From assembly GCF_034676705.1 (NCBI RefSeq), contig NZ_JAUCBS010000006.1:84960-148959 (forward strand): 64,000 bases of DNA, read 5' to 3'. Positions 1 to 64,000 of the stretch are shown here, in pieces. This DNA comes from Gemmobacter sp. (lineage in GTDB: Bacteria > Pseudomonadota > Alphaproteobacteria > Rhodobacterales > Rhodobacteraceae). Numbering within the stretch: the first letter of the stretch is position 1; each line of letters opens with the position of its first letter. The position numbers were made by a program, and so were the translations under genes. A model generated the notes under the pieces. It did no database searches, was not told where the DNA came from, and worked only from the letters and a program-made list of their open reading frames with translations.

Positions 1-40
1 TTTTCCAAATACCCTGGGGGTCCGGGGGTGAAACCCCCGG
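1..40 (-). repeat. REP-like intergenic repeat copy, truncated by the window edge
   Basis: Reverse complement reads CCGGGGGTTTCACCCCCGG-ACCCCCAGGGTATTTGGAAAA. It has the same architecture (GGGG-TTTCAC-CCCC hairpin followed by a GGGTATTT..GG..A tail) as 44846..44905 and 4626..4673. Confidence 0.55.
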
Positions 41-151
41 TCCTGCCCGTGTCCTCGGCGCACCGCTCAAAATTCTTACCACGCCCCATTGCCCCCGGCG
101 CTGCATGATGATCCTCTGCGCCCGACATTCGGGATTCGAAAGGAACCAGCC

Positions 152-1705
152 ATGCCGATTGGTGCAGACCTGTTGTGTGAAACCCTGCTGGCGAACGGCA
201 TCGACACCTGCTTTGCCAATCCGGGCACGTCCGAGATGCATTTCGTGGCCGCGCTGGACCGCCAGCCGCGCATCCGCTGCGTGCTGGGCCTGTTCGAAGG
301 CGTGGTGACCGGCGCCGCCGATGGTTATGCCCGCATGGCCGACCGTCCGGCGGCGACGCTGCTGCACACCGGGCCGGGGCTGGCGAACGGGTTGGCCAAC
401 CTGCACAACGCGCGGCGCGCGCGGACGCCGATGGTCAATATTGTCGGCGATCATGCGACCTATCACCTGGAACTGGACGCGCCGCTGACCAGCGATATCG
501 AGGGGCTGGCGCGGCCGATGTCGAACTGGGTCGGCCGGGCGGATCACGTGACTACTCTGGTGCCCCGGACCGAAGAGGCGATCCGCGCCGCCCATGCGGG
601 GCAGGGCCAGATTGCCACGCTGATCCTGCCCGCCGATGCCGCCTGGACAGAAACCGATGCGCCGCTGCCGCAGCCCGTGGCGCTGCCGGTGCAATCGGCC
701 CCCGATGCCGCCCGCATCGCCGAGGCGGTGGCGGCGCTGCGCAACGGTCGGCGGACCACAATTCTGGTCGCCGGCCGGGCCCTGCGCGCCGCGTCGCTGG
801 AAACCCTGCAACGCATCGCCACCCGCACCGGCGCCCGCATCCTTGCCCAGCAGTCGAACGCCCGGGTGGAACGCGGCACCGGCCGGGTGGCGATCGAACG
901 GGTGCCCTATCCGATCGACATGCAGCTGGTGACCTTTGCCGATACCGAACAGGTGATCCTGATCGGCGCCCGCGCGCCGGTGGGGTTCTTCGCCTATCCC
1001 GGCAAGCCGGGGTCGATGCTGCCGCCGGGCTGCCGCGTGCTGGACATGACGGCGCCCGACGCCGACCTGCCGGCGGCGGTGCAGGCGCTGGCCGACGGGG
1101 TGGGCGCGGGCCGCGACGCGCCACTGGTGTTGAACACCGCCCTGCGCCCCGATGCGCCCGCCGGCGGGCTGACGGCGGAAAAGGTTGCCGCCTCGGTCGC
1201 GCGGCATCTGCCGGACCATGCCATCCTGTGCGACGAGGCGGTGACCTCGGCCCGCAACATCTTTGGCATCACCCATGGCGCCGCGCCGCATGATTTCCTG
1301 CAACTGACCGGGGGCGCCATCGGCATCGGCCTGCCGCTGGCCATGGGCGCCGCAATCGCCTGTCCGGGGCGCAAGGTGGTGGCCTTGCAGGCCGATGGCA
1401 GCGGCATGTACACGTTGCAGGCGCTGTGGACCATGGCGCGCGAACGCTGCGACGTGGTGGTGGTGATCTATGCCAACCGGCGCTACAATATCCTGCATGG
1501 CGAATTGCAGGCGGTGGGCGCCGGCCAGCCGGGCGAGAATGCCCGGCGGATGCTGGATCTGGACAACCCGCATCTGGACTGGGTACGCATGGCCGAAGGC
1601 ATGGGGGTCGAGGCCGCGCGCGCCGAGACCGCCGAGGCGTTCGACGACCTGTTCCGCGTCGCCTGCGCCAGCCGGGGGCCGTTCCTGATCGAAGCCGTCA
1701 TCTGA
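152..1705 (+). CDS. Thiamine-diphosphate-dependent enzyme, acetolactate-synthase-large-subunit-like
   Basis: ORF 89..1705. In-frame ATG at 152 follows AAAGGAA. N-terminus is MPIGADLLCETLLANGIDTCFANPGTSEMHFVAALD. C-terminal TPP-binding region is LQADGSGMYT...ANRRYNIL. Confidence 0.85.
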   Translation: MPIGADLLCETLLANGIDTCFANPGTSEMHFVAALDRQPRIRCVLGLFEGVVTGAADGYARMADRPAATLLHTGPGLANGLANLHNARRARTPMVNIVGDHATYHLELDAPLTSDIEGLARPMSNWVGRADHVTTLVPRTEEAIRAAHAGQGQIATLILPADAAWTETDAPLPQPVALPVQSAPDAARIAEAVAALRNGRRTTILVAGRALRAASLETLQRIATRTGARILAQQSNARVERGTGRVAIERVPYPIDMQLVTFADTEQVILIGARAPVGFFAYPGKPGSMLPPGCRVLDMTAPDADLPAAVQALADGVGAGRDAPLVLNTALRPDAPAGGLTAEKVAASVARHLPDHAILCDEAVTSARNIFGITHGAAPHDFLQLTGGAIGIGLPLAMGAAIACPGRKVVALQADGSGMYTLQALWTMARERCDVVVVIYANRRYNILHGELQAVGAGQPGENARRMLDLDNPHLDWVRMAEGMGVEAARAETAEAFDDLFRVACASRGPFLIEAVI

Positions 1706-1716
1706 AGGAGACGCCG

Positions 1717-4002
1717 ATGATCCGCCGCGTTCCGCATGCCAGCCACTGGGGCTGCTACACCGTTCTGGTGCAGGAGGACCGGATCGTCGGTGTCGAACCC
1801 CTGCCGCAGGATCCCGCCCCCTCGCCCGTCATCCAGTCGGTGATGGACTGGGCCAGGCCGGACCGCCGCGTCCTGCGCCCCATGGTGCGGCGGGGCTGGC
1901 TGGAGGCGCGCCGCGATGGCCGGGGCAGCGACAGTTTCGCCGCCGTTCCCTGGGACGAGGCGCTGGACATGGTCGCCGGCGAAATCACCCGCGTGGCGCG
2001 CGATCATGGCAATGCGTCGATCTTTGCCGGCAGCTATGGCTGGACCAGCTGCGGCCGGTTCCATCATGCGCCCTCGCTGCTGAAGCGGATGCTCAATCTG
2101 GCGGGCGGGTTCACCGGCCATGTCGATACCTATTCCATCGCCGCCGGGCCGGTGATCCTGAAACATGTGCTGGGCGACGACGCGGCCTGCGGCGGCTATG
2201 CCAACTCGCTGGACAGCATCGTGGACCATACCGAAACGCTGGTGGTGTTCGGCGCCCTGTCGCCCCGCACCGCACAGACCGAGGCCGGGGGCGCCGGCAC
2301 CCACGGGCTGGAAGGCCACCTGCGCCAGATCGCCGACCGCGGCAAGCGGGTGATCCTGGTATCCCCCCTGCGCGACGATCTGCCCGACTGGCTGCCCTGC
2401 GACTGGTGGCAGATCCGGCCGAACACCGATACCGCGCTGCTGCTGGGCGTGGCGGGGGAAATCCTGGCGGCGGGGCGGGCGGATGCCGATTTCCTGGCCC
2501 GCTGCACCAGCGGCGCCGACCAGTGGCTGGCCTATCTGCGCGGCGATCCCGATGGCGTGGCGAAAACCGCCGACTGGGCCGCCGCCATCTGCGGCATTCC
2601 CGCCGACAGCATCCGCGCCCTTGCCGGGCTGATGACCACCACCCGCACCATGATGACCCTGAGCTGGAGCCTGCAACGCGCGCGCCACGGCGAACAGCCC
2701 TATTGGGCGGCGCTTGGCCTGGCAGCACTGGCGGGCCAGATCGGCCTGCCGGGCGGCGGGGTGGGCTATGGCTATGGCTCGCTGGGCGGCATGGGGGTGC
2801 ATCTGAACATCGGGAAATCGCCTGCCATCTCGCAAGGGGCAAAGGCGATCGACAGTTTCATCCCGGTGGCGCGCATAGCCGACATGCTGCTGAACCCGGG
2901 CGCCGAATTCACCTATTCCGGCGAAACGCGGACCTATCCCGATGTGCGCATGGTCTACTGGGCCGGCGGCAACCCCTATCACCACCATCAGGATCTGAAC
3001 CGTCTGGAAACCGCCTGGGCGCGGCCCGACACCATCGTGGTGCAGGATCCGATGTTCACCGCCACGGCGCGGCGGGCCGATATCGTGCTGCCGGCCTCCA
3101 CCTCGCTGGAACGCAACGATCTGGCGGGCAACAAGCGGTCGGACCTGCTGGTCGCCATGCACAAGGCGATTGATCCCGTGGGGCAGGCACGGTCGGATTT
3201 CGACATCTTCAACGCCCTGGCTGGCCGGCTGGGCGTGGCGGCCGCCTTCAACGAAGGGCGCGACGAAATGGGCTGGCTGCGCCACATGTATGCCGACAGC
3301 CGCGCGGCCGCCGCCGCGCTGGGGCACGCGATGCCAGAGTTCGAGGCATTCTGGGAGCAAGGCTTTGCCGAGGTGCCGCTGAAGCACCAGCACACCTATC
3401 TGGCCAGGTTCCGCGCCGACCCGGAAGGCCAACCCCTGGCCACCGAAAGCGGCCGGATCGTGCTGGGCAGCGACACGCTGGCCCGGCTGGGCCATGACGA
3501 TTGCCCGGCGGTGCCCAGCTGGCTGCCCCCCGGCGAATGGCTGGGCGCGGCTGAACAGGGTGAACTGCATCTGATCTCGCACCAGCCGAACGGTCGCCTG
3601 CACAGCCAGCTGGAAACCGCCGCCGCCAGCCGTGCCGACAAGCGCGCCGGCCGCGAACAGGCCCGGCTGAACCCGGCCGAGGCGGCCCGGCGCGGCATCG
3701 CCGATGGCCAGCCGGTGCGGCTGTGGAACGCGCGCGGCGCCTGCCTGGCCACCGCAACGATCTGCGACAAGGTGGCGCCCGGCGTGGTCGTGCTGCCCAC
3801 CGGCGCCTGGTTCACCCCGCAGGGCAACAGCCGGCTGGAGATTGCGGGCAACCCGAACGTGCTGACCTGGGACGTGGGGTCGTCGGCCTTTGGCCAGGGC
3901 TGTTCGGCCCATACCTGCCTGGTGCGGATCGACCCCTGGCAGGGGGATGCGGGCGATGCGATGGCGGCCTACGATGGGGAACTGGCCGCGCTGACGGCCT
4001 GA
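1717..4002 (+). CDS. Cytoplasmic molybdopterin oxidoreductase, DMSO-reductase family (BisC-like S-/N-oxide reductase type)
   Basis: ATG at 1717 is in frame within ORF 1426..4002, sits 11 nt after the upstream stop, and follows a GAAGGAG RBS. No twin-arginine signal. Family-like blocks present: SHWGCY, GSYGWTSCGRFHHA, HQPNGRLHSQL, GNPNVLT. Confidence 0.8.
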   Translation: MIRRVPHASHWGCYTVLVQEDRIVGVEPLPQDPAPSPVIQSVMDWARPDRRVLRPMVRRGWLEARRDGRGSDSFAAVPWDEALDMVAGEITRVARDHGNASIFAGSYGWTSCGRFHHAPSLLKRMLNLAGGFTGHVDTYSIAAGPVILKHVLGDDAACGGYANSLDSIVDHTETLVVFGALSPRTAQTEAGGAGTHGLEGHLRQIADRGKRVILVSPLRDDLPDWLPCDWWQIRPNTDTALLLGVAGEILAAGRADADFLARCTSGADQWLAYLRGDPDGVAKTADWAAAICGIPADSIRALAGLMTTTRTMMTLSWSLQRARHGEQPYWAALGLAALAGQIGLPGGGVGYGYGSLGGMGVHLNIGKSPAISQGAKAIDSFIPVARIADMLLNPGAEFTYSGETRTYPDVRMVYWAGGNPYHHHQDLNRLETAWARPDTIVVQDPMFTATARRADIVLPASTSLERNDLAGNKRSDLLVAMHKAIDPVGQARSDFDIFNALAGRLGVAAAFNEGRDEMGWLRHMYADSRAAAAALGHAMPEFEAFWEQGFAEVPLKHQHTYLARFRADPEGQPLATESGRIVLGSDTLARLGHDDCPAVPSWLPPGEWLGAAEQGELHLISHQPNGRLHSQLETAAASRADKRAGREQARLNPAEAARRGIADGQPVRLWNARGACLATATICDKVAPGVVVLPTGAWFTPQGNSRLEIAGNPNVLTWDVGSSAFGQGCSAHTCLVRIDPWQGDAGDAMAAYDGELAALTA

Positions 4003-4019
4003 CGAGGGAGAGGAGTTCC

Positions 4020-4586
4020 ATGACCGACGCGATCAGCCGCTTTGCGGTGCCGAAGCTGACCGACATGCCCGATGACATCCGCGCCCGGATTCTGACGGTG
4101 CAGGAAAAATCGGGCTTCATCCCCAATGTCTTTCTGGCACTGGCGCACCGGCCCGACGAATTCCGCGCCTTTTTCGCCTATCACGATGCGCTGATGGACA
4201 AGCCCGGCCCGATCACCAAGGCCGAACGCGAGATGATCGTGGTGGCGACCTCGGCCGCGAACCAGTGCCAGTATTGCGTGATCGCGCATGGCGCCATCCT
4301 GCGGATCCGCGCCAAGAACCCGCTGATCGCCGATCAGGTGGCGGCGAACTACCGCAAGGCCGACCTGACGCCGCGGCAAAAGGCGATGATCGACTTTGCC
4401 ATGAAGGTCTCGGCCCGCGCGCAAGAGGTGGGCGAGGCCGATTTCGCCCTGCTGGCGGGGCATGGCTTTACCGAGGATGACATCTGGGACATCACCAGCA
4501 TCGCTGCGTTCTTCGGCCTGTCGAACCGCATTGCGAATGTCACCTCGATGCGGCCGAACGCGGAATTCTACGCGATGGGGCGGTAG
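4020..4586 (+). CDS. Peroxidase-related / carboxymuconolactone-decarboxylase (AhpD-like) family protein
   Basis: ATG at 4020 is in frame within ORF 3723..4586 and follows a GGGAGAGGAG RBS. Contains the CxxC-H motif ANQCQYCVIAHG and the FIPNVFLALAHRP block typical of the family. Confidence 0.8.
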   Translation: MTDAISRFAVPKLTDMPDDIRARILTVQEKSGFIPNVFLALAHRPDEFRAFFAYHDALMDKPGPITKAEREMIVVATSAANQCQYCVIAHGAILRIRAKNPLIADQVAANYRKADLTPRQKAMIDFAMKVSARAQEVGEADFALLAGHGFTEDDIWDITSIAAFFGLSNRIANVTSMRPNAEFYAMGR

Positions 4587-4625
4587 CGCCGGGGGGGCGC
4601 TGCCCCCCTGTTGTCTGTTGTGCCT

Positions 4626-4702
4626 GGGGGGATGGTGCGCCTTCCCCCCGGGATATTTTGGTCAGAGCGAAGCTGGATGTTTCGCTCTGATCCAAATATC
4701 CC
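4626..4702. repeat. REP/MITE-like element: short hairpin plus a 22-bp near-perfect inverted repeat
   Basis: Hairpin GGGGGGA-N10-TCCCCCC at 4626..4649. GGGATATTTTGGTCAGAGCGAA (4650..4671) faces TTCGCTCTGATCCAAATATCCC (4681..4702). The arm sequence resembles the tails at 1..20 and 44881..44905. Confidence 0.6.
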
Positions 4703-4725
4703 CGCCGGAGGCATCCGCCGGCGGG
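4692..4725 (-). terminator. Probable intrinsic terminator of the thiolase gene
   Basis: On the minus strand, 10 nt after the stop: CCCCGCCGG-CGGATGCCT-CCGGCGGGG followed by ATATTTGG. Confidence 0.5.
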
Positions 4726-4735
4726 GTCTGGTGGG

Positions 4736-5938
<1,203 letters not shown>

Positions 5939-6032
5939 GGGGCCCCCCTGAGATGTCCGCCCGGACCTTGGGTCAGGCGCGGCGCGGGGTCAAGGGGGGC
6001 TGCCGGGGTTGCAGGCTGCGCAAAATGCAGCA

Positions 6033-7073
6033 ATGATGCGCAGTATGAGCAGGAACCGAACCCAGTGGGACGATGATGACGATCCGTCCGAGGAGGAGGA
6101 TCTGTGGTTCCTGCCGCCTGACGACCTGCCGGATCCCGACCTGGCGCCCTTGCCGCGCGCCGCGCGGACCCGGCTGTTTCCCCACGGGGAATGGCGGGCG
6201 GCCGAAGGGGCGCTGGCGCCCGATCTGGCCGCGCTGGCCTATGATTTCGGCCGCATGGAGGAACGCTTGCGGGGCGCGGGCGACGGCGCGCGGCGGCGGA
6301 TCGCCTTGCAGGAGGTGGCAAGCCTGGGCTGGTGGACCGGCGACCGGCTGACCGGCGACCGGCTGGCGCTGTGGCTGTCGATGCAGATCGGCGCGACGGG
6401 CGAGGATGCGCAGGCGCTGGCGCGCGGGGCCTGGGCGGTGCGGCGGCTGACCGGCGGGCCGGCCCCGGTGCCCCCCCGGCGGGACGAGGCGCTGGCCAAT
6501 CTGCTGGGCCTGACCGAGACGGGACCGCTGCCCGAGCGGATCGGCGATGCCTGCGAGGTGCTGGACGACCTGGCACCGCTGCACCCGGTGGTGCAGGGCT
6601 GTGTGCTGTTCCATCTGTGGCGCCTGACCGATGCGGGGCCCGCGCGCGATGTCGAGGCGGCGGTGATGGGGGCGCGGCTGGCCGGCAGCATGGGGGGCGC
6701 GGGGGCGTTTCTGCCGCTGACGCTGGCCGGGTTTGGCGGGCTGTCGGCGCAAGGCGGTGCCGACCGGCGGCTGGCCGCCTGGATCGCCGGCGCGCATCAG
6801 GCGGTGCTGGCGGCGCTGCTGCACCTGGACAGGCTGACGGCCTGGCAGGCCCGCGCGGCCGAGGCGGTGGCCGACCTGTCGGGGCGCACGCCGCCGCGGC
6901 TGGTGCGGCTGATGGCCGACTGGCCCAGCGTGTCCGCCCCGATGGCCGAGGGCGAGACCGGCGCCTCGCGCGCCGCGGTGCAGCGCAACCTGGACATTCT
7001 GGTGGCGCGCGGGCTGATCCGGGAGCTGACCGGGCAGGGGCGTTACCGGGTGTGGGCGGCGCGGCTGGGCTGA
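6033..7073 (+). CDS. DUF1612 / RHE_PE00001-like protein with C-terminal winged-helix DNA-binding domain
   Basis: ORF 6009..7073 opens with TTG. In-frame ATGs lie at 6033, 6036 and 6045, so the start is uncertain. Acidic N-terminus DDDDDPSEEEDLWFLPPDD. C-terminus VSAPMAEGETGASRAAVQRNLDILVARGLIRELTGQGRYRVW is HTH-like. Confidence 0.6.
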   Translation: MMRSMSRNRTQWDDDDDPSEEEDLWFLPPDDLPDPDLAPLPRAARTRLFPHGEWRAAEGALAPDLAALAYDFGRMEERLRGAGDGARRRIALQEVASLGWWTGDRLTGDRLALWLSMQIGATGEDAQALARGAWAVRRLTGGPAPVPPRRDEALANLLGLTETGPLPERIGDACEVLDDLAPLHPVVQGCVLFHLWRLTDAGPARDVEAAVMGARLAGSMGGAGAFLPLTLAGFGGLSAQGGADRRLAAWIAGAHQAVLAALLHLDRLTAWQARAAEAVADLSGRTPPRLVRLMADWPSVSAPMAEGETGASRAAVQRNLDILVARGLIRELTGQGRYRVWAARLG

Positions 7074-7091
7074 CGGCCGCCTACCCGCCGT

Positions 7092-7964
7092 CTACCCCTT
7101 GTAGGTCATCGTCCGGGCCACATCGGTGCGGGGGCGCTTTTCGCCGGCCAGAACCTCGAAATCCAGGTTGTTTTCGCGCGGGGGGATCGGGCAGGTGACA
7201 AAGTTGGTAAAGGCGCAAGGCAACGCGACGGCATAGTTGAAGTCGATCCAGTCGATCCGGCGGCCGGTTTCATCGGCGAACTGCAATTCGATCACCCGGC
7301 CCGCGCCATAGGTCACCGGCCCGCTGGTGCGGTCGCGGATATGGGCGACGGGCTGGATGCCATCGGGCGTGGCCTTGCCGATCAGTTGCAGGGTGTAGCT
7401 TTTGCCGCCGTGGTCAAAGGTAAAGGTGCCAAAGCGCGGCGTCGCCTCGCGCACGCCGGGTTCGACGGTTTCGGCCTCGTATTCGGTCAGCGGCGCGGGG
7501 GTGTAGGTGCCGGGGATGCGCCAGGCCGGGTCATAGTCGAATGCGGTCACCCCGGCATCCTCGGCCCGGGTTGCCTGCAACGGGTCGCGCACCCGCACGC
7601 CATACAGCGGCTGGCCATCATGCCGGCTGCGCAGCAGGGTTTCCACCTCGAACCGGCCGAAATACACCGGCTTGCTGGCGCCATGGCCATAGGTCTGGTT
7701 GCGGCCGGGGATGATTTCGACCGGACCGGCCGGATAGGCGCCATCGACCGACAGGTTGGGCCCCGAGGGGGGCGGCGTATGGATCACCTTGCCATCCTGC
7801 ACCGACCAGGTGCCCGGCAACAGGTCCAGCGTTACGCCGGTATCGCCGGCCTCCAGCCAGTGCTGGGCGATCAGCGCGGTCCAGCCATAGGGGCGGAACA
7901 TCGTGCTGACATGGGCGTGCCGCCATTCGCGCCACTGGCCTTCCAGATGTTCTGGCGTTGTCAT
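7092..7964 (-). CDS. DUF1684 domain-containing protein
   Basis: ATG at 7964 (MTTPEHLEGQW) overlaps the upstream gene's stop (ATGA). C-terminal block NYAVALPCAFTNFVTCPIPPRENNLDFEVLAGEK matches my memory of the DUF1684 signature. Confidence 0.7.
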   Translation of the reverse strand: MTTPEHLEGQWREWRHAHVSTMFRPYGWTALIAQHWLEAGDTGVTLDLLPGTWSVQDGKVIHTPPPSGPNLSVDGAYPAGPVEIIPGRNQTYGHGASKPVYFGRFEVETLLRSRHDGQPLYGVRVRDPLQATRAEDAGVTAFDYDPAWRIPGTYTPAPLTEYEAETVEPGVREATPRFGTFTFDHGGKSYTLQLIGKATPDGIQPVAHIRDRTSGPVTYGAGRVIELQFADETGRRIDWIDFNYAVALPCAFTNFVTCPIPPRENNLDFEVLAGEKRPRTDVARTMTYKG

Positions 7965-9283
7965 GCTGTCTCTCCGTTGGTTTGGGGGCGGGCGGTGCCG
8001 GTTATGTCGCTCAGGAATGCCAGCATCCCCTGCCACGATCCGGTGTTGGCGGCGGCATTGCCCGATGGCGTGCCGCCGTTGGTATAGACCACGCCCGATA
8101 CCGGATGCGCCCGGCTGATCTGGGTGGCGGGCACCACGGGCAGGTTGATCGCATGGCCCGCATCGCTGAAATCCAGGTGCCGGACCGGCGCGGCATGTCC
8201 ATGGCGGTGCAGGGTGGCCGCGACCATCTTCGAATAGAGGCTCGATGGCCAGGCCCGGTCATCCCGCCCGGATATCAGCAGCACGGGTCCGCGAAACCGT
8301 TCCACCGGGATGCGCGACCGGGCGGCCAGGGCGGTATCCTTCAGTCCTTCGAAGAACACCGAATGGTGGCGGTCGGGCGGCGCATCGCCGGCCCAGGGGT
8401 GCCAGTGGACGGCCGCGTTGCCGTTCCACAGATGGTCCAGCGGTTCGCCGCGCCAGGTCCAGGTATCGCCCTGCCAGCCGCCCCGCGCCGGGTCGCCCGC
8501 GCCTTGCGCGCCATGCACCATGGCGCCGGGCACATAGGCGATGACGGCCGAGACCAGATCGGGGAACCGCGCGCCCAGCAGCAGCGCGAGTTCGCCGCCG
8601 CGTGACTGGCCGCTGACCGCGACGAAGCCGTCCTTGGGCTGCAAGGTCCGGTGCGCCCAGGCCAGCCCGGTTTCCAGATATTCCAGCGGGGTTCCGGTGA
8701 TGAAGGGCGACAGCCCCGGCGCCTTGAAATAGCCAAGCGCAAAGGCCTGATAGCCATGCGCCGCCAGCAGCGCCGCGCGCGGTTCGTTGATGCCGCCGCC
8801 CGATCCGTTCAGCACCACCACCACCGGATGCGGCCCTGCGCCGGCCGGGGTGAACAGCGTGCCGACCAGCCCGTCATCGCGGATGTCCTGCCGGGTCACG
8901 CCGGGCGCCAGGAACCGCTGCACCATCTGCCCGCCCGCCGTGGCCCTGCCAAGGGTGCGGGCGGTAAAGGTGGTGACCAGCGGCTGGTCGACGGTATCGG
9001 AAAACAGCTCGAAACTGACGGCGCCTTCGGGCTGCTGGCTCCAGATCAGGCCATCGGCGGCGATTTCGGCATAATCGCCGCCCACCGGCGCATCGCGGGC
9101 CAGATCCACCACGCCCTGCGTATCGGCCATGAAGGTGGCCTGGCTCATCCACTCGATGCCGTTGGCGCGCAGGGTGCGGGCGGTGATGGCGACGATCTCG
9201 TCCGGGGCAAGGCCCGACAGCACGATGTGCCGGGGCACGTCGATCAGCGCGTCGGCAGGGGTGATGGCAAGGGTCAGGGTCAT
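7961..9283 (-). CDS. Acyl-CoA thioesterase / BAAT family alpha-beta hydrolase
   Basis: 440-aa ORF with a BAAT-like N-terminal beta domain. Nucleophile elbow is GQSRGGELALLLG. C-terminal dienelactone-hydrolase-like part is FSDAGHAI. Confidence 0.7.
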   Translation of the reverse strand: MTLTLAITPADALIDVPRHIVLSGLAPDEIVAITARTLRANGIEWMSQATFMADTQGVVDLARDAPVGGDYAEIAADGLIWSQQPEGAVSFELFSDTVDQPLVTTFTARTLGRATAGGQMVQRFLAPGVTRQDIRDDGLVGTLFTPAGAGPHPVVVVLNGSGGGINEPRAALLAAHGYQAFALGYFKAPGLSPFITGTPLEYLETGLAWAHRTLQPKDGFVAVSGQSRGGELALLLGARFPDLVSAVIAYVPGAMVHGAQGAGDPARGGWQGDTWTWRGEPLDHLWNGNAAVHWHPWAGDAPPDRHHSVFFEGLKDTALAARSRIPVERFRGPVLLISGRDDRAWPSSLYSKMVAATLHRHGHAAPVRHLDFSDAGHAINLPVVPATQISRAHPVSGVVYTNGGTPSGNAAANTGSWQGMLAFLSDITGTARPQTNGETA

Positions 9284-10212
9284 GGTCGGGTGTCCAGCGG
9301 ATCGGGCGCGGCGCCGGCCATCCGCGCCAGCTGGGCGGTCAGGCGGTGCAGCACGGTGTCGGGCAGGTCGTCATCCTCGGCCGGGGTATGGGTGCCGGGC
9401 CAATAGCCGCCGGCGCCGGCCCAATCCTCGCGCAGTGCGGCCAGCCGGGCGGGCCAGTCGGCCATCCCGCCATCCTGCGCCGGGTCGATCGCCAGCAGGA
9501 ACACCCCGCGCCCCTGCGCATCGCCGCGCCCGCCGCCCGCGATACCTGCCAGCAGCTCCACCACCAACCCCAGCAGCGACCCCAGCTGCCCGCCACGCGG
9601 CAGCAGCGCCGCAACCTCGGCCGCCAGGCGGGTGGGGGCACCCGCGCTGTCCAGCGCGATGCCATCGGGCAGGGGGGTTCCGCTGGCGCGGGCGCTGCGC
9701 AGGGCAGCCATGGTGGTGGCGCTGCTGGCCATGTCGATCACCACGCGGTCGGCCCCCTGACCAAGCGCCAGCGCAAAGGGGTTGGTGCCGATCACCGCCT
9801 GCTTGCCCTGCCACGGTGCGACAAAGGGCGGTCCCTCGGCCCCCGCCATGGCCACCAGCCCGCAATCCGCCAGATGCCGCACAAAGGGCGCCAGCCGGCC
9901 AAAGCCGCGCACGCCGCGCAGGAACATCGCCGCCACGCCGAACTGGCGCGCCACGGGTGCCAGGCGCAGCGTCGCATCCGCCACGGCCAGCGGCGCGAAA
10001 CAGCCGGAGCAATCCAGCCAGCTGACCGCGTGCGGGGCATCGGCCGGCGGCAAGGGCCGGGCATCGGGGGCCCATTCGCCCAGCATGTCCATGCCAAAGC
10101 GCGGCTGGCCGATCATGTCGGCCTCGATCAGCGCCAGCGCCGCCAGCCGGGCCGCGCGGCCCCCGCCAAGCGCCAGCGCCAGCCGGCCTGCCGCATCGCC
10201 CATCGTGTTCAT
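9280..10212 (-). CDS. Ldh_2 (malate/L-lactate/ureidoglycolate dehydrogenase type 2) family oxidoreductase, divergent
   Basis: ATG at 10212 (MNTMGD) lies within ORF 9280..10500 and overlaps the GntR stop (ATGA). Blocks GTNPFALA and SSATTMAAL are present. The usual HDSHG-type N-terminal motif appears replaced by GQPRFG. Confidence 0.6.
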   Translation of the reverse strand: MNTMGDAAGRLALALGGGRAARLAALALIEADMIGQPRFGMDMLGEWAPDARPLPPADAPHAVSWLDCSGCFAPLAVADATLRLAPVARQFGVAAMFLRGVRGFGRLAPFVRHLADCGLVAMAGAEGPPFVAPWQGKQAVIGTNPFALALGQGADRVVIDMASSATTMAALRSARASGTPLPDGIALDSAGAPTRLAAEVAALLPRGGQLGSLLGLVVELLAGIAGGGRGDAQGRGVFLLAIDPAQDGGMADWPARLAALREDWAGAGGYWPGTHTPAEDDDLPDTVLHRLTAQLARMAGAAPDPLDTRP

Positions 10213-10922
10213 TCCGCCGCCCCGCCCGGTTGCAGGACGCCCAGTTCCACCTCTCCGCCCGACAGGTAGCCCAGCGTCATCAGACGCTCGATCAGGAATT
10301 CGCGGCTGTGGCGGATGTGGTCGGCCTCGATCCCGGCGGCGCGGGCGCCGTCGCCGGCCTCGATGGCATCGACAAGGGCGGTATGTTCGCCGGAATGCTC
10401 GCTGACCTTGACCGTGAAGTCGATGGCAAAGCGCAGCAGGCGTTCCAGCTGGTCGAACAGGCTTTCCGACAGGGCAACCATGCGCGCATTGCGGCTGCAC
10501 CGGGCAATGGCAATGTGAAACCGGCGGGCCACCTGCTGCATCTGTTCCAGATCCATCTCGCCGGCATATTCCTGCACGATCTGGCGCAGCCGGCGGATTT
10601 CGGCCGGCGTGGCATGGCGCGCGGCCTGCCGGGCGATATGCGGGCCGATGGCCGCCCGCATGTCCAGGATTTCATGCACCGCCTGAAAGGTGATCGGCGT
10701 GACCAGATAGCCGCTGCGCGGCAGGATGGTGACCAGCCCTTCGGCCGCCAGCCGCTGCATGGCATCGCGGACGGGGGTTTTGGAAACCTTGTACTCCTCG
10801 GCGATGGATCCGGCATCCAGCGTGGCGCCGGGCGGGATGCGGCAGGTCATGATATCGCGCCGCAGCGCCTGAAAGATGCGCTCGGACACCGGGATCGTGG
10901 CGGCAGTCGTGGTCACGGTCAT
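10209..10922 (-). CDS. GntR family transcriptional regulator (FadR/FCD subfamily)
   Basis: Winged HTH: SIAEEYKVSKTPVRDAMQRLAAEGLVTILPRSGYLV. Followed by an all-helical FCD-like C-terminal domain. Confidence 0.88.
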   Translation of the reverse strand: MTVTTTAATIPVSERIFQALRRDIMTCRIPPGATLDAGSIAEEYKVSKTPVRDAMQRLAAEGLVTILPRSGYLVTPITFQAVHEILDMRAAIGPHIARQAARHATPAEIRRLRQIVQEYAGEMDLEQMQQVARRFHIAIARCSRNARMVALSESLFDQLERLLRFAIDFTVKVSEHSGEHTALVDAIEAGDGARAAGIEADHIRHSREFLIERLMTLGYLSGGEVELGVLQPGGAAE

Positions 10923-10929
10923 CTTGCCC

Positions 10930-11739
10930 TCAATGCTTGGTCCAGGGCACCAGCCGGCGTTCCAGGGCCTCCAGCGCCAGAATGGTCAGATACCCCAGCG
11001 CCGAGATGACGACGATCCCCACGAACATCCGCGACACCGCAAAGGTCTGCCACGACGCCCAGATAAAGAACCCCACCCCCGCCCGCGCGCCCAGGAACTC
11101 GGCGGCCGAGATGATGATGTAGGACGATCCTGCCGCCAGCTTCATGCCGGTGAAAATCCCGCTCATGGCCGATGGTAGCGCGATGCGGCGAAAGGTCTGG
11201 AACCGGGTCGCCCCGGCATTGCGGGCAACATCCAGGTAAATCTGCGGAATCTGCACCACGGCGCCCAGCGTGTTGTAGAACATCAGGAAGAACACCCCGA
11301 TGGCGATGACGACGTATTTCGACGCATCGCCCACGCCGAAAATCAGCAGGATCAGCGGCAGGATGGCAATCTTGGGCACCGGATACAGCGCGGCAAAGAT
11401 CGGTCCCAGCACCCGGCGCACCGGCGCCGACAAGCCCAGGATCAGCCCCAGCAGCACGCCCGGCACCAGCCCCATGGCATAGCCCACGGCAACCCGGCGC
11501 AGGGTGGCCCAGATATGGGTGAACAGTTCCAGGCTGACGATCATCTGCCAGGCGGTTCCCGCGATCACGCTGGGCGGCGGAAAGAACCGCGGGTCTATCA
11601 GCCGGCTGCGCGCCGACAGTTCCCAGACCAGCAGCAACAGCAGCGGGCTGAAATACGACAGGTTGCGATACAGCCGTTCGCGCCGCGCCGGGGCCTTGAG
11701 CCGTGCGATATCGGCGGCAGAAAGGGTCGGGGGGGTCAT
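10930..11739 (-). CDS. ABC transporter permease, NitT/TauT (SsuC-like) family
   Basis: 269-aa hydrophobic ORF. EAA-like loop is ARNAGATRFQTFRRIALP. Confidence 0.88.
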   Translation of the reverse strand: MTPPTLSAADIARLKAPARRERLYRNLSYFSPLLLLLVWELSARSRLIDPRFFPPPSVIAGTAWQMIVSLELFTHIWATLRRVAVGYAMGLVPGVLLGLILGLSAPVRRVLGPIFAALYPVPKIAILPLILLIFGVGDASKYVVIAIGVFFLMFYNTLGAVVQIPQIYLDVARNAGATRFQTFRRIALPSAMSGIFTGMKLAAGSSYIIISAAEFLGARAGVGFFIWASWQTFAVSRMFVGIVVISALGYLTILALEALERRLVPWTKH

Positions 11740-11740
11740 C

Positions 11741-12535
11741 TCAGGCCTCCGGCTTGGCCGCCAGCAGGCGCCAGACTTCGTAGGTCAAATCCCAGAACCG
11801 CTTGTCGCGCCGCAGTTCCACCACGTCGCGCGGCCGTTCGAACGGCACCGCCAGATCGGCCACGATGGTGCCGGGGCGCGGCGACATCACCAGCACGCGG
11901 TCGGCCAGGGTCAGCGCCTCGTCCACGCTGTGGGTGATGAACACCACGGTCTTGCCGGTGCGTTCCCAGATCCCCAGCAGTTCCTGTTGCAGGGTCATCC
12001 GGGTCTGTTCATCCAGCGCACCAAAGGGTTCGTCCATCAGCAGCACGTCGCGGTCATCGACCAGCGCGCGCGCCACCGACACGCGCTGCTTCATCCCGCC
12101 TGACAGCTGATGCGGCCGGGCATCGGCGAAATCGCTTAGTCCCGTCAGGGCCAGCAGTTCGGCCACCCGGGCGCGCTGCCGGTCCTTGGGCACACCTTTC
12201 AGGCTGAGCGGAAAGGCCACGTTCTGCGCCACCGTCAGCCAGGGCAGGACCGAGGCTTCCTGAAACACCATGGCCGGGGTCGTCGCGCTGTCGATCCGCA
12301 GCGACCCCGACAGCGGCTGTTCCAGCCCGGCCAGCATGCGCAATACCGTGGTCTTGCCGCAGCCGCTGGGGCCGACGATGCAGACGAATTCGCCGCGCCG
12401 CACGGTGAAGTTCACCTGCGTGGTCGCCAGCGTGATCCGGTCGCCCGAGACGTCGTAGAACGCCTTGACCAGATCCGTGACCTCGATGACGGCCGGGCCT
12501 GTCGCCCGGCTGTCGGCATGGCCCGTCACGCTCAT
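11741..12535 (-). CDS. ABC transporter ATP-binding protein, NitT/TauT family
   Basis: Walker A GPSGCGKTT, signature LSGGMKQR, Walker B LLMDEPFGALD. Start overlaps the SBP stop. Confidence 0.92.
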   Translation of the reverse strand: MSVTGHADSRATGPAVIEVTDLVKAFYDVSGDRITLATTQVNFTVRRGEFVCIVGPSGCGKTTVLRMLAGLEQPLSGSLRIDSATTPAMVFQEASVLPWLTVAQNVAFPLSLKGVPKDRQRARVAELLALTGLSDFADARPHQLSGGMKQRVSVARALVDDRDVLLMDEPFGALDEQTRMTLQQELLGIWERTGKTVVFITHSVDEALTLADRVLVMSPRPGTIVADLAVPFERPRDVVELRRDKRFWDLTYEVWRLLAAKPEA

Positions 12536-13548
12536 TCGGCGGCCAGCAGGGCGTTGGCTTTTTGCAACAGGTCCAGCCGATAGACGCTGTCGATGTTGAT
12601 CGGCCCTTCATAGGCCAGCGACCCTTGCGCGCGGAAGAAATCCTCCTGCTCGCGGACCGAGGCGATGTCGATCGACCCGTCTTCCGACCGGATCGTATAG
12701 GGAATGCCCTGCAACGTGTCCTTCGGGGTGCCGGTGTATTTCGCCACGATGTCCAGGATCGCGTCGTCCTGCCAGCCGCCATTGTCTAGCTGGCGCGCCG
12801 CCTTCAGGAAGGCCGCAAGAAAGCGCACGACGGCATCTTCGTTTTTCACCGCGAATTCGTTGTTGAACGCGATGAAGCCCAGTTCGGTGCCGAAGGTGTG
12901 GTTTTCGACCAGGCGCTTGCCCAGGCCCTGGCGTTCCAGCTGGATGGCAAAGGGCTCGATGCTCCAGCCGGCTTCCAGCCCGCCGTTGGCAAAGGCGGCG
13001 GCGGTGGCAGGGGGCGGCAGGTAGACGGGTTCGATATCGGCCAGCGTCAGCCCGCCGGTTTCCAGCGCCTTGGCGACCGAGAACATGCCAAAGCCGCCCG
13101 GCCCGGGAATGCCCACGCGCTTGCCTTTCAGGTCTTTCACCTCGCGGATGCCGGCATCCCAGGCCGCCTGCGACACCATCAGCGGCGAGGGCGAGGGCAC
13201 GGTATCGGGCATTTTCGCCAGCGTGCCGACAATGGTCACGGTGGCGCCGGAGTGGATCGAGTTGAACAGCCCCGCCCCCCAGGTGGCAGCGCCCGCCACC
13301 ACGTTGCCCGAGGCCAGCATCTGGATGGTTTCCGCCGTGCCGCTTTTGGGCGACAGGGTCACGTCCACGCCGAACTTGTCGAAATAGCCCAGATCCTCGG
13401 CGACAAAGAAGGGGGCGTAGTCGGCAAAGGGCGAATACAGGAATTCGATCCTGGCCTTGTCCTGCGCCAGCGCCGGCAGGGCGAATGTCAGGCCCAGGGC
13501 GGCAAGGCCCGCGGTCGCAAGGGTGGACCGGAATTGCATCGGAAACAT
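12532..13548 (-). CDS. ABC transporter substrate-binding protein, NMT1/THI5-like (SsuA-like)
   Basis: The ORF extends to 13557 (GTG), but the ATG at 13548 sits 8 nt after AGGAG. Signal peptide ends ALPALAQD. Confidence 0.85.
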   Translation of the reverse strand: MFPMQFRSTLATAGLAALGLTFALPALAQDKARIEFLYSPFADYAPFFVAEDLGYFDKFGVDVTLSPKSGTAETIQMLASGNVVAGAATWGAGLFNSIHSGATVTIVGTLAKMPDTVPSPSPLMVSQAAWDAGIREVKDLKGKRVGIPGPGGFGMFSVAKALETGGLTLADIEPVYLPPPATAAAFANGGLEAGWSIEPFAIQLERQGLGKRLVENHTFGTELGFIAFNNEFAVKNEDAVVRFLAAFLKAARQLDNGGWQDDAILDIVAKYTGTPKDTLQGIPYTIRSEDGSIDIASVREQEDFFRAQGSLAYEGPINIDSVYRLDLLQKANALLAAE

Positions 13549-13649
13549 TGCGCGCACTCCTGATACGTTGGCGGCGTCTGGGCCCGTCCACGGGCTGGAT
13601 TGGGGTATCGGGTTGCGGATGGCAAGCGGTTGGAAAGCTCGGAATCCGC

Positions 13650-13665
13650 ATCTGATGTATCAGAT
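13650..13665. promoter_or_regulatory. 16-bp palindrome ATCTGATGTATCAGAT in the control region of the ABC-GntR operon
   Basis: Perfect 7-bp arms (ATCTGAT/ATCAGAT), about 100 bp upstream of the SBP start, in the only AT-rich patch of the 500-bp intergenic region. Confidence 0.4.
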
Positions 13666-13953
13666 GATGACATTGATGTTTCAGTTGTCAATCAAAGATC
13701 CGGTCGCGCATGCCCTTTGGGTGAAATATGGCAGATCGCGGTGGTGCCGCCGGTATGGCACGGCAGGGTTCTTCTGCCGTGTGCCGCGTTGGGGGCAGAT
13801 CCGCGCTGTGGCCGGTTCAAGGCCGCCTGCGACCATGCCGGATCTGTCAGGGAATCGGTCGGCACGGCGGCCCGATGCTGGCATACTTCGGCACGTCACA
13901 CGGCACGGATGGGCCATGCGGCCCACCGGATCCGCCCCTGGGAAAGATACCGA

Positions 13954-13998
13954 TTGACAGCCTGGCGGGCGCCCTCATATTGTTAGTCTGCAAACGAT
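13954..13998 (+). promoter_or_regulatory. Predicted hnr promoter (TTGACA-N16-CATATT) overlapped by shared operator copy 1, ATTGTTAGTCTGCAAACGAT (13979..13998)
   Basis: TTGACA lies at 13954..13959. The 20-bp imperfect palindrome recurs at 18811..18830 and 20733..20752, with 14 of 20 positions invariant. Confidence 0.5.
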
Positions 13999-14057
13999 AT
14001 CAGCCGCCCGTTCGCGCGGTCTGCCGTTCCCCGCCGCCTCAGCAGAGAGAATGGAAC

Positions 14058-15566
14058 ATGTCCCAGCCGACAGCCGAAGCCAGGGTCAAGCCGGACAAGA
14101 TTCGCTGCGATGCCTGCCCGGTGCTGTGCTACATCGCCGAAGGCCGCAGCGGGGCCTGCGACCGTTACGCCAACCATGACGGCAACCTGATCCGGGTCGA
14201 TGCGCTGACCATCCTGCAACAGGCCGGGCCGCAGGCCGAGGCGGTGCCCTTTCTGGCCAAGGGCGATCCGGCCGACTGGGACGGCGACATCCTGGCGGCG
14301 ACGAACCCGCAGCGCTTTGTCACCGCCGTGGGCGCCGGCACCACCTACCCCGATTACAAGCCCGCCCCCTTCATCGTCAGCCAGCAGGTGGACGGGGTGG
14401 ATATGGTCACGGTCGTGACCGAGGGGATCTTCAGTTATTGCGGCGTCAAGGTAAAGATCGACACCGACCGCCACATCGGTGACGAACGCGCGGTCGTGCG
14501 GGTGGATGGCGAGCCGATCGGGCATGTCATGACCTCGGAATACGGGTCCAAGATGCTGTCGCTGGGCGGGGTCGAACATCTGACCGGCGGCAGCAAGAAG
14601 GAAGGCCGCGTCACCTGCGATGCGCTGCTGCACCTGTGCAACGGGCAGGCGGTGGAAATGACCGTCGACGACGGCGCGGTCATCGTGGTGCAGGCGGGCA
14701 AGGCGCCGATCATCGACGGCACGCCCGAACGGCTGATGCGGGTGGGCTGCGGATCGGCCACCATCGGCATCTTTGCCGCGCAATGGGCGCCGCTGGTGGA
14801 CGAGGTGGTGGTGGTGGACGACCATATCACCGGCGTCCTGTCGGAGCATCAGGCCGGCAAGATGCTGGACATGCTGCCCACCGGGATCCGCATCAAGGGC
14901 CGCAAATCCACGCCCGGGCGCTATTTCCAGGTGGCCAAACCCGGCACCGGCTGGGGCGGCACCGATATCAGCGATCCGCTGTCCATTCTGGGCGCGTTCG
15001 ATGCCAGACATGCCCGCGCGGGGCTGACGCTGCTGATGGTGTCCACCACGGGCGAACACTACGCCTATTTCGTGCTGGATGCCGATCTGGTGCCGCAACC
15101 GCAGCCGATGCCCCCGGCGCTGCTGGCTGCCGTGAACCGGGTGGCGGAAAACTGCGAACCCTCGCTGTGTTCGGTGCTGTTCATGGGCGGCGCCGGCGGG
15201 TCGCTGCGGGCGGGGGTCACGCAGAACCCGGTGCGGCTGACCAATTCGGTCAAGCAGGCGCTGACCTATGTCACCTGCGGCGGGGCCGAGGCCTATGTCT
15301 GGCCGGGCGGCGGCATCACGGTGATGGTGGATGTCATGAAAATGCCCAGCGGATCCTTTGGTTATGTGCCCACGCCGGCGCTGGTCGCGCCCATCGAATT
15401 CACCCTGCGGGTCAGCGATTATATCGAACTGGGCGGCCATGCCGACCGGATCCGCCCCCTGGCCGAGGTGCTGGCCAGCCAGTCCAACCTGCGCGAGCTG
15501 GGCCGGATAGATCCGCAGACCGACCCGCTGGCAGACCGGAACTACGCATGGCATTCGCCGCGCTGA
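14058..15566 (+). CDS. 6-hydroxynicotinate-reductase-like Fe-S (flavo)protein (Hnr family)
   Basis: ATG at 14058 is in frame within ORF 13728..15566 and follows AGAGAGAATGGAAC. N-terminal cysteine cluster is KIRCDACPVLCYIAEGRSGACDRYANHDGNLIRVD, as I recall it from proteobacterial proteins annotated as 6-hydroxynicotinate reductase. Linked to an enamidase-like gene. Confidence 0.65.
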   Translation: MSQPTAEARVKPDKIRCDACPVLCYIAEGRSGACDRYANHDGNLIRVDALTILQQAGPQAEAVPFLAKGDPADWDGDILAATNPQRFVTAVGAGTTYPDYKPAPFIVSQQVDGVDMVTVVTEGIFSYCGVKVKIDTDRHIGDERAVVRVDGEPIGHVMTSEYGSKMLSLGGVEHLTGGSKKEGRVTCDALLHLCNGQAVEMTVDDGAVIVVQAGKAPIIDGTPERLMRVGCGSATIGIFAAQWAPLVDEVVVVDDHITGVLSEHQAGKMLDMLPTGIRIKGRKSTPGRYFQVAKPGTGWGGTDISDPLSILGAFDARHARAGLTLLMVSTTGEHYAYFVLDADLVPQPQPMPPALLAAVNRVAENCEPSLCSVLFMGGAGGSLRAGVTQNPVRLTNSVKQALTYVTCGGAEAYVWPGGGITVMVDVMKMPSGSFGYVPTPALVAPIEFTLRVSDYIELGGHADRIRPLAEVLASQSNLRELGRIDPQTDPLADRNYAWHSPR

Positions 15567-16399
15567 TCGACGGGGGGCGGCGGCTGCACCTGCAACACGG
15601 GCCGATCGACCTGCTGATTTCCGCCGAAGGGCCGGGCGATGCGCGGGTGGCGGCCTTTCGGGCGGCGACGGTGCGGTTCGACGGCTTGCTGGGCGAACTG
15701 GTCGCCGAACTGCCCCTGCTGCGCGCGCCGGTCACGGCGGGGTCGCGGGTGCCCACGGGCCCGGTGGCGCGGCGGATGCATGCGGCCTGCCTGCCCCACG
15801 GCCTGCACGATTTCATCACGCCGATGGCCGCCGTCGCCGGTGCGGTGGCCGACGAGATTGCAGATGCCATGCGCGCCAGTGCCGATCTGACCCGGCTGGT
15901 GGTGAACAATGGCGGCGACATCGCCTTTGACGCGGCGCCGGGGCAGCAGATGCAGGCGCTGATCGCCACGCCAGAGGGCCGGGTGCTGGGGCAGGTCAGC
16001 CTGCCGGGGGGCGGTCCGGTGCGCGGCATGGCCACCAGCGGGCGCGGCGGGCGCAGTTTCTCGTTGGGCATCGCCGACAGCGTGACGGTGCTGGCCGAAA
16101 CCGCCGCCATGGCCGATGCCGCCGCCACGATGATCGGGAATGCGGTGGATCTGCCGGGCCATCCCGCGATCCGCCGCACCCCGGCGCAGGATCTGGCGCC
16201 CGACAGCGACCTGGGCGCGCGGCTGGTGGTGACCGGGCTGGGCGCCTTGAATGCCACGGAAACCGCCACCGCGCTGGAACGGGGGCTGGACCGGGCGCAG
16301 CACTTGCAGCGCGGCGGGCTGATCGTGGCCGCCGCGCTGTATCTTGGCGCCGACCACCGGGTGACCGGCGGCTGGCCGGGGCAACTGGGCCGCAGTTAA
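15548..16399 (+). CDS. UPF0280 family protein (ApbE-like fold)
   Basis: ATG at 15548 lies within ORF 14636..16399 and overlaps the hnr-like 3' end by 19 nt. N-terminus MAFAALIDGGRRLHLQHGPIDLLISAEG is typical of UPF0280 as I recall it. Confidence 0.6.
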   Translation: MAFAALIDGGRRLHLQHGPIDLLISAEGPGDARVAAFRAATVRFDGLLGELVAELPLLRAPVTAGSRVPTGPVARRMHAACLPHGLHDFITPMAAVAGAVADEIADAMRASADLTRLVVNNGGDIAFDAAPGQQMQALIATPEGRVLGQVSLPGGGPVRGMATSGRGGRSFSLGIADSVTVLAETAAMADAAATMIGNAVDLPGHPAIRRTPAQDLAPDSDLGARLVVTGLGALNATETATALERGLDRAQHLQRGGLIVAAALYLGADHRVTGGWPGQLGRS

Positions 16400-16980
16400 C
16401 GCAGCCCGTCCACGCCCTTGGCGTCCTTCGCCTCCAGCCCGCCGACGCGGGGGTGCGGGCGGCCGCTGTCGGTCACCGCAATCGCCACCACGATTTCATC
16501 GGGGCGCGGCGCATCGTTGAACCGGATCTCGACCCCGTCGAAGTGCGAGCGGACAAAGGCCGCATCCTTGTGGCCCAGCGGAATATCCAGATCCTGCCCC
16601 ATGCCGCCCCGCTTTTTCGACGAGGGCACAAGGGCCGCGCCCTTTTCCACCGCCTTGCGCAAAGGCGCGCCCATGCGGGGATGCAGCAGGGCGGCGGCAT
16701 GTTCCAACTCGCCATTCTCGCCGACCAGCGCGGCCTTGCCATAGCTTTCGATCTGGTGGGGCCGCACCCCCAGCGCATCGCGGGCGCGGGCGCCCAGCAG
16801 GGCGCCCAGTTCCTCGCCCATGGCCATCAGCGGTTCCAGATCCTCGGCAAACTGGCCGGCGAATGGGTTCTGGATCACCGCTGCCGCCACCGCCTTGCGG
16901 GTGGGGGGCATAACGGGACGGCCGCCTTCGACATGCACTTCCTCGACCCAGACGCCGATCTTGCGGATGCGCGCGGTCAT
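16396..16980 (-). CDS. 'Amino acid synthesis' family protein (DUF1185), copy B
   Basis: 194 aa. Blocks VIQNPFAGQFAEDL, HPRMGAPLR and SHFDGVEI. Paralogous to the adjacent ORF. Confidence 0.7.
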   Translation of the reverse strand: MTARIRKIGVWVEEVHVEGGRPVMPPTRKAVAAAVIQNPFAGQFAEDLEPLMAMGEELGALLGARARDALGVRPHQIESYGKAALVGENGELEHAAALLHPRMGAPLRKAVEKGAALVPSSKKRGGMGQDLDIPLGHKDAAFVRSHFDGVEIRFNDAPRPDEIVVAIAVTDSGRPHPRVGGLEAKDAKGVDGLR

Positions 16981-17558
16981 CTTAGCCCATCCTCGCCCTT
17001 GATCGCCGACGCAGCCAGCCCGCCGGACCGGGCATGGATGCGCGGGCCGGTGGTCATGACCAGCGCCAGCAGGATTTCATCGGCGCGCGGACTGTCGTTG
17101 GTGCCCACCTCCATCGCGTCGAAATGGCTGCGCACGTAGGAGGCGTTGATATGGGTGATCGGCACATCCAGCCGCGCCCCTGCCCCGCCCACCTTCTTGG
17201 CCGATGGCACGATGGCCCTGGCATCGCCCAGCACGCCGCGCATGGCATAGCCGCCGGGGGCATGCCACAGCGCGCCGTGTTCCAGCTCGCCTGCCGCGCC
17301 GATCAGCGCGCCCTTGCCATAGCCTTCGATCCGCGCCGCCCCGCCAAGCGCCGCGACCAGCTGGCGCGCCATGTCCAGGCCCAGCGGCTCCAGATCGGCC
17401 ATGAAGCCCTGGATATCCTCGACATAGCGCCCGGCGAAGGGGTTGGTGATCACGGCCAGCGCGGCGCCGCGCATCAGCGGGGTGGCGGCCGGCGCGCCGC
17501 CTTCGTGAAAGATTTCCTCGGTCACGAGGATGCGTTTTCTGACGTTCAGCAAGCTCAT
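16977..17558 (-). CDS. 'Amino acid synthesis' family protein (DUF1185), copy A
   Basis: 193 aa. Blocks VITNPFAGRYVEDI and SHFDAMEV. GGAGAG RBS. Stop overlaps the start of copy B (ATGA). Confidence 0.7.
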   Translation of the reverse strand: MSLLNVRKRILVTEEIFHEGGAPAATPLMRGAALAVITNPFAGRYVEDIQGFMADLEPLGLDMARQLVAALGGAARIEGYGKGALIGAAGELEHGALWHAPGGYAMRGVLGDARAIVPSAKKVGGAGARLDVPITHINASYVRSHFDAMEVGTNDSPRADEILLALVMTTGPRIHARSGGLAASAIKGEDGLR

Positions 17559-17575
17559 GCGTGGCTCTCCAGGGG

Positions 17576-18784
17576 TCAGTGATGCGGGGTGACGATCTCG
17601 GGCATGCGCTGCGATGGCGGGGTGTTGCGGCTGCGCCGGCTGCGCACGACGCCGTCGATCACCGTCATGCAGACGCCCGGCAGGTTGCCCTGTTCGACCG
17701 AGGCCAGCAGCGTCTTGCCTGGCGCATGCTGGGCCTGATCCATCAGCACGAAATCGGCGGCATAACCCTTTTCCAGCAGGCCCGCATCAAGGCCCCGCTG
17801 CCGCGCCGTATTGCCATTGGCAAAGCAGAAGGCCAGTTCCGCCGGCACGTTACCAAGGCTGGACAGCATGGCCACCATCCGCAGGATGCCCAGCGGCTGC
17901 ACCCCCGACCCGGCCGGGCCATCGGTGCCCAGGATGATGCGGTCCATCTGCTTGAGTTCGCGCGCGGTGTTCAGCGTCAGCAGCGCGGCGCGTTCGTTGC
18001 CGTTGTGAACGATCTCCAGCCCGGCCTGACAGCCTTCGCAGATGCAGATGATCTGGTCGTCGGGCAAGGCGGTGTGGCCGCCGTTGATATGGCCGACCAC
18101 ATCGGTTCCCGCCTCCAGCACCACGGCGGCGTCGATCAGGCCGGATCCGGGGATCGACGGGCCGCCGGTATGGATGGTGGACTGGATGCCGTATTTGCGG
18201 GCCCATTCCACCATCCTGCGCGCGGTCGGGCCATCCTTGACGCCGCCCAGACCGACCTCGCCCAGCAGGGTGACGCCGGCGGCGGCCAGGTCCTTGAAAT
18301 CCTGCTCGACCATCTCGGTCTCGATCACCGGGGCGCCGGCATGCACCTTGACGCCCGAGGGGCGGAAGTTCTGATACCAGCGCTGCGCCGCGATGGCCTG
18401 CGCCTTGAGCCCGACGATATCGCGCGCCCGGCCGGGCGTATGCACCTCGCCCGCCGAGATCATCGTGGTGACGCCGCCGTGCAGGGTCGAATCGATCCAG
18501 TTCAGCTGGCTTTGGCGGGGGGTGTAATCGCCCACCACCGGGTGGACATGGCTGTCGATCAGCCCGGGCGCCACCGTCACGCCCTTGGCGTCGATCAGCA
18601 GTTCGGCCCCGTCGCAATCCAGATCCTTTTCGTAGCCATAGGCCACGATGCGGCCCCCGATGGCCACGATGCAGTCGCCGTCCGCGATCGGGGCCTCGAT
18701 CTTGCCGGTCAGCAGCAGTCCGATGTTGCGGATCACCATCTTGCTGTCGGGGCCCGGAACGCCCCCCTGGGCTTCCTCTGCCAT
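17576..18784 (-). CDS. Enamidase-like amidohydrolase (Ena family, metal-dependent cyclic amidohydrolase)
   Basis: 402-aa ORF. An alternative start is at M16 (18739). Blocks VAPGLIDSHVHPVVGDYTPRQ, LHGGVTTMISAGEVH, HTGGPSIPGS, HINGG and C-terminal SRNTPPSQR closely match my memory of Eubacterium barkeri enamidase. Confidence 0.75.
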   Translation of the reverse strand: MAEEAQGGVPGPDSKMVIRNIGLLLTGKIEAPIADGDCIVAIGGRIVAYGYEKDLDCDGAELLIDAKGVTVAPGLIDSHVHPVVGDYTPRQSQLNWIDSTLHGGVTTMISAGEVHTPGRARDIVGLKAQAIAAQRWYQNFRPSGVKVHAGAPVIETEMVEQDFKDLAAAGVTLLGEVGLGGVKDGPTARRMVEWARKYGIQSTIHTGGPSIPGSGLIDAAVVLEAGTDVVGHINGGHTALPDDQIICICEGCQAGLEIVHNGNERAALLTLNTARELKQMDRIILGTDGPAGSGVQPLGILRMVAMLSSLGNVPAELAFCFANGNTARQRGLDAGLLEKGYAADFVLMDQAQHAPGKTLLASVEQGNLPGVCMTVIDGVVRSRRSRNTPPSQRMPEIVTPHH

Positions 18785-18810
18785 GTCGATCTTCCTATGA
18801 TTGGCGCAAT

Positions 18811-18830
18811 ATCGTTAGTATGCAGACGAT
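18811..18830. promoter_or_regulatory. Shared operator copy 2, ATCGTTAGTATGCAGACGAT, in the divergent ena/marR control region
   Basis: Lies 26 nt upstream of the ena start codon and 110 nt upstream of marR. Overlaps candidate -10 elements on both strands: CAATAT at 18807..18812 (+), and CATACT inside the site (-). Confidence 0.5.
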
Positions 18831-18939
18831 CTTGCCATCGGGCAAGTGGTCAGGTGCAGCCTGCGCCAGATCGGCATATTGCAATCCTGCCCGATTGCGG
18901 GCCTTGTGCTGGGGTTGCGCTGCAAGCCGGGAGAGAGAG

Positions 18940-19368
18940 ATGAGTGCCGACACCCCCAAGGACTATGTTCTGGACAGCCAGATCGGCTTTCTTCTGCGGC
19001 AGGCAACCCAGCGCAATTCGCAGATCTTTCAGCGGCATACGTTCGACGACCTGACCACGACCCAGTTTTCCGCGCTGTTCCGGCTGGTGACGATGGGCGA
19101 ATGTTCCCAGAACGAACTGGGCCGGCGCACCGCCATGGACGTGGCCACCATCAAGGGCGTCGTCGACCGGCTGCGCAAGAAGGGTTACATCGCCACGCGC
19201 GAGGACGAGAACGACCGCCGCCGCACCCTGCTGTGCATCGCCCCCGGGCACGAGGGGCTGCGCGAACGGCTGTCCGATCTGGGCACCAGGGTGACCAACG
19301 AAACGCTGGGCACGCTGAACGCCGCGGATCGCCGGCAGCTGCTGGACCTGCTGGGCAAGATCATCTGA
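18940..19368 (+). CDS. MarR family transcriptional regulator
   Basis: ATG at 18940 lies within ORF 18820..19368 and follows GGGAGAGAGAG. Winged HTH is QFSALFRLVTMGECSQNELGRRTAMDVATIKGVVDRLRKKGYIATREDENDRRR. Confidence 0.88.
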   Translation: MSADTPKDYVLDSQIGFLLRQATQRNSQIFQRHTFDDLTTTQFSALFRLVTMGECSQNELGRRTAMDVATIKGVVDRLRKKGYIATREDENDRRRTLLCIAPGHEGLRERLSDLGTRVTNETLGTLNAADRRQLLDLLGKII

Positions 19369-19387
19369 CACCGTTGCAACGCCGGGC

Positions 19388-19428
19388 TTGACAGGGCCGG
19401 ATTTCCGCTATTTCATTCGTATACGAAT
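19388..19428 (+). promoter_or_regulatory. Predicted fdxA promoter (TTGACA-N17-TTTCAT) with the perfect 14-bp palindrome ATTCGTATACGAAT (19415..19428)
   Basis: TTGACA lies at 19388..19393. The palindrome overlaps the -10/+1 region, 22 nt upstream of the fdxA ATG. Confidence 0.45.
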
Positions 19429-19449
19429 AAATATCGGGGCCAGCCGCAG

Positions 19450-19779
19450 ATGACCTATGTCGTGACCGATGCCTGCGTGAACTGCAAATATACCGATTGC
19501 GTCGAGGTTTGCCCGGTGGATTGCTTTTACGAAGGCGCCAACATGCTGGCGATCCACCCGGACGAATGCATCGACTGCGGCGTCTGCGAACCGGAATGCC
19601 CGGTCGATGCGATCCGCCCGGATACCGAGGTGGCAGACAGCCCCTGGCTGGCGCTGAACGCCCGCATGGCCGCGATCTGGCCCAACCTGAACACCCGCAA
19701 GGATCCGATGCCCGCGCATGACCATTGGGCCGGCGTGGCCGACAAGATCGCGCTGGTTTGCGAAACCGCCCCTTCCTGA
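19450..19779 (+). CDS. fdxA: 7Fe ferredoxin ([3Fe-4S][4Fe-4S], Azotobacter/Rhodobacter FdII type)
   Basis: [28 protein letters not shown]...[20 protein letters not shown]. Confidence 0.93.
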
Positions 19780-19818
19780 CCCTGCCGCGCCACAGGCGCG
19801 CCCAGCCGGACATCCGCC

Positions 19819-20631
19819 ATGACCGATACCATCCTTCAGCCTGCGACCTATCCCATCCCTGCCAACTGCTTTGCGCAGACCGTGACCGAGGTGCAGCACC
19901 ATACCGACCGGCTGTTCCGGTTCCGCATCACCCGGCCATCCAGTTTCCGGTTCCGGTCGGGGGAATTCGTGATGATCGGCCTGCCCAATGCCGAACGCCC
20001 CGTCATGCGGGCCTATTCCATCGCCTCGTCGGCATGGGAGGAGACGATCGAGTTCTATTCGATCAAGGTTCCCGGCGGCCCGCTGACCGAAAGCCTGCAA
20101 CGCATCCGCGAAGGCGATACCGTGCTGATGCGCAAGAAGCCTACGGGCACGCTGGTGCTGGACGCGCTGTTGCCGGGCAAGCGGCTGTGGATGTTTTCCA
20201 CCGGCACCGGGATTGCCCCCTTCGCCTCGTTGATCCGCGAGTTCGAGACCTATGAGAAATTCGGTCAGGTGATCCTGACCCACACCTGCCGCGACGTGGC
20301 CGAACTGGCCTATGGCGAGGCGTTGATGGCCGGGATCCGCGCCGATGACACCCTGTCCGAGATGGTCGGCGACAAGCTGCGGTTGTACAACACCGTCACC
20401 CGCGACGCCGCATTTCCCCGTCAGGGCCGCATCACCGATCTGATGACAGGCGGCCGGATCTTTGCCGATCTGGGGGTGCCCCCGATCACGCCCGAAACCG
20501 ACCGCGGCATGATCTGCGGGTCGATGGCGATGCTGCGTGACACCAAGGCGGTGCTGGAGAGATTCGGCCTGACCGAGGGCGCGAACAGCAGCCCCGGAAC
20601 CTTTGTCGTTGAACGCGCCTTTGTGGACTGA
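19819..20631 (+). CDS. fpr: Ferredoxin--NADP(+) reductase, bacterial subclass I (Fpr)
   Basis: Blocks FRFRSGEFVMIGL, RAYSIAS, GTGIAPFASL and the C-terminus FVVERAFVD. Confidence 0.9.
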   Translation: MTDTILQPATYPIPANCFAQTVTEVQHHTDRLFRFRITRPSSFRFRSGEFVMIGLPNAERPVMRAYSIASSAWEETIEFYSIKVPGGPLTESLQRIREGDTVLMRKKPTGTLVLDALLPGKRLWMFSTGTGIAPFASLIREFETYEKFGQVILTHTCRDVAELAYGEALMAGIRADDTLSEMVGDKLRLYNTVTRDAAFPRQGRITDLMTGGRIFADLGVPPITPETDRGMICGSMAMLRDTKAVLERFGLTEGANSSPGTFVVERAFVD

Positions 20632-20705
20632 TCCTGATTTTTGATCAACGTTTCCGGCATGTTGTGCCATGGATCGGCAAGATTGGAATACAGCCGGCAT
20701 ACCAC

Positions 20706-20752
20706 TTGACAGGCAGAATCATCCATGCGTTAATCGTTAGAATGCAAACAAA
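20706..20752 (+). promoter_or_regulatory. Predicted promoter of the 11-kb operon (TTGACA-N17-GTTAAT) overlapped by shared operator copy 3, ATCGTTAGAATGCAAACAAA (20733..20752)
   Basis: TTGACA at 20706..20711 and GTTAAT at 20729..20734. The operator begins inside the -10 element, the same geometry as at hnr. Confidence 0.5.
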
Positions 20753-20847
20753 AATACACCTCGGCCGGCCCTCTGGGTCACGCCGGAAAGGTGATGCAGC
20801 AGATGCGCCAGCAACGGTCTGGCAATGACCACAGGGGGTCGTGAAAG

Positions 20848-22164
20848 ATGGGTTCTGTCCGTCAGATGCGCTTGGTTGCCTATTCGAAAACCGGGCCGAC
20901 GGCGCGTCACATGGGGGGCTGGCGCCACCCGGAATCGATGCTGGACGATTTTCTGACCCCGGCTCGCTATGCGCAATACGCCCGCACGCTGGAAGATGCC
21001 AAGTTCGATGGCTGCTTCTTTGCCGACCTGATCGGGATCTACGACATCTACGGCGGCAACTATGACACATATGTCCGCAACGGCGGGCAGATCAGCTATC
21101 TGGATCCCAAGGTCGTGCTGCCGGTGATGGCGGCGGCGACCAGCCATCTGGGGCTGGGCATCACGCTGTCGACCACCTTTCACAACGCCTATCACCTGTC
21201 GCGCTGGCTGCAATCGCTGGATGTCCTCAGCAATGGCCGGGCCGCGTGGAACGTGGTCACCTCGGCTGCCGAGCTGGAGGCGCAGAATGTCGGCGCCACC
21301 CTGCCGCCGCGCAACGAACGCTATGACCGCGCGGACGAATTCCTTGAGGCGTGTTTTGCCCTGTGGAACAGCTGGGATGAGGATGCCTTTGTCCTCGACA
21401 AGGAAAAGGGCGTCTTTGCCGACCCGGCCAAGGTGCATTACGTGAACTATTCCGGCCGCTGGACCAGCGCGCGCGGACCCCTGCCCACGCCGCGCAGCCC
21501 GCAGGGGCGGCCGGTCATCATGCAGGCCGGCAGTTCCGACCGCGGCCGCGATTTTGCCGCCCGCTGGGCCGAGGCGATCTTTACCGACCAGCGCACCCTG
21601 CCCGCGCTGAAGGCATTCTACGACGACATCAAGACGCGCATGGTTGCCCATGGCCGACGGCCGGAACACTGCGCCATCCTGCAAGCCAGCACCTTCGTGA
21701 TCGGCGAAACCGAATCCATCGCCCGCGAACGCGCCGCCTATCTGAAAAGTCTGGTAATGCCCGAAACCTGGGCCGCCCGGGTTTCCGGCAGCCTGGGGGC
21801 CGATGTCAGCAAGATTCAGACCGAACAGGATCTGGCCGCGCTGCAAGGCAACCAGGGCATCCGGGGTGCCGAAGACCGCATCCACCAGACCGTCCGGGAA
21901 AAGGGCATGACCCTTGCCGAAGCCGCCGTCGATGACAAGAACGACGAAATCGTCGGCACACCGTCGCAGGTGGCTGACCACCTGCAACACATCTTCGAAA
22001 GCGGCGCCTGCGACGGCTTCATCGTGGCGCCGACCTATTTCCCTGGCATGATCGAACAGTTCTGCCGCTCGGTCGTGCCGGAACTGCAACGGCGGGGCCT
22101 GTTCCGCAAGGAATATACCGGCAAAACCCTGCGGGAAAATCTGCTGGGGGTCGCAGCCGCCTGA
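20848..22164 (+). CDS. LLM-class flavin-dependent monooxygenase, NtaA/SnaA/DszA/SoxA family (copy 1)
   Basis: 438 aa. Blocks MRLVAYSKTGPTARHMGGWRHP, AAWNVVTS, RYDRADEFLE and a C-terminus ending FRKEYTGKTLRENL. An alternative start is at 20866. Confidence 0.85.
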   Translation: MGSVRQMRLVAYSKTGPTARHMGGWRHPESMLDDFLTPARYAQYARTLEDAKFDGCFFADLIGIYDIYGGNYDTYVRNGGQISYLDPKVVLPVMAAATSHLGLGITLSTTFHNAYHLSRWLQSLDVLSNGRAAWNVVTSAAELEAQNVGATLPPRNERYDRADEFLEACFALWNSWDEDAFVLDKEKGVFADPAKVHYVNYSGRWTSARGPLPTPRSPQGRPVIMQAGSSDRGRDFAARWAEAIFTDQRTLPALKAFYDDIKTRMVAHGRRPEHCAILQASTFVIGETESIARERAAYLKSLVMPETWAARVSGSLGADVSKIQTEQDLAALQGNQGIRGAEDRIHQTVREKGMTLAEAAVDDKNDEIVGTPSQVADHLQHIFESGACDGFIVAPTYFPGMIEQFCRSVVPELQRRGLFRKEYTGKTLRENLLGVAAA

Positions 22165-22240
22165 GTTTACGTTACGACAACGAGAGGCCGGAAAAAATCC
22201 GGCCCGGCCACCAACAGTCCAACCAGGAGAGACAGCCGCC

Positions 22241-23110
22241 ATGTCGGTTTTGAACCAAGTCAGGAAATTCTCGCTTGTCGCCACGCTGGCGATCAGCAGC
22301 CTTGCCACCGCCGCAACCGCCCAGACCATCGCCGCAGACGAGGCCGCGCGGGCGGCCCTGCCGGAAAACGTGCGCGCCGGGGGCGAGCTGCTGGTGGCCA
22401 CGTCGCTGCAATGGGCCCCCTTCGCCTATCGCTCTGCCAGCAACGAGGCGGTGGGCATCGACATCAGCCTGATGAACATCATCGCAGGCAAGCTGGGCCT
22501 GACCGCCAAGCTGGACGACATCAAGTTCCCCACCATCGTGCCGGGCGTGTCGACCGGGCGCTATCATGTGGGCGTCAACCAGCTGTCCATCACCAAGGAA
22601 CGTCTGGCCGCCGTCGACATGGTGCCCTATTTCATCACCACCAGCGTGGTGCTGGTGCAAAAGGGCAAGACGGACATCGACATCAACAACCTGTGCGGCA
22701 AGACCTTTGTCGTGACGCAAGGCAGCGTGCAGGTGACCCAGCTGGAAGAAGTGTCGAAGGCCTGCGAGGCCCGCGGGGCACAGCCGATCACCCAGCAGCT
22801 TTATCCCAGCAGCGCCGAAACCCTGCTGGCCGTGGCCAACGGGCGGGGCGATGCCTTTCTGACCGCCGCGCCGCAGGCCCATTACATCGCCAGCGTCAAC
22901 GACAAGGTCGAGGTGATCCCCGGCGATGTGAACGTGTCGCGCGCGCCCGCCGGCATCGTGGTGGAAAAGGGCAATGCCGCCATGCGCAAGGCCGTGGGGC
23001 TGGCCCTGATCAGCGCGATCAACGACGGGTCGTATCAGGCGCTGCTGGACGAATACGGCGTCGGGTCCGGTGCGGTTCCGGTGGATACCATCCGCGCCGC
23101 CATCGAATGA
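22241..23110 (+). CDS. Polar amino-acid-type ABC transporter substrate-binding protein (SBP family 3)
   Basis: AGGAGA RBS. Signal peptide ends ATAATAQT. GIDISLMNIIAGKLGL block. Confidence 0.85.
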   Translation: MSVLNQVRKFSLVATLAISSLATAATAQTIAADEAARAALPENVRAGGELLVATSLQWAPFAYRSASNEAVGIDISLMNIIAGKLGLTAKLDDIKFPTIVPGVSTGRYHVGVNQLSITKERLAAVDMVPYFITTSVVLVQKGKTDIDINNLCGKTFVVTQGSVQVTQLEEVSKACEARGAQPITQQLYPSSAETLLAVANGRGDAFLTAAPQAHYIASVNDKVEVIPGDVNVSRAPAGIVVEKGNAAMRKAVGLALISAINDGSYQALLDEYGVGSGAVPVDTIRAAIE

Positions 23111-23206
23111 TGTGCCCTTCGGCGGACCAGTCGTGATGGTCCGCCGGTTCCAGCCATGTGCGGGCGCCCGGCCGGGCGCGATTCCCTGCAAGCGAAAGGG
23201 ACAGTC

Positions 23207-24105
23207 ATGTCCACAAGTCCTGATGCCGATGCGAAAAGCTGGCCCGGAGCGGACTCGGCGGCCGAGCAGATCGTCGATCCGCGGCATTATGGTCGCTGGG
23301 TGGCGGTCGCCGCCGTGGCGCTGTTCCTGATCTGGGTTGCCTATCAGCTTGTCACCAATGACGGTTTCCAGTGGGAGATCGTCTTCAGCTACCTGTTCCA
23401 CCCCAACGTGCTGCGCGGCATCCTGATGACCTTGCAGCTGACGGTTCTGGTCATGGCGATCGGGGTGGTCATCGGCATTGTCGTAGCCCTGATGAAGATG
23501 TCGCGCGATCCGCTGCTGAACGGCGTTGCGCATGGCTTCGTGTGGTTCTTTCGCGGCACGCCGGTGCTGGTGCAGCTGGTGTTCTGGTACAACCTGGCGG
23601 CGCTGTTCCCCATGCTGTCGCTGGGCATCCCGTTCGACGGGCCGAAGTTCTATGAAATCTCGGCCACGGTGGCGATTTCGTCGTTCACGGCTGCCATGCT
23701 GGGGCTTGGCCTGAACGAAGGCGCCTATATGGCGGAAATCATCCGCGCCGGGTTGCTGTCGGTCGACCATGGCCAGACCGAGGCATCCAAGGCGCTTGGC
23801 CACAAGCCGCGCCAGACGTTTTTCGTGGTCGTGCTGCCCCAGGCGATGAAGGCGATCATCCCGCCCACCGGCAACCAGTTCATCGGCATGCTGAAATTCA
23901 CCTCGCTGGCCAGCATCGTGGCGGTACATGAACTGATGCATTCGGTCGAATCCATCTACAACCGCACCTATGAAACGATGCCGCTGCTGATCGTCGCGGC
24001 GCTGTGGTACTTGTTCATGGTCAGCATCCTGTCGGTGGTGCAGTATTTCATCGAACGCCATTACCTCAAGGGCTGGCGGTCCGAGATCCCGACGCCGGTG
24101 CAAGC

Positions 24106-24109
<4 letters not shown>
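23207..24109 (+). CDS. Amino-acid ABC transporter permease (HisM/GlnP type)
   Basis: ATG at 23207 lies within ORF 23156..24109 and follows AAGGGA. EAA loop is EASKALGHKPRQTFFVVVLPQA. Confidence 0.85.
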
Positions 24110-24933
<824 letters not shown>

Positions 24934-24960
24934 CCTGAGCAAGGTTTCGGAGAGAAGACC

Positions 24961-26265
24961 ATGCAGAAAATGATGCATCTGGGCTCGCTGTCGCATGGCG
25001 TGGGCGCCCATGTTGCCGGCTGGCGGCTGCCGGGGGCCGAAACGCACAAGGAACGGCTGTCTGTCGTCGTCCATGCGGTAAAGACGGCGGAACGCGGCAA
25101 GTTCGACCTGGTGTTCTTTGCCGATGCCGTCAACACCGGCGCCGATGCCGCGCCCAGCTTCGTGGTGCGGTTCGAACCCCTGACCCTGCTGGGCGCGCTG
25201 TCGGCGCTGACCGACCGGATCGGGCTGGTTGCCACCGTATCGACCACCTATTCCGAACCCTACAACGTGGCGCGGGCGCTGGCCTCGCTGGATCATCTGT
25301 CGCAGGGGCGGGTGGGCTGGAACGTCGTCACCGGATCCAGCCCCGATGCCGCTGCCAACTTTTCCCGCGACAAGCACCCGCCGCATGACGAACGCTATGC
25401 CCAGGCCGAGGAATACCTTCAGGTTGCCAAGGGCCTGTGGGACAGCTGGGAAGATGGCGCCGTGGTGGCCGACAAGAACAGCGGCGTCTACATCGACCCC
25501 GGCAAGATGCACGAGCTGAACCATTCGGGCCGGTTCTTCAAGGTGAAAGGCCCGCTGAACGCCAGCCGCCCGCCGCAGGGCTACCCGGTGATCTTTCAGG
25601 CCGGGGCATCGGATCGCGGCATGGAATTTGCCGGCGCCACCGCCGAGGTGGTGTTCGCCACCCAGTCGTTCGTCGAGGATGCGCTGGAGTTTTCCCGCAA
25701 GCTGCGCGACCAGGCCGAGGCGGCGGGGCGCCCGCGCGATGCCCTGCGCATCCTGCTGGGGGTGTCGCCCATCATCGGCGACACCGAGGAAGAGGCCCAT
25801 GCCATCATCGCCCGGCTGGGCGAGATGGTGGATCCGGTCACCTCGATGCGGGTGCTGTCGGACCGGATCGGCACCGACCTTGGCCAGTTCGACCTGGACG
25901 GCCCGCTGCCCGACCTGCCGCCCTCGACCATGATGCAGGGCCATGCCCGGGTGCTGCAAGCCATCGCCAAACGGCGCAACATGACCATCCGGCAGTTGCG
26001 CGATTATGCGGCGGTCAGTTCCGGCCACCGGGTGGTGGTCGGCACGCCGGTGCAGGTGGCCGACGATCTGGAACACTGGTTCCGCAGCGGCGCCTGCGAC
26101 GGCTTTGCCATCATGGCGCCCTACATGCCGCAACCGTTCGAGGATTTCGTCGACAAGGTCGTGCCGATCCTTCAGGACCGCGGGCTGTTCCGCAAGGAAT
26201 ACGCCGGCACCACCCTGCGCGACCATCTGGGGCTGGACCGGCCCGCCCATCCGGCTGCGGTCTGA
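24961..26265 (+). CDS. LLM-class flavin-dependent monooxygenase, NtaA/SnaA/DszA/SoxA family (copy 2)
   Basis: 434 aa. Blocks MHLGSLSHGVGAHVAGWRLP, VGWNVVTGS, RYAQAEEYLQ and FRKEYAGTTLRDHL. Confidence 0.85.
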   Translation: MQKMMHLGSLSHGVGAHVAGWRLPGAETHKERLSVVVHAVKTAERGKFDLVFFADAVNTGADAAPSFVVRFEPLTLLGALSALTDRIGLVATVSTTYSEPYNVARALASLDHLSQGRVGWNVVTGSSPDAAANFSRDKHPPHDERYAQAEEYLQVAKGLWDSWEDGAVVADKNSGVYIDPGKMHELNHSGRFFKVKGPLNASRPPQGYPVIFQAGASDRGMEFAGATAEVVFATQSFVEDALEFSRKLRDQAEAAGRPRDALRILLGVSPIIGDTEEEAHAIIARLGEMVDPVTSMRVLSDRIGTDLGQFDLDGPLPDLPPSTMMQGHARVLQAIAKRRNMTIRQLRDYAAVSSGHRVVVGTPVQVADDLEHWFRSGACDGFAIMAPYMPQPFEDFVDKVVPILQDRGLFRKEYAGTTLRDHLGLDRPAHPAAV

Positions 26266-26267
26266 TC

Positions 26268-27383
26268 ATGGCCATGGTGATGCAGGCGGTGCTGCTGACC
26301 GGCCATGGCGGGCCCGAGATGCTGCACTACCGCCAGGACGTGCCCCGCCCCACCGCCGGACCGGGCGAGGTGCTGGTGCGCCTGCGGGCGGCGGCGGTGA
26401 ACAACACCGACATCGCCACGCGCACCGCCTGGTATGCCCCCGCGCCGACCGATGGCGCGGATCAGGCCGATGCGCCCCGCATCGTCACCTTCAGCAAGCG
26501 CACGATCGACTTTCCCCGCATCCAGGGGGCAGGCGGCGCGGGGGTGATCGCGGCCGTGGGCCCCGGCGTGCCGGGCGACCGGGTGGGCCAGGTGGTGGTC
26601 GTCGATCCCTACCTGCGCGACCCTGCGCTGCCGCCTCCGGCGCAGCTGTCGGTCTTCATGGGCAGCGGCTGCGATGGCTGTTTTGCCGATTATGTCACGG
26701 TCCGGGCCGAAAATGCGCTGGCCATCCGCGCGCCGATGACCTTTGCCGAACTGGCCTGCCTGCCCGTCGCCTACCAGACCGCGCAGGAAATGGTCACGCG
26801 GGGCCGCATCGGCCCGGGCGACCGGGTGGTGGTCACTGGTGCATCGGGTGGGGTGGGGTTCGCCAACCTGCAACTGGCCAGGCTGCGCGGGGCCTCGGTT
26901 CTGGCCGTGGCCGGCGCCGACAAGCACGCCGCGCTGCGCGATCTGGGCGCCGATCAGGTGATCGGCCGCGATGCCGATGTGTCGGCGGCGGCCGAGGCGC
27001 TGTGGGGCGAACGCCCGGTGGATGTGGTGCTGGACGTGGCCGGCGGCCCGGCCTTTGGCAACCTGCTGCACAGCCTGCGGCGCGGCGGGCGGCTGGTCTG
27101 CGCCGGGGCCATCGCGGGCGCCATGGCCGACATCGACCTGCGCGTCGTCATCTACCGCGATCTGGAGATCCTGGGCGTTGGCACCTCGCAGCCGCAGGTG
27201 ATGCAGGCGCTGCTGGATCAGGCGGAAACCGGCAAGCTGCACCCGGTGATCAGCCATGTCCTGCCGCTGTCCGATCTGGCCAAGGCGCAGGCGCTGTTCC
27301 AGGCGAAATCCCATGTCGGCAAGATCGTGATCGACATTCACCGCGCGGCCGACACCGCCCTGCCCCAGCCCCTGGAAGGATGA
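26268..27383 (+). CDS. MDR-superfamily NAD(P)H-dependent oxidoreductase (quinone oxidoreductase / Zn-ADH-like)
   Basis: ATG at 26268 lies within ORF 25437..27383, 3 nt after the upstream stop. Blocks GEVLVRLRAAAVNNTD, VVVTGASGGVG and GKIVI. Confidence 0.8.
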   Translation: MAMVMQAVLLTGHGGPEMLHYRQDVPRPTAGPGEVLVRLRAAAVNNTDIATRTAWYAPAPTDGADQADAPRIVTFSKRTIDFPRIQGAGGAGVIAAVGPGVPGDRVGQVVVVDPYLRDPALPPPAQLSVFMGSGCDGCFADYVTVRAENALAIRAPMTFAELACLPVAYQTAQEMVTRGRIGPGDRVVVTGASGGVGFANLQLARLRGASVLAVAGADKHAALRDLGADQVIGRDADVSAAAEALWGERPVDVVLDVAGGPAFGNLLHSLRRGGRLVCAGAIAGAMADIDLRVVIYRDLEILGVGTSQPQVMQALLDQAETGKLHPVISHVLPLSDLAKAQALFQAKSHVGKIVIDIHRAADTALPQPLEG

Positions 27384-27387
27384 CCCG

Positions 27388-27924
27388 ATGCCCGGCCCGC
27401 ATGACTGGCTGTTCGTGATCGACCTGCAACCGGGGTTCAGCAACCCCGCCAGCCCGTGGTTTTCGCCCGCGCTGGCGCCGGCGGCGGCCAATATCGCCCG
27501 GCTGGTGCCCGCCTTTGGCGACCGGGTGCTGTTTTCGCGCTTTGTCCCGCCGGCAGAGGTGGCCGGGGCCTGGCAGGCCTATTACCAGCGGTGGGCCTTT
27601 GCGCGGGATCCGGCGAATGACTGGATGTGGCAGGTTGACCAGCCCTGGGGCGATTATCCCAGCATGGCCAGCCATACCCTGTCGAAATGGCTGCCCGAGG
27701 CGACGCGCCATTTCGACCCGGCGGGCGAGGTGGTGATCTGCGGTGTATCCACCGATTGCTGCGTGCTGGCCACCGCGCTGGCAGCGGTGGACAGCGGCCA
27801 GCATTGTCGCGTGGTCGCCGATGCCTGCGCCGCCACGCCCGAACTGCACGCCGCCACGCTGGCCATCCTGAAGATGCGCGCGCCCATCCTGCGGCTGACC
27901 GATACGGCGACGGAACTGGGATAG
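27388..27924 (+). CDS. Isochorismatase-family cysteine hydrolase (nicotinamidase / NicF / RutB-like superfamily)
   Basis: 178 aa. Blocks VIDLQPGF and ICGVSTDCCVLATALAAVDSG carry the catalytic Asp and Cys context. Confidence 0.75.
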   Translation: MPGPHDWLFVIDLQPGFSNPASPWFSPALAPAAANIARLVPAFGDRVLFSRFVPPAEVAGAWQAYYQRWAFARDPANDWMWQVDQPWGDYPSMASHTLSKWLPEATRHFDPAGEVVICGVSTDCCVLATALAAVDSGQHCRVVADACAATPELHAATLAILKMRAPILRLTDTATELG

Positions 27925-27929
27925 GCGCC

Positions 27930-28424
27930 ATGGCAGATCAGGTCGCGTTCACGCTGAACGGTCGCGCGGTTGCCATACCGGCCGCCGGGACGCGCGCCCT
28001 GCTGGATGTGCTGCGCGGCGACTTTGGCCTGCATGGCCCGAAATACGGCTGCGGCCTGGCACAATGCGGCGCCTGCATGGTGCTGGTCGATGGCCAGCCC
28101 GCCCGCGCCTGCGTGCTGCGCACCGGCCGGGTTGCCGGCCGCCATGTCACCACGCTGGAGGGGCTGGCCGATCCGGCGACGGGCCGGCTGCACCCGGTCC
28201 AGCAGGGGTTCGTCCAGGCCGAGGGCGCGCAATGCGGCTATTGCCTGAACGGCATGGTGATGACCGCCGTCGCCCTGCTGGCCCGCGACCCTGACCCCGA
28301 CGACGACCGCATCCGCGCCGCATTGCGCCACAACCTGTGCCGCTGCGGCACCCATCAGGAGATCATCGCCTCGGTCCGCCGGGCGGCGGTGCTGTTGGCC
28401 GAACAGCGGGCGGCAGCGCCATGA
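27930..28424 (+). CDS. (2Fe-2S)-binding small subunit of a molybdenum hydroxylase (NicA/IorA-like)
   Basis: ATG at 27930 lies within ORF 27687..28424. Blocks GCGLAQCGACMV and QCGYCLNGMVM...CRCGTH. Confidence 0.88.
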   Translation: MADQVAFTLNGRAVAIPAAGTRALLDVLRGDFGLHGPKYGCGLAQCGACMVLVDGQPARACVLRTGRVAGRHVTTLEGLADPATGRLHPVQQGFVQAEGAQCGYCLNGMVMTAVALLARDPDPDDDRIRAALRHNLCRCGTHQEIIASVRRAAVLLAEQRAAAP

Positions 28425-31400
28425 CCGGGGCATCCGCCGGCCATCTGACGATCTATGAGGATCGCCCCGCCGGCCGCGCGACCCATCTGCGCATCGGGGT
28501 CGATGGCTGTGCCACCGGCTTCAGCGGCCATGTCGATCTGGGCACCGGGATAGAAACCGCGCTGGCCCAGATCGTGGCCGAGGAACTGGATCTGCCGCTG
28601 GCCGCCGTGCGGATGGTGCTGGGCGATACGGCGCTGACCCACGATCAGGGGCCGACCATCGCGTCGGAAACCATCCAGATCACCGCCGTTCCGCTGCGGA
28701 TTGCCGCGGCTCAGGCCCGGCTGGTGCTGCGCGACGCCGCTGCGCGGCGGCTGAACGTCGCCCTGGCCGACATCCGCAGCGACGATGGCCTGTTCCATGG
28801 CCCGCAAGGCAGCGTGGCCATTGCCGATCTGCTGGCAGGCCAGCTGCTGGACGTGGCGCTGGACACCGCCACGCCGACCAAGCCGGTGGCCGATTACCGC
28901 ATCGTCGGTCAGCGGACCGGCCGGCGCGATCTGGCCGACAAGGTGACTGGCGCCTTCAGCTTTGTCCACGATGTGACCGTGCCGGGCATGCTGCATGGCC
29001 ATGTCATCCGCCCGCCTTATGCCGGGCGCGACAGCGGGCCGTTCATCGGCACCAGTTTGATCGGTTGGGACGAAAGTTCCGTCGCGCATCTGCCCGGTCT
29101 GGTTGCCATCGTGCGCGAGGCGGATTTTCTGGGCATCGTGGCCACCAGCGCCGAGGCGGCCCGCCAGATCGCCGAAACCCTGCGCGTCGACTGGCACCTG
29201 CCGCCGGACCTGCCGGACATGGCCGACCTGTCCGGCACGCTGCGCAACCATCCCAGCACGCCCCGCGCGCTGGACCGCAGCGGCGACTTTGCCCGCGGCA
29301 TGGCCGAAAGCGCGCGCACCCTGGCCCGAACCTATGTCTGGCCCTATCATGAACATGGCTCCATCGGGCCATCCTGCGCCATTGCCGACTGGGCGGGCGG
29401 CCGTCCCGTGGTCTGGAGCGGCAGCCAGAACCCCCATATGCTGCAAGGCGATCTGGCGCTGCTGATGGGGCTGGAGCCTGCGGCCGTGGAAATCCGGCGG
29501 TTGCAGGCCGCCGGCTGCTATGGCCGCAACTGCGCCGATGATGTCTGCGGCGATGCGCTGCTGCTGTCGCGGGCGGTGGGGCGGCCAGTGCGGGTGCAGC
29601 TGACGCGGGCGCAGGAACATCTGTGGGAACCCAAAGGGGCCGCGCAGCTGATGGATGTGCAGGGCGGGCTAAGCGCGGCAGGCGATCTGCACGCCTATGC
29701 GCTGGACACCTGGTATCCGTCGAACCGGGGGCCCAATCTGGCGCTGCTGCTGACCGGGCGGGTGCCGGCCGACCCCCGGCCGTCCGACATGGGCGACCGC
29801 ACCTCGGTTCCGCCTTACCGGGTGCCGCACAAGCGCATCACCGTGCATGACATGGCCCCCATCGTGCGCGCGGCCTGGATGCGCGGGGTTTCGGCCCTGC
29901 CCAACACCTTTGCGCATGAAAGTTTCATCGACGAACTGGCGTGGGAGGCGCGCGAGGATCCGGTCGCCTTTCGCCTGCGCCATCTGGACGATCCGCGGCA
30001 GGCCGATCTGGTCCGCCGCACGGCCGAGGCCGGCGGCTGGCAGGGCCGCACCGGCCCCCGGCTGCGGCGCGAAGGGCGGATGGCCTATGGCCAGGGGTTT
30101 GCCTTTGCCACCTATGTGCATGGCACCTTTCCGGGCGTGGCCGCCGCCTCGGCCGCATGGGTCTGCGATGTCTCGGTGGATCTGGAAACCGGCGAGGTGC
30201 TGCTGAACCGCGTGTTGGTCGGGCAGGATCAGGGGCTGGTGATCAACCCCGATGGCGTGCGCCAGCAGATCCATGGCAACGTGATCCAGACCGCCAGCCG
30301 CGCCCTGCTGGAACAGGTGACGTTCGATGCCATCACGCCCACGCCGCGCAGCTGGGCCACCTATCCCATCCAGACCTTCGCGCAGGTGCCGCGCATCGAC
30401 ACGCTGCTGGTGGAACGACCGGGCGACCCACCCTTGGGCGTGGGGGAAAGTGCGGCGGTGCCGGCGGCGGCGGCCATCGCCAATGCCATCTTCGACGCCA
30501 CCGGCGTGCGCATGCGCGAGGCGCCGTTTACCCCCGAACGGATGCGCGCCGCCTTTGTTGCCGCCGGGATTGCGCCGGAACCCAGGCCCCCGCTGGCCCT
30601 GCCGGCGCCGGGCGTGGCAGGCTGGCGGCGGCATCTGTCGCCGGGCCGGCTGCTCGGGCTGGCCGGTGCCGTCACGCTGGGCACGCTGGCCTTGCCGCTG
30701 CACCGCGCCTTTCCGCCCACGCCCGCCCCCCCAGCCGCCACCTTTGCGCCCGAGGTGATCGAACGCGGGCGCCAGCTGTTTTCGGCAGGCGACTGCGCGG
30801 TGTGCCATACCAATCCGGGCGGCCTGCCCAATGCCGGCGGGCGGCCGATCGAAACCCCGTTCGGCACCGTCTATTCCACCAACCTGACGCCCGATCCCGA
30901 CACCGGCCTTGGCCTGTGGTCCTATGAGGCGTTCAGCCGCGCCATGCGGCAGGGCATCAGCCGCGACGGGCACAACCTCTATCCGGCCTTTCCCTATACC
31001 GCCTTTGCCGGATTGGCCGAGGCCGACATGCTGGCGATCTATGCCTATGTCCAGACCTTGCCGGCGGTGCGCCAGCCCACCCCCGATGCGCAGATGCGCC
31101 CCGGGGCCAACATCCGGCTGGTCAATGCCGGCTGGAACCTGCTGTTCCACAAGACCGTGCCCGTGCAGGACGATCCCGGCCAGCCGGCCGACTGGAACCG
31201 GGGCCGCTATCTGGTGGAAACGGTGGGGCATTGCGGCGCCTGCCATACGCCTCGCAACCTGCTGGGGGCGGAAAAGGGCGGCGCGCTGGCCTATGCCGGG
31301 GCCGAGGTGCATGGCTGGTGGGCGCCCGCCCTTGGTGGTAGCGCGGCGCTGGCGCGGGGCTGGTCGCAGGACGGGTTCTACAGCTATCTGCGCGGCGGCC

Positions 31401-31852
31401 ATGCGCCGGGGCTGTCCACCGCCTCGGGCCCGATGGCCGAGGTGATCCACGGCCTTCAGGCCCTGCCCGACAGCGATATCCGCGCCATGTCGGCCTATCT
31501 GGCCACCCTGTCGCCGCCACAGGCCGTGGCGCCGGCCCCGGTTCCCGAACCTGCGCAGCTGGCGCCATCGGCCATGTCGCGGCTGTTCTCCTCGGCCTGC
31601 GGCAGTTGCCACGAACCCGCCTTTGCCGATGATTTCACCGCCGCGCTGCTGCCGCTGTCGCAGGCGCCGGCATTGCGGGCCCCCACGGCGGCCACCGTTC
31701 ACAGCGTGCTGCGCGACGGGCTGACCGCGCCGGCGGGCCTTGATCTGCGCGACATGCCCGCCTTCGGCGCCGAACTGGACGAACGGCAGATCGCCGATCT
31801 GGCCCGCTACCTGCGCCAGCGCTTTGCCCCCGACCTGCCGCCCTGGCCCTGA
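28421..31852 (+). CDS. Molybdopterin-binding large subunit fused to a tri-haem cytochrome c domain (NicB-like / IorB-cytochrome c fusion)
   Basis: ATG at 28421 overlaps the small-subunit stop (ATGA). 1143 aa. N-terminus is IorB-like (GTGIETALAQIVAEELD). The C-terminal third carries three CxxCH motifs: CAVCH, CGACH and CGSCH. Confidence 0.85.
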   Translation: MTGASAGHLTIYEDRPAGRATHLRIGVDGCATGFSGHVDLGTGIETALAQIVAEELDLPLAAVRMVLGDTALTHDQGPTIASETIQITAVPLRIAAAQARLVLRDAAARRLNVALADIRSDDGLFHGPQGSVAIADLLAGQLLDVALDTATPTKPVADYRIVGQRTGRRDLADKVTGAFSFVHDVTVPGMLHGHVIRPPYAGRDSGPFIGTSLIGWDESSVAHLPGLVAIVREADFLGIVATSAEAARQIAETLRVDWHLPPDLPDMADLSGTLRNHPSTPRALDRSGDFARGMAESARTLARTYVWPYHEHGSIGPSCAIADWAGGRPVVWSGSQNPHMLQGDLALLMGLEPAAVEIRRLQAAGCYGRNCADDVCGDALLLSRAVGRPVRVQLTRAQEHLWEPKGAAQLMDVQGGLSAAGDLHAYALDTWYPSNRGPNLALLLTGRVPADPRPSDMGDRTSVPPYRVPHKRITVHDMAPIVRAAWMRGVSALPNTFAHESFIDELAWEAREDPVAFRLRHLDDPRQADLVRRTAEAGGWQGRTGPRLRREGRMAYGQGFAFATYVHGTFPGVAAASAAWVCDVSVDLETGEVLLNRVLVGQDQGLVINPDGVRQQIHGNVIQTASRALLEQVTFDAITPTPRSWATYPIQTFAQVPRIDTLLVERPGDPPLGVGESAAVPAAAAIANAIFDATGVRMREAPFTPERMRAAFVAAGIAPEPRPPLALPAPGVAGWRRHLSPGRLLGLAGAVTLGTLALPLHRAFPPTPAPPAATFAPEVIERGRQLFSAGDCAVCHTNPGGLPNAGGRPIETPFGTVYSTNLTPDPDTGLGLWSYEAFSRAMRQGISRDGHNLYPAFPYTAFAGLAEADMLAIYAYVQTLPAVRQPTPDAQMRPGANIRLVNAGWNLLFHKTVPVQDDPGQPADWNRGRYLVETVGHCGACHTPRNLLGAEKGGALAYAGAEVHGWWAPALGGSAALARGWSQDGFYSYLRGGHAPGLSTASGPMAEVIHGLQALPDSDIRAMSAYLATLSPPQAVAPAPVPEPAQLAPSAMSRLFSSACGSCHEPAFADDFTAALLPLSQAPALRAPTAATVHSVLRDGLTAPAGLDLRDMPAFGAELDERQIADLARYLRQRFAPDLPPWP

Positions 31853-31866
31853 CGGCCCGGCGGGTT

Positions 31867-32715
31867 TCAGCCCGCGGGCGCGACCTCCAGATTGTCGATC
31901 AGGCGCACGCCGTCCAGCCAGGCGGCCACCAGCAGCCGGGCCGGCGCATCGGGGGCGGCGGCGGGTTGCAGGTCGCTGTCGCGGCGGTATTCCAGATAAT
32001 CCACCGGGCCAAGGCCCGCCGCGCGCAGCTGATCGCCCGCGTCGGCCAGCACCGCCGCCACCTGCGCGCCCTGCCGGATGCGGTCGGCCGCCTGCGCCAG
32101 CGTCTGGCGGATCACCGGCGCGCGGGCGCGGCTTTCGTCGCCCAGCCGCAGGTTGCGCGACGACATCGCCAGCCCGTCCGCCTCGCGCACCGTGGGGCAG
32201 CCGATGATGCGGGTCTTCAGATCCAGATCCTCGGCCAGCCGGCGCACCACCTGCAATTGCTGGAAATCCTTTTCGCCGAACATCGCCACATCGGCATCGG
32301 TCTGGATCAGCAGCTTGGTCACCACCGTGGCCACGCCATCGAAATGCCCGGGCCGGGCGGCGCCGCACAGCCCCTCGCTGACGCCGGACACCGAGATGTT
32401 GGTGGCAAAGCCCTGCGGATACATCTGGTCGCCGTCGGGCACATACAGCACATCGGCGCCAAAGGGTGCCAGCTTGGCCGCGTCCGACTGTTCGGTGCGT
32501 GGGTATTTCGCCAGATCCTCGGGGTTGTTGAACTGCCTGGGGTTCACGAACAGCGTGACGATGACCCGTTCGGCATGGGCGCGGGCGGCGGTGACCAGGC
32601 TGAGGTGCCCGTCATGCAGCGCGCCCATGGTGGGCACCACCGCGATCCGTTCGCCGGCCCGGCGCCAGCTGGTGGTCAGGGCGCGCAGGCCCGATTTGGT
32701 GCGGATGATCTGCAT
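31867..32715 (-). CDS. panC: Pantoate--beta-alanine ligase
   Basis: ATG at 32715 lies within ORF 31867..32904. Blocks VPTMGALHDGHLSLV and GEKDFQQ. Confidence 0.93.
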   Translation of the reverse strand: MQIIRTKSGLRALTTSWRRAGERIAVVPTMGALHDGHLSLVTAARAHAERVIVTLFVNPRQFNNPEDLAKYPRTEQSDAAKLAPFGADVLYVPDGDQMYPQGFATNISVSGVSEGLCGAARPGHFDGVATVVTKLLIQTDADVAMFGEKDFQQLQVVRRLAEDLDLKTRIIGCPTVREADGLAMSSRNLRLGDESRARAPVIRQTLAQAADRIRQGAQVAAVLADAGDQLRAAGLGPVDYLEYRRDSDLQPAAAPDAPARLLVAAWLDGVRLIDNLEVAPAG

Positions 32716-33539
32716 CACGTCCTCCCGTCGTCGTGAAACACATGTTCGGCGGCCGGAAAGGCGCGGGTGCGTACCTCGGCGGCATAGCTGGCAATGGCGC
32801 TGGCGGCATCGCTGGCCAGCTGGGCATAGCGTTTGACGAATTTCGGCCGGAAGGCGTCGAACAGCCCCAGCATGTCGTCGATCACCAGGATCTGGCCATC
32901 GCAATCGGCCGAGGCGCCGATGCCGATGGTGGGCACCGCAATGGTCCAGGTGATGCGGGCGGCCAGCGCGGCGGGCACCTTTTCCAGCACCACGGCAAAG
33001 GCCCCGGCCTCGGCCACCGCCTGGGCATCGGCCAGCACGCGGTCGGCATCGCTGCCCTTGCCCTGCACCCGGTAGCCGCCCAGCGTGTGGATGGATTGCG
33101 GCGTCAGCCCGACATGGCCCATCACCGGAATGCCGCGCGCCACCAGAAAGCCGATGGTTTCGGCCATATGCGCGCCGCCTTCCAGCTTGACGGCCCCTGC
33201 ACCGGTTTCCGCCATCAGCCGCGCCGCGTTGCGAAAGGCCTGCTGGGGGCTGTCTTCATAGCTGCCAAAGGGCATGTCGATGACCATCATGGCCCGTTCC
33301 AGACCACGCGCCACCGCCTGGCCATGCAGGATCATCATCTCCATCGTCACCGACAGGGTGGACGGCAGGCCATGCAGCACCATGCCCACGCTGTCGCCGA
33401 CCAGCACCAGATCGCAGTCCCGGTCGGCCAGCCGGGCAACCGGCGTCGTATAGGCGGTCAGGCAGACCAGCGGCGCCCCACCCTTGCGCGCGCGGATATC
33501 GGCGGCGCCAAGGGCCTTGGTAGTGGCAGTCTGGCTCAA
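32715..33539 (-). CDS. panB: 3-methyl-2-oxobutanoate hydroxymethyltransferase
   Basis: No in-frame ATG near the conserved N-terminus. TTG at 33539 lies 6 nt after GGGGAG and gives [10 protein letters not shown]... (274 aa). Blocks [18 protein letters not shown] and GHVGLTPQ. Confidence 0.88.
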
Positions 33540-33755
33540 GTCACGCTCCCCAGGTTGACCTAACGTCACCCTGTAATGCGCTGCATTGCAGAATGCAACA
33601 GGAAAGAAAGATTGTTGCGCAATGACGGGAGGTGTCGGAATTACCTTGCCCGCAGAGCCGCCGGGACTGCGGCTGATCGCATGGCCATGGCAAGGATGGT
33701 TGACGAAACCGCCAGTCCCCGCAACGATGCCGGCCGGGGGCCAAAGGGGGGCGAC

Positions 33756-34349
33756 ATGCCGGATCGACGTCAGGTTCTGGGCGGATTGGCGGCTGCACTG
33801 CTGCCGCTGCCCGCGCATGCGGCTGTGCTGGGATCCGCCACGGTGGTGCAGGGCCGCGCCACGCTCAGCCGGGGTCAGGGCGACCTGATGCTGACGGTGG
33901 GCGAGGCGCTGCACGAGGGTGATCTGGTGCGCACCGCCGATGCCTCGCGCGCAGAGCTGCTGCTGACCACGGAAACCCATATCACGCTGGGCGCCGGGGC
34001 CGAGCTGCTGGTGGAACGCTATCTGGCCGATATTGGCGGGCGGCTGGTGATCGGCGGGCCGATGGTGTTCGACCGGCCGGGCAGCCTGCCCAAGGTGGAC
34101 CTGACCATCGTCACCGCCTTTGGCGAAATCGGCGTGCGGGGCACGCGGTTCTTTGCCGGGCCGTCCAACGGCGTGTTCGCGGTGTTCGTCCAGCGCGGCG
34201 CGGTCGAGGTGATGGCGCAGGGCCAGACCCGCCGCCTTGGTCCCGGCGACGGGGTGAACCTGCCCGAGGGTGCGCCCCCGGGCGAGGTGGTGCAATGGGG
34301 CGTGCCGCGCATTCTGGCGGCCTTTGCCAGCGTCGGTCTGGTGCCGTAG
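33756..34349 (+). CDS. FecR-domain protein with Tat-like signal peptide
   Basis: ATG at 33756 lies within ORF 33576..34349. N-terminus is [23 protein letters not shown]. FecR-like beta-rich core includes [15 protein letters not shown]. Confidence 0.6.
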
Positions 34350-34355
34350 GGCGCG

Positions 34356-35507
34356 TCAGGCGAAGATCGCCGGCGACAGGTCGGCCACCCGGGTGACGCC
34401 CAGCAGCTGCATGGCGCGGCGGGTTTCCTCGGCCAGGATCGCCAGCGCGCGGGCGGCGCCGGCGGGGCCTGCGGCCGCCAGCCCATAGGCAGTGGCCCGG
34501 CCCAGCAGCACGGCATCGGCGCCCAGGGCCAGCGCCATCACCACATCCGCCCCGCGGCGGAACCCGGAATCGACCAGCAGCGCGAAATCCGGCCCCGCCG
34601 CCGCCCGCGCGGGCGCGATCAGGTGCAGGGGCGCAATCGCCCGGTCCACCTGCCGCCCGCCGTGGTTCGACAGCACCACGCCATCCGCCCCGGCATCGAC
34701 CGCAAGGCGCACGTCATCCACATGCTGGATGCCCTTGATCAGCAGCTTGCCCGGCCAGCGCGCCCGGATGCGCCCCAGCATGGCCCAGTCCATCTCGGTC
34801 CGCATGTTCGACGACGACCAGGCGGCAACGCCGAACAGGTCGCGCTGGCCTTCGGGGGCAAAGGGTTCCAGGTTGGGAAAGCGCGGCATGCCGGGTTGCA
34901 GGATGGTGCGCCACAGCCAGCCGGGATGGAACAGGGTATCGACCTTGGCCGACAGGGAAATCCTGCCCGGCCCGGCGTAATTGCGCCGGTCCCATTCGCG
35001 GTTGCCGATGACGGGGGTGTCCACGGTGACCACCAGCGCCTCGCAGCCCTGCTGCTGCGCGGTATCGACCAGCGATTGCCAGACCGTATCGGGGCCATAG
35101 CAATACAGCTGGAACCAGTGGCGCAGGCCCGGCACGGCGGCGATATGGGCGATGGTGGCGTTTGACACCGTGCTTTGGCCAAAGGGCACGCCGGCCCCCG
35201 CCGCCGCCTGGGCCAGCGCGCGGTCGCCATCGGGCCACAGCAGGCCGTTGAACCCCGTCGGCCCGATGCCGAAGGGCAGCGCCATGGGGCGGCCGAACAG
35301 GTTGGTGGAGAGATCGACCGACGAGATGTCGCGCAGGATGCGCGGGGCCAGGCGGTAATCGTCAAAGGCGGCACGGTTGCCGTGCAGGGCGCGTTCTTCC
35401 TCGGCCCCGCCTTCCAGATATTCGGCGGAAAAGCGCGGCAGGCGGCGCAGCGCCATGGCGCGCAGATCGTCGATGGACTGGGCGCGGGCCGGGCTGCCGC
35501 TGGTCAC
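34356..35507 (-). CDS. FMN-dependent alpha-hydroxy-acid oxidase/dehydrogenase (LldD/glycolate oxidase family)
   Basis: Blocks SIDDLRAMALRRLPRFSAEYLEGGA, VVLSNHGGRQ and DSGFRRGADV. The start is uncertain: GTG at 35507 is chosen, while the ORF extends to 35627. Confidence 0.82.
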   Translation of the reverse strand: MTSGSPARAQSIDDLRAMALRRLPRFSAEYLEGGAEEERALHGNRAAFDDYRLAPRILRDISSVDLSTNLFGRPMALPFGIGPTGFNGLLWPDGDRALAQAAAGAGVPFGQSTVSNATIAHIAAVPGLRHWFQLYCYGPDTVWQSLVDTAQQQGCEALVVTVDTPVIGNREWDRRNYAGPGRISLSAKVDTLFHPGWLWRTILQPGMPRFPNLEPFAPEGQRDLFGVAAWSSSNMRTEMDWAMLGRIRARWPGKLLIKGIQHVDDVRLAVDAGADGVVLSNHGGRQVDRAIAPLHLIAPARAAAGPDFALLVDSGFRRGADVVMALALGADAVLLGRATAYGLAAAGPAGAARALAILAEETRRAMQLLGVTRVADLSPAIFA

Positions 35508-35654
35508 ATGGCGGCGGCGTTGGTGCGGCAGGGGCTGGGGGGCGTTGCGCAAGGGGCGTCTCCGGCAAGGGTTCGCAACATGCGTAGCACCGCCCGGTGG
35601 CCCGTGACAAAGGGAAACGGGCGGCAACGGATGCCGCCCGTTCCATATCGTGGA

Positions 35655-37757
35655 TCAGAACGTCTTGCTGATGGTCAGCTTGAAGTTGCGGCCCGGTTCG
35701 TTCAGGTAGGCGATGGTCGGCTTGTAGGTCTTGTCGAACACGTTCTCGATGCCGAAGTCGATGGTGGCGCCGGCCAGCACGCCCGATTGCGGGGTGTAGC
35801 TGATGTTCAGGTCGTTGACGCCCCAGCCCGGATGCGTGGTGGTGGTGGTCTTGCCGACAATCTTGACCTTTTCCTGCGCTTGCAGCGACCACGAGACATC
35901 CAGCCCGTTGGCCCAGCGTTTGCCCAGCGTCAGGCGGGCCTGGTTGCCAGGGTTGTAGAGATAGTCGCTCCAAACCGCGCCGATGACGGTGCCGGTGCTG
36001 GCGTAGTGCTGTTCCTTGTGGTCGGCCAGCGTCACGACGCCCTGGGCATAAAGCCCGCTGGCCATGTCATAGCGCGCGGCCAGTTCCACGCCCTGCATCT
36101 TGTAGCCCAGATATTCGCTGGTGCCCCCCGTCGACGGCCCGAACAGCGCATGGCGCACGTTGGTCCGATACATGCTGACCGATCCGGTCAGCCGATCGCC
36201 GGCCGCAAACACCGAATCGCCGGCGTATTTCACGCCGATTTCATAGTTGCGGTTCTGTTGCAGCGTGTCGCCGTAATACATCCCGCCGCGGGTGGGCGAG
36301 GTGAAGTGGAACACGTCCAGCGTGGCCAGCCCTTCGCTGTAGGCGGCCGAACCAAAGGCGGTGAAGCCGCGGCCCAGCCCCTTTTCCACCCCGAAGCCGA
36401 TATTGCGCGCCGTGGTTTCGAATGGGCCATAGGTCGTTGCGGCGCCCATCACGCGGCGGCCCTGGATTTTCTGCCGTTCGATCCGGGCGCCGGTGCTGAC
36501 GCGCAGGTCATTGCCGAAGTCCATGTTGTCGATGGCGAAAATGCCCATGCGGGTGTAGCTGCCCGAGGGGCCATAGGCGGTGTCGGGCACCGTGCTGAAC
36601 CCGCCGGTGGCGCGGTCGAACCCATAGGCCGTGCGGCGCAGGTGCGACCAGTCCAGCCCTGCGCGCAATTCATGCGAGACGGCGCCGGTCTGGAAGCGGG
36701 CGGTGTTCTTCAGCGTCACCCGGTCGGTCACCAGATCGTAGCGGCCGGCAAAGGTGGCGCCGGCGCCAAAGCTGCCGGTGCTGGTTGCCAGCGGCAGGAT
36801 CTCGATCAGCTGGTCCGAGCGCGAGACCTTCAGCTCCAGATCCACCAGATCGCTGCCGGTGGGCTTGTAGGTCCACGCCAGCGAGGCGACGGTGCCCACG
36901 CGGTCGCGGTTGACATTGCCGAACGCGGCCGCGCCGGTGGCCTGGCCATAGGGCACGTCACGCTCGGCGCTGGCCGAACGGTTGATGCTGAACACCAGCG
37001 AATTCGCCTCGTTGATCCGGTAGCGCGCCTTGAACAGATAGGACGGCACGTTGAAACCGGGCGAGTTGATCAGCGTTCCGTTGCCGTCCTTCTGCTGGTC
37101 CAGCGACCGGCGGGTGTAGTTCAGCAGGAAATCCACGCTGCGGTTCGGCTGCCAGGCCAGCGTGCTGGAGGTGACCCAGCCGTCCCCGTTGGAATTGACG
37201 CCCAGCAGCTGGCGGGCCTTGATCCCTGGCTGGTCACCGGTCAGGTCGGCGCCGTTGATGGTTTCCATCGCCACCGTGCCGCCCGCAATGCCGGATCCGT
37301 ATTCCAGCGAGGCGAGCGGCCCGGTCAGCACCGAGATCCGTTTCATCAGCGCCGGATCGACCAGCATGTCGGAGGAGTTCTGGTAGACGCGGCTGCCATC
37401 GGTGGAAATGCCGTCCACCGCCACCTGGGCCGACGGATCGTTCGCCATGTGGCTGGTGCCGCCAAAGCCGCGGATATTGGGCAGCGACCGCAGAATGTTG
37501 CCGCGCCCGGCGGTGATGACCGCAGGCGCATCGCGCAGCGCATCGTTCAGGGTGCCGGCCTGCTTGCGGGTGATATCCTCGGCCGTGACGGTGCTGACGG
37601 GGGCGGTGCCGGTGGTGGTGCCGTAGCCCGCGCCGGTCAGGGTGACGGGATCCAGTTCGGTGGCCTTGGCAGTCGTCGAGGTCTCTTGCGCGGCCAGCAT
37701 CAGCGGCAGGCTTGCGGCAGAGAACAGCGACAACATGAATATGGCGCGCATGTTCAT
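35655..37757 (-). CDS. TonB-dependent outer-membrane receptor, haem/haemoglobin type by context
   Basis: 700 aa. Has a signal peptide, a TonB-box-like DPVTLTG, a plug block (LNDALRDAPAV) and a C-terminal ...KLTISKTF. Divergent from hmuSTUV. Confidence 0.85.
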   Translation of the reverse strand: MNMRAIFMLSLFSAASLPLMLAAQETSTTAKATELDPVTLTGAGYGTTTGTAPVSTVTAEDITRKQAGTLNDALRDAPAVITAGRGNILRSLPNIRGFGGTSHMANDPSAQVAVDGISTDGSRVYQNSSDMLVDPALMKRISVLTGPLASLEYGSGIAGGTVAMETINGADLTGDQPGIKARQLLGVNSNGDGWVTSSTLAWQPNRSVDFLLNYTRRSLDQQKDGNGTLINSPGFNVPSYLFKARYRINEANSLVFSINRSASAERDVPYGQATGAAAFGNVNRDRVGTVASLAWTYKPTGSDLVDLELKVSRSDQLIEILPLATSTGSFGAGATFAGRYDLVTDRVTLKNTARFQTGAVSHELRAGLDWSHLRRTAYGFDRATGGFSTVPDTAYGPSGSYTRMGIFAIDNMDFGNDLRVSTGARIERQKIQGRRVMGAATTYGPFETTARNIGFGVEKGLGRGFTAFGSAAYSEGLATLDVFHFTSPTRGGMYYGDTLQQNRNYEIGVKYAGDSVFAAGDRLTGSVSMYRTNVRHALFGPSTGGTSEYLGYKMQGVELAARYDMASGLYAQGVVTLADHKEQHYASTGTVIGAVWSDYLYNPGNQARLTLGKRWANGLDVSWSLQAQEKVKIVGKTTTTTHPGWGVNDLNISYTPQSGVLAGATIDFGIENVFDKTYKPTIAYLNEPGRNFKLTISKTF

Positions 37758-37946
37758 GGGGATGTTCCATCGGAAGGGGGAGGGATGTCGGCTGGCTTCC
37801 GCTGGCTCTATGCGTCTTGAAGCGAATAGTTTTGTGTTTTTGTCAAGAACCGTCGGGCCGAAAACTCCCTGTTGCGGCTTTTCGGTCGATGGCGGTTTCG
37901 GTGAATGTGGCTTGATCCGACGCGGGAATCCCCGTAGTTAACCCGA

Positions 37947-37959
37947 CTGATACTATCAG
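37947..37959. promoter_or_regulatory. 13-bp palindrome CTGATACTATCAG in the divergent haem-uptake control region (candidate iron-responsive operator)
   Basis: Perfect 6-bp arms. It lies just downstream of a candidate TTGATC-N17-TAGTTA promoter (37912..37940) that faces hmuS. Confidence 0.4.
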
Positions 37960-38056
37960 GTATATCCCTGCGGATTGCCCGATTTCCGCCCCAGCCAGCC
38001 CCCCTGCGGGCCAGCCAGATCCTTGCGGCACCCGACCCAGGCAAAGGACTGCGACC

Positions 38057-39100
38057 ATGGCTGAACGGCCCTCTCCCCAGACCATCCGCGCGCTGCGCGC
38101 CGAAAACCCCAAGGCCCGCGCCCGCGATTTCGCCCAGACCCATGGCATCACCGAGGCAGAGCTGGTCGCGGCCTATGCCGGTGCCCATGTCACGGTGATC
38201 GACGCGACGCCGGACCGGCTGATCCCGATGGTCTGCCAGCTGGGCGATGTGCTGGCCCTGACGCGCAACGAAAGCTGCGTGCATGAACGGGTGGGGACGT
38301 ATCAGGATTATCACGCCGGCCCGATGGCGCAGATGGTGCTGGGGGCGGAAATCGACCTGCGGATTTTCCCGTCGCACTGGGTGCATGGCTTTGCCGTGGC
38401 GGAGCCGGGGGCGGATGGCGCGGTCAAGCGCAGCGTGCAGGTGTTCGATGCGGCGGGCGACGCGATCCACAAGGTCCACCTGCGGGCGGAATCGGATGTG
38501 GCGGCCTTTGACGCGCTGGTAGAGGCGCTGCGCCTGCCCGACCAGTCGGGCGCCCTGACCCTGACCCCGCGCGCGGCGGTGGAACCGGCCAAGGCCGACC
38601 CCGCCAAGGCCGATGCCTTGCGGGCCGAGTGGGACGGGATGACCGACACCCACCAGTTCCTGCGCATGATCCGCAAGTTCAAGATGAACCGGCTGGGCGC
38701 CTATCGCGTCGTTGGCGCGCCCAAGGCGCGGCCGCTGGCGGTGGATGCGGTGACGCAGCTGCTGCACCGCGCATCCGACCAGAAGGTGCCGGTGATGATC
38801 TTTGTCGGCAACATGGGCTGCATCCAGATCCATGGCGGGCCGGTGGACCGCATCGTGCCGATGGGGCCGTGGATCAACGTGCTGGACCCCCGGTTCGACA
38901 TGCACCTGCGCACCGACCACATCGCCGAGGTCTGGGCGGTGACGAAACCCACCCGCACCGGCGATGCCATCAGCGTCGAGGCGTTCGATGCCGAAGGCGG
39001 GCTGATCCTGCAAATCTTCGGCTATCGCAAGGATACCCCGGCCGAGCCGTGGAATGCGCTGGTCGCCGGCCTGCCGGTGGCCGAGGAGGTGCTGGCATGA
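38057..39100 (+). CDS. hmuS: Haemin-degrading / haem-trafficking protein (HemS/ChuS/HmuS family)
   Basis: 347 aa. N-terminus is RALRAENPKARARDFAQTHGITEAELVAA. Tandem-repeat architecture and gene context agree. Confidence 0.85.
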   Translation: MAERPSPQTIRALRAENPKARARDFAQTHGITEAELVAAYAGAHVTVIDATPDRLIPMVCQLGDVLALTRNESCVHERVGTYQDYHAGPMAQMVLGAEIDLRIFPSHWVHGFAVAEPGADGAVKRSVQVFDAAGDAIHKVHLRAESDVAAFDALVEALRLPDQSGALTLTPRAAVEPAKADPAKADALRAEWDGMTDTHQFLRMIRKFKMNRLGAYRVVGAPKARPLAVDAVTQLLHRASDQKVPVMIFVGNMGCIQIHGGPVDRIVPMGPWINVLDPRFDMHLRTDHIAEVWAVTKPTRTGDAISVEAFDAEGGLILQIFGYRKDTPAEPWNALVAGLPVAEEVLA

Positions 39101-39933
39101 TGCGCGCGCTGGCCCTTGCCGCCCTGTTGCTGCCGGGGGTGGCGCTGGCCGACCCGGCGCAGCGCATCGTGTCGATCGGCGGATCGGTGACGGAAATCGC
39201 CGTCGCACTCGGCGCCACCTCCCGGCTGATCGCCCGCGACACCACCTCGACCTTTCCGGCCGCGATCAAGGACTTGCCCGATGTGGGCTACATCCGCGCG
39301 CTGTCGGCCGAAGGGGTGCTGGCGCTGGGGCCGGACATGATCATCTCCGAGGCGGGCGCAGGCCCGAAGGAGGCGGTGGACGTGCTGCGCGCCGCGGGCG
39401 TGCCCTTCGTCGAGATGCCGGGCGATCCGTCGCCCGCCGGGATCCTCGCCAAGATCGACGCGGTGGCCAGGGCGCTGGAGTTGCCCGCCGAGGGTGAGAA
39501 ATTGCATGCCGAGGTGGCCAGGGGTCTGGCCGAGGCCGAGGCGCGCGCCGCCGCCGTGCCGGGCCCCCGCAAGCGGGTGCTGTTCGTGCTGGCGCTGCAA
39601 TCGGGCCGGGTGATGGCGGGGGGCGAGGGGTCGTCCGCCGCGGGCATCATCGCGCTGGCGGGCGGCGTGAACGCCGCCGAAGGCTTCAAGGGCTACAAGC
39701 AGATGACCGACGAGGCTGTGATCGCCGCCGCCCCCGACGTCATCCTGATGATGCACCGCGACGGCGACCTGGCGGTACACAACGCCGACGTCCTCGCGCA
39801 TCCGGCTCTGGCGCAGACCCCGGCGGCGCAGTCGGGCGCGCTGGTGCGGATGGACGGGCTGCTGCTGCTGGGCTTTGGCCCCCGCACGCCCGAGGGCGCG
39901 CGGGAACTTCACTCTGCGCTGTATGGGGGCTGA
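39097..39933 (+). CDS. hmuT: Haemin ABC transporter substrate-binding protein
   Basis: ATG at 39097 overlaps the hmuS stop. Has a signal peptide. Block is RIVSIGGSVTEIAVALG. Confidence 0.85.
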   Translation: MMRALALAALLLPGVALADPAQRIVSIGGSVTEIAVALGATSRLIARDTTSTFPAAIKDLPDVGYIRALSAEGVLALGPDMIISEAGAGPKEAVDVLRAAGVPFVEMPGDPSPAGILAKIDAVARALELPAEGEKLHAEVARGLAEAEARAAAVPGPRKRVLFVLALQSGRVMAGGEGSSAAGIIALAGGVNAAEGFKGYKQMTDEAVIAAAPDVILMMHRDGDLAVHNADVLAHPALAQTPAAQSGALVRMDGLLLLGFGPRTPEGARELHSALYGG

Positions 39934-39936
39934 CCC

Positions 39937-41001
39937 GTGGTGGCCGTGCCCGCGCATGTTCCTGCCGGCGACCGCACCCACCGCGCCGCGCTGACCTTTC
40001 GCCTGCTGCTGGTGGCGGCGGTTGTGGTGGGCGTGTGGTCGCTGGGCACCGGGGCGGCCGGGGTGCCGCTGGGCCAGGTCGCCCGCGATCTGCTGTGGGG
40101 CGAGGGGCTGAGCCAGCGTGACCGGGTGATCCTGATGGACATTCGCCTGCCCCGGCTGGCCATGGGCCTGCTGGTGGGCGCGGCCCTTGCGGTGTCGGGC
40201 GCGCTGATGCAGGGGCTGTTCCGCAACCCGCTGGCCGATCCGGGCATCGTGGGGGTTGGCGCCGGCGCCGGCCTGGGCGCGGTGGGGGCCATCGTGCTGG
40301 GCGGGCTGCTGCCGGCAGGCATGGCCGCGCTGGTGGGGGTGCATCTGGTGCCCTTTGCCGCGTTTCTGGGTGGCTGGGGGGCAACGCTGATCCTGTATCG
40401 CATCGCCACGCGGGGCGGACAGACGCAGGTGGCCACCCTGCTGCTGGCCGGGATCGCGCTGGGGGCACTGGCGGGGGCGCTGACCGGGATCCTGGTCTAC
40501 ATGGCCGACGATACCCAGCTGCGCAACCTGACCTTCTGGGGCATGGGGTCGATCGCCGGGGCCAGCTGGGCCAAGATCGGGCTGGGCCTGCCGCTGATCC
40601 TGCCGGTCCTGTTGCTGTCGCCCCTGCTGGCCCGCGCGCTGAACGCCCTGTCGCTGGGCGAGGCGCAGGCCGGCCATATCGGGATCGAGGTGCAAAAGGT
40701 CAAGCGGCTGGCCATTCTGGGCGTGGCGGCGGCGGCCGGTGCCTCGGTGGCCATTGCGGGGGGCATCGGCTTTGTCGGCATCGTGGTGCCGCATCTGCTG
40801 CGGCTGGCGACGGGGCCGGATCACCGCTGGCTGTTGCCCAATGCGGCGCTGCTGGGCGGGATGCTGCTGGTGCTGGCCGACATGGTGGCGCGCACGCTGG
40901 TGGCACCGGCCGAACTGCCCATCGGCATCGTGACCGCCGCCATAGGGGCGCCGGTGTTCCTGTGGATCCTGCTGCAACGCCGCGGCTTCGGGGGGCTATG
41001 A
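39937..41001 (+). CDS. hmuU: Haemin ABC transporter permease (FecCD family)
   Basis: GTG start at 39937. Blocks RLPRLAMGLLVGAALAVSGALMQ and GIVTAAIGAPVFLWIL. Confidence 0.88.
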   Translation: MVAVPAHVPAGDRTHRAALTFRLLLVAAVVVGVWSLGTGAAGVPLGQVARDLLWGEGLSQRDRVILMDIRLPRLAMGLLVGAALAVSGALMQGLFRNPLADPGIVGVGAGAGLGAVGAIVLGGLLPAGMAALVGVHLVPFAAFLGGWGATLILYRIATRGGQTQVATLLLAGIALGALAGALTGILVYMADDTQLRNLTFWGMGSIAGASWAKIGLGLPLILPVLLLSPLLARALNALSLGEAQAGHIGIEVQKVKRLAILGVAAAAGASVAIAGGIGFVGIVVPHLLRLATGPDHRWLLPNAALLGGMLLVLADMVARTLVAPAELPIGIVTAAIGAPVFLWILLQRRGFGGL

Positions 41002-41768
41002 TGCTGGTTGCACGCGATGTCACGGTCTCGCTGGCCCGTCGTCCGGTGCTGCATGGCGTGTCGCTGACCTGCCGGCCCGGCACGCTGACGGCGATTGTCG
41101 GCCCGAACGGGTCGGGCAAGACCACGCTGTTGCGGGCGCTGACCGGCGATCTGCCCTATGGCGGGTCGGCGCAGTTGAACGGGTCCGAGATTGCGGGGGC
41201 GGGGGCGGCGGTATTGGCGCAGCTGCGCGGGGTGCTGGCGCAATCCACCCAGCTGACCTTTCCCTTTACCGTGCTGGAGGTGGTGCGGCTGGGCCTGACC
41301 AACGGCGGCGGCGATGCCCGTGCCATGGCGGCGCTGGCACAGGTGGGATTGCAGGGCCATGCCGGCCGCGTGGTGCAGGAGCTGTCGGGCGGCGAACAGG
41401 CCCGCGTGCATCTGGCCCGCGTGCTGGCGCAGGTCTGGGATCCGGTGGTGGATCATGGCCCGCGCTGGCTGTTCCTGGATGAACCCGTGGCCGCGCTGGA
41501 CATCGGCCAGCAGCTGACGGTGATGCGGCTGGCGCGCGATTATGCCAACCGGGGCGGCGGCGTGGTGGCGGTGATGCACGACCTGAACCTGTCGGCCATG
41601 TTCGCCGACCGCGTTGCGCTGATGCTGGATGGCCGGCTGCTGGCCGACGGCCCGCCTGCGCAGGTGCTGACCGATGCCCATCTGTCGCGCGCCTATGGCT
41701 GTGCCCTGCGGGTGAACACGGTGCCGGCGAACGGCCCCTGGCTGGTGCCGCAGGCCGTTGGCGCCTGA
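40998..41768 (+). CDS. hmuV: Haemin ABC transporter ATP-binding protein
   Basis: ATG at 40998 overlaps the hmuU stop. Walker A GPNGSGKTT, signature LSGGEQARV, Walker B LFLDEPVAALD. Confidence 0.9.
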   Translation: MMLVARDVTVSLARRPVLHGVSLTCRPGTLTAIVGPNGSGKTTLLRALTGDLPYGGSAQLNGSEIAGAGAAVLAQLRGVLAQSTQLTFPFTVLEVVRLGLTNGGGDARAMAALAQVGLQGHAGRVVQELSGGEQARVHLARVLAQVWDPVVDHGPRWLFLDEPVAALDIGQQLTVMRLARDYANRGGGVVAVMHDLNLSAMFADRVALMLDGRLLADGPPAQVLTDAHLSRAYGCALRVNTVPANGPWLVPQAVGA

Positions 41769-41880
41769 GGTGAATTTTATTTAACACCACAAGTTTTTAT
41801 TGACCTGTGCCCGATGCAGCTTAGGCTGCGGGACATACCCCGGGCCAACCGGGGGCCCATGTCTCAGGGGAGGAGTAGAC

Positions 41881-42921
41881 ATGACGACCGCACCGACGCG
41901 CCGCGGCCTGATCGCGGCTACGGCCATGATGGCCGCATTCGGCCTGGCGACCGCTGCCCATGCCCAGGATTTCAAACTGAAACTCCACCAGTTCCTGCCC
42001 GCGCAGGCCCCGGTGCCGGCCGGCGTGCTGGTGCCCTGGATGGCCAAGGTGGAAAAGGACTCCGGCGGCCGGATCACGTTCGAACATTACCCCGCCATGC
42101 AGCTGGGCGGCAAACCCGGCGAACTGATCGACCAGGTGATCGACGGCGTGGCCGATGTGGTCTGGACCCTGCCGGGCTATACCCCCGGCCGTTTCCCGCG
42201 CACCGAGGTGATGGAACTGCCGTTCATGATCACCAATGCCGAAGCCTCGTCCCGGGCGTTCTGGGAACTGGGCGAGAAATACATGCTGGATACCGAGCTG
42301 AAGGACGTGAAGGTCATCGGGTTGTGGAACCACGGCCCCGGCCTGATCCATTCCAAGACCCCGATCACCAAGCCCGAAGACCTCAAGGGCGTGAAACTGC
42401 GCGCGCCGACGCGGGTGACGAACATGATGGTGTCGGCGCTTGGGGCGACGGCGGTGGGCATGCCGGTGCCAGCGGTGACGGAATCGCTGTCCAAGGGGGT
42501 GATCGACGCCACCATCATCCCGTGGGAGGTGACGGCCTCGCTCAAATCCTCGGAACTGGTGAAACATCACACCGAATTCCCCTCGGCGCCGCTTTATACC
42601 TCGTCCTTCGTGCTGGCAATGAACAAGGATGTCTATGACAAGATGCCCGCCGATCTGAAGGCCGTGATCGACGCGAACTCCGGCGCCGATTTTTCTGCCA
42701 ATGCCGGCAAGGTCAGCCAGGCGGCCGACGCCCCGGCGCGCGAGATTGCGGTGAAGCTGGGCAACACCATCGTGGAACTGACCCCCGAACAGATCGCGCC
42801 GTGGAAGGCCGGGGCACAGGGCACCATCGACCAGTGGATCGCCGACAGCGCGAAGGCCGGGTTCGATGGCAAGGCCCTGGTGGACGAGGCCCGCGCCCTG
42901 ATCGCCAAGCACACCAAGTAA
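41881..42921 (+). CDS. TRAP transporter substrate-binding protein (DctP family), system 1
   Basis: ATG at 41881 follows GGGGAGGAG. Tat/Sec-like signal is MTTAPTRRGLIAATAMMAAFGLATAAHA. Confidence 0.85.
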   Translation: MTTAPTRRGLIAATAMMAAFGLATAAHAQDFKLKLHQFLPAQAPVPAGVLVPWMAKVEKDSGGRITFEHYPAMQLGGKPGELIDQVIDGVADVVWTLPGYTPGRFPRTEVMELPFMITNAEASSRAFWELGEKYMLDTELKDVKVIGLWNHGPGLIHSKTPITKPEDLKGVKLRAPTRVTNMMVSALGATAVGMPVPAVTESLSKGVIDATIIPWEVTASLKSSELVKHHTEFPSAPLYTSSFVLAMNKDVYDKMPADLKAVIDANSGADFSANAGKVSQAADAPAREIAVKLGNTIVELTPEQIAPWKAGAQGTIDQWIADSAKAGFDGKALVDEARALIAKHTK

Positions 42922-42969
42922 GCCATGCGGCCTGCCGGCACCCCCGGCAGGCCCCGACCGGGGCTGCAT

Positions 42970-43494
42970 ATGGACCGTTTCATCACCGCATTGGCGCGGC
43001 TGACCGCGCAGGCCGGGGGGCTTGTTCTGGGCGCCCTTGTCCTGATGACCTGCGCCTCGATCGTCGGGCGCGCGCTGGCGGGGCTTGGCCTTGGGCCGGT
43101 GCCCGGCGATTTCGAACTGGTCGAGGCGGGGATCGCCTTTACCGTCTTTGCCTTTCTGCCCTGGTGTTCGGTGACGGCGGGCCATGCCACGGTGGATGTG
43201 TTCACCAACGGGCTGGGCCTGCAACCCAACCGCGTCCTGCTGGCAGTGTGGGAGGTGGTGATGGCGCTGGCCGTCGCGCTGCTGGCCTGGCGGCTGTATG
43301 AAGGCGCCATCGGCAAGGTCCGCAACGGGGAAATCACCCTGTTCCTGCAATTCCCGATCTGGTGGGCCTATGTCGCCTGCCTGGCCCCGGCCTGCATCAC
43401 GGTGCTGGTGGCGCTGTGGTCGGCCTTTGACCGCATCCGCGGCGCGATCACCGGGCAGGATACCCGCGCCGTCAAGACGGAGGCACAGCATTGA
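42970..43494 (+). CDS. TRAP transporter small permease (DctQ), system 1
   Basis: ATG at 42970 lies within ORF 42925..43494. The protein has four hydrophobic segments. Confidence 0.75.
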   Translation: MDRFITALARLTAQAGGLVLGALVLMTCASIVGRALAGLGLGPVPGDFELVEAGIAFTVFAFLPWCSVTAGHATVDVFTNGLGLQPNRVLLAVWEVVMALAVALLAWRLYEGAIGKVRNGEITLFLQFPIWWAYVACLAPACITVLVALWSAFDRIRGAITGQDTRAVKTEAQH

Positions 43495-44804
43495 GCAATA
43501 TCGAGATCGGCCTGTGGTCGTTTCCCGTGCTGCTGGGAATGATCTTCCTGCGCGCGCCCATCGGGCTGGCGATGCTGGTCTGCGGCCTGGGGGGCATGTG
43601 GCTGATCACCGGCAGCCCGAACATGGTGCTGGCCAAGCTGAAAACCGAAACCTACGGCACATTTTCCAGCTATTCGCTGTCGATCATCCCGATATTCCTG
43701 CTGATGGGCCATCTGGCCGGCATCGGCGGCATGAGCCGGTCGCTGTTCAAGGCGGCCGAGGCCTGGCTGGGCCATCTGCGCGGCGGCACGGCGATGGCGG
43801 CGGTGGGGGCCTGCGCAGGCTTCGGGTCGATCTGCGGATCGTCGCTGGCCACGGCGGCCACCATGGCGCAGGTCGCGCTGCCGGAACTCAAGCGCGCGGG
43901 CTATGCGGGCGGGCTGTCCACCGCCACGCTGGCCGCCGGCGGCACGCTGGGGATCCTGATCCCGCCATCGGTGGTGCTGGTGGTTTACGCCACGCTGACC
44001 GAACAGAACATCGCCAAGCTGTTCCTGGCGGCCTTTGTCCCCGGCATCCTGGCGGCGCTTGGCTACATGCTGGTGATCGCGCTGTTCGTGCGGATCTACC
44101 CGGAGTCGGGCGGTGCGCAGCCGCGCCTGCCCATGGCGGAACGGTTCCGCGCGCTGGTGGCGGTCTGGCCGGTGCTGCTGATCTTCATCGCGGTGGTCGG
44201 CGGCATCTATACCGGCATCTTCACGCCGACCGAGGGCGCCTCGGTCGGGGCGCTGGGGACGGGGCTGGTGGCCTGGGCATCAGGGCAACTGTCGATGCAG
44301 CGGTTCCGGGCAGCGGTGCTGGCCACGGCAAACGGCACGGCGATGATCTTTTTCATCGTGCTGGGGGCGGCGTTCTTCAACGCCTTCCTTGCGCTGTCAC
44401 AGGTGCCGCAGGCGATTTCGGGCTGGGTGGTCGATCAGGGCTGGGCGCCGATGTCGGTGCTGTTCGCCATCCTGGTCCTGTATCTGCTGCTGGGCTGCGT
44501 GATGGACAGCCTGTCGATGATCCTGCTGACCATCCCGATCTTTTTCCCGGTGATGACCAGCCTGGATTTCGGGCTAAGCCAGGAACACATGGCGATCTGG
44601 TTCGGCATTCTGGTGCTGATCGTGGTCGAGGTCGGGCTGATCACCCCGCCGGTCGGCATGAACCTGTTCATCATCAACGCGATGGACAAATCCACCCCGA
44701 TCACCGCCACCTATCATGCGGTGATGTATTTCGTCGCCTCGGATATCCTGCGGGTGGTGCTGCTGGCGCTGATCCCGGCGATCACGCTGTTCCTGATCCC
44801 CTAG
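43491..44804 (+). CDS. TRAP transporter large permease (DctM), system 1
   Basis: TTG start at 43491 overlaps the dctQ stop. 437-aa polytopic protein. LLMGHLAGIGGMS block. Confidence 0.88.
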   Translation: MSNIEIGLWSFPVLLGMIFLRAPIGLAMLVCGLGGMWLITGSPNMVLAKLKTETYGTFSSYSLSIIPIFLLMGHLAGIGGMSRSLFKAAEAWLGHLRGGTAMAAVGACAGFGSICGSSLATAATMAQVALPELKRAGYAGGLSTATLAAGGTLGILIPPSVVLVVYATLTEQNIAKLFLAAFVPGILAALGYMLVIALFVRIYPESGGAQPRLPMAERFRALVAVWPVLLIFIAVVGGIYTGIFTPTEGASVGALGTGLVAWASGQLSMQRFRAAVLATANGTAMIFFIVLGAAFFNAFLALSQVPQAISGWVVDQGWAPMSVLFAILVLYLLLGCVMDSLSMILLTIPIFFPVMTSLDFGLSQEHMAIWFGILVLIVVEVGLITPPVGMNLFIINAMDKSTPITATYHAVMYFVASDILRVVLLALIPAITLFLIP

Positions 44805-44845
44805 GGTGGATCGACCTTCGGACATGAGGTGCCCTTTGCCGGCCG

Positions 44846-44905
44846 CTGGAGGGGTTTCACACCCCTCCAGACCTCCCCGTGGGGTATTTCCGGCAAGATG
44901 AAAGC
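44846..44905 (+). repeat. REP-like intergenic repeat copy; the hairpin may double as the dctM terminator
   Basis: A perfect 10-bp stem, CTGGAGGGGT-TTCAC-ACCCCTCCAG, followed by ACCTCCCCGTGGGGTATTTCCGGCAAGATGAAAGC. Confidence 0.6.
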
Positions 44906-44977
44906 AGCAACAGGGAAGGCGGGGCGGTAGGGGCAGATTCCGCTGACGGGTTGCCGACTGTCGATCCGGCGAGGGGA

Positions 44978-46219
44978 TCACCCTGCGGGAATGATCGGTG
45001 GCCGGGCGTTCAGCACATCCACGCTGAACCCGGCCAGCCGTTTGTAATGTTCGGCATGGGCGGCCAGGTCTGCGCGGGGGATCACCTCATCGATCTGGTC
45101 GAACACGCCACCGCAGCGGTCCTCGACCATCTGCATCACGGCATCGGGTCCGCTGCCCCGGTTGGCCAGCCCCACGGCGGTGGTGCGGGGGCGCACCTCG
45201 GCCTCATAGGTCTCCAGCGCCTGCGGCGTGACGCCATGGGCGCGGATCGCGGCGCCGATCATCCGGGCATCGACAATCGCCTGGCTGGCACCGTTCGACC
45301 CCACCGGATAGGTCGGGTGCGCGGCGTCGCCCATCAGGGTCACGCGGCCATTGGTCCAGCGCGGCAGGGGGTCGCGGTCGACCATGGGGTATTCGTAAAC
45401 CTCGGCCGCGCCGGCGATCAGGGCGGGCACATCCAGCCAGTCGAACCGCCAGCCGGCAAAGGCGGGGGCAAAATCGGCAAGGTTCGCGGCGCGGTTCCAG
45501 TCCTCCTTGTTCCAGCCCTGCGACGGGTCGATGCGCAGTTCGGCGATCCAGTTCATGGTGACAAGGCCGGTCGCCGGATCGGGGTCAGAGATGGGATAGG
45601 CGACGATGCGCTGCGTATCGTGCCCGGCCAGCGCCATGGCCGCCCCGCCAAAGAACGGCGGCGCCTGGGTGGTGCCGCGCCACAGCACGGCGCCGGCCCA
45701 GATCGGTGCGCCCTCGGCCGGATACATCTGGCGGCGGATCGCGGAATGGATGCCATCGGCGGCCACCAGCAGGGCGCCCGTCTCCTCGGCCCCGTCCAGC
45801 AGCAGCGTGGCATCGCCGGCGCCCGCGCGATAGCCGGTGGCGCGCGATCCGGTCACCAGCACATCCGCCCCGGCCCGTTCCACCAGCCGTTCGGCCAGCA
45901 GCATCTGCAACCGCCCGCGATGGACGGAATATTGCGGCCAGCGATACCCCGCCGCCAGTCCGCGCGGTTCTTCCCAGATCGTCCGGCCGGATTTCGAATA
46001 GAACCCGTATTGCCGGGTGCGCACCCCGATGCGGTCCAGATCGTCGCCCAGCCCCAGATCCCGCAATTCGCGCACGGCATTGGGTTGCAGGTTGATCCCC
46101 ACCCCCAGCGGCCGCAGCGCGCGCACCGATTCATGGATGCGGAACGGCACCCCGATCTGGTGCAGCGTCAGGCCCAGCGTCAGCCCGGCAATTCCGGCGC
46201 CCGCGATCAGAACGGTCAT
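44978..46219 (-). CDS. FAD-dependent aromatic-ring monooxygenase (group A flavoprotein hydroxylase)
   Basis: 413 aa. GGAG RBS. Blocks MTVLIAGAGIAGLTLG, VAADGIHSAIR and LMGDAAHPTYPVGSNGASQAI. Confidence 0.82.
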   Translation of the reverse strand: MTVLIAGAGIAGLTLGLTLHQIGVPFRIHESVRALRPLGVGINLQPNAVRELRDLGLGDDLDRIGVRTRQYGFYSKSGRTIWEEPRGLAAGYRWPQYSVHRGRLQMLLAERLVERAGADVLVTGSRATGYRAGAGDATLLLDGAEETGALLVAADGIHSAIRRQMYPAEGAPIWAGAVLWRGTTQAPPFFGGAAMALAGHDTQRIVAYPISDPDPATGLVTMNWIAELRIDPSQGWNKEDWNRAANLADFAPAFAGWRFDWLDVPALIAGAAEVYEYPMVDRDPLPRWTNGRVTLMGDAAHPTYPVGSNGASQAIVDARMIGAAIRAHGVTPQALETYEAEVRPRTTAVGLANRGSGPDAVMQMVEDRCGGVFDQIDEVIPRADLAAHAEHYKRLAGFSVDVLNARPPIIPAG

Positions 46220-46281
46220 GGCATCTCCTCCGTCGTCGAGGCAGGATAGGGGCTGCGCCCGCCGCCATGCAAGGACTGCCC

Positions 46282-47166
46282 ATGCCGCTGATCGGCTATG
46301 CCCGCGTCTCGACCGAGGATCAGACCGCCGACCCCCAGGAACGCGAGCTGCGCGCGGCGGGCTGCGCCGAGATCCATCGCGAACAAGGGTCGGGCGGCAA
46401 CCGCAGCCGGCCGGTGCTGGCCCGGCTGATGGACCGGATCGGCAAGGGCGATGTGCTGGTGGTGGTGCGCATCGACCGGCTGGCGCGGTCGCTGGCGCAT
46501 CTGCTGGAGCTGCTGGACCGGCTGGAGGCGAAGGGCGCGCATTTCCGCTCGCTGAACGACCCGATCGACACGTCCAGCCCGCAAGGCAAGTTCACGCTGC
46601 AAGTGCTGGGCGCGGCGGCGGAATTCGAACGCGCGCTGATCCGCGAACGCACCCGCGCCGGGTTGCAATCGGCCCGGGCGCAGGGCCGCATCGGCGGCAA
46701 TCCGGGCCTGCGCGCCGGCGATCCGCGCGCGATCCGCAAGGTGGTGCAGGCGCGGCGCGACACCTATCTGGAGCGGCTGAACGAAACCGCCGAGGATTGG
46801 GTGCCGCTGGTGCGCCGCCACCGCCCCGACATGCCGTGGGAGGATCTGGTGCGCCTGATCAACGCCCGCTTGGCCCAGGGGCGAGAGTCCTGGACCCTGA
46901 CCCGCCTGCGCCGCGCCGTCGGCGCCTATGTGGCCGAAGGCATGCTGCCCGAAACCCTGCTGGCCCCGGCCCCCCGCGCTGCCAGCGACGACCGCCTGCC
47001 CGCGCTGGTCGCCGCGCTGCGGGGGGCCGACCCGGACATGACCCTGCAACAGATCTGCGACCGGCTGGAGGCGATGCGCGAACGCACCCCGCGCGGGCGC
47101 AGCAAGTGGCAGCCCTCCTCGGTCCGCATGCTGCTGGAACGGGCGGAGAAGCTGGGCCTGCTGTAG
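46282..47166 (+). CDS. Serine recombinase (resolvase/invertase catalytic domain) with an extra C-terminal extension of about 100 aa
   Basis: ATG at 46282 lies within ORF 46267..47166. Blocks MPLIGYARVSTEDQ, VVVRIDRLARS and AAAEFERALIRERT. About 150 aa follow the catalytic domain, against about 50 in Hin/Gin-type enzymes. Confidence 0.8.
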   Translation: MPLIGYARVSTEDQTADPQERELRAAGCAEIHREQGSGGNRSRPVLARLMDRIGKGDVLVVVRIDRLARSLAHLLELLDRLEAKGAHFRSLNDPIDTSSPQGKFTLQVLGAAAEFERALIRERTRAGLQSARAQGRIGGNPGLRAGDPRAIRKVVQARRDTYLERLNETAEDWVPLVRRHRPDMPWEDLVRLINARLAQGRESWTLTRLRRAVGAYVAEGMLPETLLAPAPRAASDDRLPALVAALRGADPDMTLQQICDRLEAMRERTPRGRSKWQPSSVRMLLERAEKLGLL

Positions 47167-47187
47167 GGCGGCAGGCCCCGGCAGGGA

Positions 47188-48168
47188 TCAGTCGCGCATC
47201 CAGCGCTGATCGTACCAGCCCGACACATCGCCTGGCCAGGCCCGCGGCGCGCCGCCTGCATCCTTCAGCACTCCGCTGTCGAACAGGAACCGCGCCATGG
47301 TGACAAAGCGGTCGGGGTCGATCCGGCCCACGGGTGCATCGCCATCGCGCAGATAGCCGCCATCGGCGATGGCCTTCATCGAACCATGGACCAGATCCCG
47401 GTTCGGGAAATCGCCCGCCTTGATCAGCAGATCCGCCGCCTCGGCCGGGTAGTCGGCCGCCCATTCATAGCCCGCCTGCGTGGCCTGCATGAAGGCCGTC
47501 ACCACCTGCGGCTTGTCGGCCAGCGTCTTGCCGCTGGCGGCGATATAGCCGTTGTGCTGGTCGGGGATGCCGTAATCGGCATAGGCAAAGGCCGATTGGC
47601 GCCGGCCCAGCAGGGTGCCGTTCACGCCTTCCCAGGTGGCCACCTCCAGCGTGAAATCCACCGCGCCGCTGGCCAGCGCCTCGTAGGCGCCGGTCCCAAG
47701 GGTCACGGTATCCCAGACCGGATCGCCGCCATCGGCGCGGATCATGGTGCCGATCAGCGCCGCCTCCCATGCGCTGCCGAAACCGGCATAGATCTTGCCC
47801 GACAGATCGGCCGGGCGTTTGATCGCGGCATTGTCGGTGTTGTAGACCAGCCGCCCGGTTTCATGCTGCATGGTGGCCCACAGCGCGGTCATGTCGGCGC
47901 CGCCGGCCCTGGCGCTCATGAACCCCAGCGAGGTGAGATAGCCGAAATCCGTCACCCCGCCGGCCAGCAGCGCGGCGGAACTGGTGTCGGAATAGGGCAG
48001 GATGTCCACCGTCAGCCCGGCATCGGCGTAGAACCCCTTGTCGCGCGCGACGACCAGCCCGATGTGGTTGGTGTTCAACGTCCAGTCCAGGGCGATGGTG
48101 ACGGGCGTATCGGCCAGGACCGGCAGCGGCAGGGCCAGGCAGGTGGCCAGCAGAATGGGGCGGATCAT
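47188..48168 (-). CDS. NMT1/THI5-like substrate-binding protein (ThiY-type pyrimidine-precursor binding, by riboswitch context)
   Basis: Has a signal peptide. Block is TIALDWTLNTNHIGLVVARDKGFY. Confidence 0.78.
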   Translation of the reverse strand: MIRPILLATCLALPLPVLADTPVTIALDWTLNTNHIGLVVARDKGFYADAGLTVDILPYSDTSSAALLAGGVTDFGYLTSLGFMSARAGGADMTALWATMQHETGRLVYNTDNAAIKRPADLSGKIYAGFGSAWEAALIGTMIRADGGDPVWDTVTLGTGAYEALASGAVDFTLEVATWEGVNGTLLGRRQSAFAYADYGIPDQHNGYIAASGKTLADKPQVVTAFMQATQAGYEWAADYPAEAADLLIKAGDFPNRDLVHGSMKAIADGGYLRDGDAPVGRIDPDRFVTMARFLFDSGVLKDAGGAPRAWPGDVSGWYDQRWMRD

Positions 48169-48905
48169 CGGGGCGGTTCCTCCAGCAGCAGGGATTTCAG
48201 GGTTTCGCGCAACGGGGCCATGCGGGCCTCGGTCCGGGCGGAATGGGGGGTGGGCACGGGAATGTCGGCGATGATGCGGCCGGGGCTGCCGGCCATTACC
48301 AGGATACGGTCGGCAAGGCCCGTCGCCTCGTGCAGGTCATGCGTCACCAGCAGCACGCCGCGCGGGTGGTCGGTCAGCCGCGCCAGCAGCCAGTCCTGCA
48401 TGCGCAGCCGCGTCACGGCATCCAGCGCGGAAAACGGCTCGTCCAGCAGCAGGAAGCGGCCATCCTGCACGATGGTGCGCAGAAAGGCGGCGCGCTGGCG
48501 CATGCCGCCCGACAGCTGCGCCGGAAACTGGCCTTGCGTGCCTTCCAGCCCGAAGGGGGCGAACAGCGGCGCCACGCGGGCTTGCGCGGCACGGCGGGGG
48601 TGGCCCGCCACCTCCAGCCCCAGCGCGGCGTTCCGGGCGATGGTCAGCCAGGGAAACAGCGCATCGCTTTGCGGCTGATAGCAGATGCCCGGATGCGGGC
48701 GCGACACCGGCCTGCCGTCCAGCAACAGGTCGCCCCGCCCCACCGGCCCGCCTGCCAGCCCCGCCAGCCATTTCAGCACCGAGGTCTTGCCGCAGCCCGA
48801 CGGGCCGATCAGCGCGGTAATCCCGCTATCGGGCAGCGACAGCGACAGGTCGCGCACCAGATCGCGGCCGCCGGCGACAATGGTCAGGCCCCGGATCTCA
48901 AGCAT
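48165..48905 (-). CDS. ABC transporter ATP-binding protein (NitT/TauT family; ThiZ-like by context)
   Basis: Walker A GPSGCGKTS, signature LSGGMRQR, Walker B LLLDEPFSALD. Confidence 0.9.
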   Translation of the reverse strand: MLEIRGLTIVAGGRDLVRDLSLSLPDSGITALIGPSGCGKTSVLKWLAGLAGGPVGRGDLLLDGRPVSRPHPGICYQPQSDALFPWLTIARNAALGLEVAGHPRRAAQARVAPLFAPFGLEGTQGQFPAQLSGGMRQRAAFLRTIVQDGRFLLLDEPFSALDAVTRLRMQDWLLARLTDHPRGVLLVTHDLHEATGLADRILVMAGSPGRIIADIPVPTPHSARTEARMAPLRETLKSLLLEEPPR

Positions 48906-49659
48906 GGCCGCGCCCCTCGGGCCCCCGGGTGGTCAGCCTGTCCAGCCCCCGCAACAGGCCCAGCAAGGCCAGCGTCAGCCCGGCCGAGACCACGACGGCG
49001 GCCAGCACCAGATCGGCGCGGAAGTTGTTCTTGGCCGACAGGATGTAGATCCCCAGCCCCTGCCGCGCCCCGGCATATTCGGCAAAGATCGTCGCCACCA
49101 CCGCATAGGTTGCCGAAATGCGCAGGCCAGCCAGGAACGGCGCCCGCGCGGCCGGCAGGGTGGCGCGGCGGAACACCGTCCATCGGCCCGCCCCCATCGA
49201 CACCAGCAGGTCGGCAAAGGCCTGCGGCACCTGGCGATAGCCCGACAACAGGCTGAGCAGCATGGGAAAGAACGTGACCAGCACCACCAGCACGATCTTG
49301 GGCAACAGGCCAAAGCCGAACCACAGGATCATCAGCGGCGCCAGCGCCACCAGCGGCACCGTCTGGCTGACCACGAAAATCGGCATCAGCGCCCGTTCGG
49401 CCCATGGCGTGAAATGCAGTGCAACCGAGATGGCCGCCGCGAAGCCCACCGATATGCCAAAGCCCAGGGCCACCACCCGCAGCGTGGCCAGCGCGTGGCC
49501 CCCGATCTCGGCCCGCTGCGCCCATAGCGCGGCCACCACGCCCGACGGCGGCGGCAGGATCAGCCCCGACACGCCCGACAGGCGGCAATAGCCCTCCCAC
49601 ACCGCAAGCAGCATCAGGGCAAGCAGGATCGTCGGCAGACTGCGCTGCAACATCGGCAT
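48898..49659 (-). CDS. ABC transporter permease (ThiX-like by context)
   Basis: 253-aa polytopic protein. EAA loop is SMGAGRWTVFRRATLPAA. Confidence 0.85.
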   Translation of the reverse strand: MPMLQRSLPTILLALMLLAVWEGYCRLSGVSGLILPPPSGVVAALWAQRAEIGGHALATLRVVALGFGISVGFAAAISVALHFTPWAERALMPIFVVSQTVPLVALAPLMILWFGFGLLPKIVLVVLVTFFPMLLSLLSGYRQVPQAFADLLVSMGAGRWTVFRRATLPAARAPFLAGLRISATYAVVATIFAEYAGARQGLGIYILSAKNNFRADLVLAAVVVSAGLTLALLGLLRGLDRLTTRGPEGRGHA

Positions 49660-49674
49660 ACTTTCTGGCTGGGA

Positions 49675-50286
49675 TCAGCGGCGCGACGGGCTGTTGGCCG
49701 AAGCCGTCAGGTCAATGGTCACATGGCCTTCGGCCGGACCGAAGCGCAGGAACGCCTGCCGCAGCGTTTCGAACACCGCGCCGGCATCGCCCCGCAGGCG
49801 GGTGCAGAAATTCTTGGACGTCAGGAAGGTGCCCGAGGATTTCAGAAAGTCGATGCAGCCATAGATCTCGTCCATGTGCCGGTCCTGCCCCAGCACATAC
49901 AGCGAAAACTGCACGTCGATCTCGACCCCCGCCAGCGGCGCGCCCTGCACGGCGGCCAGCGCCTGTGCCTGACGGTCTGCCAGCGGCAGGCCCTGCGCCA
50001 CGGCCAGCACCTCGCACCGGCAGGACGGCTCGTCCGGCTCGCCCGGGCACCCGCGCGAGATCGTGGCATGCATGGTCACATGCGCCGGACTGCGGGCAGC
50101 ACCGGCGAACAGGTCGCGCATGGCGCCGAACAGCGGTTCGGGCGCGCCCACCATCAGGGTGGACATGTCGTCCGTCTGGATCCGCAGATGGTCACGATAG
50201 GGGGCCAGCGCCTCCAGCCCCGACAGGATGACGCCGACGAAATCCGACGTCATGGGATAAAGCGACACCTGCGCGCCGATGAACAT
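49675..50286 (-). CDS. ykoF: YkoF-family thiamine/HMP-binding protein
   Basis: ATG at 50286 (MFIGAQVSLYPM) lies within ORF 49675..50307. Two tandem ACT-like halves: QVSLYPM... and QFSLYVLGQD.... Sits directly downstream of the TPP riboswitch. Confidence 0.72.
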   Translation of the reverse strand: MFIGAQVSLYPMTSDFVGVILSGLEALAPYRDHLRIQTDDMSTLMVGAPEPLFGAMRDLFAGAARSPAHVTMHATISRGCPGEPDEPSCRCEVLAVAQGLPLADRQAQALAAVQGAPLAGVEIDVQFSLYVLGQDRHMDEIYGCIDFLKSSGTFLTSKNFCTRLRGDAGAVFETLRQAFLRFGPAEGHVTIDLTASANSPSRR

Positions 50287-50289
50287 AAA

Positions 50290-50385
50290 TCCTCGCTCCG
50301 CCGGCATTACCCGGATCAGCTGTGAAGGGTTCGCGCCAGCCTGCGCATCTCAGCCCCTGTCGGAGCACCCCTGGTTGCGCCGGCA
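50290..50385 (-). promoter_or_regulatory. TPP (THI-box) riboswitch
   Basis: Minus-strand sequence is CAGGGGTGCTCCGACAGGGGCTGAGATGCGCAGGCTGGCGCGAACCCTTCACAGCTGATCCGGGTAATGCCGGCGGAGCGAGGA. It carries the invariant GGGGTGC, CTGAGA, ACCC and CTGATCCGG-TAATGCCGGCG elements. The terminal GGAGCGAGGA overlaps the ykoF RBS. Confidence 0.9.
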
Positions 50386-50413
50386 CCATGCGGCGGGATT
50401 CGTCCGGTGTCAA
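50385..50413 (-). promoter_or_regulatory. Candidate promoter of the riboswitch-ykoF operon (TTGACA-N17-CATGGT)
   Basis: A perfect -35 lies at 50408..50413 (minus). The weak -10 ends a few nt before the first riboswitch helix. Confidence 0.35.
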
Positions 50414-50464
50414 GGGCGCGGGGCGGGTGCAGCTGACCCAGGCGCTCCAGCCGGCCCGACCTCA

Positions 50465-50645
50465 GCCTGAAGCGGCGGCCGGTGGCATTGGCAAAGCCCG
50501 GCTGCACATCGTCAAAGCGGCCGTTGGCATCGGTCACGGTGATCACCGCCACCGTGCTGCCCCCCCGCGTCAGCACGGTGCCAGCCGCAACCGGGGTCAG
50601 CGCGATGGCGGCATGATAGCGGCTTTCCAGCCGCTCGCCCCCCAT
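50465..50645 (-). pseudogene. Coding-like remnant or small ORF of unknown family
   Basis: In this frame ATG at 50645 gives MGGERLESRYHAAIALTPVAAGTVLTRGGSTVAVITVTDANGRFDDVQPGFANATGRRF. These codons show strong G/C third-position bias. After about 50465 rare AGG/GGA/CGA codons appear, and the frame runs through the thi promoter and riboswitch without a stop. Confidence 0.25.
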
Positions 50646-50728
50646 GCGGCAGATCGCGCCGCTGCCAGATTCACCCCGCCCCGGCGCAAGGCGGGGGGGA
50701 CGCCGGCATGAACGGCGGGACAGGCCCC

Positions 50729-51124
50729 CTAGCCCCTGTCCGGCGGGAAATCGGCGGCCTGATGGGCGACGATGTCCAGATAGTCCTTGCGGATGGGGCA
50801 GAAGATATCGAGGTTCATCACCACCTCGTCCGAGATCGGCACCGCGCCATGCGGCACATCGGGCGGAATGCGCAGCACCTCGCCTGCGCCAACCTCCAGC
50901 GTCTGGTCGCCCACGGTCCAGCGCATCCGCCCGGTCAGCACCAGCGCGATCTGTTCGAACGGGTGGCTGTGAACGCCAAGGGTCATGCCCGGCTCCAGCC
51001 AGTTCATCACCAGCAGCACATCTTCGCCGCGAAAGCCGGCGCGGCTGACATGATCGCGCACGGCGAAGCGGGGCAGATCCTCCCATTTCACCGGCATGCG
51101 AAAGGGTTCCAGGGGTTTGCTCAT
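50729..51124 (-). CDS. Cupin-domain protein
   Basis: 131 aa. GGAGG RBS. Cupin motifs are GVHSHPFEQIALVLTG and GEVLRIPPDVPHG. Confidence 0.8.
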   Translation of the reverse strand: MSKPLEPFRMPVKWEDLPRFAVRDHVSRAGFRGEDVLLVMNWLEPGMTLGVHSHPFEQIALVLTGRMRWTVGDQTLEVGAGEVLRIPPDVPHGAVPISDEVVMNLDIFCPIRKDYLDIVAHQAADFPPDRG

Positions 51125-51141
51125 GCTATCCTCCTATCCGG

Positions 51142-52695
51142 TCAGCGCGCGCCAAAGCCGCCGCCGCCGGGGGTGATCATGGTGATCTCGTCGCCGGGCT
51201 TCATGTCGGTTTTGCCTTGCAGCACCACGGGTTTGCCGTTCACCAGAAACTGCCCTGCCCGTCCCGAGGCGCCCCCGGCCAGGCCCTGCGGCGCCTCTTG
51301 CAACCGGCTGGGAACCGCGTTCAGCAACCATGGCTGGCTGGTCCGCATGCGGAACCCGATGCGCTGGCCATCGCCGCCCGGCTGCGCGCCGGCGCCGCCA
51401 GACCCACGCTCCAGCTCCTTGCTGGTGAAGACGATGGGATAGGCGGCTTCCAGCACCTCGACCGGCACGGCGGACACACCCGTGGGGTAGCAGACGGCCG
51501 AAATCCCCGGCTTGGTCGCCCGCGCGCCCATGCCGCCCGAATAGTTGAACATGGACGAGGTGAAGGGCCGCCCCTCATCGTCCTGGCCTTGAATCTGCAC
51601 CGTCCACACCGCGCCCGACCCTTCGGCCACCACCTTGTCCGGCACCACCTGCGCCAGCGCGTTCAGGATGGGGAAGGGCACATACATGCCCACCACATGC
51701 CGCGCATTGACGGGCGACGGGTAGGTGGCGTTCACGATGCAGTTGTCGGGCAGTTTCAACCGGATGGGCGCCAGAGACCCCGCGTTGTTCGGCAGGTCGG
51801 GGTTCAGGGTGGACCGGATGGCAAAGGTGGCATAGGCCTGCGTATAGGCCGGCACCACGTTGATGCCGCGCGGGCTGCGGCCCGAGGATCCGGTGAAATC
51901 CACCACGATCTCGCCTGCCTCGGCATCAATCGTCACGGCGGTTTTCAGCGTGATACGATCGCCCCCCGGCACGTCGAAGGTGCTTTCGCCATGATAGGTG
52001 CCGCCCTGCAACGCCCGGATCGAGTCGCGCGTCGCCTGTTCCGACCGCGACAGGATCTCGTCCGACAGCGCCTCGATATCGTCCAGCCCGTAGCGGTCGC
52101 ACAGCGCGTTCAGCCGCTGCGAGGCGATCATCCCCGACGACACCTGCGCCCCAAGATCACCCAGCAGGGCATCGGGCGTGCGCACGTTGCGGGTGATGAT
52201 GGAAAACAACGTCTCGTTCCGCACCCCGGCCTCGTACAGTTTCAGGACCGGGATCCACAGCCCTTCCTCGTGTATGTCGCGCGCCCCGGACCCGATGCCA
52301 TAGCCGCCGATATCGGTATGGTGGATGGTCGATCCGGCATAGCCGATCAGCCGTTCTCCCCGGAAGATCGGCGACAGCACGGTAATGTCGAAGAAATGCC
52401 CCGCCGACATCCAGGGGTCATTGGTGATCAGCACATCGCCTGGTTTCAGGCTGGCAGCATCGACATGTTGCAGCAGGTTCGCCGCCGCTGCGGCCAGCGA
52501 GTTGATATGGCCCGGCGTGCCGGTGACCGCCTGCGCCACCATCCGGGCGCGGGCATCGAACAGGCCGTTGGCCAGGTCGCCCGCCTCGCGCACGATGGGG
52601 GAAAAGGCGATGCGTTGCAGCGCGCGGGCCTGTTCGGACACGATCCCGATCATGTTCGACCACAGGATTTGCAGTTCTACGCCGTCCATGTTCAA
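51142..52695 (-). CDS. Hydantoinase B / oxoprolinase family protein (HyuB)
   Basis: 517 aa. Blocks DGVELQILWSNMIGIVSEQARALQRIAFSPIVREAGD and a C-terminus ending PGGGGFG. Confidence 0.88.
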   Translation of the reverse strand: MNMDGVELQILWSNMIGIVSEQARALQRIAFSPIVREAGDLANGLFDARARMVAQAVTGTPGHINSLAAAAANLLQHVDAASLKPGDVLITNDPWMSAGHFFDITVLSPIFRGERLIGYAGSTIHHTDIGGYGIGSGARDIHEEGLWIPVLKLYEAGVRNETLFSIITRNVRTPDALLGDLGAQVSSGMIASQRLNALCDRYGLDDIEALSDEILSRSEQATRDSIRALQGGTYHGESTFDVPGGDRITLKTAVTIDAEAGEIVVDFTGSSGRSPRGINVVPAYTQAYATFAIRSTLNPDLPNNAGSLAPIRLKLPDNCIVNATYPSPVNARHVVGMYVPFPILNALAQVVPDKVVAEGSGAVWTVQIQGQDDEGRPFTSSMFNYSGGMGARATKPGISAVCYPTGVSAVPVEVLEAAYPIVFTSKELERGSGGAGAQPGGDGQRIGFRMRTSQPWLLNAVPSRLQEAPQGLAGGASGRAGQFLVNGKPVVLQGKTDMKPGDEITMITPGGGGFGAR

Positions 52696-54767
52696 CGCTC
52701 CGTCGTCTTGTCGGCAATCAGGCTGCCATTGGGGTGCAGGCGGATCGTCCAGCCGGGCAGGACGAAGATGGTGGTTTCGCGTTCTTCCACGATCACCGGG
52801 CCGGGGATGACATCGCCCTCCATCAGTTCGGAGCGGGCATAGACGGCGGTTTCCACCGGCTTGCCGCGCAGATGCACGATGCGGCTGCGCGGGGTGGGGC
52901 GGGTGCCGCCCTTGACCACATGGGCGGTGGCGCGGTCGGGCAGGCGGCCGCGGGCGGTGACGTGCCAGTTGACCAGTTCAATCGCCATGCCGTCCAGCTT
53001 CAGCCCGTATTGCGCCACGTATTCGCGTTCAAAGATCGCGCGCATTGCCGGGGCATCCAGGCCGGTGCGGGGGTCGAACGGCAGGTCGATCCGCAGTTCC
53101 CACTGCTGGCCCAGATAGCGCAGGTCGGCGCCAAAGACGAAACCGATGTCGGCCGGCGCAAGGCCCGCCTCGGTCAGGGCGGCGGTGCCTTCGTCGGTCA
53201 TCTGGCACACAAAGGCGGCAGCGGCGGCCGGGTCCAGCGTGTCGATCGGGCCAAGCTGGCTGCGGACCAGATCAATCTGGGCCGGCGTCACCAGCGTGCC
53301 GAACGCCGACAGGACCGAGGCCAGCGGCGGGTAGATCACTTGCGTGGAATCGATCAGGTCGGCCACAAGGCAGGCATGCACCGGCCCGGCCCCGCCAAAG
53401 GCCAGCATCGGCAGGCCGCGGTAATCGACGCCCCGGTCGGTGGCATGGGTGCGCGCGGCGCCGGCCATCTGTTCGCAGACCACCTCATAGATACCCCAGG
53501 CGGTCTGTTCGGGGCTTAGCCCGATGCGCGCGCCCAGCTTGGCAATCGCGGCCCGTGCGCCCGCTGCATCCAGCTTCATGTCGCCGCCAAGGAAGCGGTC
53601 GGGATCGAGGATCCCCAGCACCACATCGGCATCGGTGACGCAAGGATTGGTGCCCCCGCGCCCATAGCTGACCGGGCCGGGGATCGACCCCGCGCTTTCC
53701 GGCCCCGTCCGCAGCAGGCCCAGATCATCCACCCAGGCGATGGATCCGCCGCCTGCCCCGATCTCGATCATGTCGATCGAGGGCACGGTGATCGGCATGC
53801 CCGACCCGGGCTTGAAGCGGTAGCGGCGGTCCACCTCGAACGTGCCGGTGACCAGCGGTTCGTGGTTCTGGATCATGCAGGCCTTGGCGGTGGTGCCGCC
53901 CATGTCGAAGGAAATCAGATCCGGCAGCCCGAACATGCGCGAGAAATAGCAGGCCACCAGCGCCCCCGCCGCCGGGCCGCTTTCGATCATCCGCACCGGC
54001 AGGGTGCCCGCGCGTTCTGCGCCAATCACCCCGCCGTTCGACAGCATGATCAGCGGTTGCTGAGAGAACCCTTGCCGGCCCAGCTCCTCGATCAGCGCGT
54101 TCAGGTAGGGGCGGGTGATCGGCACGGTATAGGCGTTGATCGCCACGGTCGAGGTGCGCAGGTATTCGCGCATCTGCGGCGCGATCTCGGATGACAGAGA
54201 CACAAAGATCCCCGGCGCCTCGCGGGCAAAGACCTGCGCCACCAGCGCCTCGTTGGCACCGTTGCGATAGGCGTTGATCAGGCTGACTGCGACCGACTGG
54301 ATGCCGCGCGCCACGCAATCGCGGGCGATGGCGGCAATCTCGGCCTCTTGGGCGGCCTTTTCCACGCTGCCATCGGCCAGCACCCGTTCGTCCAGCCCCC
54401 AGGTGCGTTCGCGCGGGATCAGCGGTTCGGCGAATTCGATCTGCGGATCGTACATGTCATAGCGGTGTTCATCGCGGATATAGAGAATATCCGTGAACCC
54501 CTTGGTCAGGATCAGGCCCACCGGCGGGCCCTTGCGTTCGATCAGGGCATTGGTCACCACCGTCGTGGCATGCACCATCACGTCATTCACCTGCGCCGGC
54601 CCGATCCCGGCGCGGCCCATCACCAGGTCCACGCCGCGAAAGAACCCCTCCAGCAGGTTGCCGTGCGTGGTCAGGGTCTTGTCCACAAAGGTGCGTCCGT
54701 CGTCGGCCAGCAGGACGGCATCGGTAAAGGTGCCCCCGATGTCGACCGCAAGCGAATATCTGGTCAT
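52692..54767 (-). CDS. Hydantoinase/oxoprolinase family protein (HyuA), ATP-dependent
   Basis: 691 aa. N-terminus is YSLAVDIGGTFTDAVLL. SFDMGGTTAK block. Stop overlaps the hyuB start. Confidence 0.9.
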   Translation of the reverse strand: MTRYSLAVDIGGTFTDAVLLADDGRTFVDKTLTTHGNLLEGFFRGVDLVMGRAGIGPAQVNDVMVHATTVVTNALIERKGPPVGLILTKGFTDILYIRDEHRYDMYDPQIEFAEPLIPRERTWGLDERVLADGSVEKAAQEAEIAAIARDCVARGIQSVAVSLINAYRNGANEALVAQVFAREAPGIFVSLSSEIAPQMREYLRTSTVAINAYTVPITRPYLNALIEELGRQGFSQQPLIMLSNGGVIGAERAGTLPVRMIESGPAAGALVACYFSRMFGLPDLISFDMGGTTAKACMIQNHEPLVTGTFEVDRRYRFKPGSGMPITVPSIDMIEIGAGGGSIAWVDDLGLLRTGPESAGSIPGPVSYGRGGTNPCVTDADVVLGILDPDRFLGGDMKLDAAGARAAIAKLGARIGLSPEQTAWGIYEVVCEQMAGAARTHATDRGVDYRGLPMLAFGGAGPVHACLVADLIDSTQVIYPPLASVLSAFGTLVTPAQIDLVRSQLGPIDTLDPAAAAAFVCQMTDEGTAALTEAGLAPADIGFVFGADLRYLGQQWELRIDLPFDPRTGLDAPAMRAIFEREYVAQYGLKLDGMAIELVNWHVTARGRLPDRATAHVVKGGTRPTPRSRIVHLRGKPVETAVYARSELMEGDVIPGPVIVEERETTIFVLPGWTIRLHPNGSLIADKTTER

Positions 54768-55531
54768 GTGCGTTGATCCGTATTGCCGAGATTGGTGGAA
54801 AGTCTGCGCGCCGCATCCGTCAGCGCCTGAACAAAGCGCGGCTCGGGCGGGGTGCCGATGATGAAGGTGGGGCCCGCGATGGTCAGCGTGGCCACGAAGG
54901 CGCCCGTCATGTCGTAGACGGGCGCGGAAACGGCGGTGACGCCTTGCAGCGTCTCGTTCGGGGCCTCGGCCCAGCCGCGGGCCTGCACGGCGGCCACTTC
55001 GGTGGTCAGTTGCGCAGGGTCCACATGGGTTTCGCCTGTCCAGGCCCGCAGGGTTTCGGCCAGCCGCGCGCCCCCGAAGGCCAGCGCGATCTTGCCCTGG
55101 GCCGAGGCGTGGAAATCCAGCAGCGCGCCGGGGCGGGTGACGATTTCCACCGGCTGCTGGCTGCGCACCATGTCCAGGATCCGCATCCCGCCCGCTTCCA
55201 TCTGGGAAAACGACACGGTGAACCCGGTCAGGTCGCGCAAGGCCACCATGACGGGGCGCGCCTCGCGCAGGATGTCGGTGGAATCGGCCAGCGCCTGACC
55301 CAGATGATACAGCTTGTAGGACAGGCGGTAGCGTTCCGTTTCGGGATCCTGCAACACATAGCCCATGGACAGCAGCGTCCGCAGGAACCGGAACACCCGC
55401 ACCTTCGACGCCCCGATCCGGCGGGCGAGGTCGGACAGCGCCACCGGCTTGCCGATCTCGGCCATCACCTCGACGATCAGAAAGGCCATCTGGGTGGACT
55501 GGTTGGCGGATTTGTCGAGTTCTACGGCCAT
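54764..55531 (-). CDS. IclR family transcriptional regulator
   Basis: ATG at 55531; the ORF also opens at a GTG at 55534. HTH is LSDLARRIGASKVRVFRFLRTLLSMGYV. Followed by an IclR effector domain. Confidence 0.88.
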   Translation of the reverse strand: MAVELDKSANQSTQMAFLIVEVMAEIGKPVALSDLARRIGASKVRVFRFLRTLLSMGYVLQDPETERYRLSYKLYHLGQALADSTDILREARPVMVALRDLTGFTVSFSQMEAGGMRILDMVRSQQPVEIVTRPGALLDFHASAQGKIALAFGGARLAETLRAWTGETHVDPAQLTTEVAAVQARGWAEAPNETLQGVTAVSAPVYDMTGAFVATLTIAGPTFIIGTPPEPRFVQALTDAARRLSTNLGNTDQRT

Positions 55532-55538
55532 CACACCC

Positions 55539-56813
55539 TCACTTGAACAGACCGGGAATCCAGAGCGATACGCCCGGAACCGCGGCGACCAGCGCCAGCA
55601 CCACCACGCACAGCCCCAGCATGGGCAAGGCGGCGCGGGTGACCGCCTGCAACGGGCTGCGCGCGATGGAACTGACGATGAACAGCACCAGCCCCACGGG
55701 CGGCGTACACATGCCGATCATCAGGTTCATCACCACCATCACGCCCATCTGCACCGGATCCATGCCGATGGTGGGCGACAGCGCGTTCAGCACCGGCATG
55801 ATCAGCACCATGGCCGCCAGCGGTTCCAGAAACAGGCCCAGGATCAGCAGGATGACGTTCAGCAGGATCACCAGCAGCACGGGGTTTTCCGTCAGGCCCA
55901 GGATCAGCGCCGCCACCTTTTGCGGCAGGCTTTCGATGCCCAGGACAAAGCCCGTCATGCTGGCCATCGCCACCACCAGCATCACGCCGGCCGACATGGT
56001 CGCGGTGTCGTAAAAGCATTGCCGCAGCCTGGACCATGGCAACGAGCGATAGATGAACACCCCGGTCAGCAGCGCATAGATGCAGGCCACGCCGGCGGCC
56101 TCGGTCGGGGTGAACATGCCGGTGCGGATGCCCACCACGATGAAGATCGGCAGCACGACGGCGGGAAAGGCGGCGTGCAGCACGCTCCAGCGTTTCTCGC
56201 GCGGGACGGGGGCGGCCACGGGATGGTTTTCGCGGTGGCCCTTCCACAGCGCATAGACCAGCAGCAGGGCGCCCAGCAGGATCCCGGGCAGGATGCCGGC
56301 CAGGAACAGATCGCCGATCGAGGTGCCGGTCAGCACGCCGAACAGGATCAGCGGCAGCGACGGCGGGATCAGCGGGCCCAGCAGCGACCCCGTGGCGGTC
56401 AGCGCGGCGGCATAGGCGGGGTCATAGCCATCGCGTTTCATCGGCGGGATCATGATGCCGCCGACCGCCGCCGCCTCGGACGTGGCGGCACCGCTGGGGC
56501 CCGACAGCATGAAGTTGGCCAGCACGTTGACGATGGCCAGCCCGCCCTTGATCCGCCCGACCAGGAACTGCGCCGCGCGCACGATATGCCCGGTCAGGTT
56601 CGCGGCATTCATCAGGTTGCCGGCCAGAATGAAGAACGGGATCGTCAGCAGCAGGAAACTGTCGATGCCGGCGATCATGCGCTGCGGAAAGGCGATCAGC
56701 AGGTGGCTGTGCCCCTCGATCAGCAGATAGACCAGCGAGGCCATGCCCAGCCCCAGCGCCACCGGCATGCCGATCAGCAGGGCAAGGAAAAAGATGGCAA
56801 GATAGGCGATCAT
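55539..56813 (-). CDS. TRAP transporter large permease (DctM), system 2
   Basis: 424-aa polytopic protein. Start overlaps the dctQ stop. Confidence 0.88.
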   Translation of the reverse strand: MIAYLAIFFLALLIGMPVALGLGMASLVYLLIEGHSHLLIAFPQRMIAGIDSFLLLTIPFFILAGNLMNAANLTGHIVRAAQFLVGRIKGGLAIVNVLANFMLSGPSGAATSEAAAVGGIMIPPMKRDGYDPAYAAALTATGSLLGPLIPPSLPLILFGVLTGTSIGDLFLAGILPGILLGALLLVYALWKGHRENHPVAAPVPREKRWSVLHAAFPAVVLPIFIVVGIRTGMFTPTEAAGVACIYALLTGVFIYRSLPWSRLRQCFYDTATMSAGVMLVVAMASMTGFVLGIESLPQKVAALILGLTENPVLLVILLNVILLILGLFLEPLAAMVLIMPVLNALSPTIGMDPVQMGVMVVMNLMIGMCTPPVGLVLFIVSSIARSPLQAVTRAALPMLGLCVVVLALVAAVPGVSLWIPGLFK

Positions 56814-57370
56814 CCGTGAACCTCGGGTTCGGGGGTGGCGCGCAGGTCGGCGGCATGTTCGCCGGTGCCGATCATGCGGGCATAAAGGACGATGTCGGCG
56901 GCCAGCCGCAGGGCAAACAGCCCCAGCCCGACCGGCAGCGCGATATAGACCCAGTAGACGGCTGGCACCGGAAAATCGGGGCCGAACAGATCGCCCAGCA
57001 GGAACTTCAGCGCCGGTATGGGCGCGCTGCCCATGCGGCCCGCATAGGACAGGCCCATGCGGATCAGCACCACCAGCAGCACGATGCCCGCGACATTGGC
57101 CAGCATCGCCAGCACCAGCCCCCCGACCCGGGGCAAGGCATCGCGCAGCATGGGCACGCTGGCGATCTCGCCACGTTCATAGGCCACCATCGCCGCCAGG
57201 AACGACACCCAGATCAGCAGATAGCGGCAGACCTCCTCGGCCCAGATCAGCGAGGCGGAAAAGCCGTAGCGCAGCACGATCTGCGCCGTCATCACGGCAA
57301 GAAGCACGATCAGCAGCCACACCAGCACGGTGGACAGGATTTGGTCGAACAAACGGCGCAGGCGGCGCAT
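56810..57370 (-). CDS. TRAP transporter small permease (DctQ), system 2
   Basis: 186 aa with four hydrophobic segments. Confidence 0.8.
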   Translation of the reverse strand: MRRLRRLFDQILSTVLVWLLIVLLAVMTAQIVLRYGFSASLIWAEEVCRYLLIWVSFLAAMVAYERGEIASVPMLRDALPRVGGLVLAMLANVAGIVLLVVLIRMGLSYAGRMGSAPIPALKFLLGDLFGPDFPVPAVYWVYIALPVGLGLFALRLAADIVLYARMIGTGEHAADLRATPEPEVHG

Positions 57371-57492
57371 GGCAATGTTCCCGTTCGGGCAAGCCGGTTC
57401 CGGTGCGGCACGCTTGGGCGCAGCCGCTGGCAGGCAGGTCGTCGGCGGTTGGAAGGGCGCGGGGCATGGCCGGGCGGCCAGCCCCGCAGGGC

Positions 57493-58476
57493 TCAGTTCG
57501 TCTTGCGCACGGCGTCGACAAAGGTCTTGATCAGCGGATCCTTGGCCAGCCAGGCCTCCATGACCGGCTGTTCCAGCGCCTGCATCGCCGGCAGGTCGGA
57601 CAGGGTGGCAATGGTCACGCCCTTGGCCTGCAACTGCTTGGCGATCTCGGCTTCCTGATCGCGGGCCAGGGCGTAGTGTTCGGCGATCACCTCGTGCCCG
57701 GCGGCGATGATGGCGGCTTTCACATCGGCCGGCAGCCGGTCGATGGTGGCGCTGCCCATCATCAGCACGCCCGGCCAGAAGTAATGCCCGGTCAGCGTCA
57801 CATGCTTGGCCGCCTCGTACAGGCTTTCGGCATAGGCCGACGACAGGTTGATTTCCACCGCGTCGATGGTGCCGGTTTCCAGCGCCGAGAACACCTCGCC
57901 ATAGGCAAGGCCGATGGGGCTGGCGCCGGTTGCGGTCCAGATCGCCTTGTGCAGCGGCGTGGGCACGATGCGGGTTTTCAGCCCGGCGAAATCGGCGACC
58001 GACTGCACGGGTTTGGTGCGCGACAGGAAATGACGCTGGCCCGCCTCGATATACCCCAGCCCGGTAATGCCCAGCGGCCCCAGCGAATCCAGCATCTTCT
58101 GCCCGACGTCCGAGGCCAGCACGGCCGCCATCCTGTCATAGCTGGGCACCAGGAACGGCAGTTGCAGCGCGTCGAAGGCGGGGGCGTTCAGGGTCAGCGG
58201 AATGGTCGGCACCGAAACCAGCGCCCCGTCGATGGTGCCCAGCTGCACGCCTTCCAGCAGCTGGCGGTCATCGCCCAGCTGGCGGTCGCCGAACACCTCG
58301 ATCTTGACCTTGCCGCCGGTCTTGGCGGCGACCTTTTCGGCAAACATCACCAGCCCGGTCTGGAACAGGTGGCTGGATGTGGCGGCATGGCCGAATTTCA
58401 ACGTGATGTCCTGCGCAAAGCCCACCGCCGGGCAAAGCGCGACCAAGGCGGCAAAAAGGCCGCTGCGCATGTTCAT
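57493..58476 (-). CDS. TRAP transporter substrate-binding protein (DctP), system 2
   Basis: GGAGGAG RBS. Has a signal peptide. Block is ITLKFGHAATSSHLFQ. Confidence 0.88.
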   Translation of the reverse strand: MNMRSGLFAALVALCPAVGFAQDITLKFGHAATSSHLFQTGLVMFAEKVAAKTGGKVKIEVFGDRQLGDDRQLLEGVQLGTIDGALVSVPTIPLTLNAPAFDALQLPFLVPSYDRMAAVLASDVGQKMLDSLGPLGITGLGYIEAGQRHFLSRTKPVQSVADFAGLKTRIVPTPLHKAIWTATGASPIGLAYGEVFSALETGTIDAVEINLSSAYAESLYEAAKHVTLTGHYFWPGVLMMGSATIDRLPADVKAAIIAAGHEVIAEHYALARDQEAEIAKQLQAKGVTIATLSDLPAMQALEQPVMEAWLAKDPLIKTFVDAVRKTN

Positions 58477-58500
58477 TGTTGTCTCCTCCCTATGTGTTTC

Positions 58501-58549
58501 TCTTATTGAAACATCATTACAGAATAAGATACATGTTGATTCGGATCAA
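58501..58549. promoter_or_regulatory. Two inverted repeats in the AT-rich TRAP/RTX divergent region (candidate IclR operator)
   Basis: TCTTATT (58501..58507) pairs with AATAAGA (58523..58529). TTGATTCGGATCAA (58536..58549) is a palindrome with 5-bp arms. Confidence 0.35.
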
Positions 58550-58737
58550 CCGGCTCTGTGGCATTTCGGCGCGGCAGGCGGGATCCGATTCCGCATATCC
58601 CTGCCCCTTCGGTCCTGCTGCGGCGGGGCAAGGCGCGGGCCTGTTCCCCACGGAACAGCGACAGGGGGCGATCCGGGGCAAAACGGGGTCAGACGGCCGC
58701 ACGAGGCCGCAGCAACCCCGAACCCCAGGAGACCGCC

Positions 58738-60585
58738 ATGACCAACGCCTTCCGCACCAACGGCACCGACAGCAACAACAGCATCGTCACCGACGGCACC
58801 ATCCAGGGCGCCATCACCAACGACATCATCACGGCCCTGGCCGGCAACGACACGATCTATGCCTATGGCGGCGATGATCAGGTGTTCGGCGGCCGCGGCA
58901 ACGATGTGATCTTCGATCTGGCCAACGGCTTTGGCAGCTCTGGCAACGACCGCATCTTCGGCGATCAGGGCAACGACACCATGCATGGCGGCCTGGGCGC
59001 CGACACCATCGACGGCGGCACCGAAACCGATCTGGTGACCTACCAGAATTCCACCGCCGCCGTGGATGTGAACCTGACCCGGGTCAGCCAGTTCGGCGGC
59101 CACGCCGCCGGCGACCGGCTGATCAGCGTCGAGGACGTGACCGGCAGCCGCTTTTCCGACCGGATCGTCGGCGATGCGGTGAACAACGTGATTTCGGGCG
59201 GCGACGGCAACGACTACCTCGACGGTGGCAGCGGCAACGACACGCTTTATGGTGGCGACCACAACGACGAGATGTATGGCGCCCTGGGCAACGACACGCT
59301 GTATGGCGGCGACGGGCGCGACGTGATGGCCGGGGGCACCCACAGCGACCTGCTGTTCGGCGGCAACGAGGCCGACGAGATGCGCGGCGACAGCCACAAT
59401 GACACGATCTATGGCGGCGCGGGCGATGATGTGCTGGATGGCGGCACCGAAAACGACGCCCTGTATGGCGGCACCGAAAACGACCGCATCATCGGCGGCA
59501 GCGGCAACGATACTCTGGATGGCAGCACCGGCAACGACACCCTGGATGGCGGCGCGCACGACGACCGGGTGTTCGGCGGCGCCGGCAACGACCTGGTGTT
59601 CTTCGGCAGCGGCACCGACACGCTGGACGGCGGCGCCGATACCGACACGCTGAGCTTTGCCAACATGCCCTCGCCGGGGCAGCTGTTCGGCGCGATCAAC
59701 GTGATCGACCTCGGCGTCGGCAGCTTTGGCACCACCGGCTTTGCCGGGTTCGAAAATGTCATCGGCCATGGCAACAACGACCGCATCATCGGCAGTGCCG
59801 GGGCCAACCTGCTGGACGGCCAGCGCGGCAACGACGATCTGCGCGGTCTGGCCGGCGCCGATACCCTGCATGGCGGCGACGGCAACGACACGCTGGATGG
59901 CGGCACGGAAAACGACCTGCTGTATGGCGGCGATGCCAATGACAGCCTGCTGGGCAATCTGGGCAACGATGTGCTGCATGGCGATGCCGGGAACGATACG
60001 CTGATCGGCGGCAGCAACAACGACACCCTGTATGGCGGGGCTGAAAATGACAGCCTGTTCGGCGACTTCGGCCTGGACCTGCTGCATGGCGGCAGCGGTG
60101 ACGATACGCTGAACGGCGGGGCCGAGAACGACGTGCTGCGGGGCGATGCGGGCAATGACCTGCTGATCGGCGGCACCGGCAACGACACCATCGGTGGCGG
60201 CACCGGCAGCGATACCATCGAAGGCGGCGCCGGGACCGACATTCTGACCGGCGATCTGGGGCTGGGCGTTGGCCAGGCTGCCGATGTCTTTGTCTTTCGC
60301 AGCACCTCGGATTCGGTCAATGCGCCGGGGTTCGAAGACCGCATCACCGACTTTCAGCGCGGGCTGGACAAGATCGACCTGTCGGGGATTGATGCGAATA
60401 CCTCGACCATTGCCGACAATGGCTTTGCGCTGGTCATCTCGGGCTTTGGTGCGGGGATTCTGCGCAGCTTCCAGTCCGGCGGCAACACCTTTGTCGAGGC
60501 GCATGTGAACAACGACGGCCTGGCCGATTTCGTCCTGCGGCTGGACGGCCTGCACAACCTGACGGCGGCGGATTTCATCCTCTGA
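58738..60585 (+). CDS. RTX-type calcium-binding repeat protein (haemolysin-type GGxGxD nonapeptides), probable type I secretion substrate
   Basis: ATG at 58738 lies within ORF 58558..60585 and follows AGGAGA. 615 aa with no signal peptide. By eye there are more than 30 GGxG(N/D)Dxx repeats. The last 90 or so aa are non-repeat. Confidence 0.88.
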   Translation: MTNAFRTNGTDSNNSIVTDGTIQGAITNDIITALAGNDTIYAYGGDDQVFGGRGNDVIFDLANGFGSSGNDRIFGDQGNDTMHGGLGADTIDGGTETDLVTYQNSTAAVDVNLTRVSQFGGHAAGDRLISVEDVTGSRFSDRIVGDAVNNVISGGDGNDYLDGGSGNDTLYGGDHNDEMYGALGNDTLYGGDGRDVMAGGTHSDLLFGGNEADEMRGDSHNDTIYGGAGDDVLDGGTENDALYGGTENDRIIGGSGNDTLDGSTGNDTLDGGAHDDRVFGGAGNDLVFFGSGTDTLDGGADTDTLSFANMPSPGQLFGAINVIDLGVGSFGTTGFAGFENVIGHGNNDRIIGSAGANLLDGQRGNDDLRGLAGADTLHGGDGNDTLDGGTENDLLYGGDANDSLLGNLGNDVLHGDAGNDTLIGGSNNDTLYGGAENDSLFGDFGLDLLHGGSGDDTLNGGAENDVLRGDAGNDLLIGGTGNDTIGGGTGSDTIEGGAGTDILTGDLGLGVGQAADVFVFRSTSDSVNAPGFEDRITDFQRGLDKIDLSGIDANTSTIADNGFALVISGFGAGILRSFQSGGNTFVEAHVNNDGLADFVLRLDGLHNLTAADFIL

Positions 60586-60614
60586 TCCCCTCGGGGGAAA
60601 TCCTGCCCGTCACG

Positions 60615-60648
60615 CCCCCGGCCGCTCCCCGGCCGGGGGATCGGCTTT
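60615..60648 (+). terminator. Probable intrinsic terminator after the RTX gene
   Basis: CCCCCGGCC-GCTCCCC-GGCCGGGGG followed by ATCGGCTTT. Confidence 0.45.
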
Positions 60649-60699
60649 GACAACCGCCCCCGCCTGCCGCACCATCGCCGCGCCCTTCAGGATGCGCCG

Positions 60700-61413
60700 A
60701 TGCCCCTCAGCCCCAAGCCCCCCGGACGCGGATTGTGGAAATCCTTCCGCATGTTCGCCCCCCTGCCGCCCGAGGTGCTGGATAGCATCGCCACCGCCGC
60801 CCGCGCGCATCGCTGGCGCGGCGGCGAAATGCTGTTCCAGCGCGGCGATACCGGCGACTGGCTGGTTGCGCTGACGGGGGGGCAGGTGCGGATCTCGGTT
60901 TCAACCCCCGGCGGGCGGGAACTGGTGCTGCGCCATGCCGAGGCAGGCGAGATGCTGGGCGAACTGGCGCTGTTCGATGCCGAACCCCGGTCGGCCGATG
61001 CCTTTGCGGTAGGCGAGGTGACGGGGCAGGTGCTGGACCGCGCCGCGTTTCGCGCCATCGCGGCCCGGCATCCTGCCCTGTATGATGCCGCGCTGGCCCA
61101 TGTCTGCGCCATGCTGCGTGGCACCACCGACCAGCTGGAGACCATCGCGCTCTATCAGCTTCAGGCCCGGGTGGCGCGGTTCTTTCTGCTGGCGCTGCGC
61201 CAGTTGCATGGCGATGACGTTCCGGCGGGCGCGGCGCTGGATCTGGCGATCAGCCAGGGAGAGCTGGCCGCGCTGACCGGCGCCAGCCGGCCCAAGGTGA
61301 ACCGCGTGCTGGCCGATCTGAAGGCAGCCGGCGCGCTGGATCAGGCCGGCACGATCTGGCGCTGCGATCCTGCGCTGTTGATGGGCTTTGCGGGGGATGA
61401 TGGCCCGGCGTAG
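60700..61413 (+). CDS. Crp/Fnr family cyclic-nucleotide-binding transcriptional regulator
   Basis: cNMP-binding blocks are MLFQRGDTGDWLVALTGGQVRI and EMLGELALFD. C-terminal HTH is SQGELAALTGASRPKVNRVLADL. An alternative start is at 60751. Confidence 0.85.
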   Translation: MPLSPKPPGRGLWKSFRMFAPLPPEVLDSIATAARAHRWRGGEMLFQRGDTGDWLVALTGGQVRISVSTPGGRELVLRHAEAGEMLGELALFDAEPRSADAFAVGEVTGQVLDRAAFRAIAARHPALYDAALAHVCAMLRGTTDQLETIALYQLQARVARFFLLALRQLHGDDVPAGAALDLAISQGELAALTGASRPKVNRVLADLKAAGALDQAGTIWRCDPALLMGFAGDDGPA

Positions 61414-63187
61414 GCGCGTTGCAGGGCTGGCGTTCGGGCTGGCGCTGGCAGGGGCGGTCCTGCTGGCGCTGGTGCCCGACGGGCTGGCGGTGTGGCGCGA
61501 ACCGGCGATGGATGGCTTCGCCCGCCAGACCCCGGCCCCGCAGGCCCCCGTTCTGGTGGTGGATATCGGCGCGGCAGACGATGCCGGCCAGCCATGGGAC
61601 CGGCGCGCCACCGCCCGCCTGGCCGCGCGTCTGGCGGCAGGTGGCCCGGCGGTGATCGGCTGGGACATGGTGTTTTCCGGCAGTTGCGCGCCCGATGGCC
61701 CGAACGCGGCACTGGCCGCCGGGTTTTCCCGTGCGCCCTCGGTGCTGGGGTTCCTGCTGTCGTCCTCGGGGCAAAGGCTGGAGGCACCGCCGCCCATGCT
61801 GGGCATCGCCGGCGACCCGCCTGCCCTGTGGCCCGCCCCGGGGGCCGAGGGGCCTTGCCCGATGTTTGCTGCCGCTGCCATCGGGTCGGTCGCGCTGATC
61901 GGGGATGATGGCGCGCGGGTGCGCAAGGTGCCGGTTGCGGTGCAGGTGGGCGGGCAGATCCGGCCATCGCTGCCGGTGGCGATGCTGTTGCCGGCGCACC
62001 GCGGCCTGCCGGTGCTGGCGCCCGGCCCCATCCTGCGGGTGGGCGAGGCCGCGTTTGCGCTGGACGACCGGGGGCAGATCCGGTTTCGCCCCTCGGCCCC
62101 CGAACGGGTGGCGGGGCGGACGGTGGCGGCGGCGGATGTGCTGGCCGGCAAGGTGGCGCCCGACCGCTTTGCAGGGGCGCTGGTGCTGGTCGGGTCGTCA
62201 TTGCCGCAGCGGGGGGGCCTGCGGGCGACGGCGGCGGGGCCGCTGACCCCATCGGTGCAGATCTGGGCCGATGCGCTGGAGGGGCTGGTGGCCGGCCGCC
62301 TGCCCGAACGCCCCCGCCATGCCACGATGGCCGAGGCCGGCGCGCTGGCCGCAGGCGGGGTGGTGCTGGCCGGGCTGATCCTGGCGCTGTCGCCCGCCGG
62401 GGCCTTTGCCGGGGCCATGGCGCTGGCCGGGTTGTGGCCGCTGGCCTGCCTGATCGCCGCCCGGACCCGGGGCCTGCTGCTGGATCCGGTCGGGCCGCCG
62501 GCGTTGCTGCTGCTGGCCGCGCTGGTGGCGTTGGTGCTGGGGGCAGCGGCGGCCAGCCGGGCCGAACGCGCCCTGCGCGGCCGGATGCGCCAGTTGCTGC
62601 CGGATGCTGTCGTCACCCGCATCGCCGACCGGCCCGACCTGCTGCGCCTGCGGGGCGAGGCGCGCGAAATCACTGCGCTGTTCACCGATCTGGAGGGGTT
62701 CACCGCCCTGACCAATCGGCTGCCGCCTACCGTGCTGATCGCGCTGCTGGACCGCTATTTCACCACCGTGTCGGCGGTGGTGCTGCGCCATGGCGGGATG
62801 ATCGACAAGATCGTCGGCGACGGCGTGCATGCGCTGTTCAACGCCCCGCTGGACCAGCCGGGCCACGCGCAGGCCGCCCTGGCCTGCGCCGCCGAGATCG
62901 TTGCGCAAACCGAGGCGCTGCGCCGCGACCTGCCCGATCTGGGCCGCACGCGCATTGGCGTGGAAACCGGCCCCGCCGTGCTGGGCGACGTGGGGTCGGC
63001 CGCCCGCATCGACTATACCGCCCATGGCCCGGCGGTGAACATGGCCGCGCGCCTTCAGGACGCGGCCAAGGCCCTTGGCCCCCCGGTGATCATCGGCCCC
63101 GGTACGGCAGCGGCCACCACGGGCACGCGCCCGCTGGGCCGGCACCCGATCCGGGGCTTTGGCCCGGTCGATCTGTTCACCCTGTGA
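61397..63187 (+). CDS. CHASE2 sensor domain / class III adenylate-guanylate cyclase
   Basis: ATG at 61397 lies within ORF 61388..63187 and overlaps the crp-like 3' end by 17 nt. Order of domains: N-terminal TM segment, periplasmic CHASE2-like region, three TM segments, then the cyclase domain (ITALFTDLEGFTALT...KIVGDGVHALF...HGPAVNMAARL). Confidence 0.85.
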   Translation: MMARRRRVAGLAFGLALAGAVLLALVPDGLAVWREPAMDGFARQTPAPQAPVLVVDIGAADDAGQPWDRRATARLAARLAAGGPAVIGWDMVFSGSCAPDGPNAALAAGFSRAPSVLGFLLSSSGQRLEAPPPMLGIAGDPPALWPAPGAEGPCPMFAAAAIGSVALIGDDGARVRKVPVAVQVGGQIRPSLPVAMLLPAHRGLPVLAPGPILRVGEAAFALDDRGQIRFRPSAPERVAGRTVAAADVLAGKVAPDRFAGALVLVGSSLPQRGGLRATAAGPLTPSVQIWADALEGLVAGRLPERPRHATMAEAGALAAGGVVLAGLILALSPAGAFAGAMALAGLWPLACLIAARTRGLLLDPVGPPALLLLAALVALVLGAAAASRAERALRGRMRQLLPDAVVTRIADRPDLLRLRGEAREITALFTDLEGFTALTNRLPPTVLIALLDRYFTTVSAVVLRHGGMIDKIVGDGVHALFNAPLDQPGHAQAALACAAEIVAQTEALRRDLPDLGRTRIGVETGPAVLGDVGSAARIDYTAHGPAVNMAARLQDAAKALGPPVIIGPGTAAATTGTRPLGRHPIRGFGPVDLFTL

Positions 63188-63568
63188 TCACTCGGCGTGA
63201 TAGACCTTGGCCACGATGCCCCATCTGCCGCCCGCCTTGGCCAGCGACAGATCGTTGACATAGGTCCGCGGCGGAAAGGCGTCGCGCACCCGGGCATGGG
63301 CGGTATCGGCAGAGGTCACGGTCAGCGCCAGCACCTCGGCCAGCTGCACGGCGCCACTGGCCGCAGGCGCCGCGCGGCCCCGGCAGCGTTCGATGTAGGG
63401 GCCGTAGTCGATGATGCTGACCTTGCCGTCGGCCACGGTGAACAGCCGCGCCTCGGGGTGAAAGGCGCCGGCGAACTGGTCGATCCGGCCATGATACAGC
63501 CCGTCGAAATAATCGGTCAGCACGGCGCGGATGGCCGTTTCCTCGGCCTTGGGGTCGAAATCCTGCAT
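63188..63568 (-). CDS. NTF2-like / SnoaL-like (putative lumazine-binding) family protein
   Basis: 126 aa. Blocks AIRAVLTDYFDGLYHG and GGRWGIVAKVY. GGAGGAG RBS. Confidence 0.6.
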   Translation of the reverse strand: MQDFDPKAEETAIRAVLTDYFDGLYHGRIDQFAGAFHPEARLFTVADGKVSIIDYGPYIERCRGRAAPAASGAVQLAEVLALTVTSADTAHARVRDAFPPRTYVNDLSLAKAGGRWGIVAKVYHAE

Positions 63569-63582
63569 GGTGTCTCCTCCGG

Positions 63583-64000
63583 TCAGGGGTTGGTCATGGC
63601 GGCGTCGGCCACCTTCAGCGCTTCGTCCAGCGTATCGAGGATCTGGCCGATCTCGGCATCCGACACGATCAGCGGCGGCGCCAGGAACAGCGAGGTCTGT
63701 TCGCCCGAGGTGCCGATGACCACGCCCATCTCCAGCGCTTTGGCCGACACCAGCGAGGCGATGGGCGCATCGGCGGTATCCGCGCGCCAGTCGCGCCAGT
63801 GGGGCCCGTGCAATTCCACCGTCCAGTGCATGCCGCGCCCGTCGATGCGCGCCACCGAAGGGTGCTTTTGCGCGATGGCCAGCATGCGGGTGCGGATCAT
63901 CTCGCCCAGTTGCGCCACGCGGGGCAGCAGGTTGTCGCGTTTCAGCACCCGCAGATAGGTGCGCACGCCAGCCATGGCCACCGGGTGGCCGCGATAGGTG
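63583..64000 (-). CDS. Class III (omega-type) aminotransferase, C-terminal part (5' end lies outside the window)
   Basis: The reading frame is open to the window edge. Sequence reads YRGHPVAMAGV...IDGRGMHWTVEL...LAPPLIVSDAEIGQILDTL. Confidence 0.75.
   Translation of the reverse strand, partial: TYRGHPVAMAGVRTYLRVLKRDNLLPRVAQLGEMIRTRMLAIAQKHPSVARIDGRGMHWTVELHGPHWRDWRADTADAPIASLVSAKALEMGVVIGTSGEQTSLFLAPPLIVSDAEIGQILDTLDEALKVADAAMTNP

What the first reader, a model, noticed from the sequence alone, without database searches (positions are those of the whole stretch)
13954..31852. Putative single regulon joining an anaerobe-type reductive ring-opening module (Hnr/enamidase) to an aerobe-type NicAB-like hydroxylase
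Seen in the sequence:
- an Hnr-like Fe-S protein (14058..15566)
- an enamidase-like amidohydrolase (17576..18784)
- a ferredoxin plus ferredoxin-NADP reductase pair (19450..20631)
- a NicA-like 2Fe-2S subunit with a NicB-like Moco subunit carrying three CxxCH haems (27930..31852)
- the same 20-bp operator at the three promoters

Established knowledge: in Eubacterium barkeri nicotinate fermentation, 6-hydroxynicotinate is reduced by the ferredoxin-dependent Hnr. The product, tetrahydro-6-oxonicotinate, is ring-opened by enamidase. In Pseudomonas putida KT2440, NicAB hydroxylates nicotinate at C6, and NicC/NicX then continue oxygenolytically.

Inference: this locus would combine the aerobic hydroxylase with the reductive, non-oxygenolytic ring opening. 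FdxA/Fpr could supply the low-potential electrons.

The window contains no NicX/NicD/NicE-like genes. It also contains no B12 mutase or dimethylmalate genes of the clostridial downstream route. The fate of the ring-opened product, and the true substrate, are therefore undefined. The substrate could be nicotinate or another N-heterocyclic carboxylate. As far as I know, Hnr/Ena-like clusters in Proteobacteria have been noticed but not characterised biochemically.
Basis: partly seen in the sequence, partly recalled or inferred. Interest (0 to 1): 0.8.

Follow-up and report, generated by a model that had tools for sequence, protein, structure and literature searches.

The report
Aerobic nicotinate breakdown regulon, Azorhizobium type
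This is a real, co-regulated gene cluster for breaking down nicotinate (vitamin B3) by hydroxylating, then reducing and hydrolysing the ring, but the route has been known in aerobic Azorhizobium since about 1990 and the same cluster is common in Alphaproteobacteria, so it is a well-annotated ordinary case with a few new details.

Summary

- The Hnr-like protein is 43% identical to Eubacterium barkeri 6-hydroxynicotinate reductase over 456 residues.
- The amidohydrolase matches E. barkeri enamidase (PDB 2VUN) over its full length, E = 3e-99.
- FdxA, Fpr, NicA and NicB (Moco domain plus three CxxCH haems) are all there.
- The 20-bp operator occurs three times, against none expected by chance.
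- A fourth, variant operator sits on the fdxA-fpr promoter, so the electron-supply genes belong to the same MarR-type regulon.

The "hybrid" is not new. The library's papers report the tetrahydro-6-oxonicotinate (THON) route in aerobic Azorhizobium caulinodans and a conserved proteobacterial hnr/ena cluster. More than 8000 homologues exist, many named 6-hydroxynicotinate reductase. Other alphaproteobacterial contigs carry the same set: hnr, apbE-like, two DUF1185 genes, fdxA, fpr, marR, ena and nicAB.

Details I did not find described in the papers I could search:
- Alphaproteobacterial Hnr lacks the fused two-cluster ferredoxin domain that all 15 anaerobe homologues have, and is instead often linked to fdxA/fpr.
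- An ApbE-like gene and DUF1185 genes are conserved from E. barkeri to this locus.
- A cassette of two luciferase-like monooxygenases (LLMs) plus an ABC transporter sits upstream of nicAB, behind the shared operator.

Verdict: new member of a known kind; modest interest.

The parts
13954..13998 (+). hnr promoter (-35 TTGACA at 13954-13959, -10 at about 13976-13983) with operator O1, ATTGTTAGTCTGCAAACGAT, at 13979-13998 overlapping the -10
14058..15566 (+). hnr: 6-hydroxynicotinate reductase homologue (502 aa). It has one CxxCxxxC...C motif and lacks the N-terminal 2x[4Fe-4S] domain of the E. barkeri enzyme
15548..16399 (+). ApbE-superfamily UPF0280 gene (283 aa). It overlaps the hnr 3' end by 19 nt. 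Probable flavin transferase or maturase for Hnr (inferred)
16396..16980 (-). DUF1185/AA_synth (PF06684) paralogue B, last gene of the ena operon
16977..17558 (-). DUF1185/AA_synth (PF06684) paralogue A
17576..18784 (-). ena: enamidase homologue (402 aa), inferred to open the THON ring hydrolytically
18811..18830 (.). operator O2, ATCGTTAGTATGCAGACGAT, in the ena/marR divergent region. It lies 26 nt upstream of the ena ATG and overlaps a candidate ena -10
18940..19368 (+). MarR-family regulator (142 aa), closest to 2NNN and to the 6-hydroxynicotinate-responsive BpsR (6PCP/6PCO). Presumed repressor of the four operators
   Evidence: PMC6837509
19388..19431 (+). fdxA promoter (-35 TTGACA at 19388-19393) with operator O3, TTCATTCGTATACGAATAAA, at 19412-19431. 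This is the top PWM hit in the window
19450..19779 (+). fdxA: proteobacterial FdxA-type ferredoxin (Fer4 plus DUF3470)
19819..20631 (+). fpr: ferredoxin-NADP(+) reductase-type flavoprotein
20707..20752 (+). promoter of the 9-gene operon (-35 TTGACA at 20707-20712) with operator O4, ATCGTTAGAATGCAAACAAA, at 20733-20752
20848..22164 (+). LLM1: NtaA/DmoA-family FMN-dependent monooxygenase (closest solved structure DszA)
22241..24933 (+). amino-acid-type ABC transporter: SBP_bac_3 binding protein 22241-23110, permease 23156-24109, ATPase about 24106-24933
24961..26265 (+). LLM2: NtaA/DmoA-family FMN-dependent monooxygenase (closest solved structures YtnJ/MoxC and nitrilotriacetate monooxygenase)
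26268..27383 (+). MDR (zinc-ADH/quinone-oxidoreductase type) reductase, 371 aa
27388..27924 (+). isochorismatase-family hydrolase, 178 aa; specificity unknown
27930..28424 (+). nicA-like small subunit with two [2Fe-2S] domains
28421..31852 (+). nicB-like large subunit: Moco domains fused to a tri-haem cytochrome c (CxxCH at nt 30794, 31232 and 31598)

Best explanation
This is an alphaproteobacterial, Azorhizobium-type aerobic nicotinate catabolic regulon.

Proposed steps:
- NicAB hydroxylates nicotinate at C6 and passes the electrons through its fused tri-haem cytochrome c to the respiratory chain. NicA has two [2Fe-2S] domains and NicB carries the Moco domain.
- Hnr reduces 6-hydroxynicotinate to 1,4,5,6-tetrahydro-6-oxonicotinate (THON).
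- The electrons for Hnr come from NADPH via Fpr and the free ferredoxin FdxA. FdxA stands in for the two-cluster ferredoxin domain that anaerobe Hnr carries fused at its N-terminus.
- The translationally coupled ApbE-like protein probably installs Hnr's covalent flavin.
- Enamidase hydrolyses THON to 2-formylglutarate plus ammonia.
- The two DUF1185 proteins are conserved accessories of this step, with unknown chemistry.
- Further degradation (glutarate, then glutaryl-CoA) is encoded outside the window.

Regulation: one MarR-family repressor binds 20-bp palindromic operators that overlap the -10 regions of four promoters. These are hnr-apbE; ena-DUF1185-DUF1185; fdxA-fpr; and LLM1-ABC-LLM2-MDR-isochorismatase-nicAB. 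The repressor is probably released by 6-hydroxynicotinate or nicotinate.

Shown here: the homologies, domain architectures, operator sites and conserved synteny. Inferred: the substrates, the electron path, flavinylation, the inducer, and co-transcription of the 9-gene operon.
For: Homology to the characterised anaerobe enzymes:
- Hnr is 43% identical over 456 aa to E. barkeri Hnr.
- Ena matches 2VUN at E = 3e-99 over its full length.
- The E. barkeri nic locus also has the ApbE-like gene right after hnr and a DUF1185 gene right after ena.

NicB:
- Moco domains plus three CxxCH motifs.
- Its C-terminus matches the tri-haem cytochrome subunit of a membrane-bound aldehyde dehydrogenase, 8GY3_A, E = 2.6e-78.

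Conserved synteny:
- nicAB of this type lies next to hnr in L025, L028, L029, L031 and L032, at 49-72% (NicA) and 52-64% (NicB) identity.
- fdxA and/or fpr are linked to hnr/ena in L026, L028, L029, L030 and L032.
- All 15 anaerobe Hnr homologues carry an N-terminal domain with two CxxCxxCxxxC motifs and have no linked fdxA/fpr. All 8 alphaproteobacterial homologues lack that domain.

Operators:
- 3 matches against 0 expected by chance.
- A PWM built only from sites in other genomes ranks the four window sites at 26.8-28.9 bits. The next hit scores 8.7 and the best shuffle 18.2.
- The three + strand promoters have the same TTGACAG-to-operator geometry.

Regulator: the MarR is related to BpsR, the 6-hydroxynicotinate-sensing repressor of the Bordetella nic genes (PMC6837509).

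Literature: the THON route exists in aerobic A. caulinodans, and the proteobacterial cluster is conserved, with the first three steps, an ABC transporter and two unknown proteins (PMC3511419, PMC9304392).
Against: - No enzyme of the proteobacterial cluster has been assayed, to my knowledge, so the substrate is inferred from about 43% identity plus gene context.
- Only 2 of the 4 BpsR residues that contact 6-hydroxynicotinate are conserved in this MarR: Y and R are kept, while His23 is Phe and His32 is Asn.
- nicAB lies at the end of an 11-kb operon. The first five genes of that operon are a cassette whose closest solved relatives cleave C-S or C-N bonds (YtnJ/MoxC, DszA, NTA monooxygenase). 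That cassette also occurs outside nic loci (L033, L034).
- No glutarate-pathway genes are in the window.
- The covalent flavin of E. barkeri Hnr is recalled from Alhapel et al. 2006, not read here.
- The usual ApbE target motif was not looked for systematically.
Confidence: 0.8

Rival explanations
1. The chemistry is the same, but the substrate is different. The regulon would degrade another pyridine or N-heterocyclic carboxylate, or an imported conjugate or N-alkylated derivative that the LLM/ABC cassette, the MDR reductase and the isochorismatase-like hydrolase first convert. Nicotinate would then be only an intermediate, or not involved at all.
For: - The cassette, the MDR reductase and the hydrolase lie in one operon with nicAB behind the shared operator, with gaps of -4 to 76 bp between genes.
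- The same cassette is embedded in the nic cluster of Microvirga antarctica at a different position, between hnr and the apbE-like gene.
- Substrate specificity of Moco hydroxylases cannot be read from sequence.
Against: - The Hnr, Ena, ApbE-like and DUF1185 set is the one found in the E. barkeri nicotinate cluster.
- Most related loci (L025-L031) have the nic genes without the cassette.
- The cassette also occurs away from nic genes (L033, L034).
- In Microvirga the cassette keeps its own MarR and a different palindrome.
Confidence: 0.12
2. The LLM/ABC cassette is an unrelated, horizontally acquired organosulfur or aminocarboxylate scavenging module that happened to land upstream of nicAB. 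Its link to the nic regulon would then be an accident of insertion and carry no metabolic meaning. The nic part of the locus still works as in the best explanation.
For: - Cassette proteins are 61-85% identical to those of Microvirga, L033 and L034. NicA and NicB reach only about 49-52% identity to Microvirga.
- GC content dips to 0.625-0.635 at 20-24 kb, against about 0.70 in the flanks.
- The closest solved structures are YtnJ/MoxC and DszA.
- Some sources name homologues N-acetyl-S-(2-succino)cysteine monooxygenase.
Against: - The cassette promoter carries a well-scoring nic-type operator with the same -35 geometry as the hnr and fdxA promoters.
- The cassette's own MarR is absent from the window.
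- Two independent placements inside nic clusters, among the four contexts examined, are more than expected for an unrelated module. The sample is small.
Confidence: 0.3
3. The operator repeats are chance or merely promoter-associated sequence, and the genes are not a regulon.
For: No binding or expression data exist. All the sites are A+T-rich promoter regions within a genome of about 68% G+C.
Against: - 0 matches expected by chance, 3 found.
- The palindromic motif recurs upstream of hnr, ndh, fdxA, fpr and transporter genes in seven loci, five of them from distinct taxa (L028/L029 are the same scaffold sequence in two samples, and L031 yielded no site).
- A PWM built from those sites picks out exactly four window sites, far above background.
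- A MarR gene is encoded in the locus and in five of the eight related alphaproteobacterial loci (L025, L026, L028/L029, L031, L032).
Confidence: 0.03

Closest known systems
Azorhizobium caulinodans nicotinate catabolism, and the conserved proteobacterial hnr/ena cluster (Alhapel 2006; Shettigar 2012, PMC3511419)
   Same: - An aerobic alphaproteobacterium using nicotinate to 6-hydroxynicotinate to THON, then hydrolytic ring opening with release of ammonia.
- A cluster holding the first three steps together with two conserved unknown proteins, which here are the ApbE-like and DUF1185 genes.
- I recall that Kitts 1992 describes the Azorhizobium hydroxylase as membrane-bound and cytochrome c-linked. 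That fits the NicB fusion, but I could not read the paper.
   Different: - I could not retrieve the A. caulinodans sequences, so orthology to AZC_2790-2804 was not tested directly.
- This window lacks the glutarate-branch genes.
- It carries an LLM/ABC cassette, an MDR reductase and an isochorismatase-like hydrolase in the nicAB operon.
- The transporter type differs between loci: TRAP, branched-chain-type ABC, or amino-acid-type ABC.
Eubacterium barkeri nicotinate fermentation cluster (Hnr, enamidase 2VUN, NdhFSLM)
   Same: - Hnr 43% identical and Ena about 43-47% identical.
- The ApbE-like gene follows hnr and a DUF1185 gene follows ena in both organisms.
   Different: - E. barkeri Hnr has a fused N-terminal 2x[4Fe-4S] ferredoxin domain that is absent here.
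- Its hydroxylase is the four-subunit FAD-containing Ndh type, not NicAB.
- Its downstream route, through 2-(hydroxymethyl)glutarate and the B12 mutase, is absent here.
- It has one DUF1185 gene; this locus has two.
Pseudomonas putida KT2440 nic cluster (NicAB, NicR)
   Same: - A two-gene hydroxylase: a [2Fe-2S] subunit plus a Moco subunit fused to three c-type haem domains, with no FAD subunit.
- A MarR-family repressor controlling the nic genes.
   Different: - There are no nicC, nicX, nicD, nicE or nicF genes here.
- The ring is opened reductively and hydrolytically, not by oxygenases.
BpsR (Bordetella), a 6-hydroxynicotinate-responsive MarR repressor (PDB 6PCP/6PCO; PMC6837509)
   Same: A MarR fold, E = 9e-22 to the window regulator, in both cases a regulator associated with nic genes. 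Two of the ligand residues, Tyr15 and Arg26, are conserved.
   Different: His23 is Phe and His32 is Asn in the window protein, so the effector pocket is not the same. The best PDB match is actually 2NNN, a P. aeruginosa regulator of unknown effector.

Membership tests
6-hydroxynicotinate reductase (Hnr, EC 1.3.7.1) family | Near full-length sequence homology to the purified E. barkeri enzyme | tested here: met
   43% identity over 456 aa, E = 1e-107, against L001:1830-3329
6-hydroxynicotinate reductase (Hnr, EC 1.3.7.1) family | N-terminal 2x[4Fe-4S] ferredoxin domain, as in E. barkeri Hnr | tested here: not met
   Absent from the window protein and from all 8 alphaproteobacterial homologues; present in all 15 anaerobe homologues. 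A separate fdxA gene is linked instead.
6-hydroxynicotinate reductase (Hnr, EC 1.3.7.1) family | Conserved CxxCxxxC...C cluster motif in the core | tested here: met
   C17, C20, C24 and C34 align with the E. barkeri cysteines and are invariant in 53 homologues
6-hydroxynicotinate reductase (Hnr, EC 1.3.7.1) family | Covalently bound flavin and ferredoxin-dependent reduction of 6-hydroxynicotinate | not testable with these tools
   Only indirect support: a conserved, translationally coupled ApbE-superfamily gene and linked fdxA/fpr genes
Enamidase (amidohydrolase superfamily; 2VUN) | Full-length homology with conserved metal-site motifs (HxH, HTGG, HINGG, Asp) | tested here: met
   E = 3.3e-99 over residues 14-397 against 2-385, with no gaps and the motifs conserved
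NicAB-type nicotinate hydroxylase | A small subunit with two [2Fe-2S] domains, a large Moco subunit fused to three c-type haem domains, and no FAD subunit | tested here: met
   Fer2 plus Fer2_2; MoCoBD_1/2 plus Cytochrom_C; three CxxCH motifs; no FAD_binding_5 gene in the locus
NicAB-type nicotinate hydroxylase | Orthology to P. putida NicA/NicB, and nicotinate as the substrate | not tested
   The P. putida sequences were not obtainable here. Support is contextual: genes of the same type lie next to hnr/ena in L025, L028, L029, L031 and L032.
Proteobacterial THON-route nic cluster (Alhapel 2006; PMC3511419) | [quoted passage not shown] | tested here: met
   All are present, and the ApbE-like and DUF1185 genes fit the 'two conserved unknowns'. 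The cluster description is taken from PMC3511419.
MarR-type nic repressor (BpsR-like) | A winged-helix MarR protein with the 6-hydroxynicotinate-binding residues Tyr15, His23, Arg26 and His32 | tested here: inconclusive
   MarR domain present, E = 9e-22 to 6PCP. Only Tyr and Arg are conserved, with Phe and Asn at the two His positions (PMC6837509).
MarR-type nic repressor (BpsR-like) | Palindromic operators overlapping the target promoters | tested here: met
   Four sites at 26.8-28.9 bits, overlapping the -10 regions; the motif is conserved in seven related loci. Binding itself was not tested.
ApbE-like flavin transferase superfamily | Membership of the ApbE superfamily | tested here: met
   NF003322 at 344 bits, above the cut-off of 290. 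Homologues carry the precomputed Pfam PF27030 AbpE_bact, and some also PF02424 ApbE. JGI's name is 'ApbE superfamily ... UPF0280'. PDB 2O34 matches at E = 1e-10. Flavin-transferase activity on Hnr was not tested.

The most novel reading that the evidence does not exclude
The Hnr-type nic regulon has, at least twice independently (in this organism and in Microvirga antarctica), captured the same cassette of two LLM monooxygenases and an ABC transporter. Here the cassette's promoter has been rewired to the nic repressor's operator. This would point to an undescribed upstream funnel. In it, an imported N- or S-substituted compound, for example an N-alkylated pyridinium carboxylate or a nicotinate conjugate, would be oxidatively dealkylated and hydrolysed to nicotinate before NicAB acts. 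Alongside this, the aerobic Hnr would be a three-part system (a core enzyme flavinylated by an ApbE-like protein, a free FdxA, and Fpr) that evolved from the anaerobic enzyme by losing its fused ferredoxin domain.
Probability: 0.2. Interest if true: 0.6.

Novelty: new member of a known kind. Interest (0 to 1): 0.3.

Why it matters
The locus is a clean example of the reductive-hydrolytic nicotinate route working in an aerobe. That route is genetically mapped but still lacks enzyme-level biochemistry in Proteobacteria.

The comparative results give concrete, testable assignments for parts that annotations and the papers I could search still treat as unknown:
- FdxA and Fpr as the electron supply that replaces the ferredoxin domain fused to anaerobe Hnr.
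- The UPF0280/ApbE-like protein as the Hnr flavinylation factor.
- DUF1185 as an enamidase-linked accessory conserved from Firmicutes to Alphaproteobacteria.
- A conserved MarR operator that defines the regulon across genera.

Homologues number in the thousands and many of the closest come from marine Rhodobacteraceae, so the route may matter for vitamin B3 turnover in the sea. The basic discovery, an aerobic hydroxylase followed by reductive ring opening, is decades old, so the finding itself is not surprising to a specialist.

Tried and rejected
- AlphaFold2 model of Hnr from a 53-sequence alignment: mean pLDDT 55 and pTM 0.47. It was too poor for a fold search, so none was run. The alignment was shallow in diversity (71-91% identity).
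- PDB sequence search with Hnr found nothing at E <= 1.
- I tried to read Alhapel 2006, Kitts 1992 and Jimenez 2008. None is held. What I say about them comes from citing papers (PMC3511419, PMC9304392, PMC6837509) or from my own memory, and is marked as such.
- Literature searches for Hnr in Rhodobacteraceae, for a trigonelline/LLM link, for UPF0280, and for the covalent flavin of Hnr gave nothing useful.
- The ORF 26006-27418, used at first, had no family hit. The frame was wrong; the real gene is the MDR reductase at 26268-27383.
- The long in-frame extension 13728-14057 upstream of hnr was rejected as coding, because homologues start at the position equivalent to 14058.
- I asked whether the isochorismatase-like protein is a close relative of any solved cysteine hydrolase or amidase. 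Only weak hits came back (E about 1e-5 to 1e-3), so its specificity stays open.
- I asked whether the FAD monooxygenase at 44978-46591 could be NicC. It falls in the uncharacterised PRK07538 subfamily, has no nic operator nearby and lies about 13 kb away, so I did not count it as part of the locus.
- I could not identify the source organism. Identical FdxA proteins occur only on metagenome contigs.

Full report
**Gene map**

The window has about 68% G+C, so raw ORF lists are full of shadow frames. I called genes from third-position GC and checked them with Pfam and NCBIfam. The region 13.9-31.9 kb contains, in order:
- hnr (14058-15566, +)
- an ApbE-superfamily UPF0280 gene (15548-16399, +; it overlaps hnr by 19 nt)
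- two tandem DUF1185/AA_synth genes (16977-17558 and 16396-16980, -)
- ena (17576-18784, -)
- a MarR gene (18940-19368, +)
- fdxA (19450-19779, +) and fpr (19819-20631, +)
- a run of nine + strand genes with gaps of -4 to 76 bp: LLM1; an amino-acid-type ABC transporter (binding protein, permease, ATPase); LLM2; an MDR reductase (26268-27383); an isochorismatase-family hydrolase; nicA (27930-28424); and nicB (28421-31852)

panC follows convergently. Gene calls on metagenome contigs that carry the identical FdxA give the same gene lengths.

**Observation check**

Every item in the finding is there.
- Hnr has no Pfam, NCBIfam or PDB sequence match. It has more than 8000 homologues, many of which NCBI names 6-hydroxynicotinate reductase.
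- To compare directly with the characterised enzyme, I rebuilt the 2VUN enamidase sequence from the alignment and used it to fetch the E. barkeri VPI 5359 nic locus (L001).
- The window Hnr is 43% identical to E. barkeri Hnr over 456 residues, E = 1e-107.
- The window Ena matches 2VUN over its full length, E = 3.3e-99, with the metal-site motifs kept.
- NicA has the two [2Fe-2S] domains. NicB has the Moco domains and three CxxCH motifs.
- The C-terminal 400 residues of NicB match the tri-haem cytochrome subunit of a membrane-bound aldehyde dehydrogenase, 8GY3_A, E = 2.6e-78. Its N-terminal part matches the large subunit of the same complex. This fits electron delivery to the respiratory chain.
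- The 20-bp operator occurs exactly three times in 64 kb, with none expected by chance.

**A fourth operator**

Operator-like palindromes (roughly ATyGTTwGTATrCwAACrAT) lie upstream of hnr, the hydroxylase genes, fdxA, fpr and transporter genes in seven related loci: L025-L030 and L032. L028 and L029 are the same scaffold sequence from two samples, and L031 yielded no site.

I built a symmetrised PWM from 15 of those sites, using none from the window, and scanned the window.
- The four top hits were 19412-19431 (28.9 bits), 13979-13998 (27.2), 20733-20752 (27.1) and 18811-18830 (26.8).
- The fifth hit scored 8.7, and the best of 30 shuffles scored 18.2.

The new site is on the fdxA promoter. 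The hnr, fdxA and LLM1 promoters share one geometry: TTGACAG lies 24-26 nt upstream of the operator start, so the operator covers the -10 region and the transcription start. The ena site overlaps a candidate -10 on the minus strand.

One caveat: the foreign sites were themselves picked by similarity (at most 6 mismatches) to the window consensus. The fdxA site differs from that consensus at 8 of 20 positions, so it was recovered only through the cross-genome variation.

**Regulator**

The MarR protein is closest to 2NNN (E = 2e-27) and to BpsR (6PCP/6PCO, E = 9e-22). BpsR is the 6-hydroxynicotinate-responsive repressor of the Bordetella nic genes (PMC6837509). Of its four ligand-contacting residues, Tyr15 and Arg26 are conserved here. 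His23 and His32 are replaced by Phe and Asn. The effector is therefore plausible but not established.

**What it is**

- PMC3511419 states that the THON route, discovered in E. barkeri, was later reported in aerobic Azorhizobium caulinodans.
- The same paper says the hnr homologue lies in a cluster conserved across A. caulinodans ORS571, Bradyrhizobium japonicum, Rhodopseudomonas palustris and strain SG-6C.
- It says the Azorhizobium pathway continues via glutarate to TCA-cycle intermediates.
- SG-6C grows on nicotinate and 6-hydroxynicotinate.
- PMC9304392 gives the same summary. PMC2650096 mentions an insertion mutant in the Azorhizobium nicotinate hydroxylase gene and cites the 1991 paper that physically mapped the nicotinate catabolism genes.

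I could not read Kitts 1989/1992 or Alhapel 2006 themselves.

**Context in other genomes**

I examined eight alphaproteobacterial loci that encode Hnr homologues at 68-76% identity.
- All eight have hnr, the ApbE-like gene and two DUF1185 genes.
- Five have the NicAB type with the cytochrome c fusion: L025, L028, L029, L031 and L032.
- Three have an FAD-containing Ndh type: L026 Ruegeria arenilitoris, L027 Hoeflea and L030 Paracoccus.
- The Tara Oceans scaffold (L028/L029) carries the whole set seen here: hnr, apbE-like, DUF1185 x2, fdxA, fpr, marR, ena, nicA and nicB. It also has an acyl-CoA dehydrogenase, a CoA-transferase and a LysR regulator, which fit the glutarate branch.

So the window is one member of a populous class of loci. 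Its downstream genes are simply elsewhere in the genome; the rest of the window holds unrelated functions.

**Mechanistic details I did not find in the papers I could search**

(i) Ferredoxin domain.
- E. barkeri Hnr has an N-terminal domain of about 65 residues with two CxxCxxCxxxC motifs.
- All 15 anaerobe homologues in L001-L020 have this domain, and none has a linked fdxA or fpr.
- All eight alphaproteobacterial homologues and the window protein lack it. Five of the eight, and the window, have fdxA and/or fpr within 10 kb.
It also explains why they are needed: a free ferredoxin and an NADPH-dependent reductase replace the fused domain and the anaerobe's reduced-ferredoxin pool.

(ii) ApbE-like gene.
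- The gene after hnr is conserved from E. barkeri to here (33% identity) and belongs to the ApbE superfamily.
- From memory, Alhapel 2006 reported a covalently bound flavin in E. barkeri Hnr. A dedicated flavin transferase is therefore the obvious inference. It is untested.

(iii) DUF1185.
- A DUF1185 gene follows ena in E. barkeri (48% identity), and the alphaproteobacterial loci have two copies.
- Crystal structures exist (2QTP from Silicibacter pomeroyi, E = 1e-88 to the window protein; 3BYQ). The structure paper proposed amino-acid metabolism and did not mention the nicotinate context (PMC2954203).

**The cassette**

The unit LLM1, binding protein, permease, ATPase, LLM2 recurs intact at 61-85% identity in three places:
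- Microvirga antarctica (L032)
- an alphaproteobacterial metagenome contig (L033)
- Siccirubricoccus phaeus (L034)

In Microvirga it lies inside the nic cluster but at a different place, between hnr and the apbE-like gene. There it has its own MarR, a flavin reductase and a different palindrome, TTTGTTCGTCAACAAA. In L033 and L034 it is not next to nic genes.

In the window it has no MarR of its own, and its promoter carries the nic-type operator. The GC content dips to 0.625-0.635 across 20-24 kb.

The closest solved relatives are YtnJ/MoxC and nitrilotriacetate monooxygenase for LLM2, and DszA for LLM1. These are enzymes that cleave C-S or C-N bonds. Some sources name homologues N-acetyl-S-(2-succino)cysteine monooxygenase.

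I cannot decide between two readings: a funnel into nicotinate, or an unrelated acquired module that now rides on the nic promoter. The MDR reductase and the isochorismatase-like hydrolase between the cassette and nicA had no counterparts in the other loci, and they have only weak characterised relatives.

**Verdict**

- The functional interpretation is right in substance.
- The claim to novelty is not: the pathway and the cluster type are in the literature and in routine annotation.
- I rate it a new member of a known kind, with modest interest. That interest comes from the comparative inferences on FdxA/Fpr, the ApbE-like gene, DUF1185 and the operator, and from the unexplained cassette.

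Noticed in passing
window 13651-13691: A 16-bp palindrome, ATCTGATGTATCAGAT (13651-13666), lies just downstream of a minus-strand promoter-like site (TTGACA at 13691-13686). That site faces the divergent SsuA/TauC-like ABC transporter operon (10930-13557). The palindrome may be the operator of the adjacent GntR-family regulator (10209-10922). No nic-type operator lies there, so this transporter seems to be outside the nic regulon.
   Followed up: partly
window 20000-24000: G+C falls to 0.625-0.635, against about 0.70 in the flanks, exactly over the first part of the LLM/ABC cassette. The cassette proteins are also more similar to those of distant genera (61-85%) than the neighbouring NicA and NicB are. 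Both points suggest horizontal acquisition.
   Followed up: partly
L032 (Microvirga antarctica) 3553-21317: The same LLM/ABC cassette, with its own MarR and a flavin reductase, is inserted between hnr and the apbE-like gene. This breaks a gene pair that is otherwise contiguous in every other locus examined. The cassette promoter there has a different palindrome, TTTGTTCGTCAACAAA.
   Followed up: partly
L026, L027, L030 versus L025, L028, L031, L032: Alphaproteobacterial Hnr clusters come with two alternative hydroxylases. One is an FAD subunit plus a fused 916-aa FeS/Moco protein (Ndh type). The other is NicAB with the cytochrome c fusion.
   Followed up: partly
window 14058-15566: The Hnr family has thousands of members but no Pfam or NCBIfam model and no solved structure. 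AlphaFold2 with a shallow alignment gave only pLDDT 55.
   Followed up: yes
window 44978-46591 (-), 46096-47166 (+): An FAD-dependent aromatic-type monooxygenase (PRK07538 subfamily, 583 bits) lies next to a TRAP transporter (41785-44804) and a serine-recombinase/resolvase gene. It is not called NicC and has no nic operator.
   Followed up: partly
window 51142-58545 (-): Hydantoinase B and A (oxoprolinase-type) genes, a cupin, an IclR regulator and a TRAP transporter. This may be a separate lactam or cyclic-amide utilisation cluster.
   Followed up: no
window 35655-41001: A haem-uptake set: a TonB-dependent receptor, a HemS/ChuX haem-degrading protein and a FecCD permease.
   Followed up: no
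window 58540-63187: An RTX-repeat protein with a serralysin-type C-terminal domain, followed by a Crp-family regulator and a CHASE2-adenylate/guanylate cyclase.
   Followed up: no
window 47188-50349 (-): An NMT1/THI5-like binding protein, an ABC ATPase, a permease and a YkoF-family protein. This looks like a thiamine-precursor-type uptake operon.
   Followed up: no

Follow-up and report, generated by a model that had tools for sequence, protein, structure and literature searches.

A conserved 20-bp near-palindrome at four promoters of a nicotinate catabolic locus in Gemmobacter sp. as the likely operator of a NicR/BpsR-type MarR regulator

The window analyzed here is a 64,000-nucleotide stretch of a Gemmobacter sp. 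contig in which genes for nicotinate breakdown surround a gene for a MarR-family regulator (Table 1). These genes fall into likely operons headed by hnr (6-hydroxynicotinate reductase), by ena (an enamidase-like amidohydrolase, divergent from marR), by the ferredoxin gene, and by the first of two luciferase-like monooxygenase genes (LLM1). The ferredoxin and ferredoxin-NADP reductase are presumed to supply electrons to Hnr. The nine genes from LLM1 to nicB occur in identical order on plasmid CP031593.1, and the site that the initial annotation had assigned to a "first LLM monooxygenase" probably heads an 11-kb operon ending in the nicotinate hydroxylase genes nicAB.

Table 1. Genes, predicted operons, promoter elements, and putative operator sites at the locus (window coordinates)
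Feature	Position	Strand	Basis or remarks
Predicted hnr promoter	13954..13981	+	-35 TTGACA 13954-13959, 16-nt spacer, -10 CATATT 13976-13981; promoter scan 10/12 matches
Putative operator site 1	13979..13998	.	ATTGTTAGTCTGCAAACGAT; overlaps -10 and predicted +1 of hnr promoter; 25.5 bits
hnr (6-hydroxynicotinate reductase)	14058-15566	+	plasmid orthologues annotated 6-hydroxynicotinate reductase
UPF0280 gene	15548-16399	+	NCBIfam NF003322 match
Likely operon under site 1	14058..16399	+	hnr and UPF0280 gene
Two PF06684 AA_synth genes	16977-17558 and 16396-16980	-	Pfam
ena (enamidase-like amidohydrolase)	17576-18784	-	Pfam
Likely operon under site 2	16396..18784	-	ena and two PF06684 AA_synth genes
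Putative operator site 2	18811..18830	.	ATCGTTAGTATGCAGACGAT; divergent ena/marR region; 22.2 bits
MarR-family regulator (NicR/BpsR-like), proposed binder	18940..19368	+	Pfam MarR/MarR_2
-35 TTGACA, predicted ferredoxin promoter	19388..19393	+	perfect; 18 nt before site 4; kept in related locus L106
Putative operator site 4	19412..19431	.	TTCATTCGTATACGAATAAA; between MarR gene and ferredoxin/ferredoxin-reductase operon; 30.1 bits
Ferredoxin	19450-19779	+	Pfam, NCBIfam
Ferredoxin-NADP reductase	19819-20631	+	Pfam, NCBIfam
Likely operon under site 4	19450..20631	+	ferredoxin and ferredoxin-NADP reductase
-35 TTGACA upstream of LLM1	20706..20711	+	perfect; 21 nt before site 3; GTTAAT 20729-20734; kept in related locus L106
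Putative operator site 3	20733..20752	.	ATCGTTAGAATGCAAACAAA; upstream of LLM1; 26.3 bits
Likely single operon under site 3	20848..31852	+	nine tightly packed genes; gene starts, gaps; Pfam, NCBIfam
LLM1	20848-22164	+	Pfam/NCBIfam
SBP	22241-23110	+	Pfam/NCBIfam
Permease	23156-24109	+	Pfam/NCBIfam
ATPase	24106-24933	+	Pfam/NCBIfam
LLM2	24961-26265	+	Pfam/NCBIfam
Zn-ADH	26268-27383	+	Pfam/NCBIfam
Isochorismatase-family gene	27388-27924	+	Pfam/NCBIfam
nicA	27942-28424	+	tblastn vs plasmid CP031593.1 nicA, 62% identity
nicB	28421-31852	+	tblastn vs plasmid CP031593.1 nicB, 58% identity

Three copies of a 20-bp imperfect palindrome had been reported at this locus, and all three 20-mers were confirmed on the + strand at the positions listed for sites 1 to 3. 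A direct count bore out the reported 14 invariant positions out of 20, and the half-sites, which had been described as inverted repeats, are complementary at seven of eight positions. The accompanying claim that there was no further full copy proved wrong, however. A fourth copy (site 4) lies 18 nt upstream of where the ferredoxin reading frame starts and is both the most palindromic of the set (9/10 positions) and the top match to the family consensus. With a degenerate pattern allowing up to three mismatches, only sites 1 to 3 were matched in the 64 kb, where 0.13 matches were expected, and none of 100 shuffles reached three matches. When the window was scanned using a weight matrix trained only on sites from 83 related loci (consensus wTyrTTwGyATrCwAAyrAw), exactly four sites were recovered at 22–30 bits, the next best scoring below 8; on 100 shuffled sequences, the mean maximum was 4.1 bits and the highest 18.9. 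Thus, the repeated near-palindrome is real, is not a product of chance, and is present in four copies.

We then compared the sites with the promoter elements around them. At both hnr and the LLM gene, the initial annotation had placed a perfect TTGACA upstream of a -10-like hexamer overlapped by the site. This description holds for hnr, where CATATT overlaps site 1, but only partly for LLM1, where the TTGACA is followed after 17 nt by GTTAAT, a 4/6 match without the canonical A2 that overlaps site 3 by 2 nt; the promoter scan returned no LLM promoter. On the minus strand, site 2 covers the predicted -10 of ena (TTGCCC 18845-18840, 17-nt spacer, CATACT 18822-18817). The gap between TTGACA and site is 19 nt at hnr, 18 nt at the ferredoxin gene, and 21 nt at LLM1, and the -10 hexamers are weak at three of the window promoters. 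In orthologous Hnr, XDH, Fdx, and FNR promoters, TTGACA ends 17–21 nt ahead of the site, a fixed distance that implies that the site covers the -10/+1 region, while in orthologous Ena promoters, it ends 11 nt ahead, so that the -10 (TAGyAT) falls inside the site. The palindromic sites therefore overlap the predicted promoters of the catabolic operons, either by lying 18–21 nt after the -35 or by containing the -10. As read from the sequence, this placement corresponds to repressor geometry.

The matrix scan of orthologous loci upheld conservation of the motif, which is kept beside orthologous genes in 77 of the 83 related loci (site ≥15 bits). The 80 genome loci were chosen via MarR, so that MarR is necessarily present in them. 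The motif is almost always intergenic: crude ORF calls take up 80% of the DNA, yet 153 of the 193 sites fall outside them (p = 1.6e-70). It stands upstream of genes for enamidase, ferredoxin, ferredoxin reductase, 6-hydroxynicotinate reductase, nicotinate dehydrogenase, and MarR. Counted by locus, the gene adjoining a site is most commonly Ena (44), followed by MarR (25), FNR (16), Fdx (13), the XDH/nicotinate dehydrogenase FAD subunit (8), AMP-ligase (8), SDR (7), Hnr (6), and CoA-transferase (6). For the Fdx orthologues, the site lies ~20 nt ahead of the gene in 13 loci, and the divergent ena/marR region carries a site in at least 25 loci. An unseeded count of 7-mers upstream of Ena orthologues also returned pieces of the motif, enriched 22- to 46-fold. 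When the window was compared with related locus L106, a close relative, site 2 was identical (20/20) and sites 3 and 4 each matched at 19/20, with the two differences confined to positions 7 and 14, which are degenerate in the motif; the flanks of the sites drift, whereas the -35 boxes are preserved. In range, the motif extends over orthologous promoters across several orders of Alphaproteobacteria and one Burkholderiaceae MAG.

The adjacent MarR protein had been favored as the binder of a repressor operator, and sequence conservation, -35 spacing, co-occurrence with MarR, and homology to BpsR all argue for this assignment. The marR gene is embedded among the catabolic genes, with hnr, ena, the ferredoxin and ferredoxin-reductase genes, and nicAB all within 13 kb, and its linkage to nicotinate genes is kept in more than 60 of the 83 loci. 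Against the PDB, the protein matched 2NNN (E = 2.4e-27) and BpsR 6PCP (E = 9.2e-22 over residues 6–140), and its relatives are named NicR or "lower aerobic nicotinate degradation pathway regulator" in database sources. In a set selected through Hnr, and hence independent of the selection through MarR (a small set of 22 loci, several on short contigs), the motif was found in 5 of 7 loci with MarR vs. 1 of 15 without it (Fisher p = 0.0043).

An unlinked transcription factor, either global or a second regulator of the pathway, could instead bind the sites, with MarR recognizing something else. There is precedent in Pseudomonas putida, whose nic genes have two regulators, NicR and NicS, and loci with MarR and the cluster but without the motif do exist. 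Two of the Hnr-selected loci with MarR have no site. Nor do six of the 83 related loci, although all six have a MarR orthologue and five also have the cluster; in site-less loci having MarR, the recognition helix is unchanged. However, the motif tracks MarR in the Hnr-selected loci, a site recurs in the ena/marR divergent region, and no other recurring regulator gene was seen, a GntR gene being the only one searched for explicitly. We consider an unlinked binder unlikely.

It is also conceivable that MarR binds the sites as an activator or dual regulator rather than as a simple repressor. Some MarR-family proteins activate, and site 2, 110 nt upstream of the marR start, would be compatible with activation of marR. 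Yet at the four window promoters and their orthologues, the sites begin 11–21 nt after the -35 and cover -10/+1, a position in which polymerase would be blocked, and the characterized homologue BpsR is a repressor (PMC6837509). This makes activation very unlikely.

The other candidate named in the initial annotation was the GntR/FCD regulator encoded at 10209-10922, ~3 kb from site 1, which would control the nicotinate genes by binding the palindrome through its GT-N2-AC center. The operator pattern of the GntR family is t.GT..AC.a, also written t.GT-N(0-3)-AC.a, and is not specific. The motif core TTwGTATACwAA resembles this pattern, as do consensus positions 6–15 (TwGyATrCwA); since the GT-N2-AC core also fits GntR-family operators, the shape of the motif alone cannot name the family of its binder. 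However, most of the 105 related loci carry the motif, but only 4 have a GntR-like gene (tblastn E ≤ 0.01). Moreover, the GntR gene comes last in an ABC-transporter operon of its own. A promoter of its own (13691-13664) is predicted for this operon, which also has a distinct palindrome (13650-13665), and the matrix scan found no copy of the motif at that promoter. Control by GntR is thus highly improbable. Lastly, although AT-rich promoter DNA can look alike in a 68% GC genome and the three sites first reported are all oriented alike, the idea of a nonregulatory repeat, either chance similarity or a small mobile or REP-like element, is effectively refuted by the comparative data, given a chance expectation far below one copy, shuffles that never reach 22 bits, fixed geometry at orthologous promoters across this taxonomic range, and no flanking repeat structure around the sites.

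We therefore return to MarR, and consider it highly likely from the sequence evidence that the four sites are operators of this protein, acting as a NicR/BpsR-type repressor that switches off the operons for nicotinate breakdown. In the proposed switch, dimeric MarR would bind the four 20-bp operators, each just downstream of a sigma-70-type -35 and covering -10/+1 of one promoter. Of these, P_hnr would drive hnr and the UPF0280 gene; P_ena, divergent from marR, would drive ena and the two AA_synth genes; P_fdx would drive the ferredoxin and ferredoxin-reductase genes; and P_llm would drive LLM1, the ABC transporter, LLM2, Zn-ADH, the isochorismatase-family gene, and nicAB. The bound repressor would occlude RNA polymerase until a pathway intermediate binds the regulator and takes it off the DNA, so that the whole pathway would come on together. 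Autoregulation of marR via site 2 is plausible. The predicted pathway leads from nicotinate through 6-hydroxynicotinate and tetrahydro-6-oxonicotinate to 2-formylglutarate, and the effector would most likely be 6-hydroxynicotinate, which NicAB produces and Hnr consumes. This assignment is uncertain, and the effector may be another compound, because the window protein retains only two of the four 6-hydroxynicotinate-contacting residues of BpsR: Tyr15, His23, Arg26, and His32 (PMC6837509) correspond to Y9, F17, R20, and N26, with Phe and Asn replacing the two histidines. Y9 and R20 do not vary across the family of the window MarR, and its orthologues mostly keep three of the four residues, with H at position 26 in most.

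For the reductive branch of nicotinate breakdown in Alphaproteobacteria, these results would provide a concrete regulon with an operator consensus, four promoters, and a likely repressor, and would place the hydroxylase genes nicAB under the same switch. We judge the prospects to be even that this is a previously undescribed NicR-type regulon for a hybrid NicAB and Hnr/enamidase pathway, widespread in marine and soil Alphaproteobacteria, in which the operator doubles as the ena -10 and the effector may differ. If so, pyridine-ring catabolism would gain the PF06684 "AA_synth" pair, UPF0280, and two NtaA/DmoA-family monooxygenases, and the ABC importer, CoA-transferase, CoA-ligase, and SDR would also be tied to it. 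Membership in the regulon would link the AA_synth pair, UPF0280, the two luciferase-like monooxygenases, and the ABC transporter to the pathway and so aid annotation; since it would tie proteins of unknown role to the pathway, it would yield a list of candidates for unassigned steps and possibly for a second substrate.

The proposed nicotinate switch is well supported but, in kind, ordinary for bacteria: MarR-type repressors responsive to 6-hydroxynicotinate are already known in Pseudomonas and Bordetella, and the understanding of such switches is unchanged. The 6-hydroxynicotinate reductase and enamidase-like amidohydrolase encoded in the window are also enzymes of nicotinate fermentation in Eubacterium barkeri (hnr, ena) and of the Azorhizobium-type nicotinate pathway, a likeness of enzymes and not of the switch. 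A literature search found no operator for hnr/ena clusters of either type, and to our knowledge, none has been described for hnr/ena nicotinate clusters. NicR of P. putida KT2440, a MarR-family protein that represses nicCDEFTP and nicXR and has 6-hydroxynicotinate as its inducer, is alike in family and regulatory logic. The nicAB genes of P. putida are reportedly under a second, TetR-type regulator, NicS, whereas those of the window appear to be under a NicR-type site. BpsR of Bordetella (MarR family; PDB 6PCO/6PCP) is homologous to the window MarR and likewise encoded among nicotinate catabolic genes; it represses the nic locus, and 6-hydroxynicotinate relieves its DNA binding, while NicR of P. 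putida is without its ligand residues (PMC6837509). Two BpsR-type loci carry intergenic repeats (aagCGTATACGctc) that share the GTATAC center with the window motif, but only that center, as their flanks differ and the window-family matrix gives them at most 8.6 bits. Finally, BpsR controls a maleamate-type aerobic pathway (nicC/D/E/F/X), whereas the window MarR would control the Hnr/enamidase route.

The three 20-bp near-palindromes described in the initial annotation are present on the forward strand at the positions reported (sites 1 to 3), and a direct count gave 14 of 20 invariant positions among them. Since the G+C content of the window is ~68%, chance would be unlikely to give an AT-rich 20-mer at three positions; with up to 3 mismatches allowed, the degenerate pattern occurred at these three places only in the window against 0.13 expected. 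However, the statement that there was no further full copy proved wrong. A scan of the window with a palindromic weight matrix for the motif, built from related loci only, returned exactly four matches, with all else below 8 bits, and in 100 shuffled windows the mean maximum was 4.1 bits and the highest 18.9. The added copy (site 4, TTCATTCGTATACGAATAAA) is palindromic at 9/10 positions and is located after the stop codon of the gene for the MarR-family regulator and ahead of the ferredoxin gene. The repeated palindrome is thus confirmed and extended to four sites.

We then assessed conservation of the motif across related loci. Eighty loci, mostly from Rhodobacterales with a few from Hyphomicrobiales, Rhodospirillales or Burkholderiales, were collected by searching species-representative genomes with a MarR alignment, and three plasmid loci were added via DNA similarity to hnr (6-hydroxynicotinate reductase), giving 83. 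The matrix was iterated on these loci, the final version deriving from their 165 unique sites only; its consensus is wTyrTTwGyATrCwAAyrAw, with most information at T5, T6 and G8 and at the mirror positions C13, A15 and A16. At least one site of at least 15 bits was found in 77 of the 83 loci. Outside crude ORF calls covering 80% of the DNA lay 153 of 193 sites (p=1.6e-70), a conservative figure because the gene caller stretches ORFs to the longest start, so that the 40/193 sites in coding DNA are an upper bound. When 7-mers upstream of orthologues of Ena (an enamidase-like amidohydrolase) were counted without a seed, the top enriched words were pieces of the motif (e.g., TAGCATA, ATACTAA and GTTAGTA; 22-46x). 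A "best palindrome" search there was noisier than 7-mer enrichment, as GC-rich chance palindromes compete, and every 9/10 and 10/10 palindrome it returned was the motif. In the close relative L106, whose MarR is 86% identical to that of the window, sites 2, 4 and 3 are identical at 20/20, 19/20 and 19/20 positions, respectively, and the two substitutions concern degenerate positions (7 and 14). Around the sites the intergenic DNA has diverged, while the -35 boxes remain intact.

Clustering of the genes that directly follow the sites gave Ena in 44 loci, MarR in 25, FNR (ferredoxin-NADP reductase) in 16, Fdx (ferredoxin) in 13, the FAD subunit of an XDH-type (nicotinate) dehydrogenase and an AMP-dependent ligase in 8 each, SDR in 7, and Hnr and a family III CoA-transferase in 6 each; solute-binding proteins (SBPs) were likewise recurrent. 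Moreover, Hnr, UPF0280, the AA_synth pair and Ena were found with MarR in 62-68 of the 83 loci. Judged from these annotations, the downstream genes are a coherent predicted nicotinate-catabolism regulon.

The promoter geometry was also examined. At the Hnr, XDH, Fdx and FNR promoters of related loci, a hexamer matching TTGACA at 5/6 positions or more ends 17-21 nt before the site, while at Ena promoters a TTGACA-like hexamer ends 11 nt ahead of it, so that the operator encloses the -10 hexamer TAGyAT. The window shows the same arrangement: a promoter scan calls TTGACA-16-CATATT at site 1, the -10 at site 3 is a weak GTTAAT, and the predicted ena promoter, on the minus strand, consists of TTGCCC, 17 nt and then CATACT within site 2. 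Given the -35 gaps and the internal -10, every site therefore covers a predicted -10/+1 region, the position that would be expected of a repressor. The predicted transcription starts are at about 13988-13990 (+), 18810 (-), 19423-19425 (+) and 20741-20745 (+). We found no convincing promoter of marR that overlaps site 2, and hence autoregulation of marR through this site is something we infer.

The adjacent MarR had been proposed as the candidate binder and the GntR/FCD regulator (10209-10922) as the alternative. The GT-N2-AC core of the motif would suit a GntR-family protein as well, and the decision for MarR was based on co-occurrence, not on motif shape. Since the 80 genome loci had been chosen through MarR and so carry an ascertainment bias, we turned to an independent set of 22 metagenome loci chosen through Hnr. 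Using a threshold of at least 20 bits, a site was present in 5/7 loci with a MarR orthologue vs. 1/15 without (Fisher p=0.0043), and the contig of the single MarR-less locus with a site ends just after hnr. A GntR-like gene was detectable in only 4/105 loci, and GntR was rejected as the binder; in the window it is part of a separate transporter operon with its own predicted promoter (TTGACA, 16 nt, CATCAT) and its own palindrome. From this promoter, the NMT1-type SBP/ATPase/permease/GntR operon would be transcribed, and the 7+7 inverted repeat just downstream of it, ATCTGATGTATCAGAT, is a candidate operator for GntR. Co-occurrence and the rarity of GntR-like genes thus favor MarR as the binder of the four sites. 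The recognition helix of MarR (AMDVATIKGVVDRL) did not co-vary with the presence of the motif; it is almost invariant, also in motif-less loci, and this comparison therefore does not discriminate. A MarR orthologue without any site above 6 bits was found in six MarR-bearing loci (L038, L053, L071, L079, L080 and L083) and two Hnr-selected loci (L092 and L097); most of these carry the hnr cluster, and the recognition helix is unchanged in them. Either the retrieved DNA may stop short of their promoters, or these loci may be regulated differently.

Chance or a repeat element as the origin of the sites was ruled out by the shuffled windows together with the conservation, and an RNA element was rejected, as a search of 13500-21000 against Rfam with a cutoff as loose as E<=1 gave no match. 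Over the whole window, the sole Rfam match was a TPP riboswitch, above the gathering score.

The gene map was compiled from Pfam and NCBIfam searches and from annotated plasmid relatives. The genes of the run at 20848-31852 are tightly packed, and site 3 therefore probably heads an operon with the nicotinate hydroxylase genes (nicAB) last. Its two luciferase-like monooxygenases (LLMs) are of the NtaA/DmoA family, and its ABC importer, of the amino-acid type, is on the same strand as nicAB. The gene order recurs on the Paracoccaceae plasmid CP031593.1 (L114, 41523-51373), where the upstream site is weak (12.8 bits, right half degenerate), so that inclusion of the LLM-nicAB operon in the regulon is weakly supported beyond the close relatives L106 and L107. 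A second palindrome, CTTGTATAATAGGATACAAG, lies on that plasmid upstream of the first LLM gene and beside a CytR/LacI-type regulator gene, and may indicate a second regulator for the LLM operon there. In the window, site 3 and the LLM1 start codon are separated by a 95-nt leader, which has no Rfam match and shows good conservation in L106. Its 16-codon upstream ORF is not conserved in L106 (ATG TAG), which would put any leader function at nucleotide or RNA level. The PF06684 "AA_synth" pair and the UPF0280 gene (15548-17558), which accompany hnr in 62-68 of the 83 loci (L001-L083), are candidates for unassigned pathway steps or Hnr accessory subunits. Further along the window lie hydantoinase/acetophenone-carboxylase-like genes with 31-32% identity to apc3/apc4 of CP031593.1, a pair that directly adjoins hnr on that plasmid.

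Predicted features of the window and of related loci (gap, distance from TTGACA to the site)
Feature	Coordinates	Strand	Remarks
ABC transporter operon, last gene GntR/FCD regulator	10209-13557	-	
ATCTGATGTATCAGAT inverted repeat	13650-13665		
Promoter of transporter operon	13691-13664	-	
Site 1	13979-13998	+	25.5 bits; TTGACA 13954-13959, gap 19 nt
hnr	14058-15566	+	6-hydroxynicotinate reductase
UPF0280 protein	15548-16399	+	
Two PF06684 AA_synth genes	16396-17558	-	
ena	17576-18784	-	enamidase-like amidohydrolase
Site 2	18811-18830	+	22.2 bits
MarR-family regulator	18940-19368	+	
Site 4	19412-19431		30.1 bits; TTGACA 19388-19393, gap 18 nt
Ferredoxin	19450-19779	+	
Ferredoxin-NADP reductase	19819-20631	+	
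Site 3	20733-20752	+	26.3 bits; TTGACA 20706-20711, gap 21 nt
LLM1 leader	20753-20847		
Upstream ORF in leader	20794-20844		
LLM1, SBP, permease, ATPase, LLM2, Zn-ADH, isochorismatase-family protein, nicA, nicB	20848-31852	+	
TPP riboswitch RF00059	50276-50382	-	64.2 bits
Hydantoinase/acetophenone-carboxylase-like genes	51151-54746	-	
aagCGTATACGctc-form repeats, L112	6530-6545, 6688-6703, 13278-13293, 13409-13424		beside bpsR and nicC
aagCGTATACGctc-form repeats, L113	6442-6457, 6620-6635		beside bpsR and nicC
CTTGTATAATAGGATACAAG palindrome, L114	~5297-5320		

The window MarR matched PDB 2NNN (E=2.4e-27) and BpsR (6PCP/6PCO, E about 1e-21), and its relatives are named "NicR" or "lower aerobic nicotinate degradation pathway regulator" in database sources. 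BpsR represses the Bordetella nic genes, its DNA binding is abolished by 6-hydroxynicotinate, and it contacts the ligand through Tyr15, His23, Arg26 and His32 (PMC6837509). These residues align with Y9, F17, R20 and N26 of the window MarR, so that 2/4 are replaced; across 21 family members Y9 and R20 do not vary, and position 26 is His in most of them. By homology, 6-hydroxynicotinate is a putative effector of the window MarR.

Together, these results support the initial interpretation and suggest a NicR/BpsR-type repressor with predicted operators, a system of a kind already known. Their practical value lies in an operator consensus and in a regulon through which several genes whose role is unknown would be linked to nicotinate breakdown. 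PMC10269826 and PMC5343134 give no operator for a NicR/BpsR-type regulator, and no description of one for Hnr/enamidase-type clusters was found in the literature searched. The proposed arrangement resembles those of Pseudomonas putida NicR and Bordetella BpsR, in both of which a MarR-type repressor lies amid nicotinate genes and its repression is relieved by a pathway intermediate. Candidate BpsR operators, repeats such as aagCGTATACGctc, occur in the bpsR/nicC intergenic DNA of two BpsR-type plasmid loci (Paraburkholderia and Pseudomonas). The window-family matrix does not score these repeats; they have the GTATAC center in common with the window motif but differ from it in their flanks. Few as the examples are, a shared center with unlike flanks fits related regulators whose half-sites have diverged.
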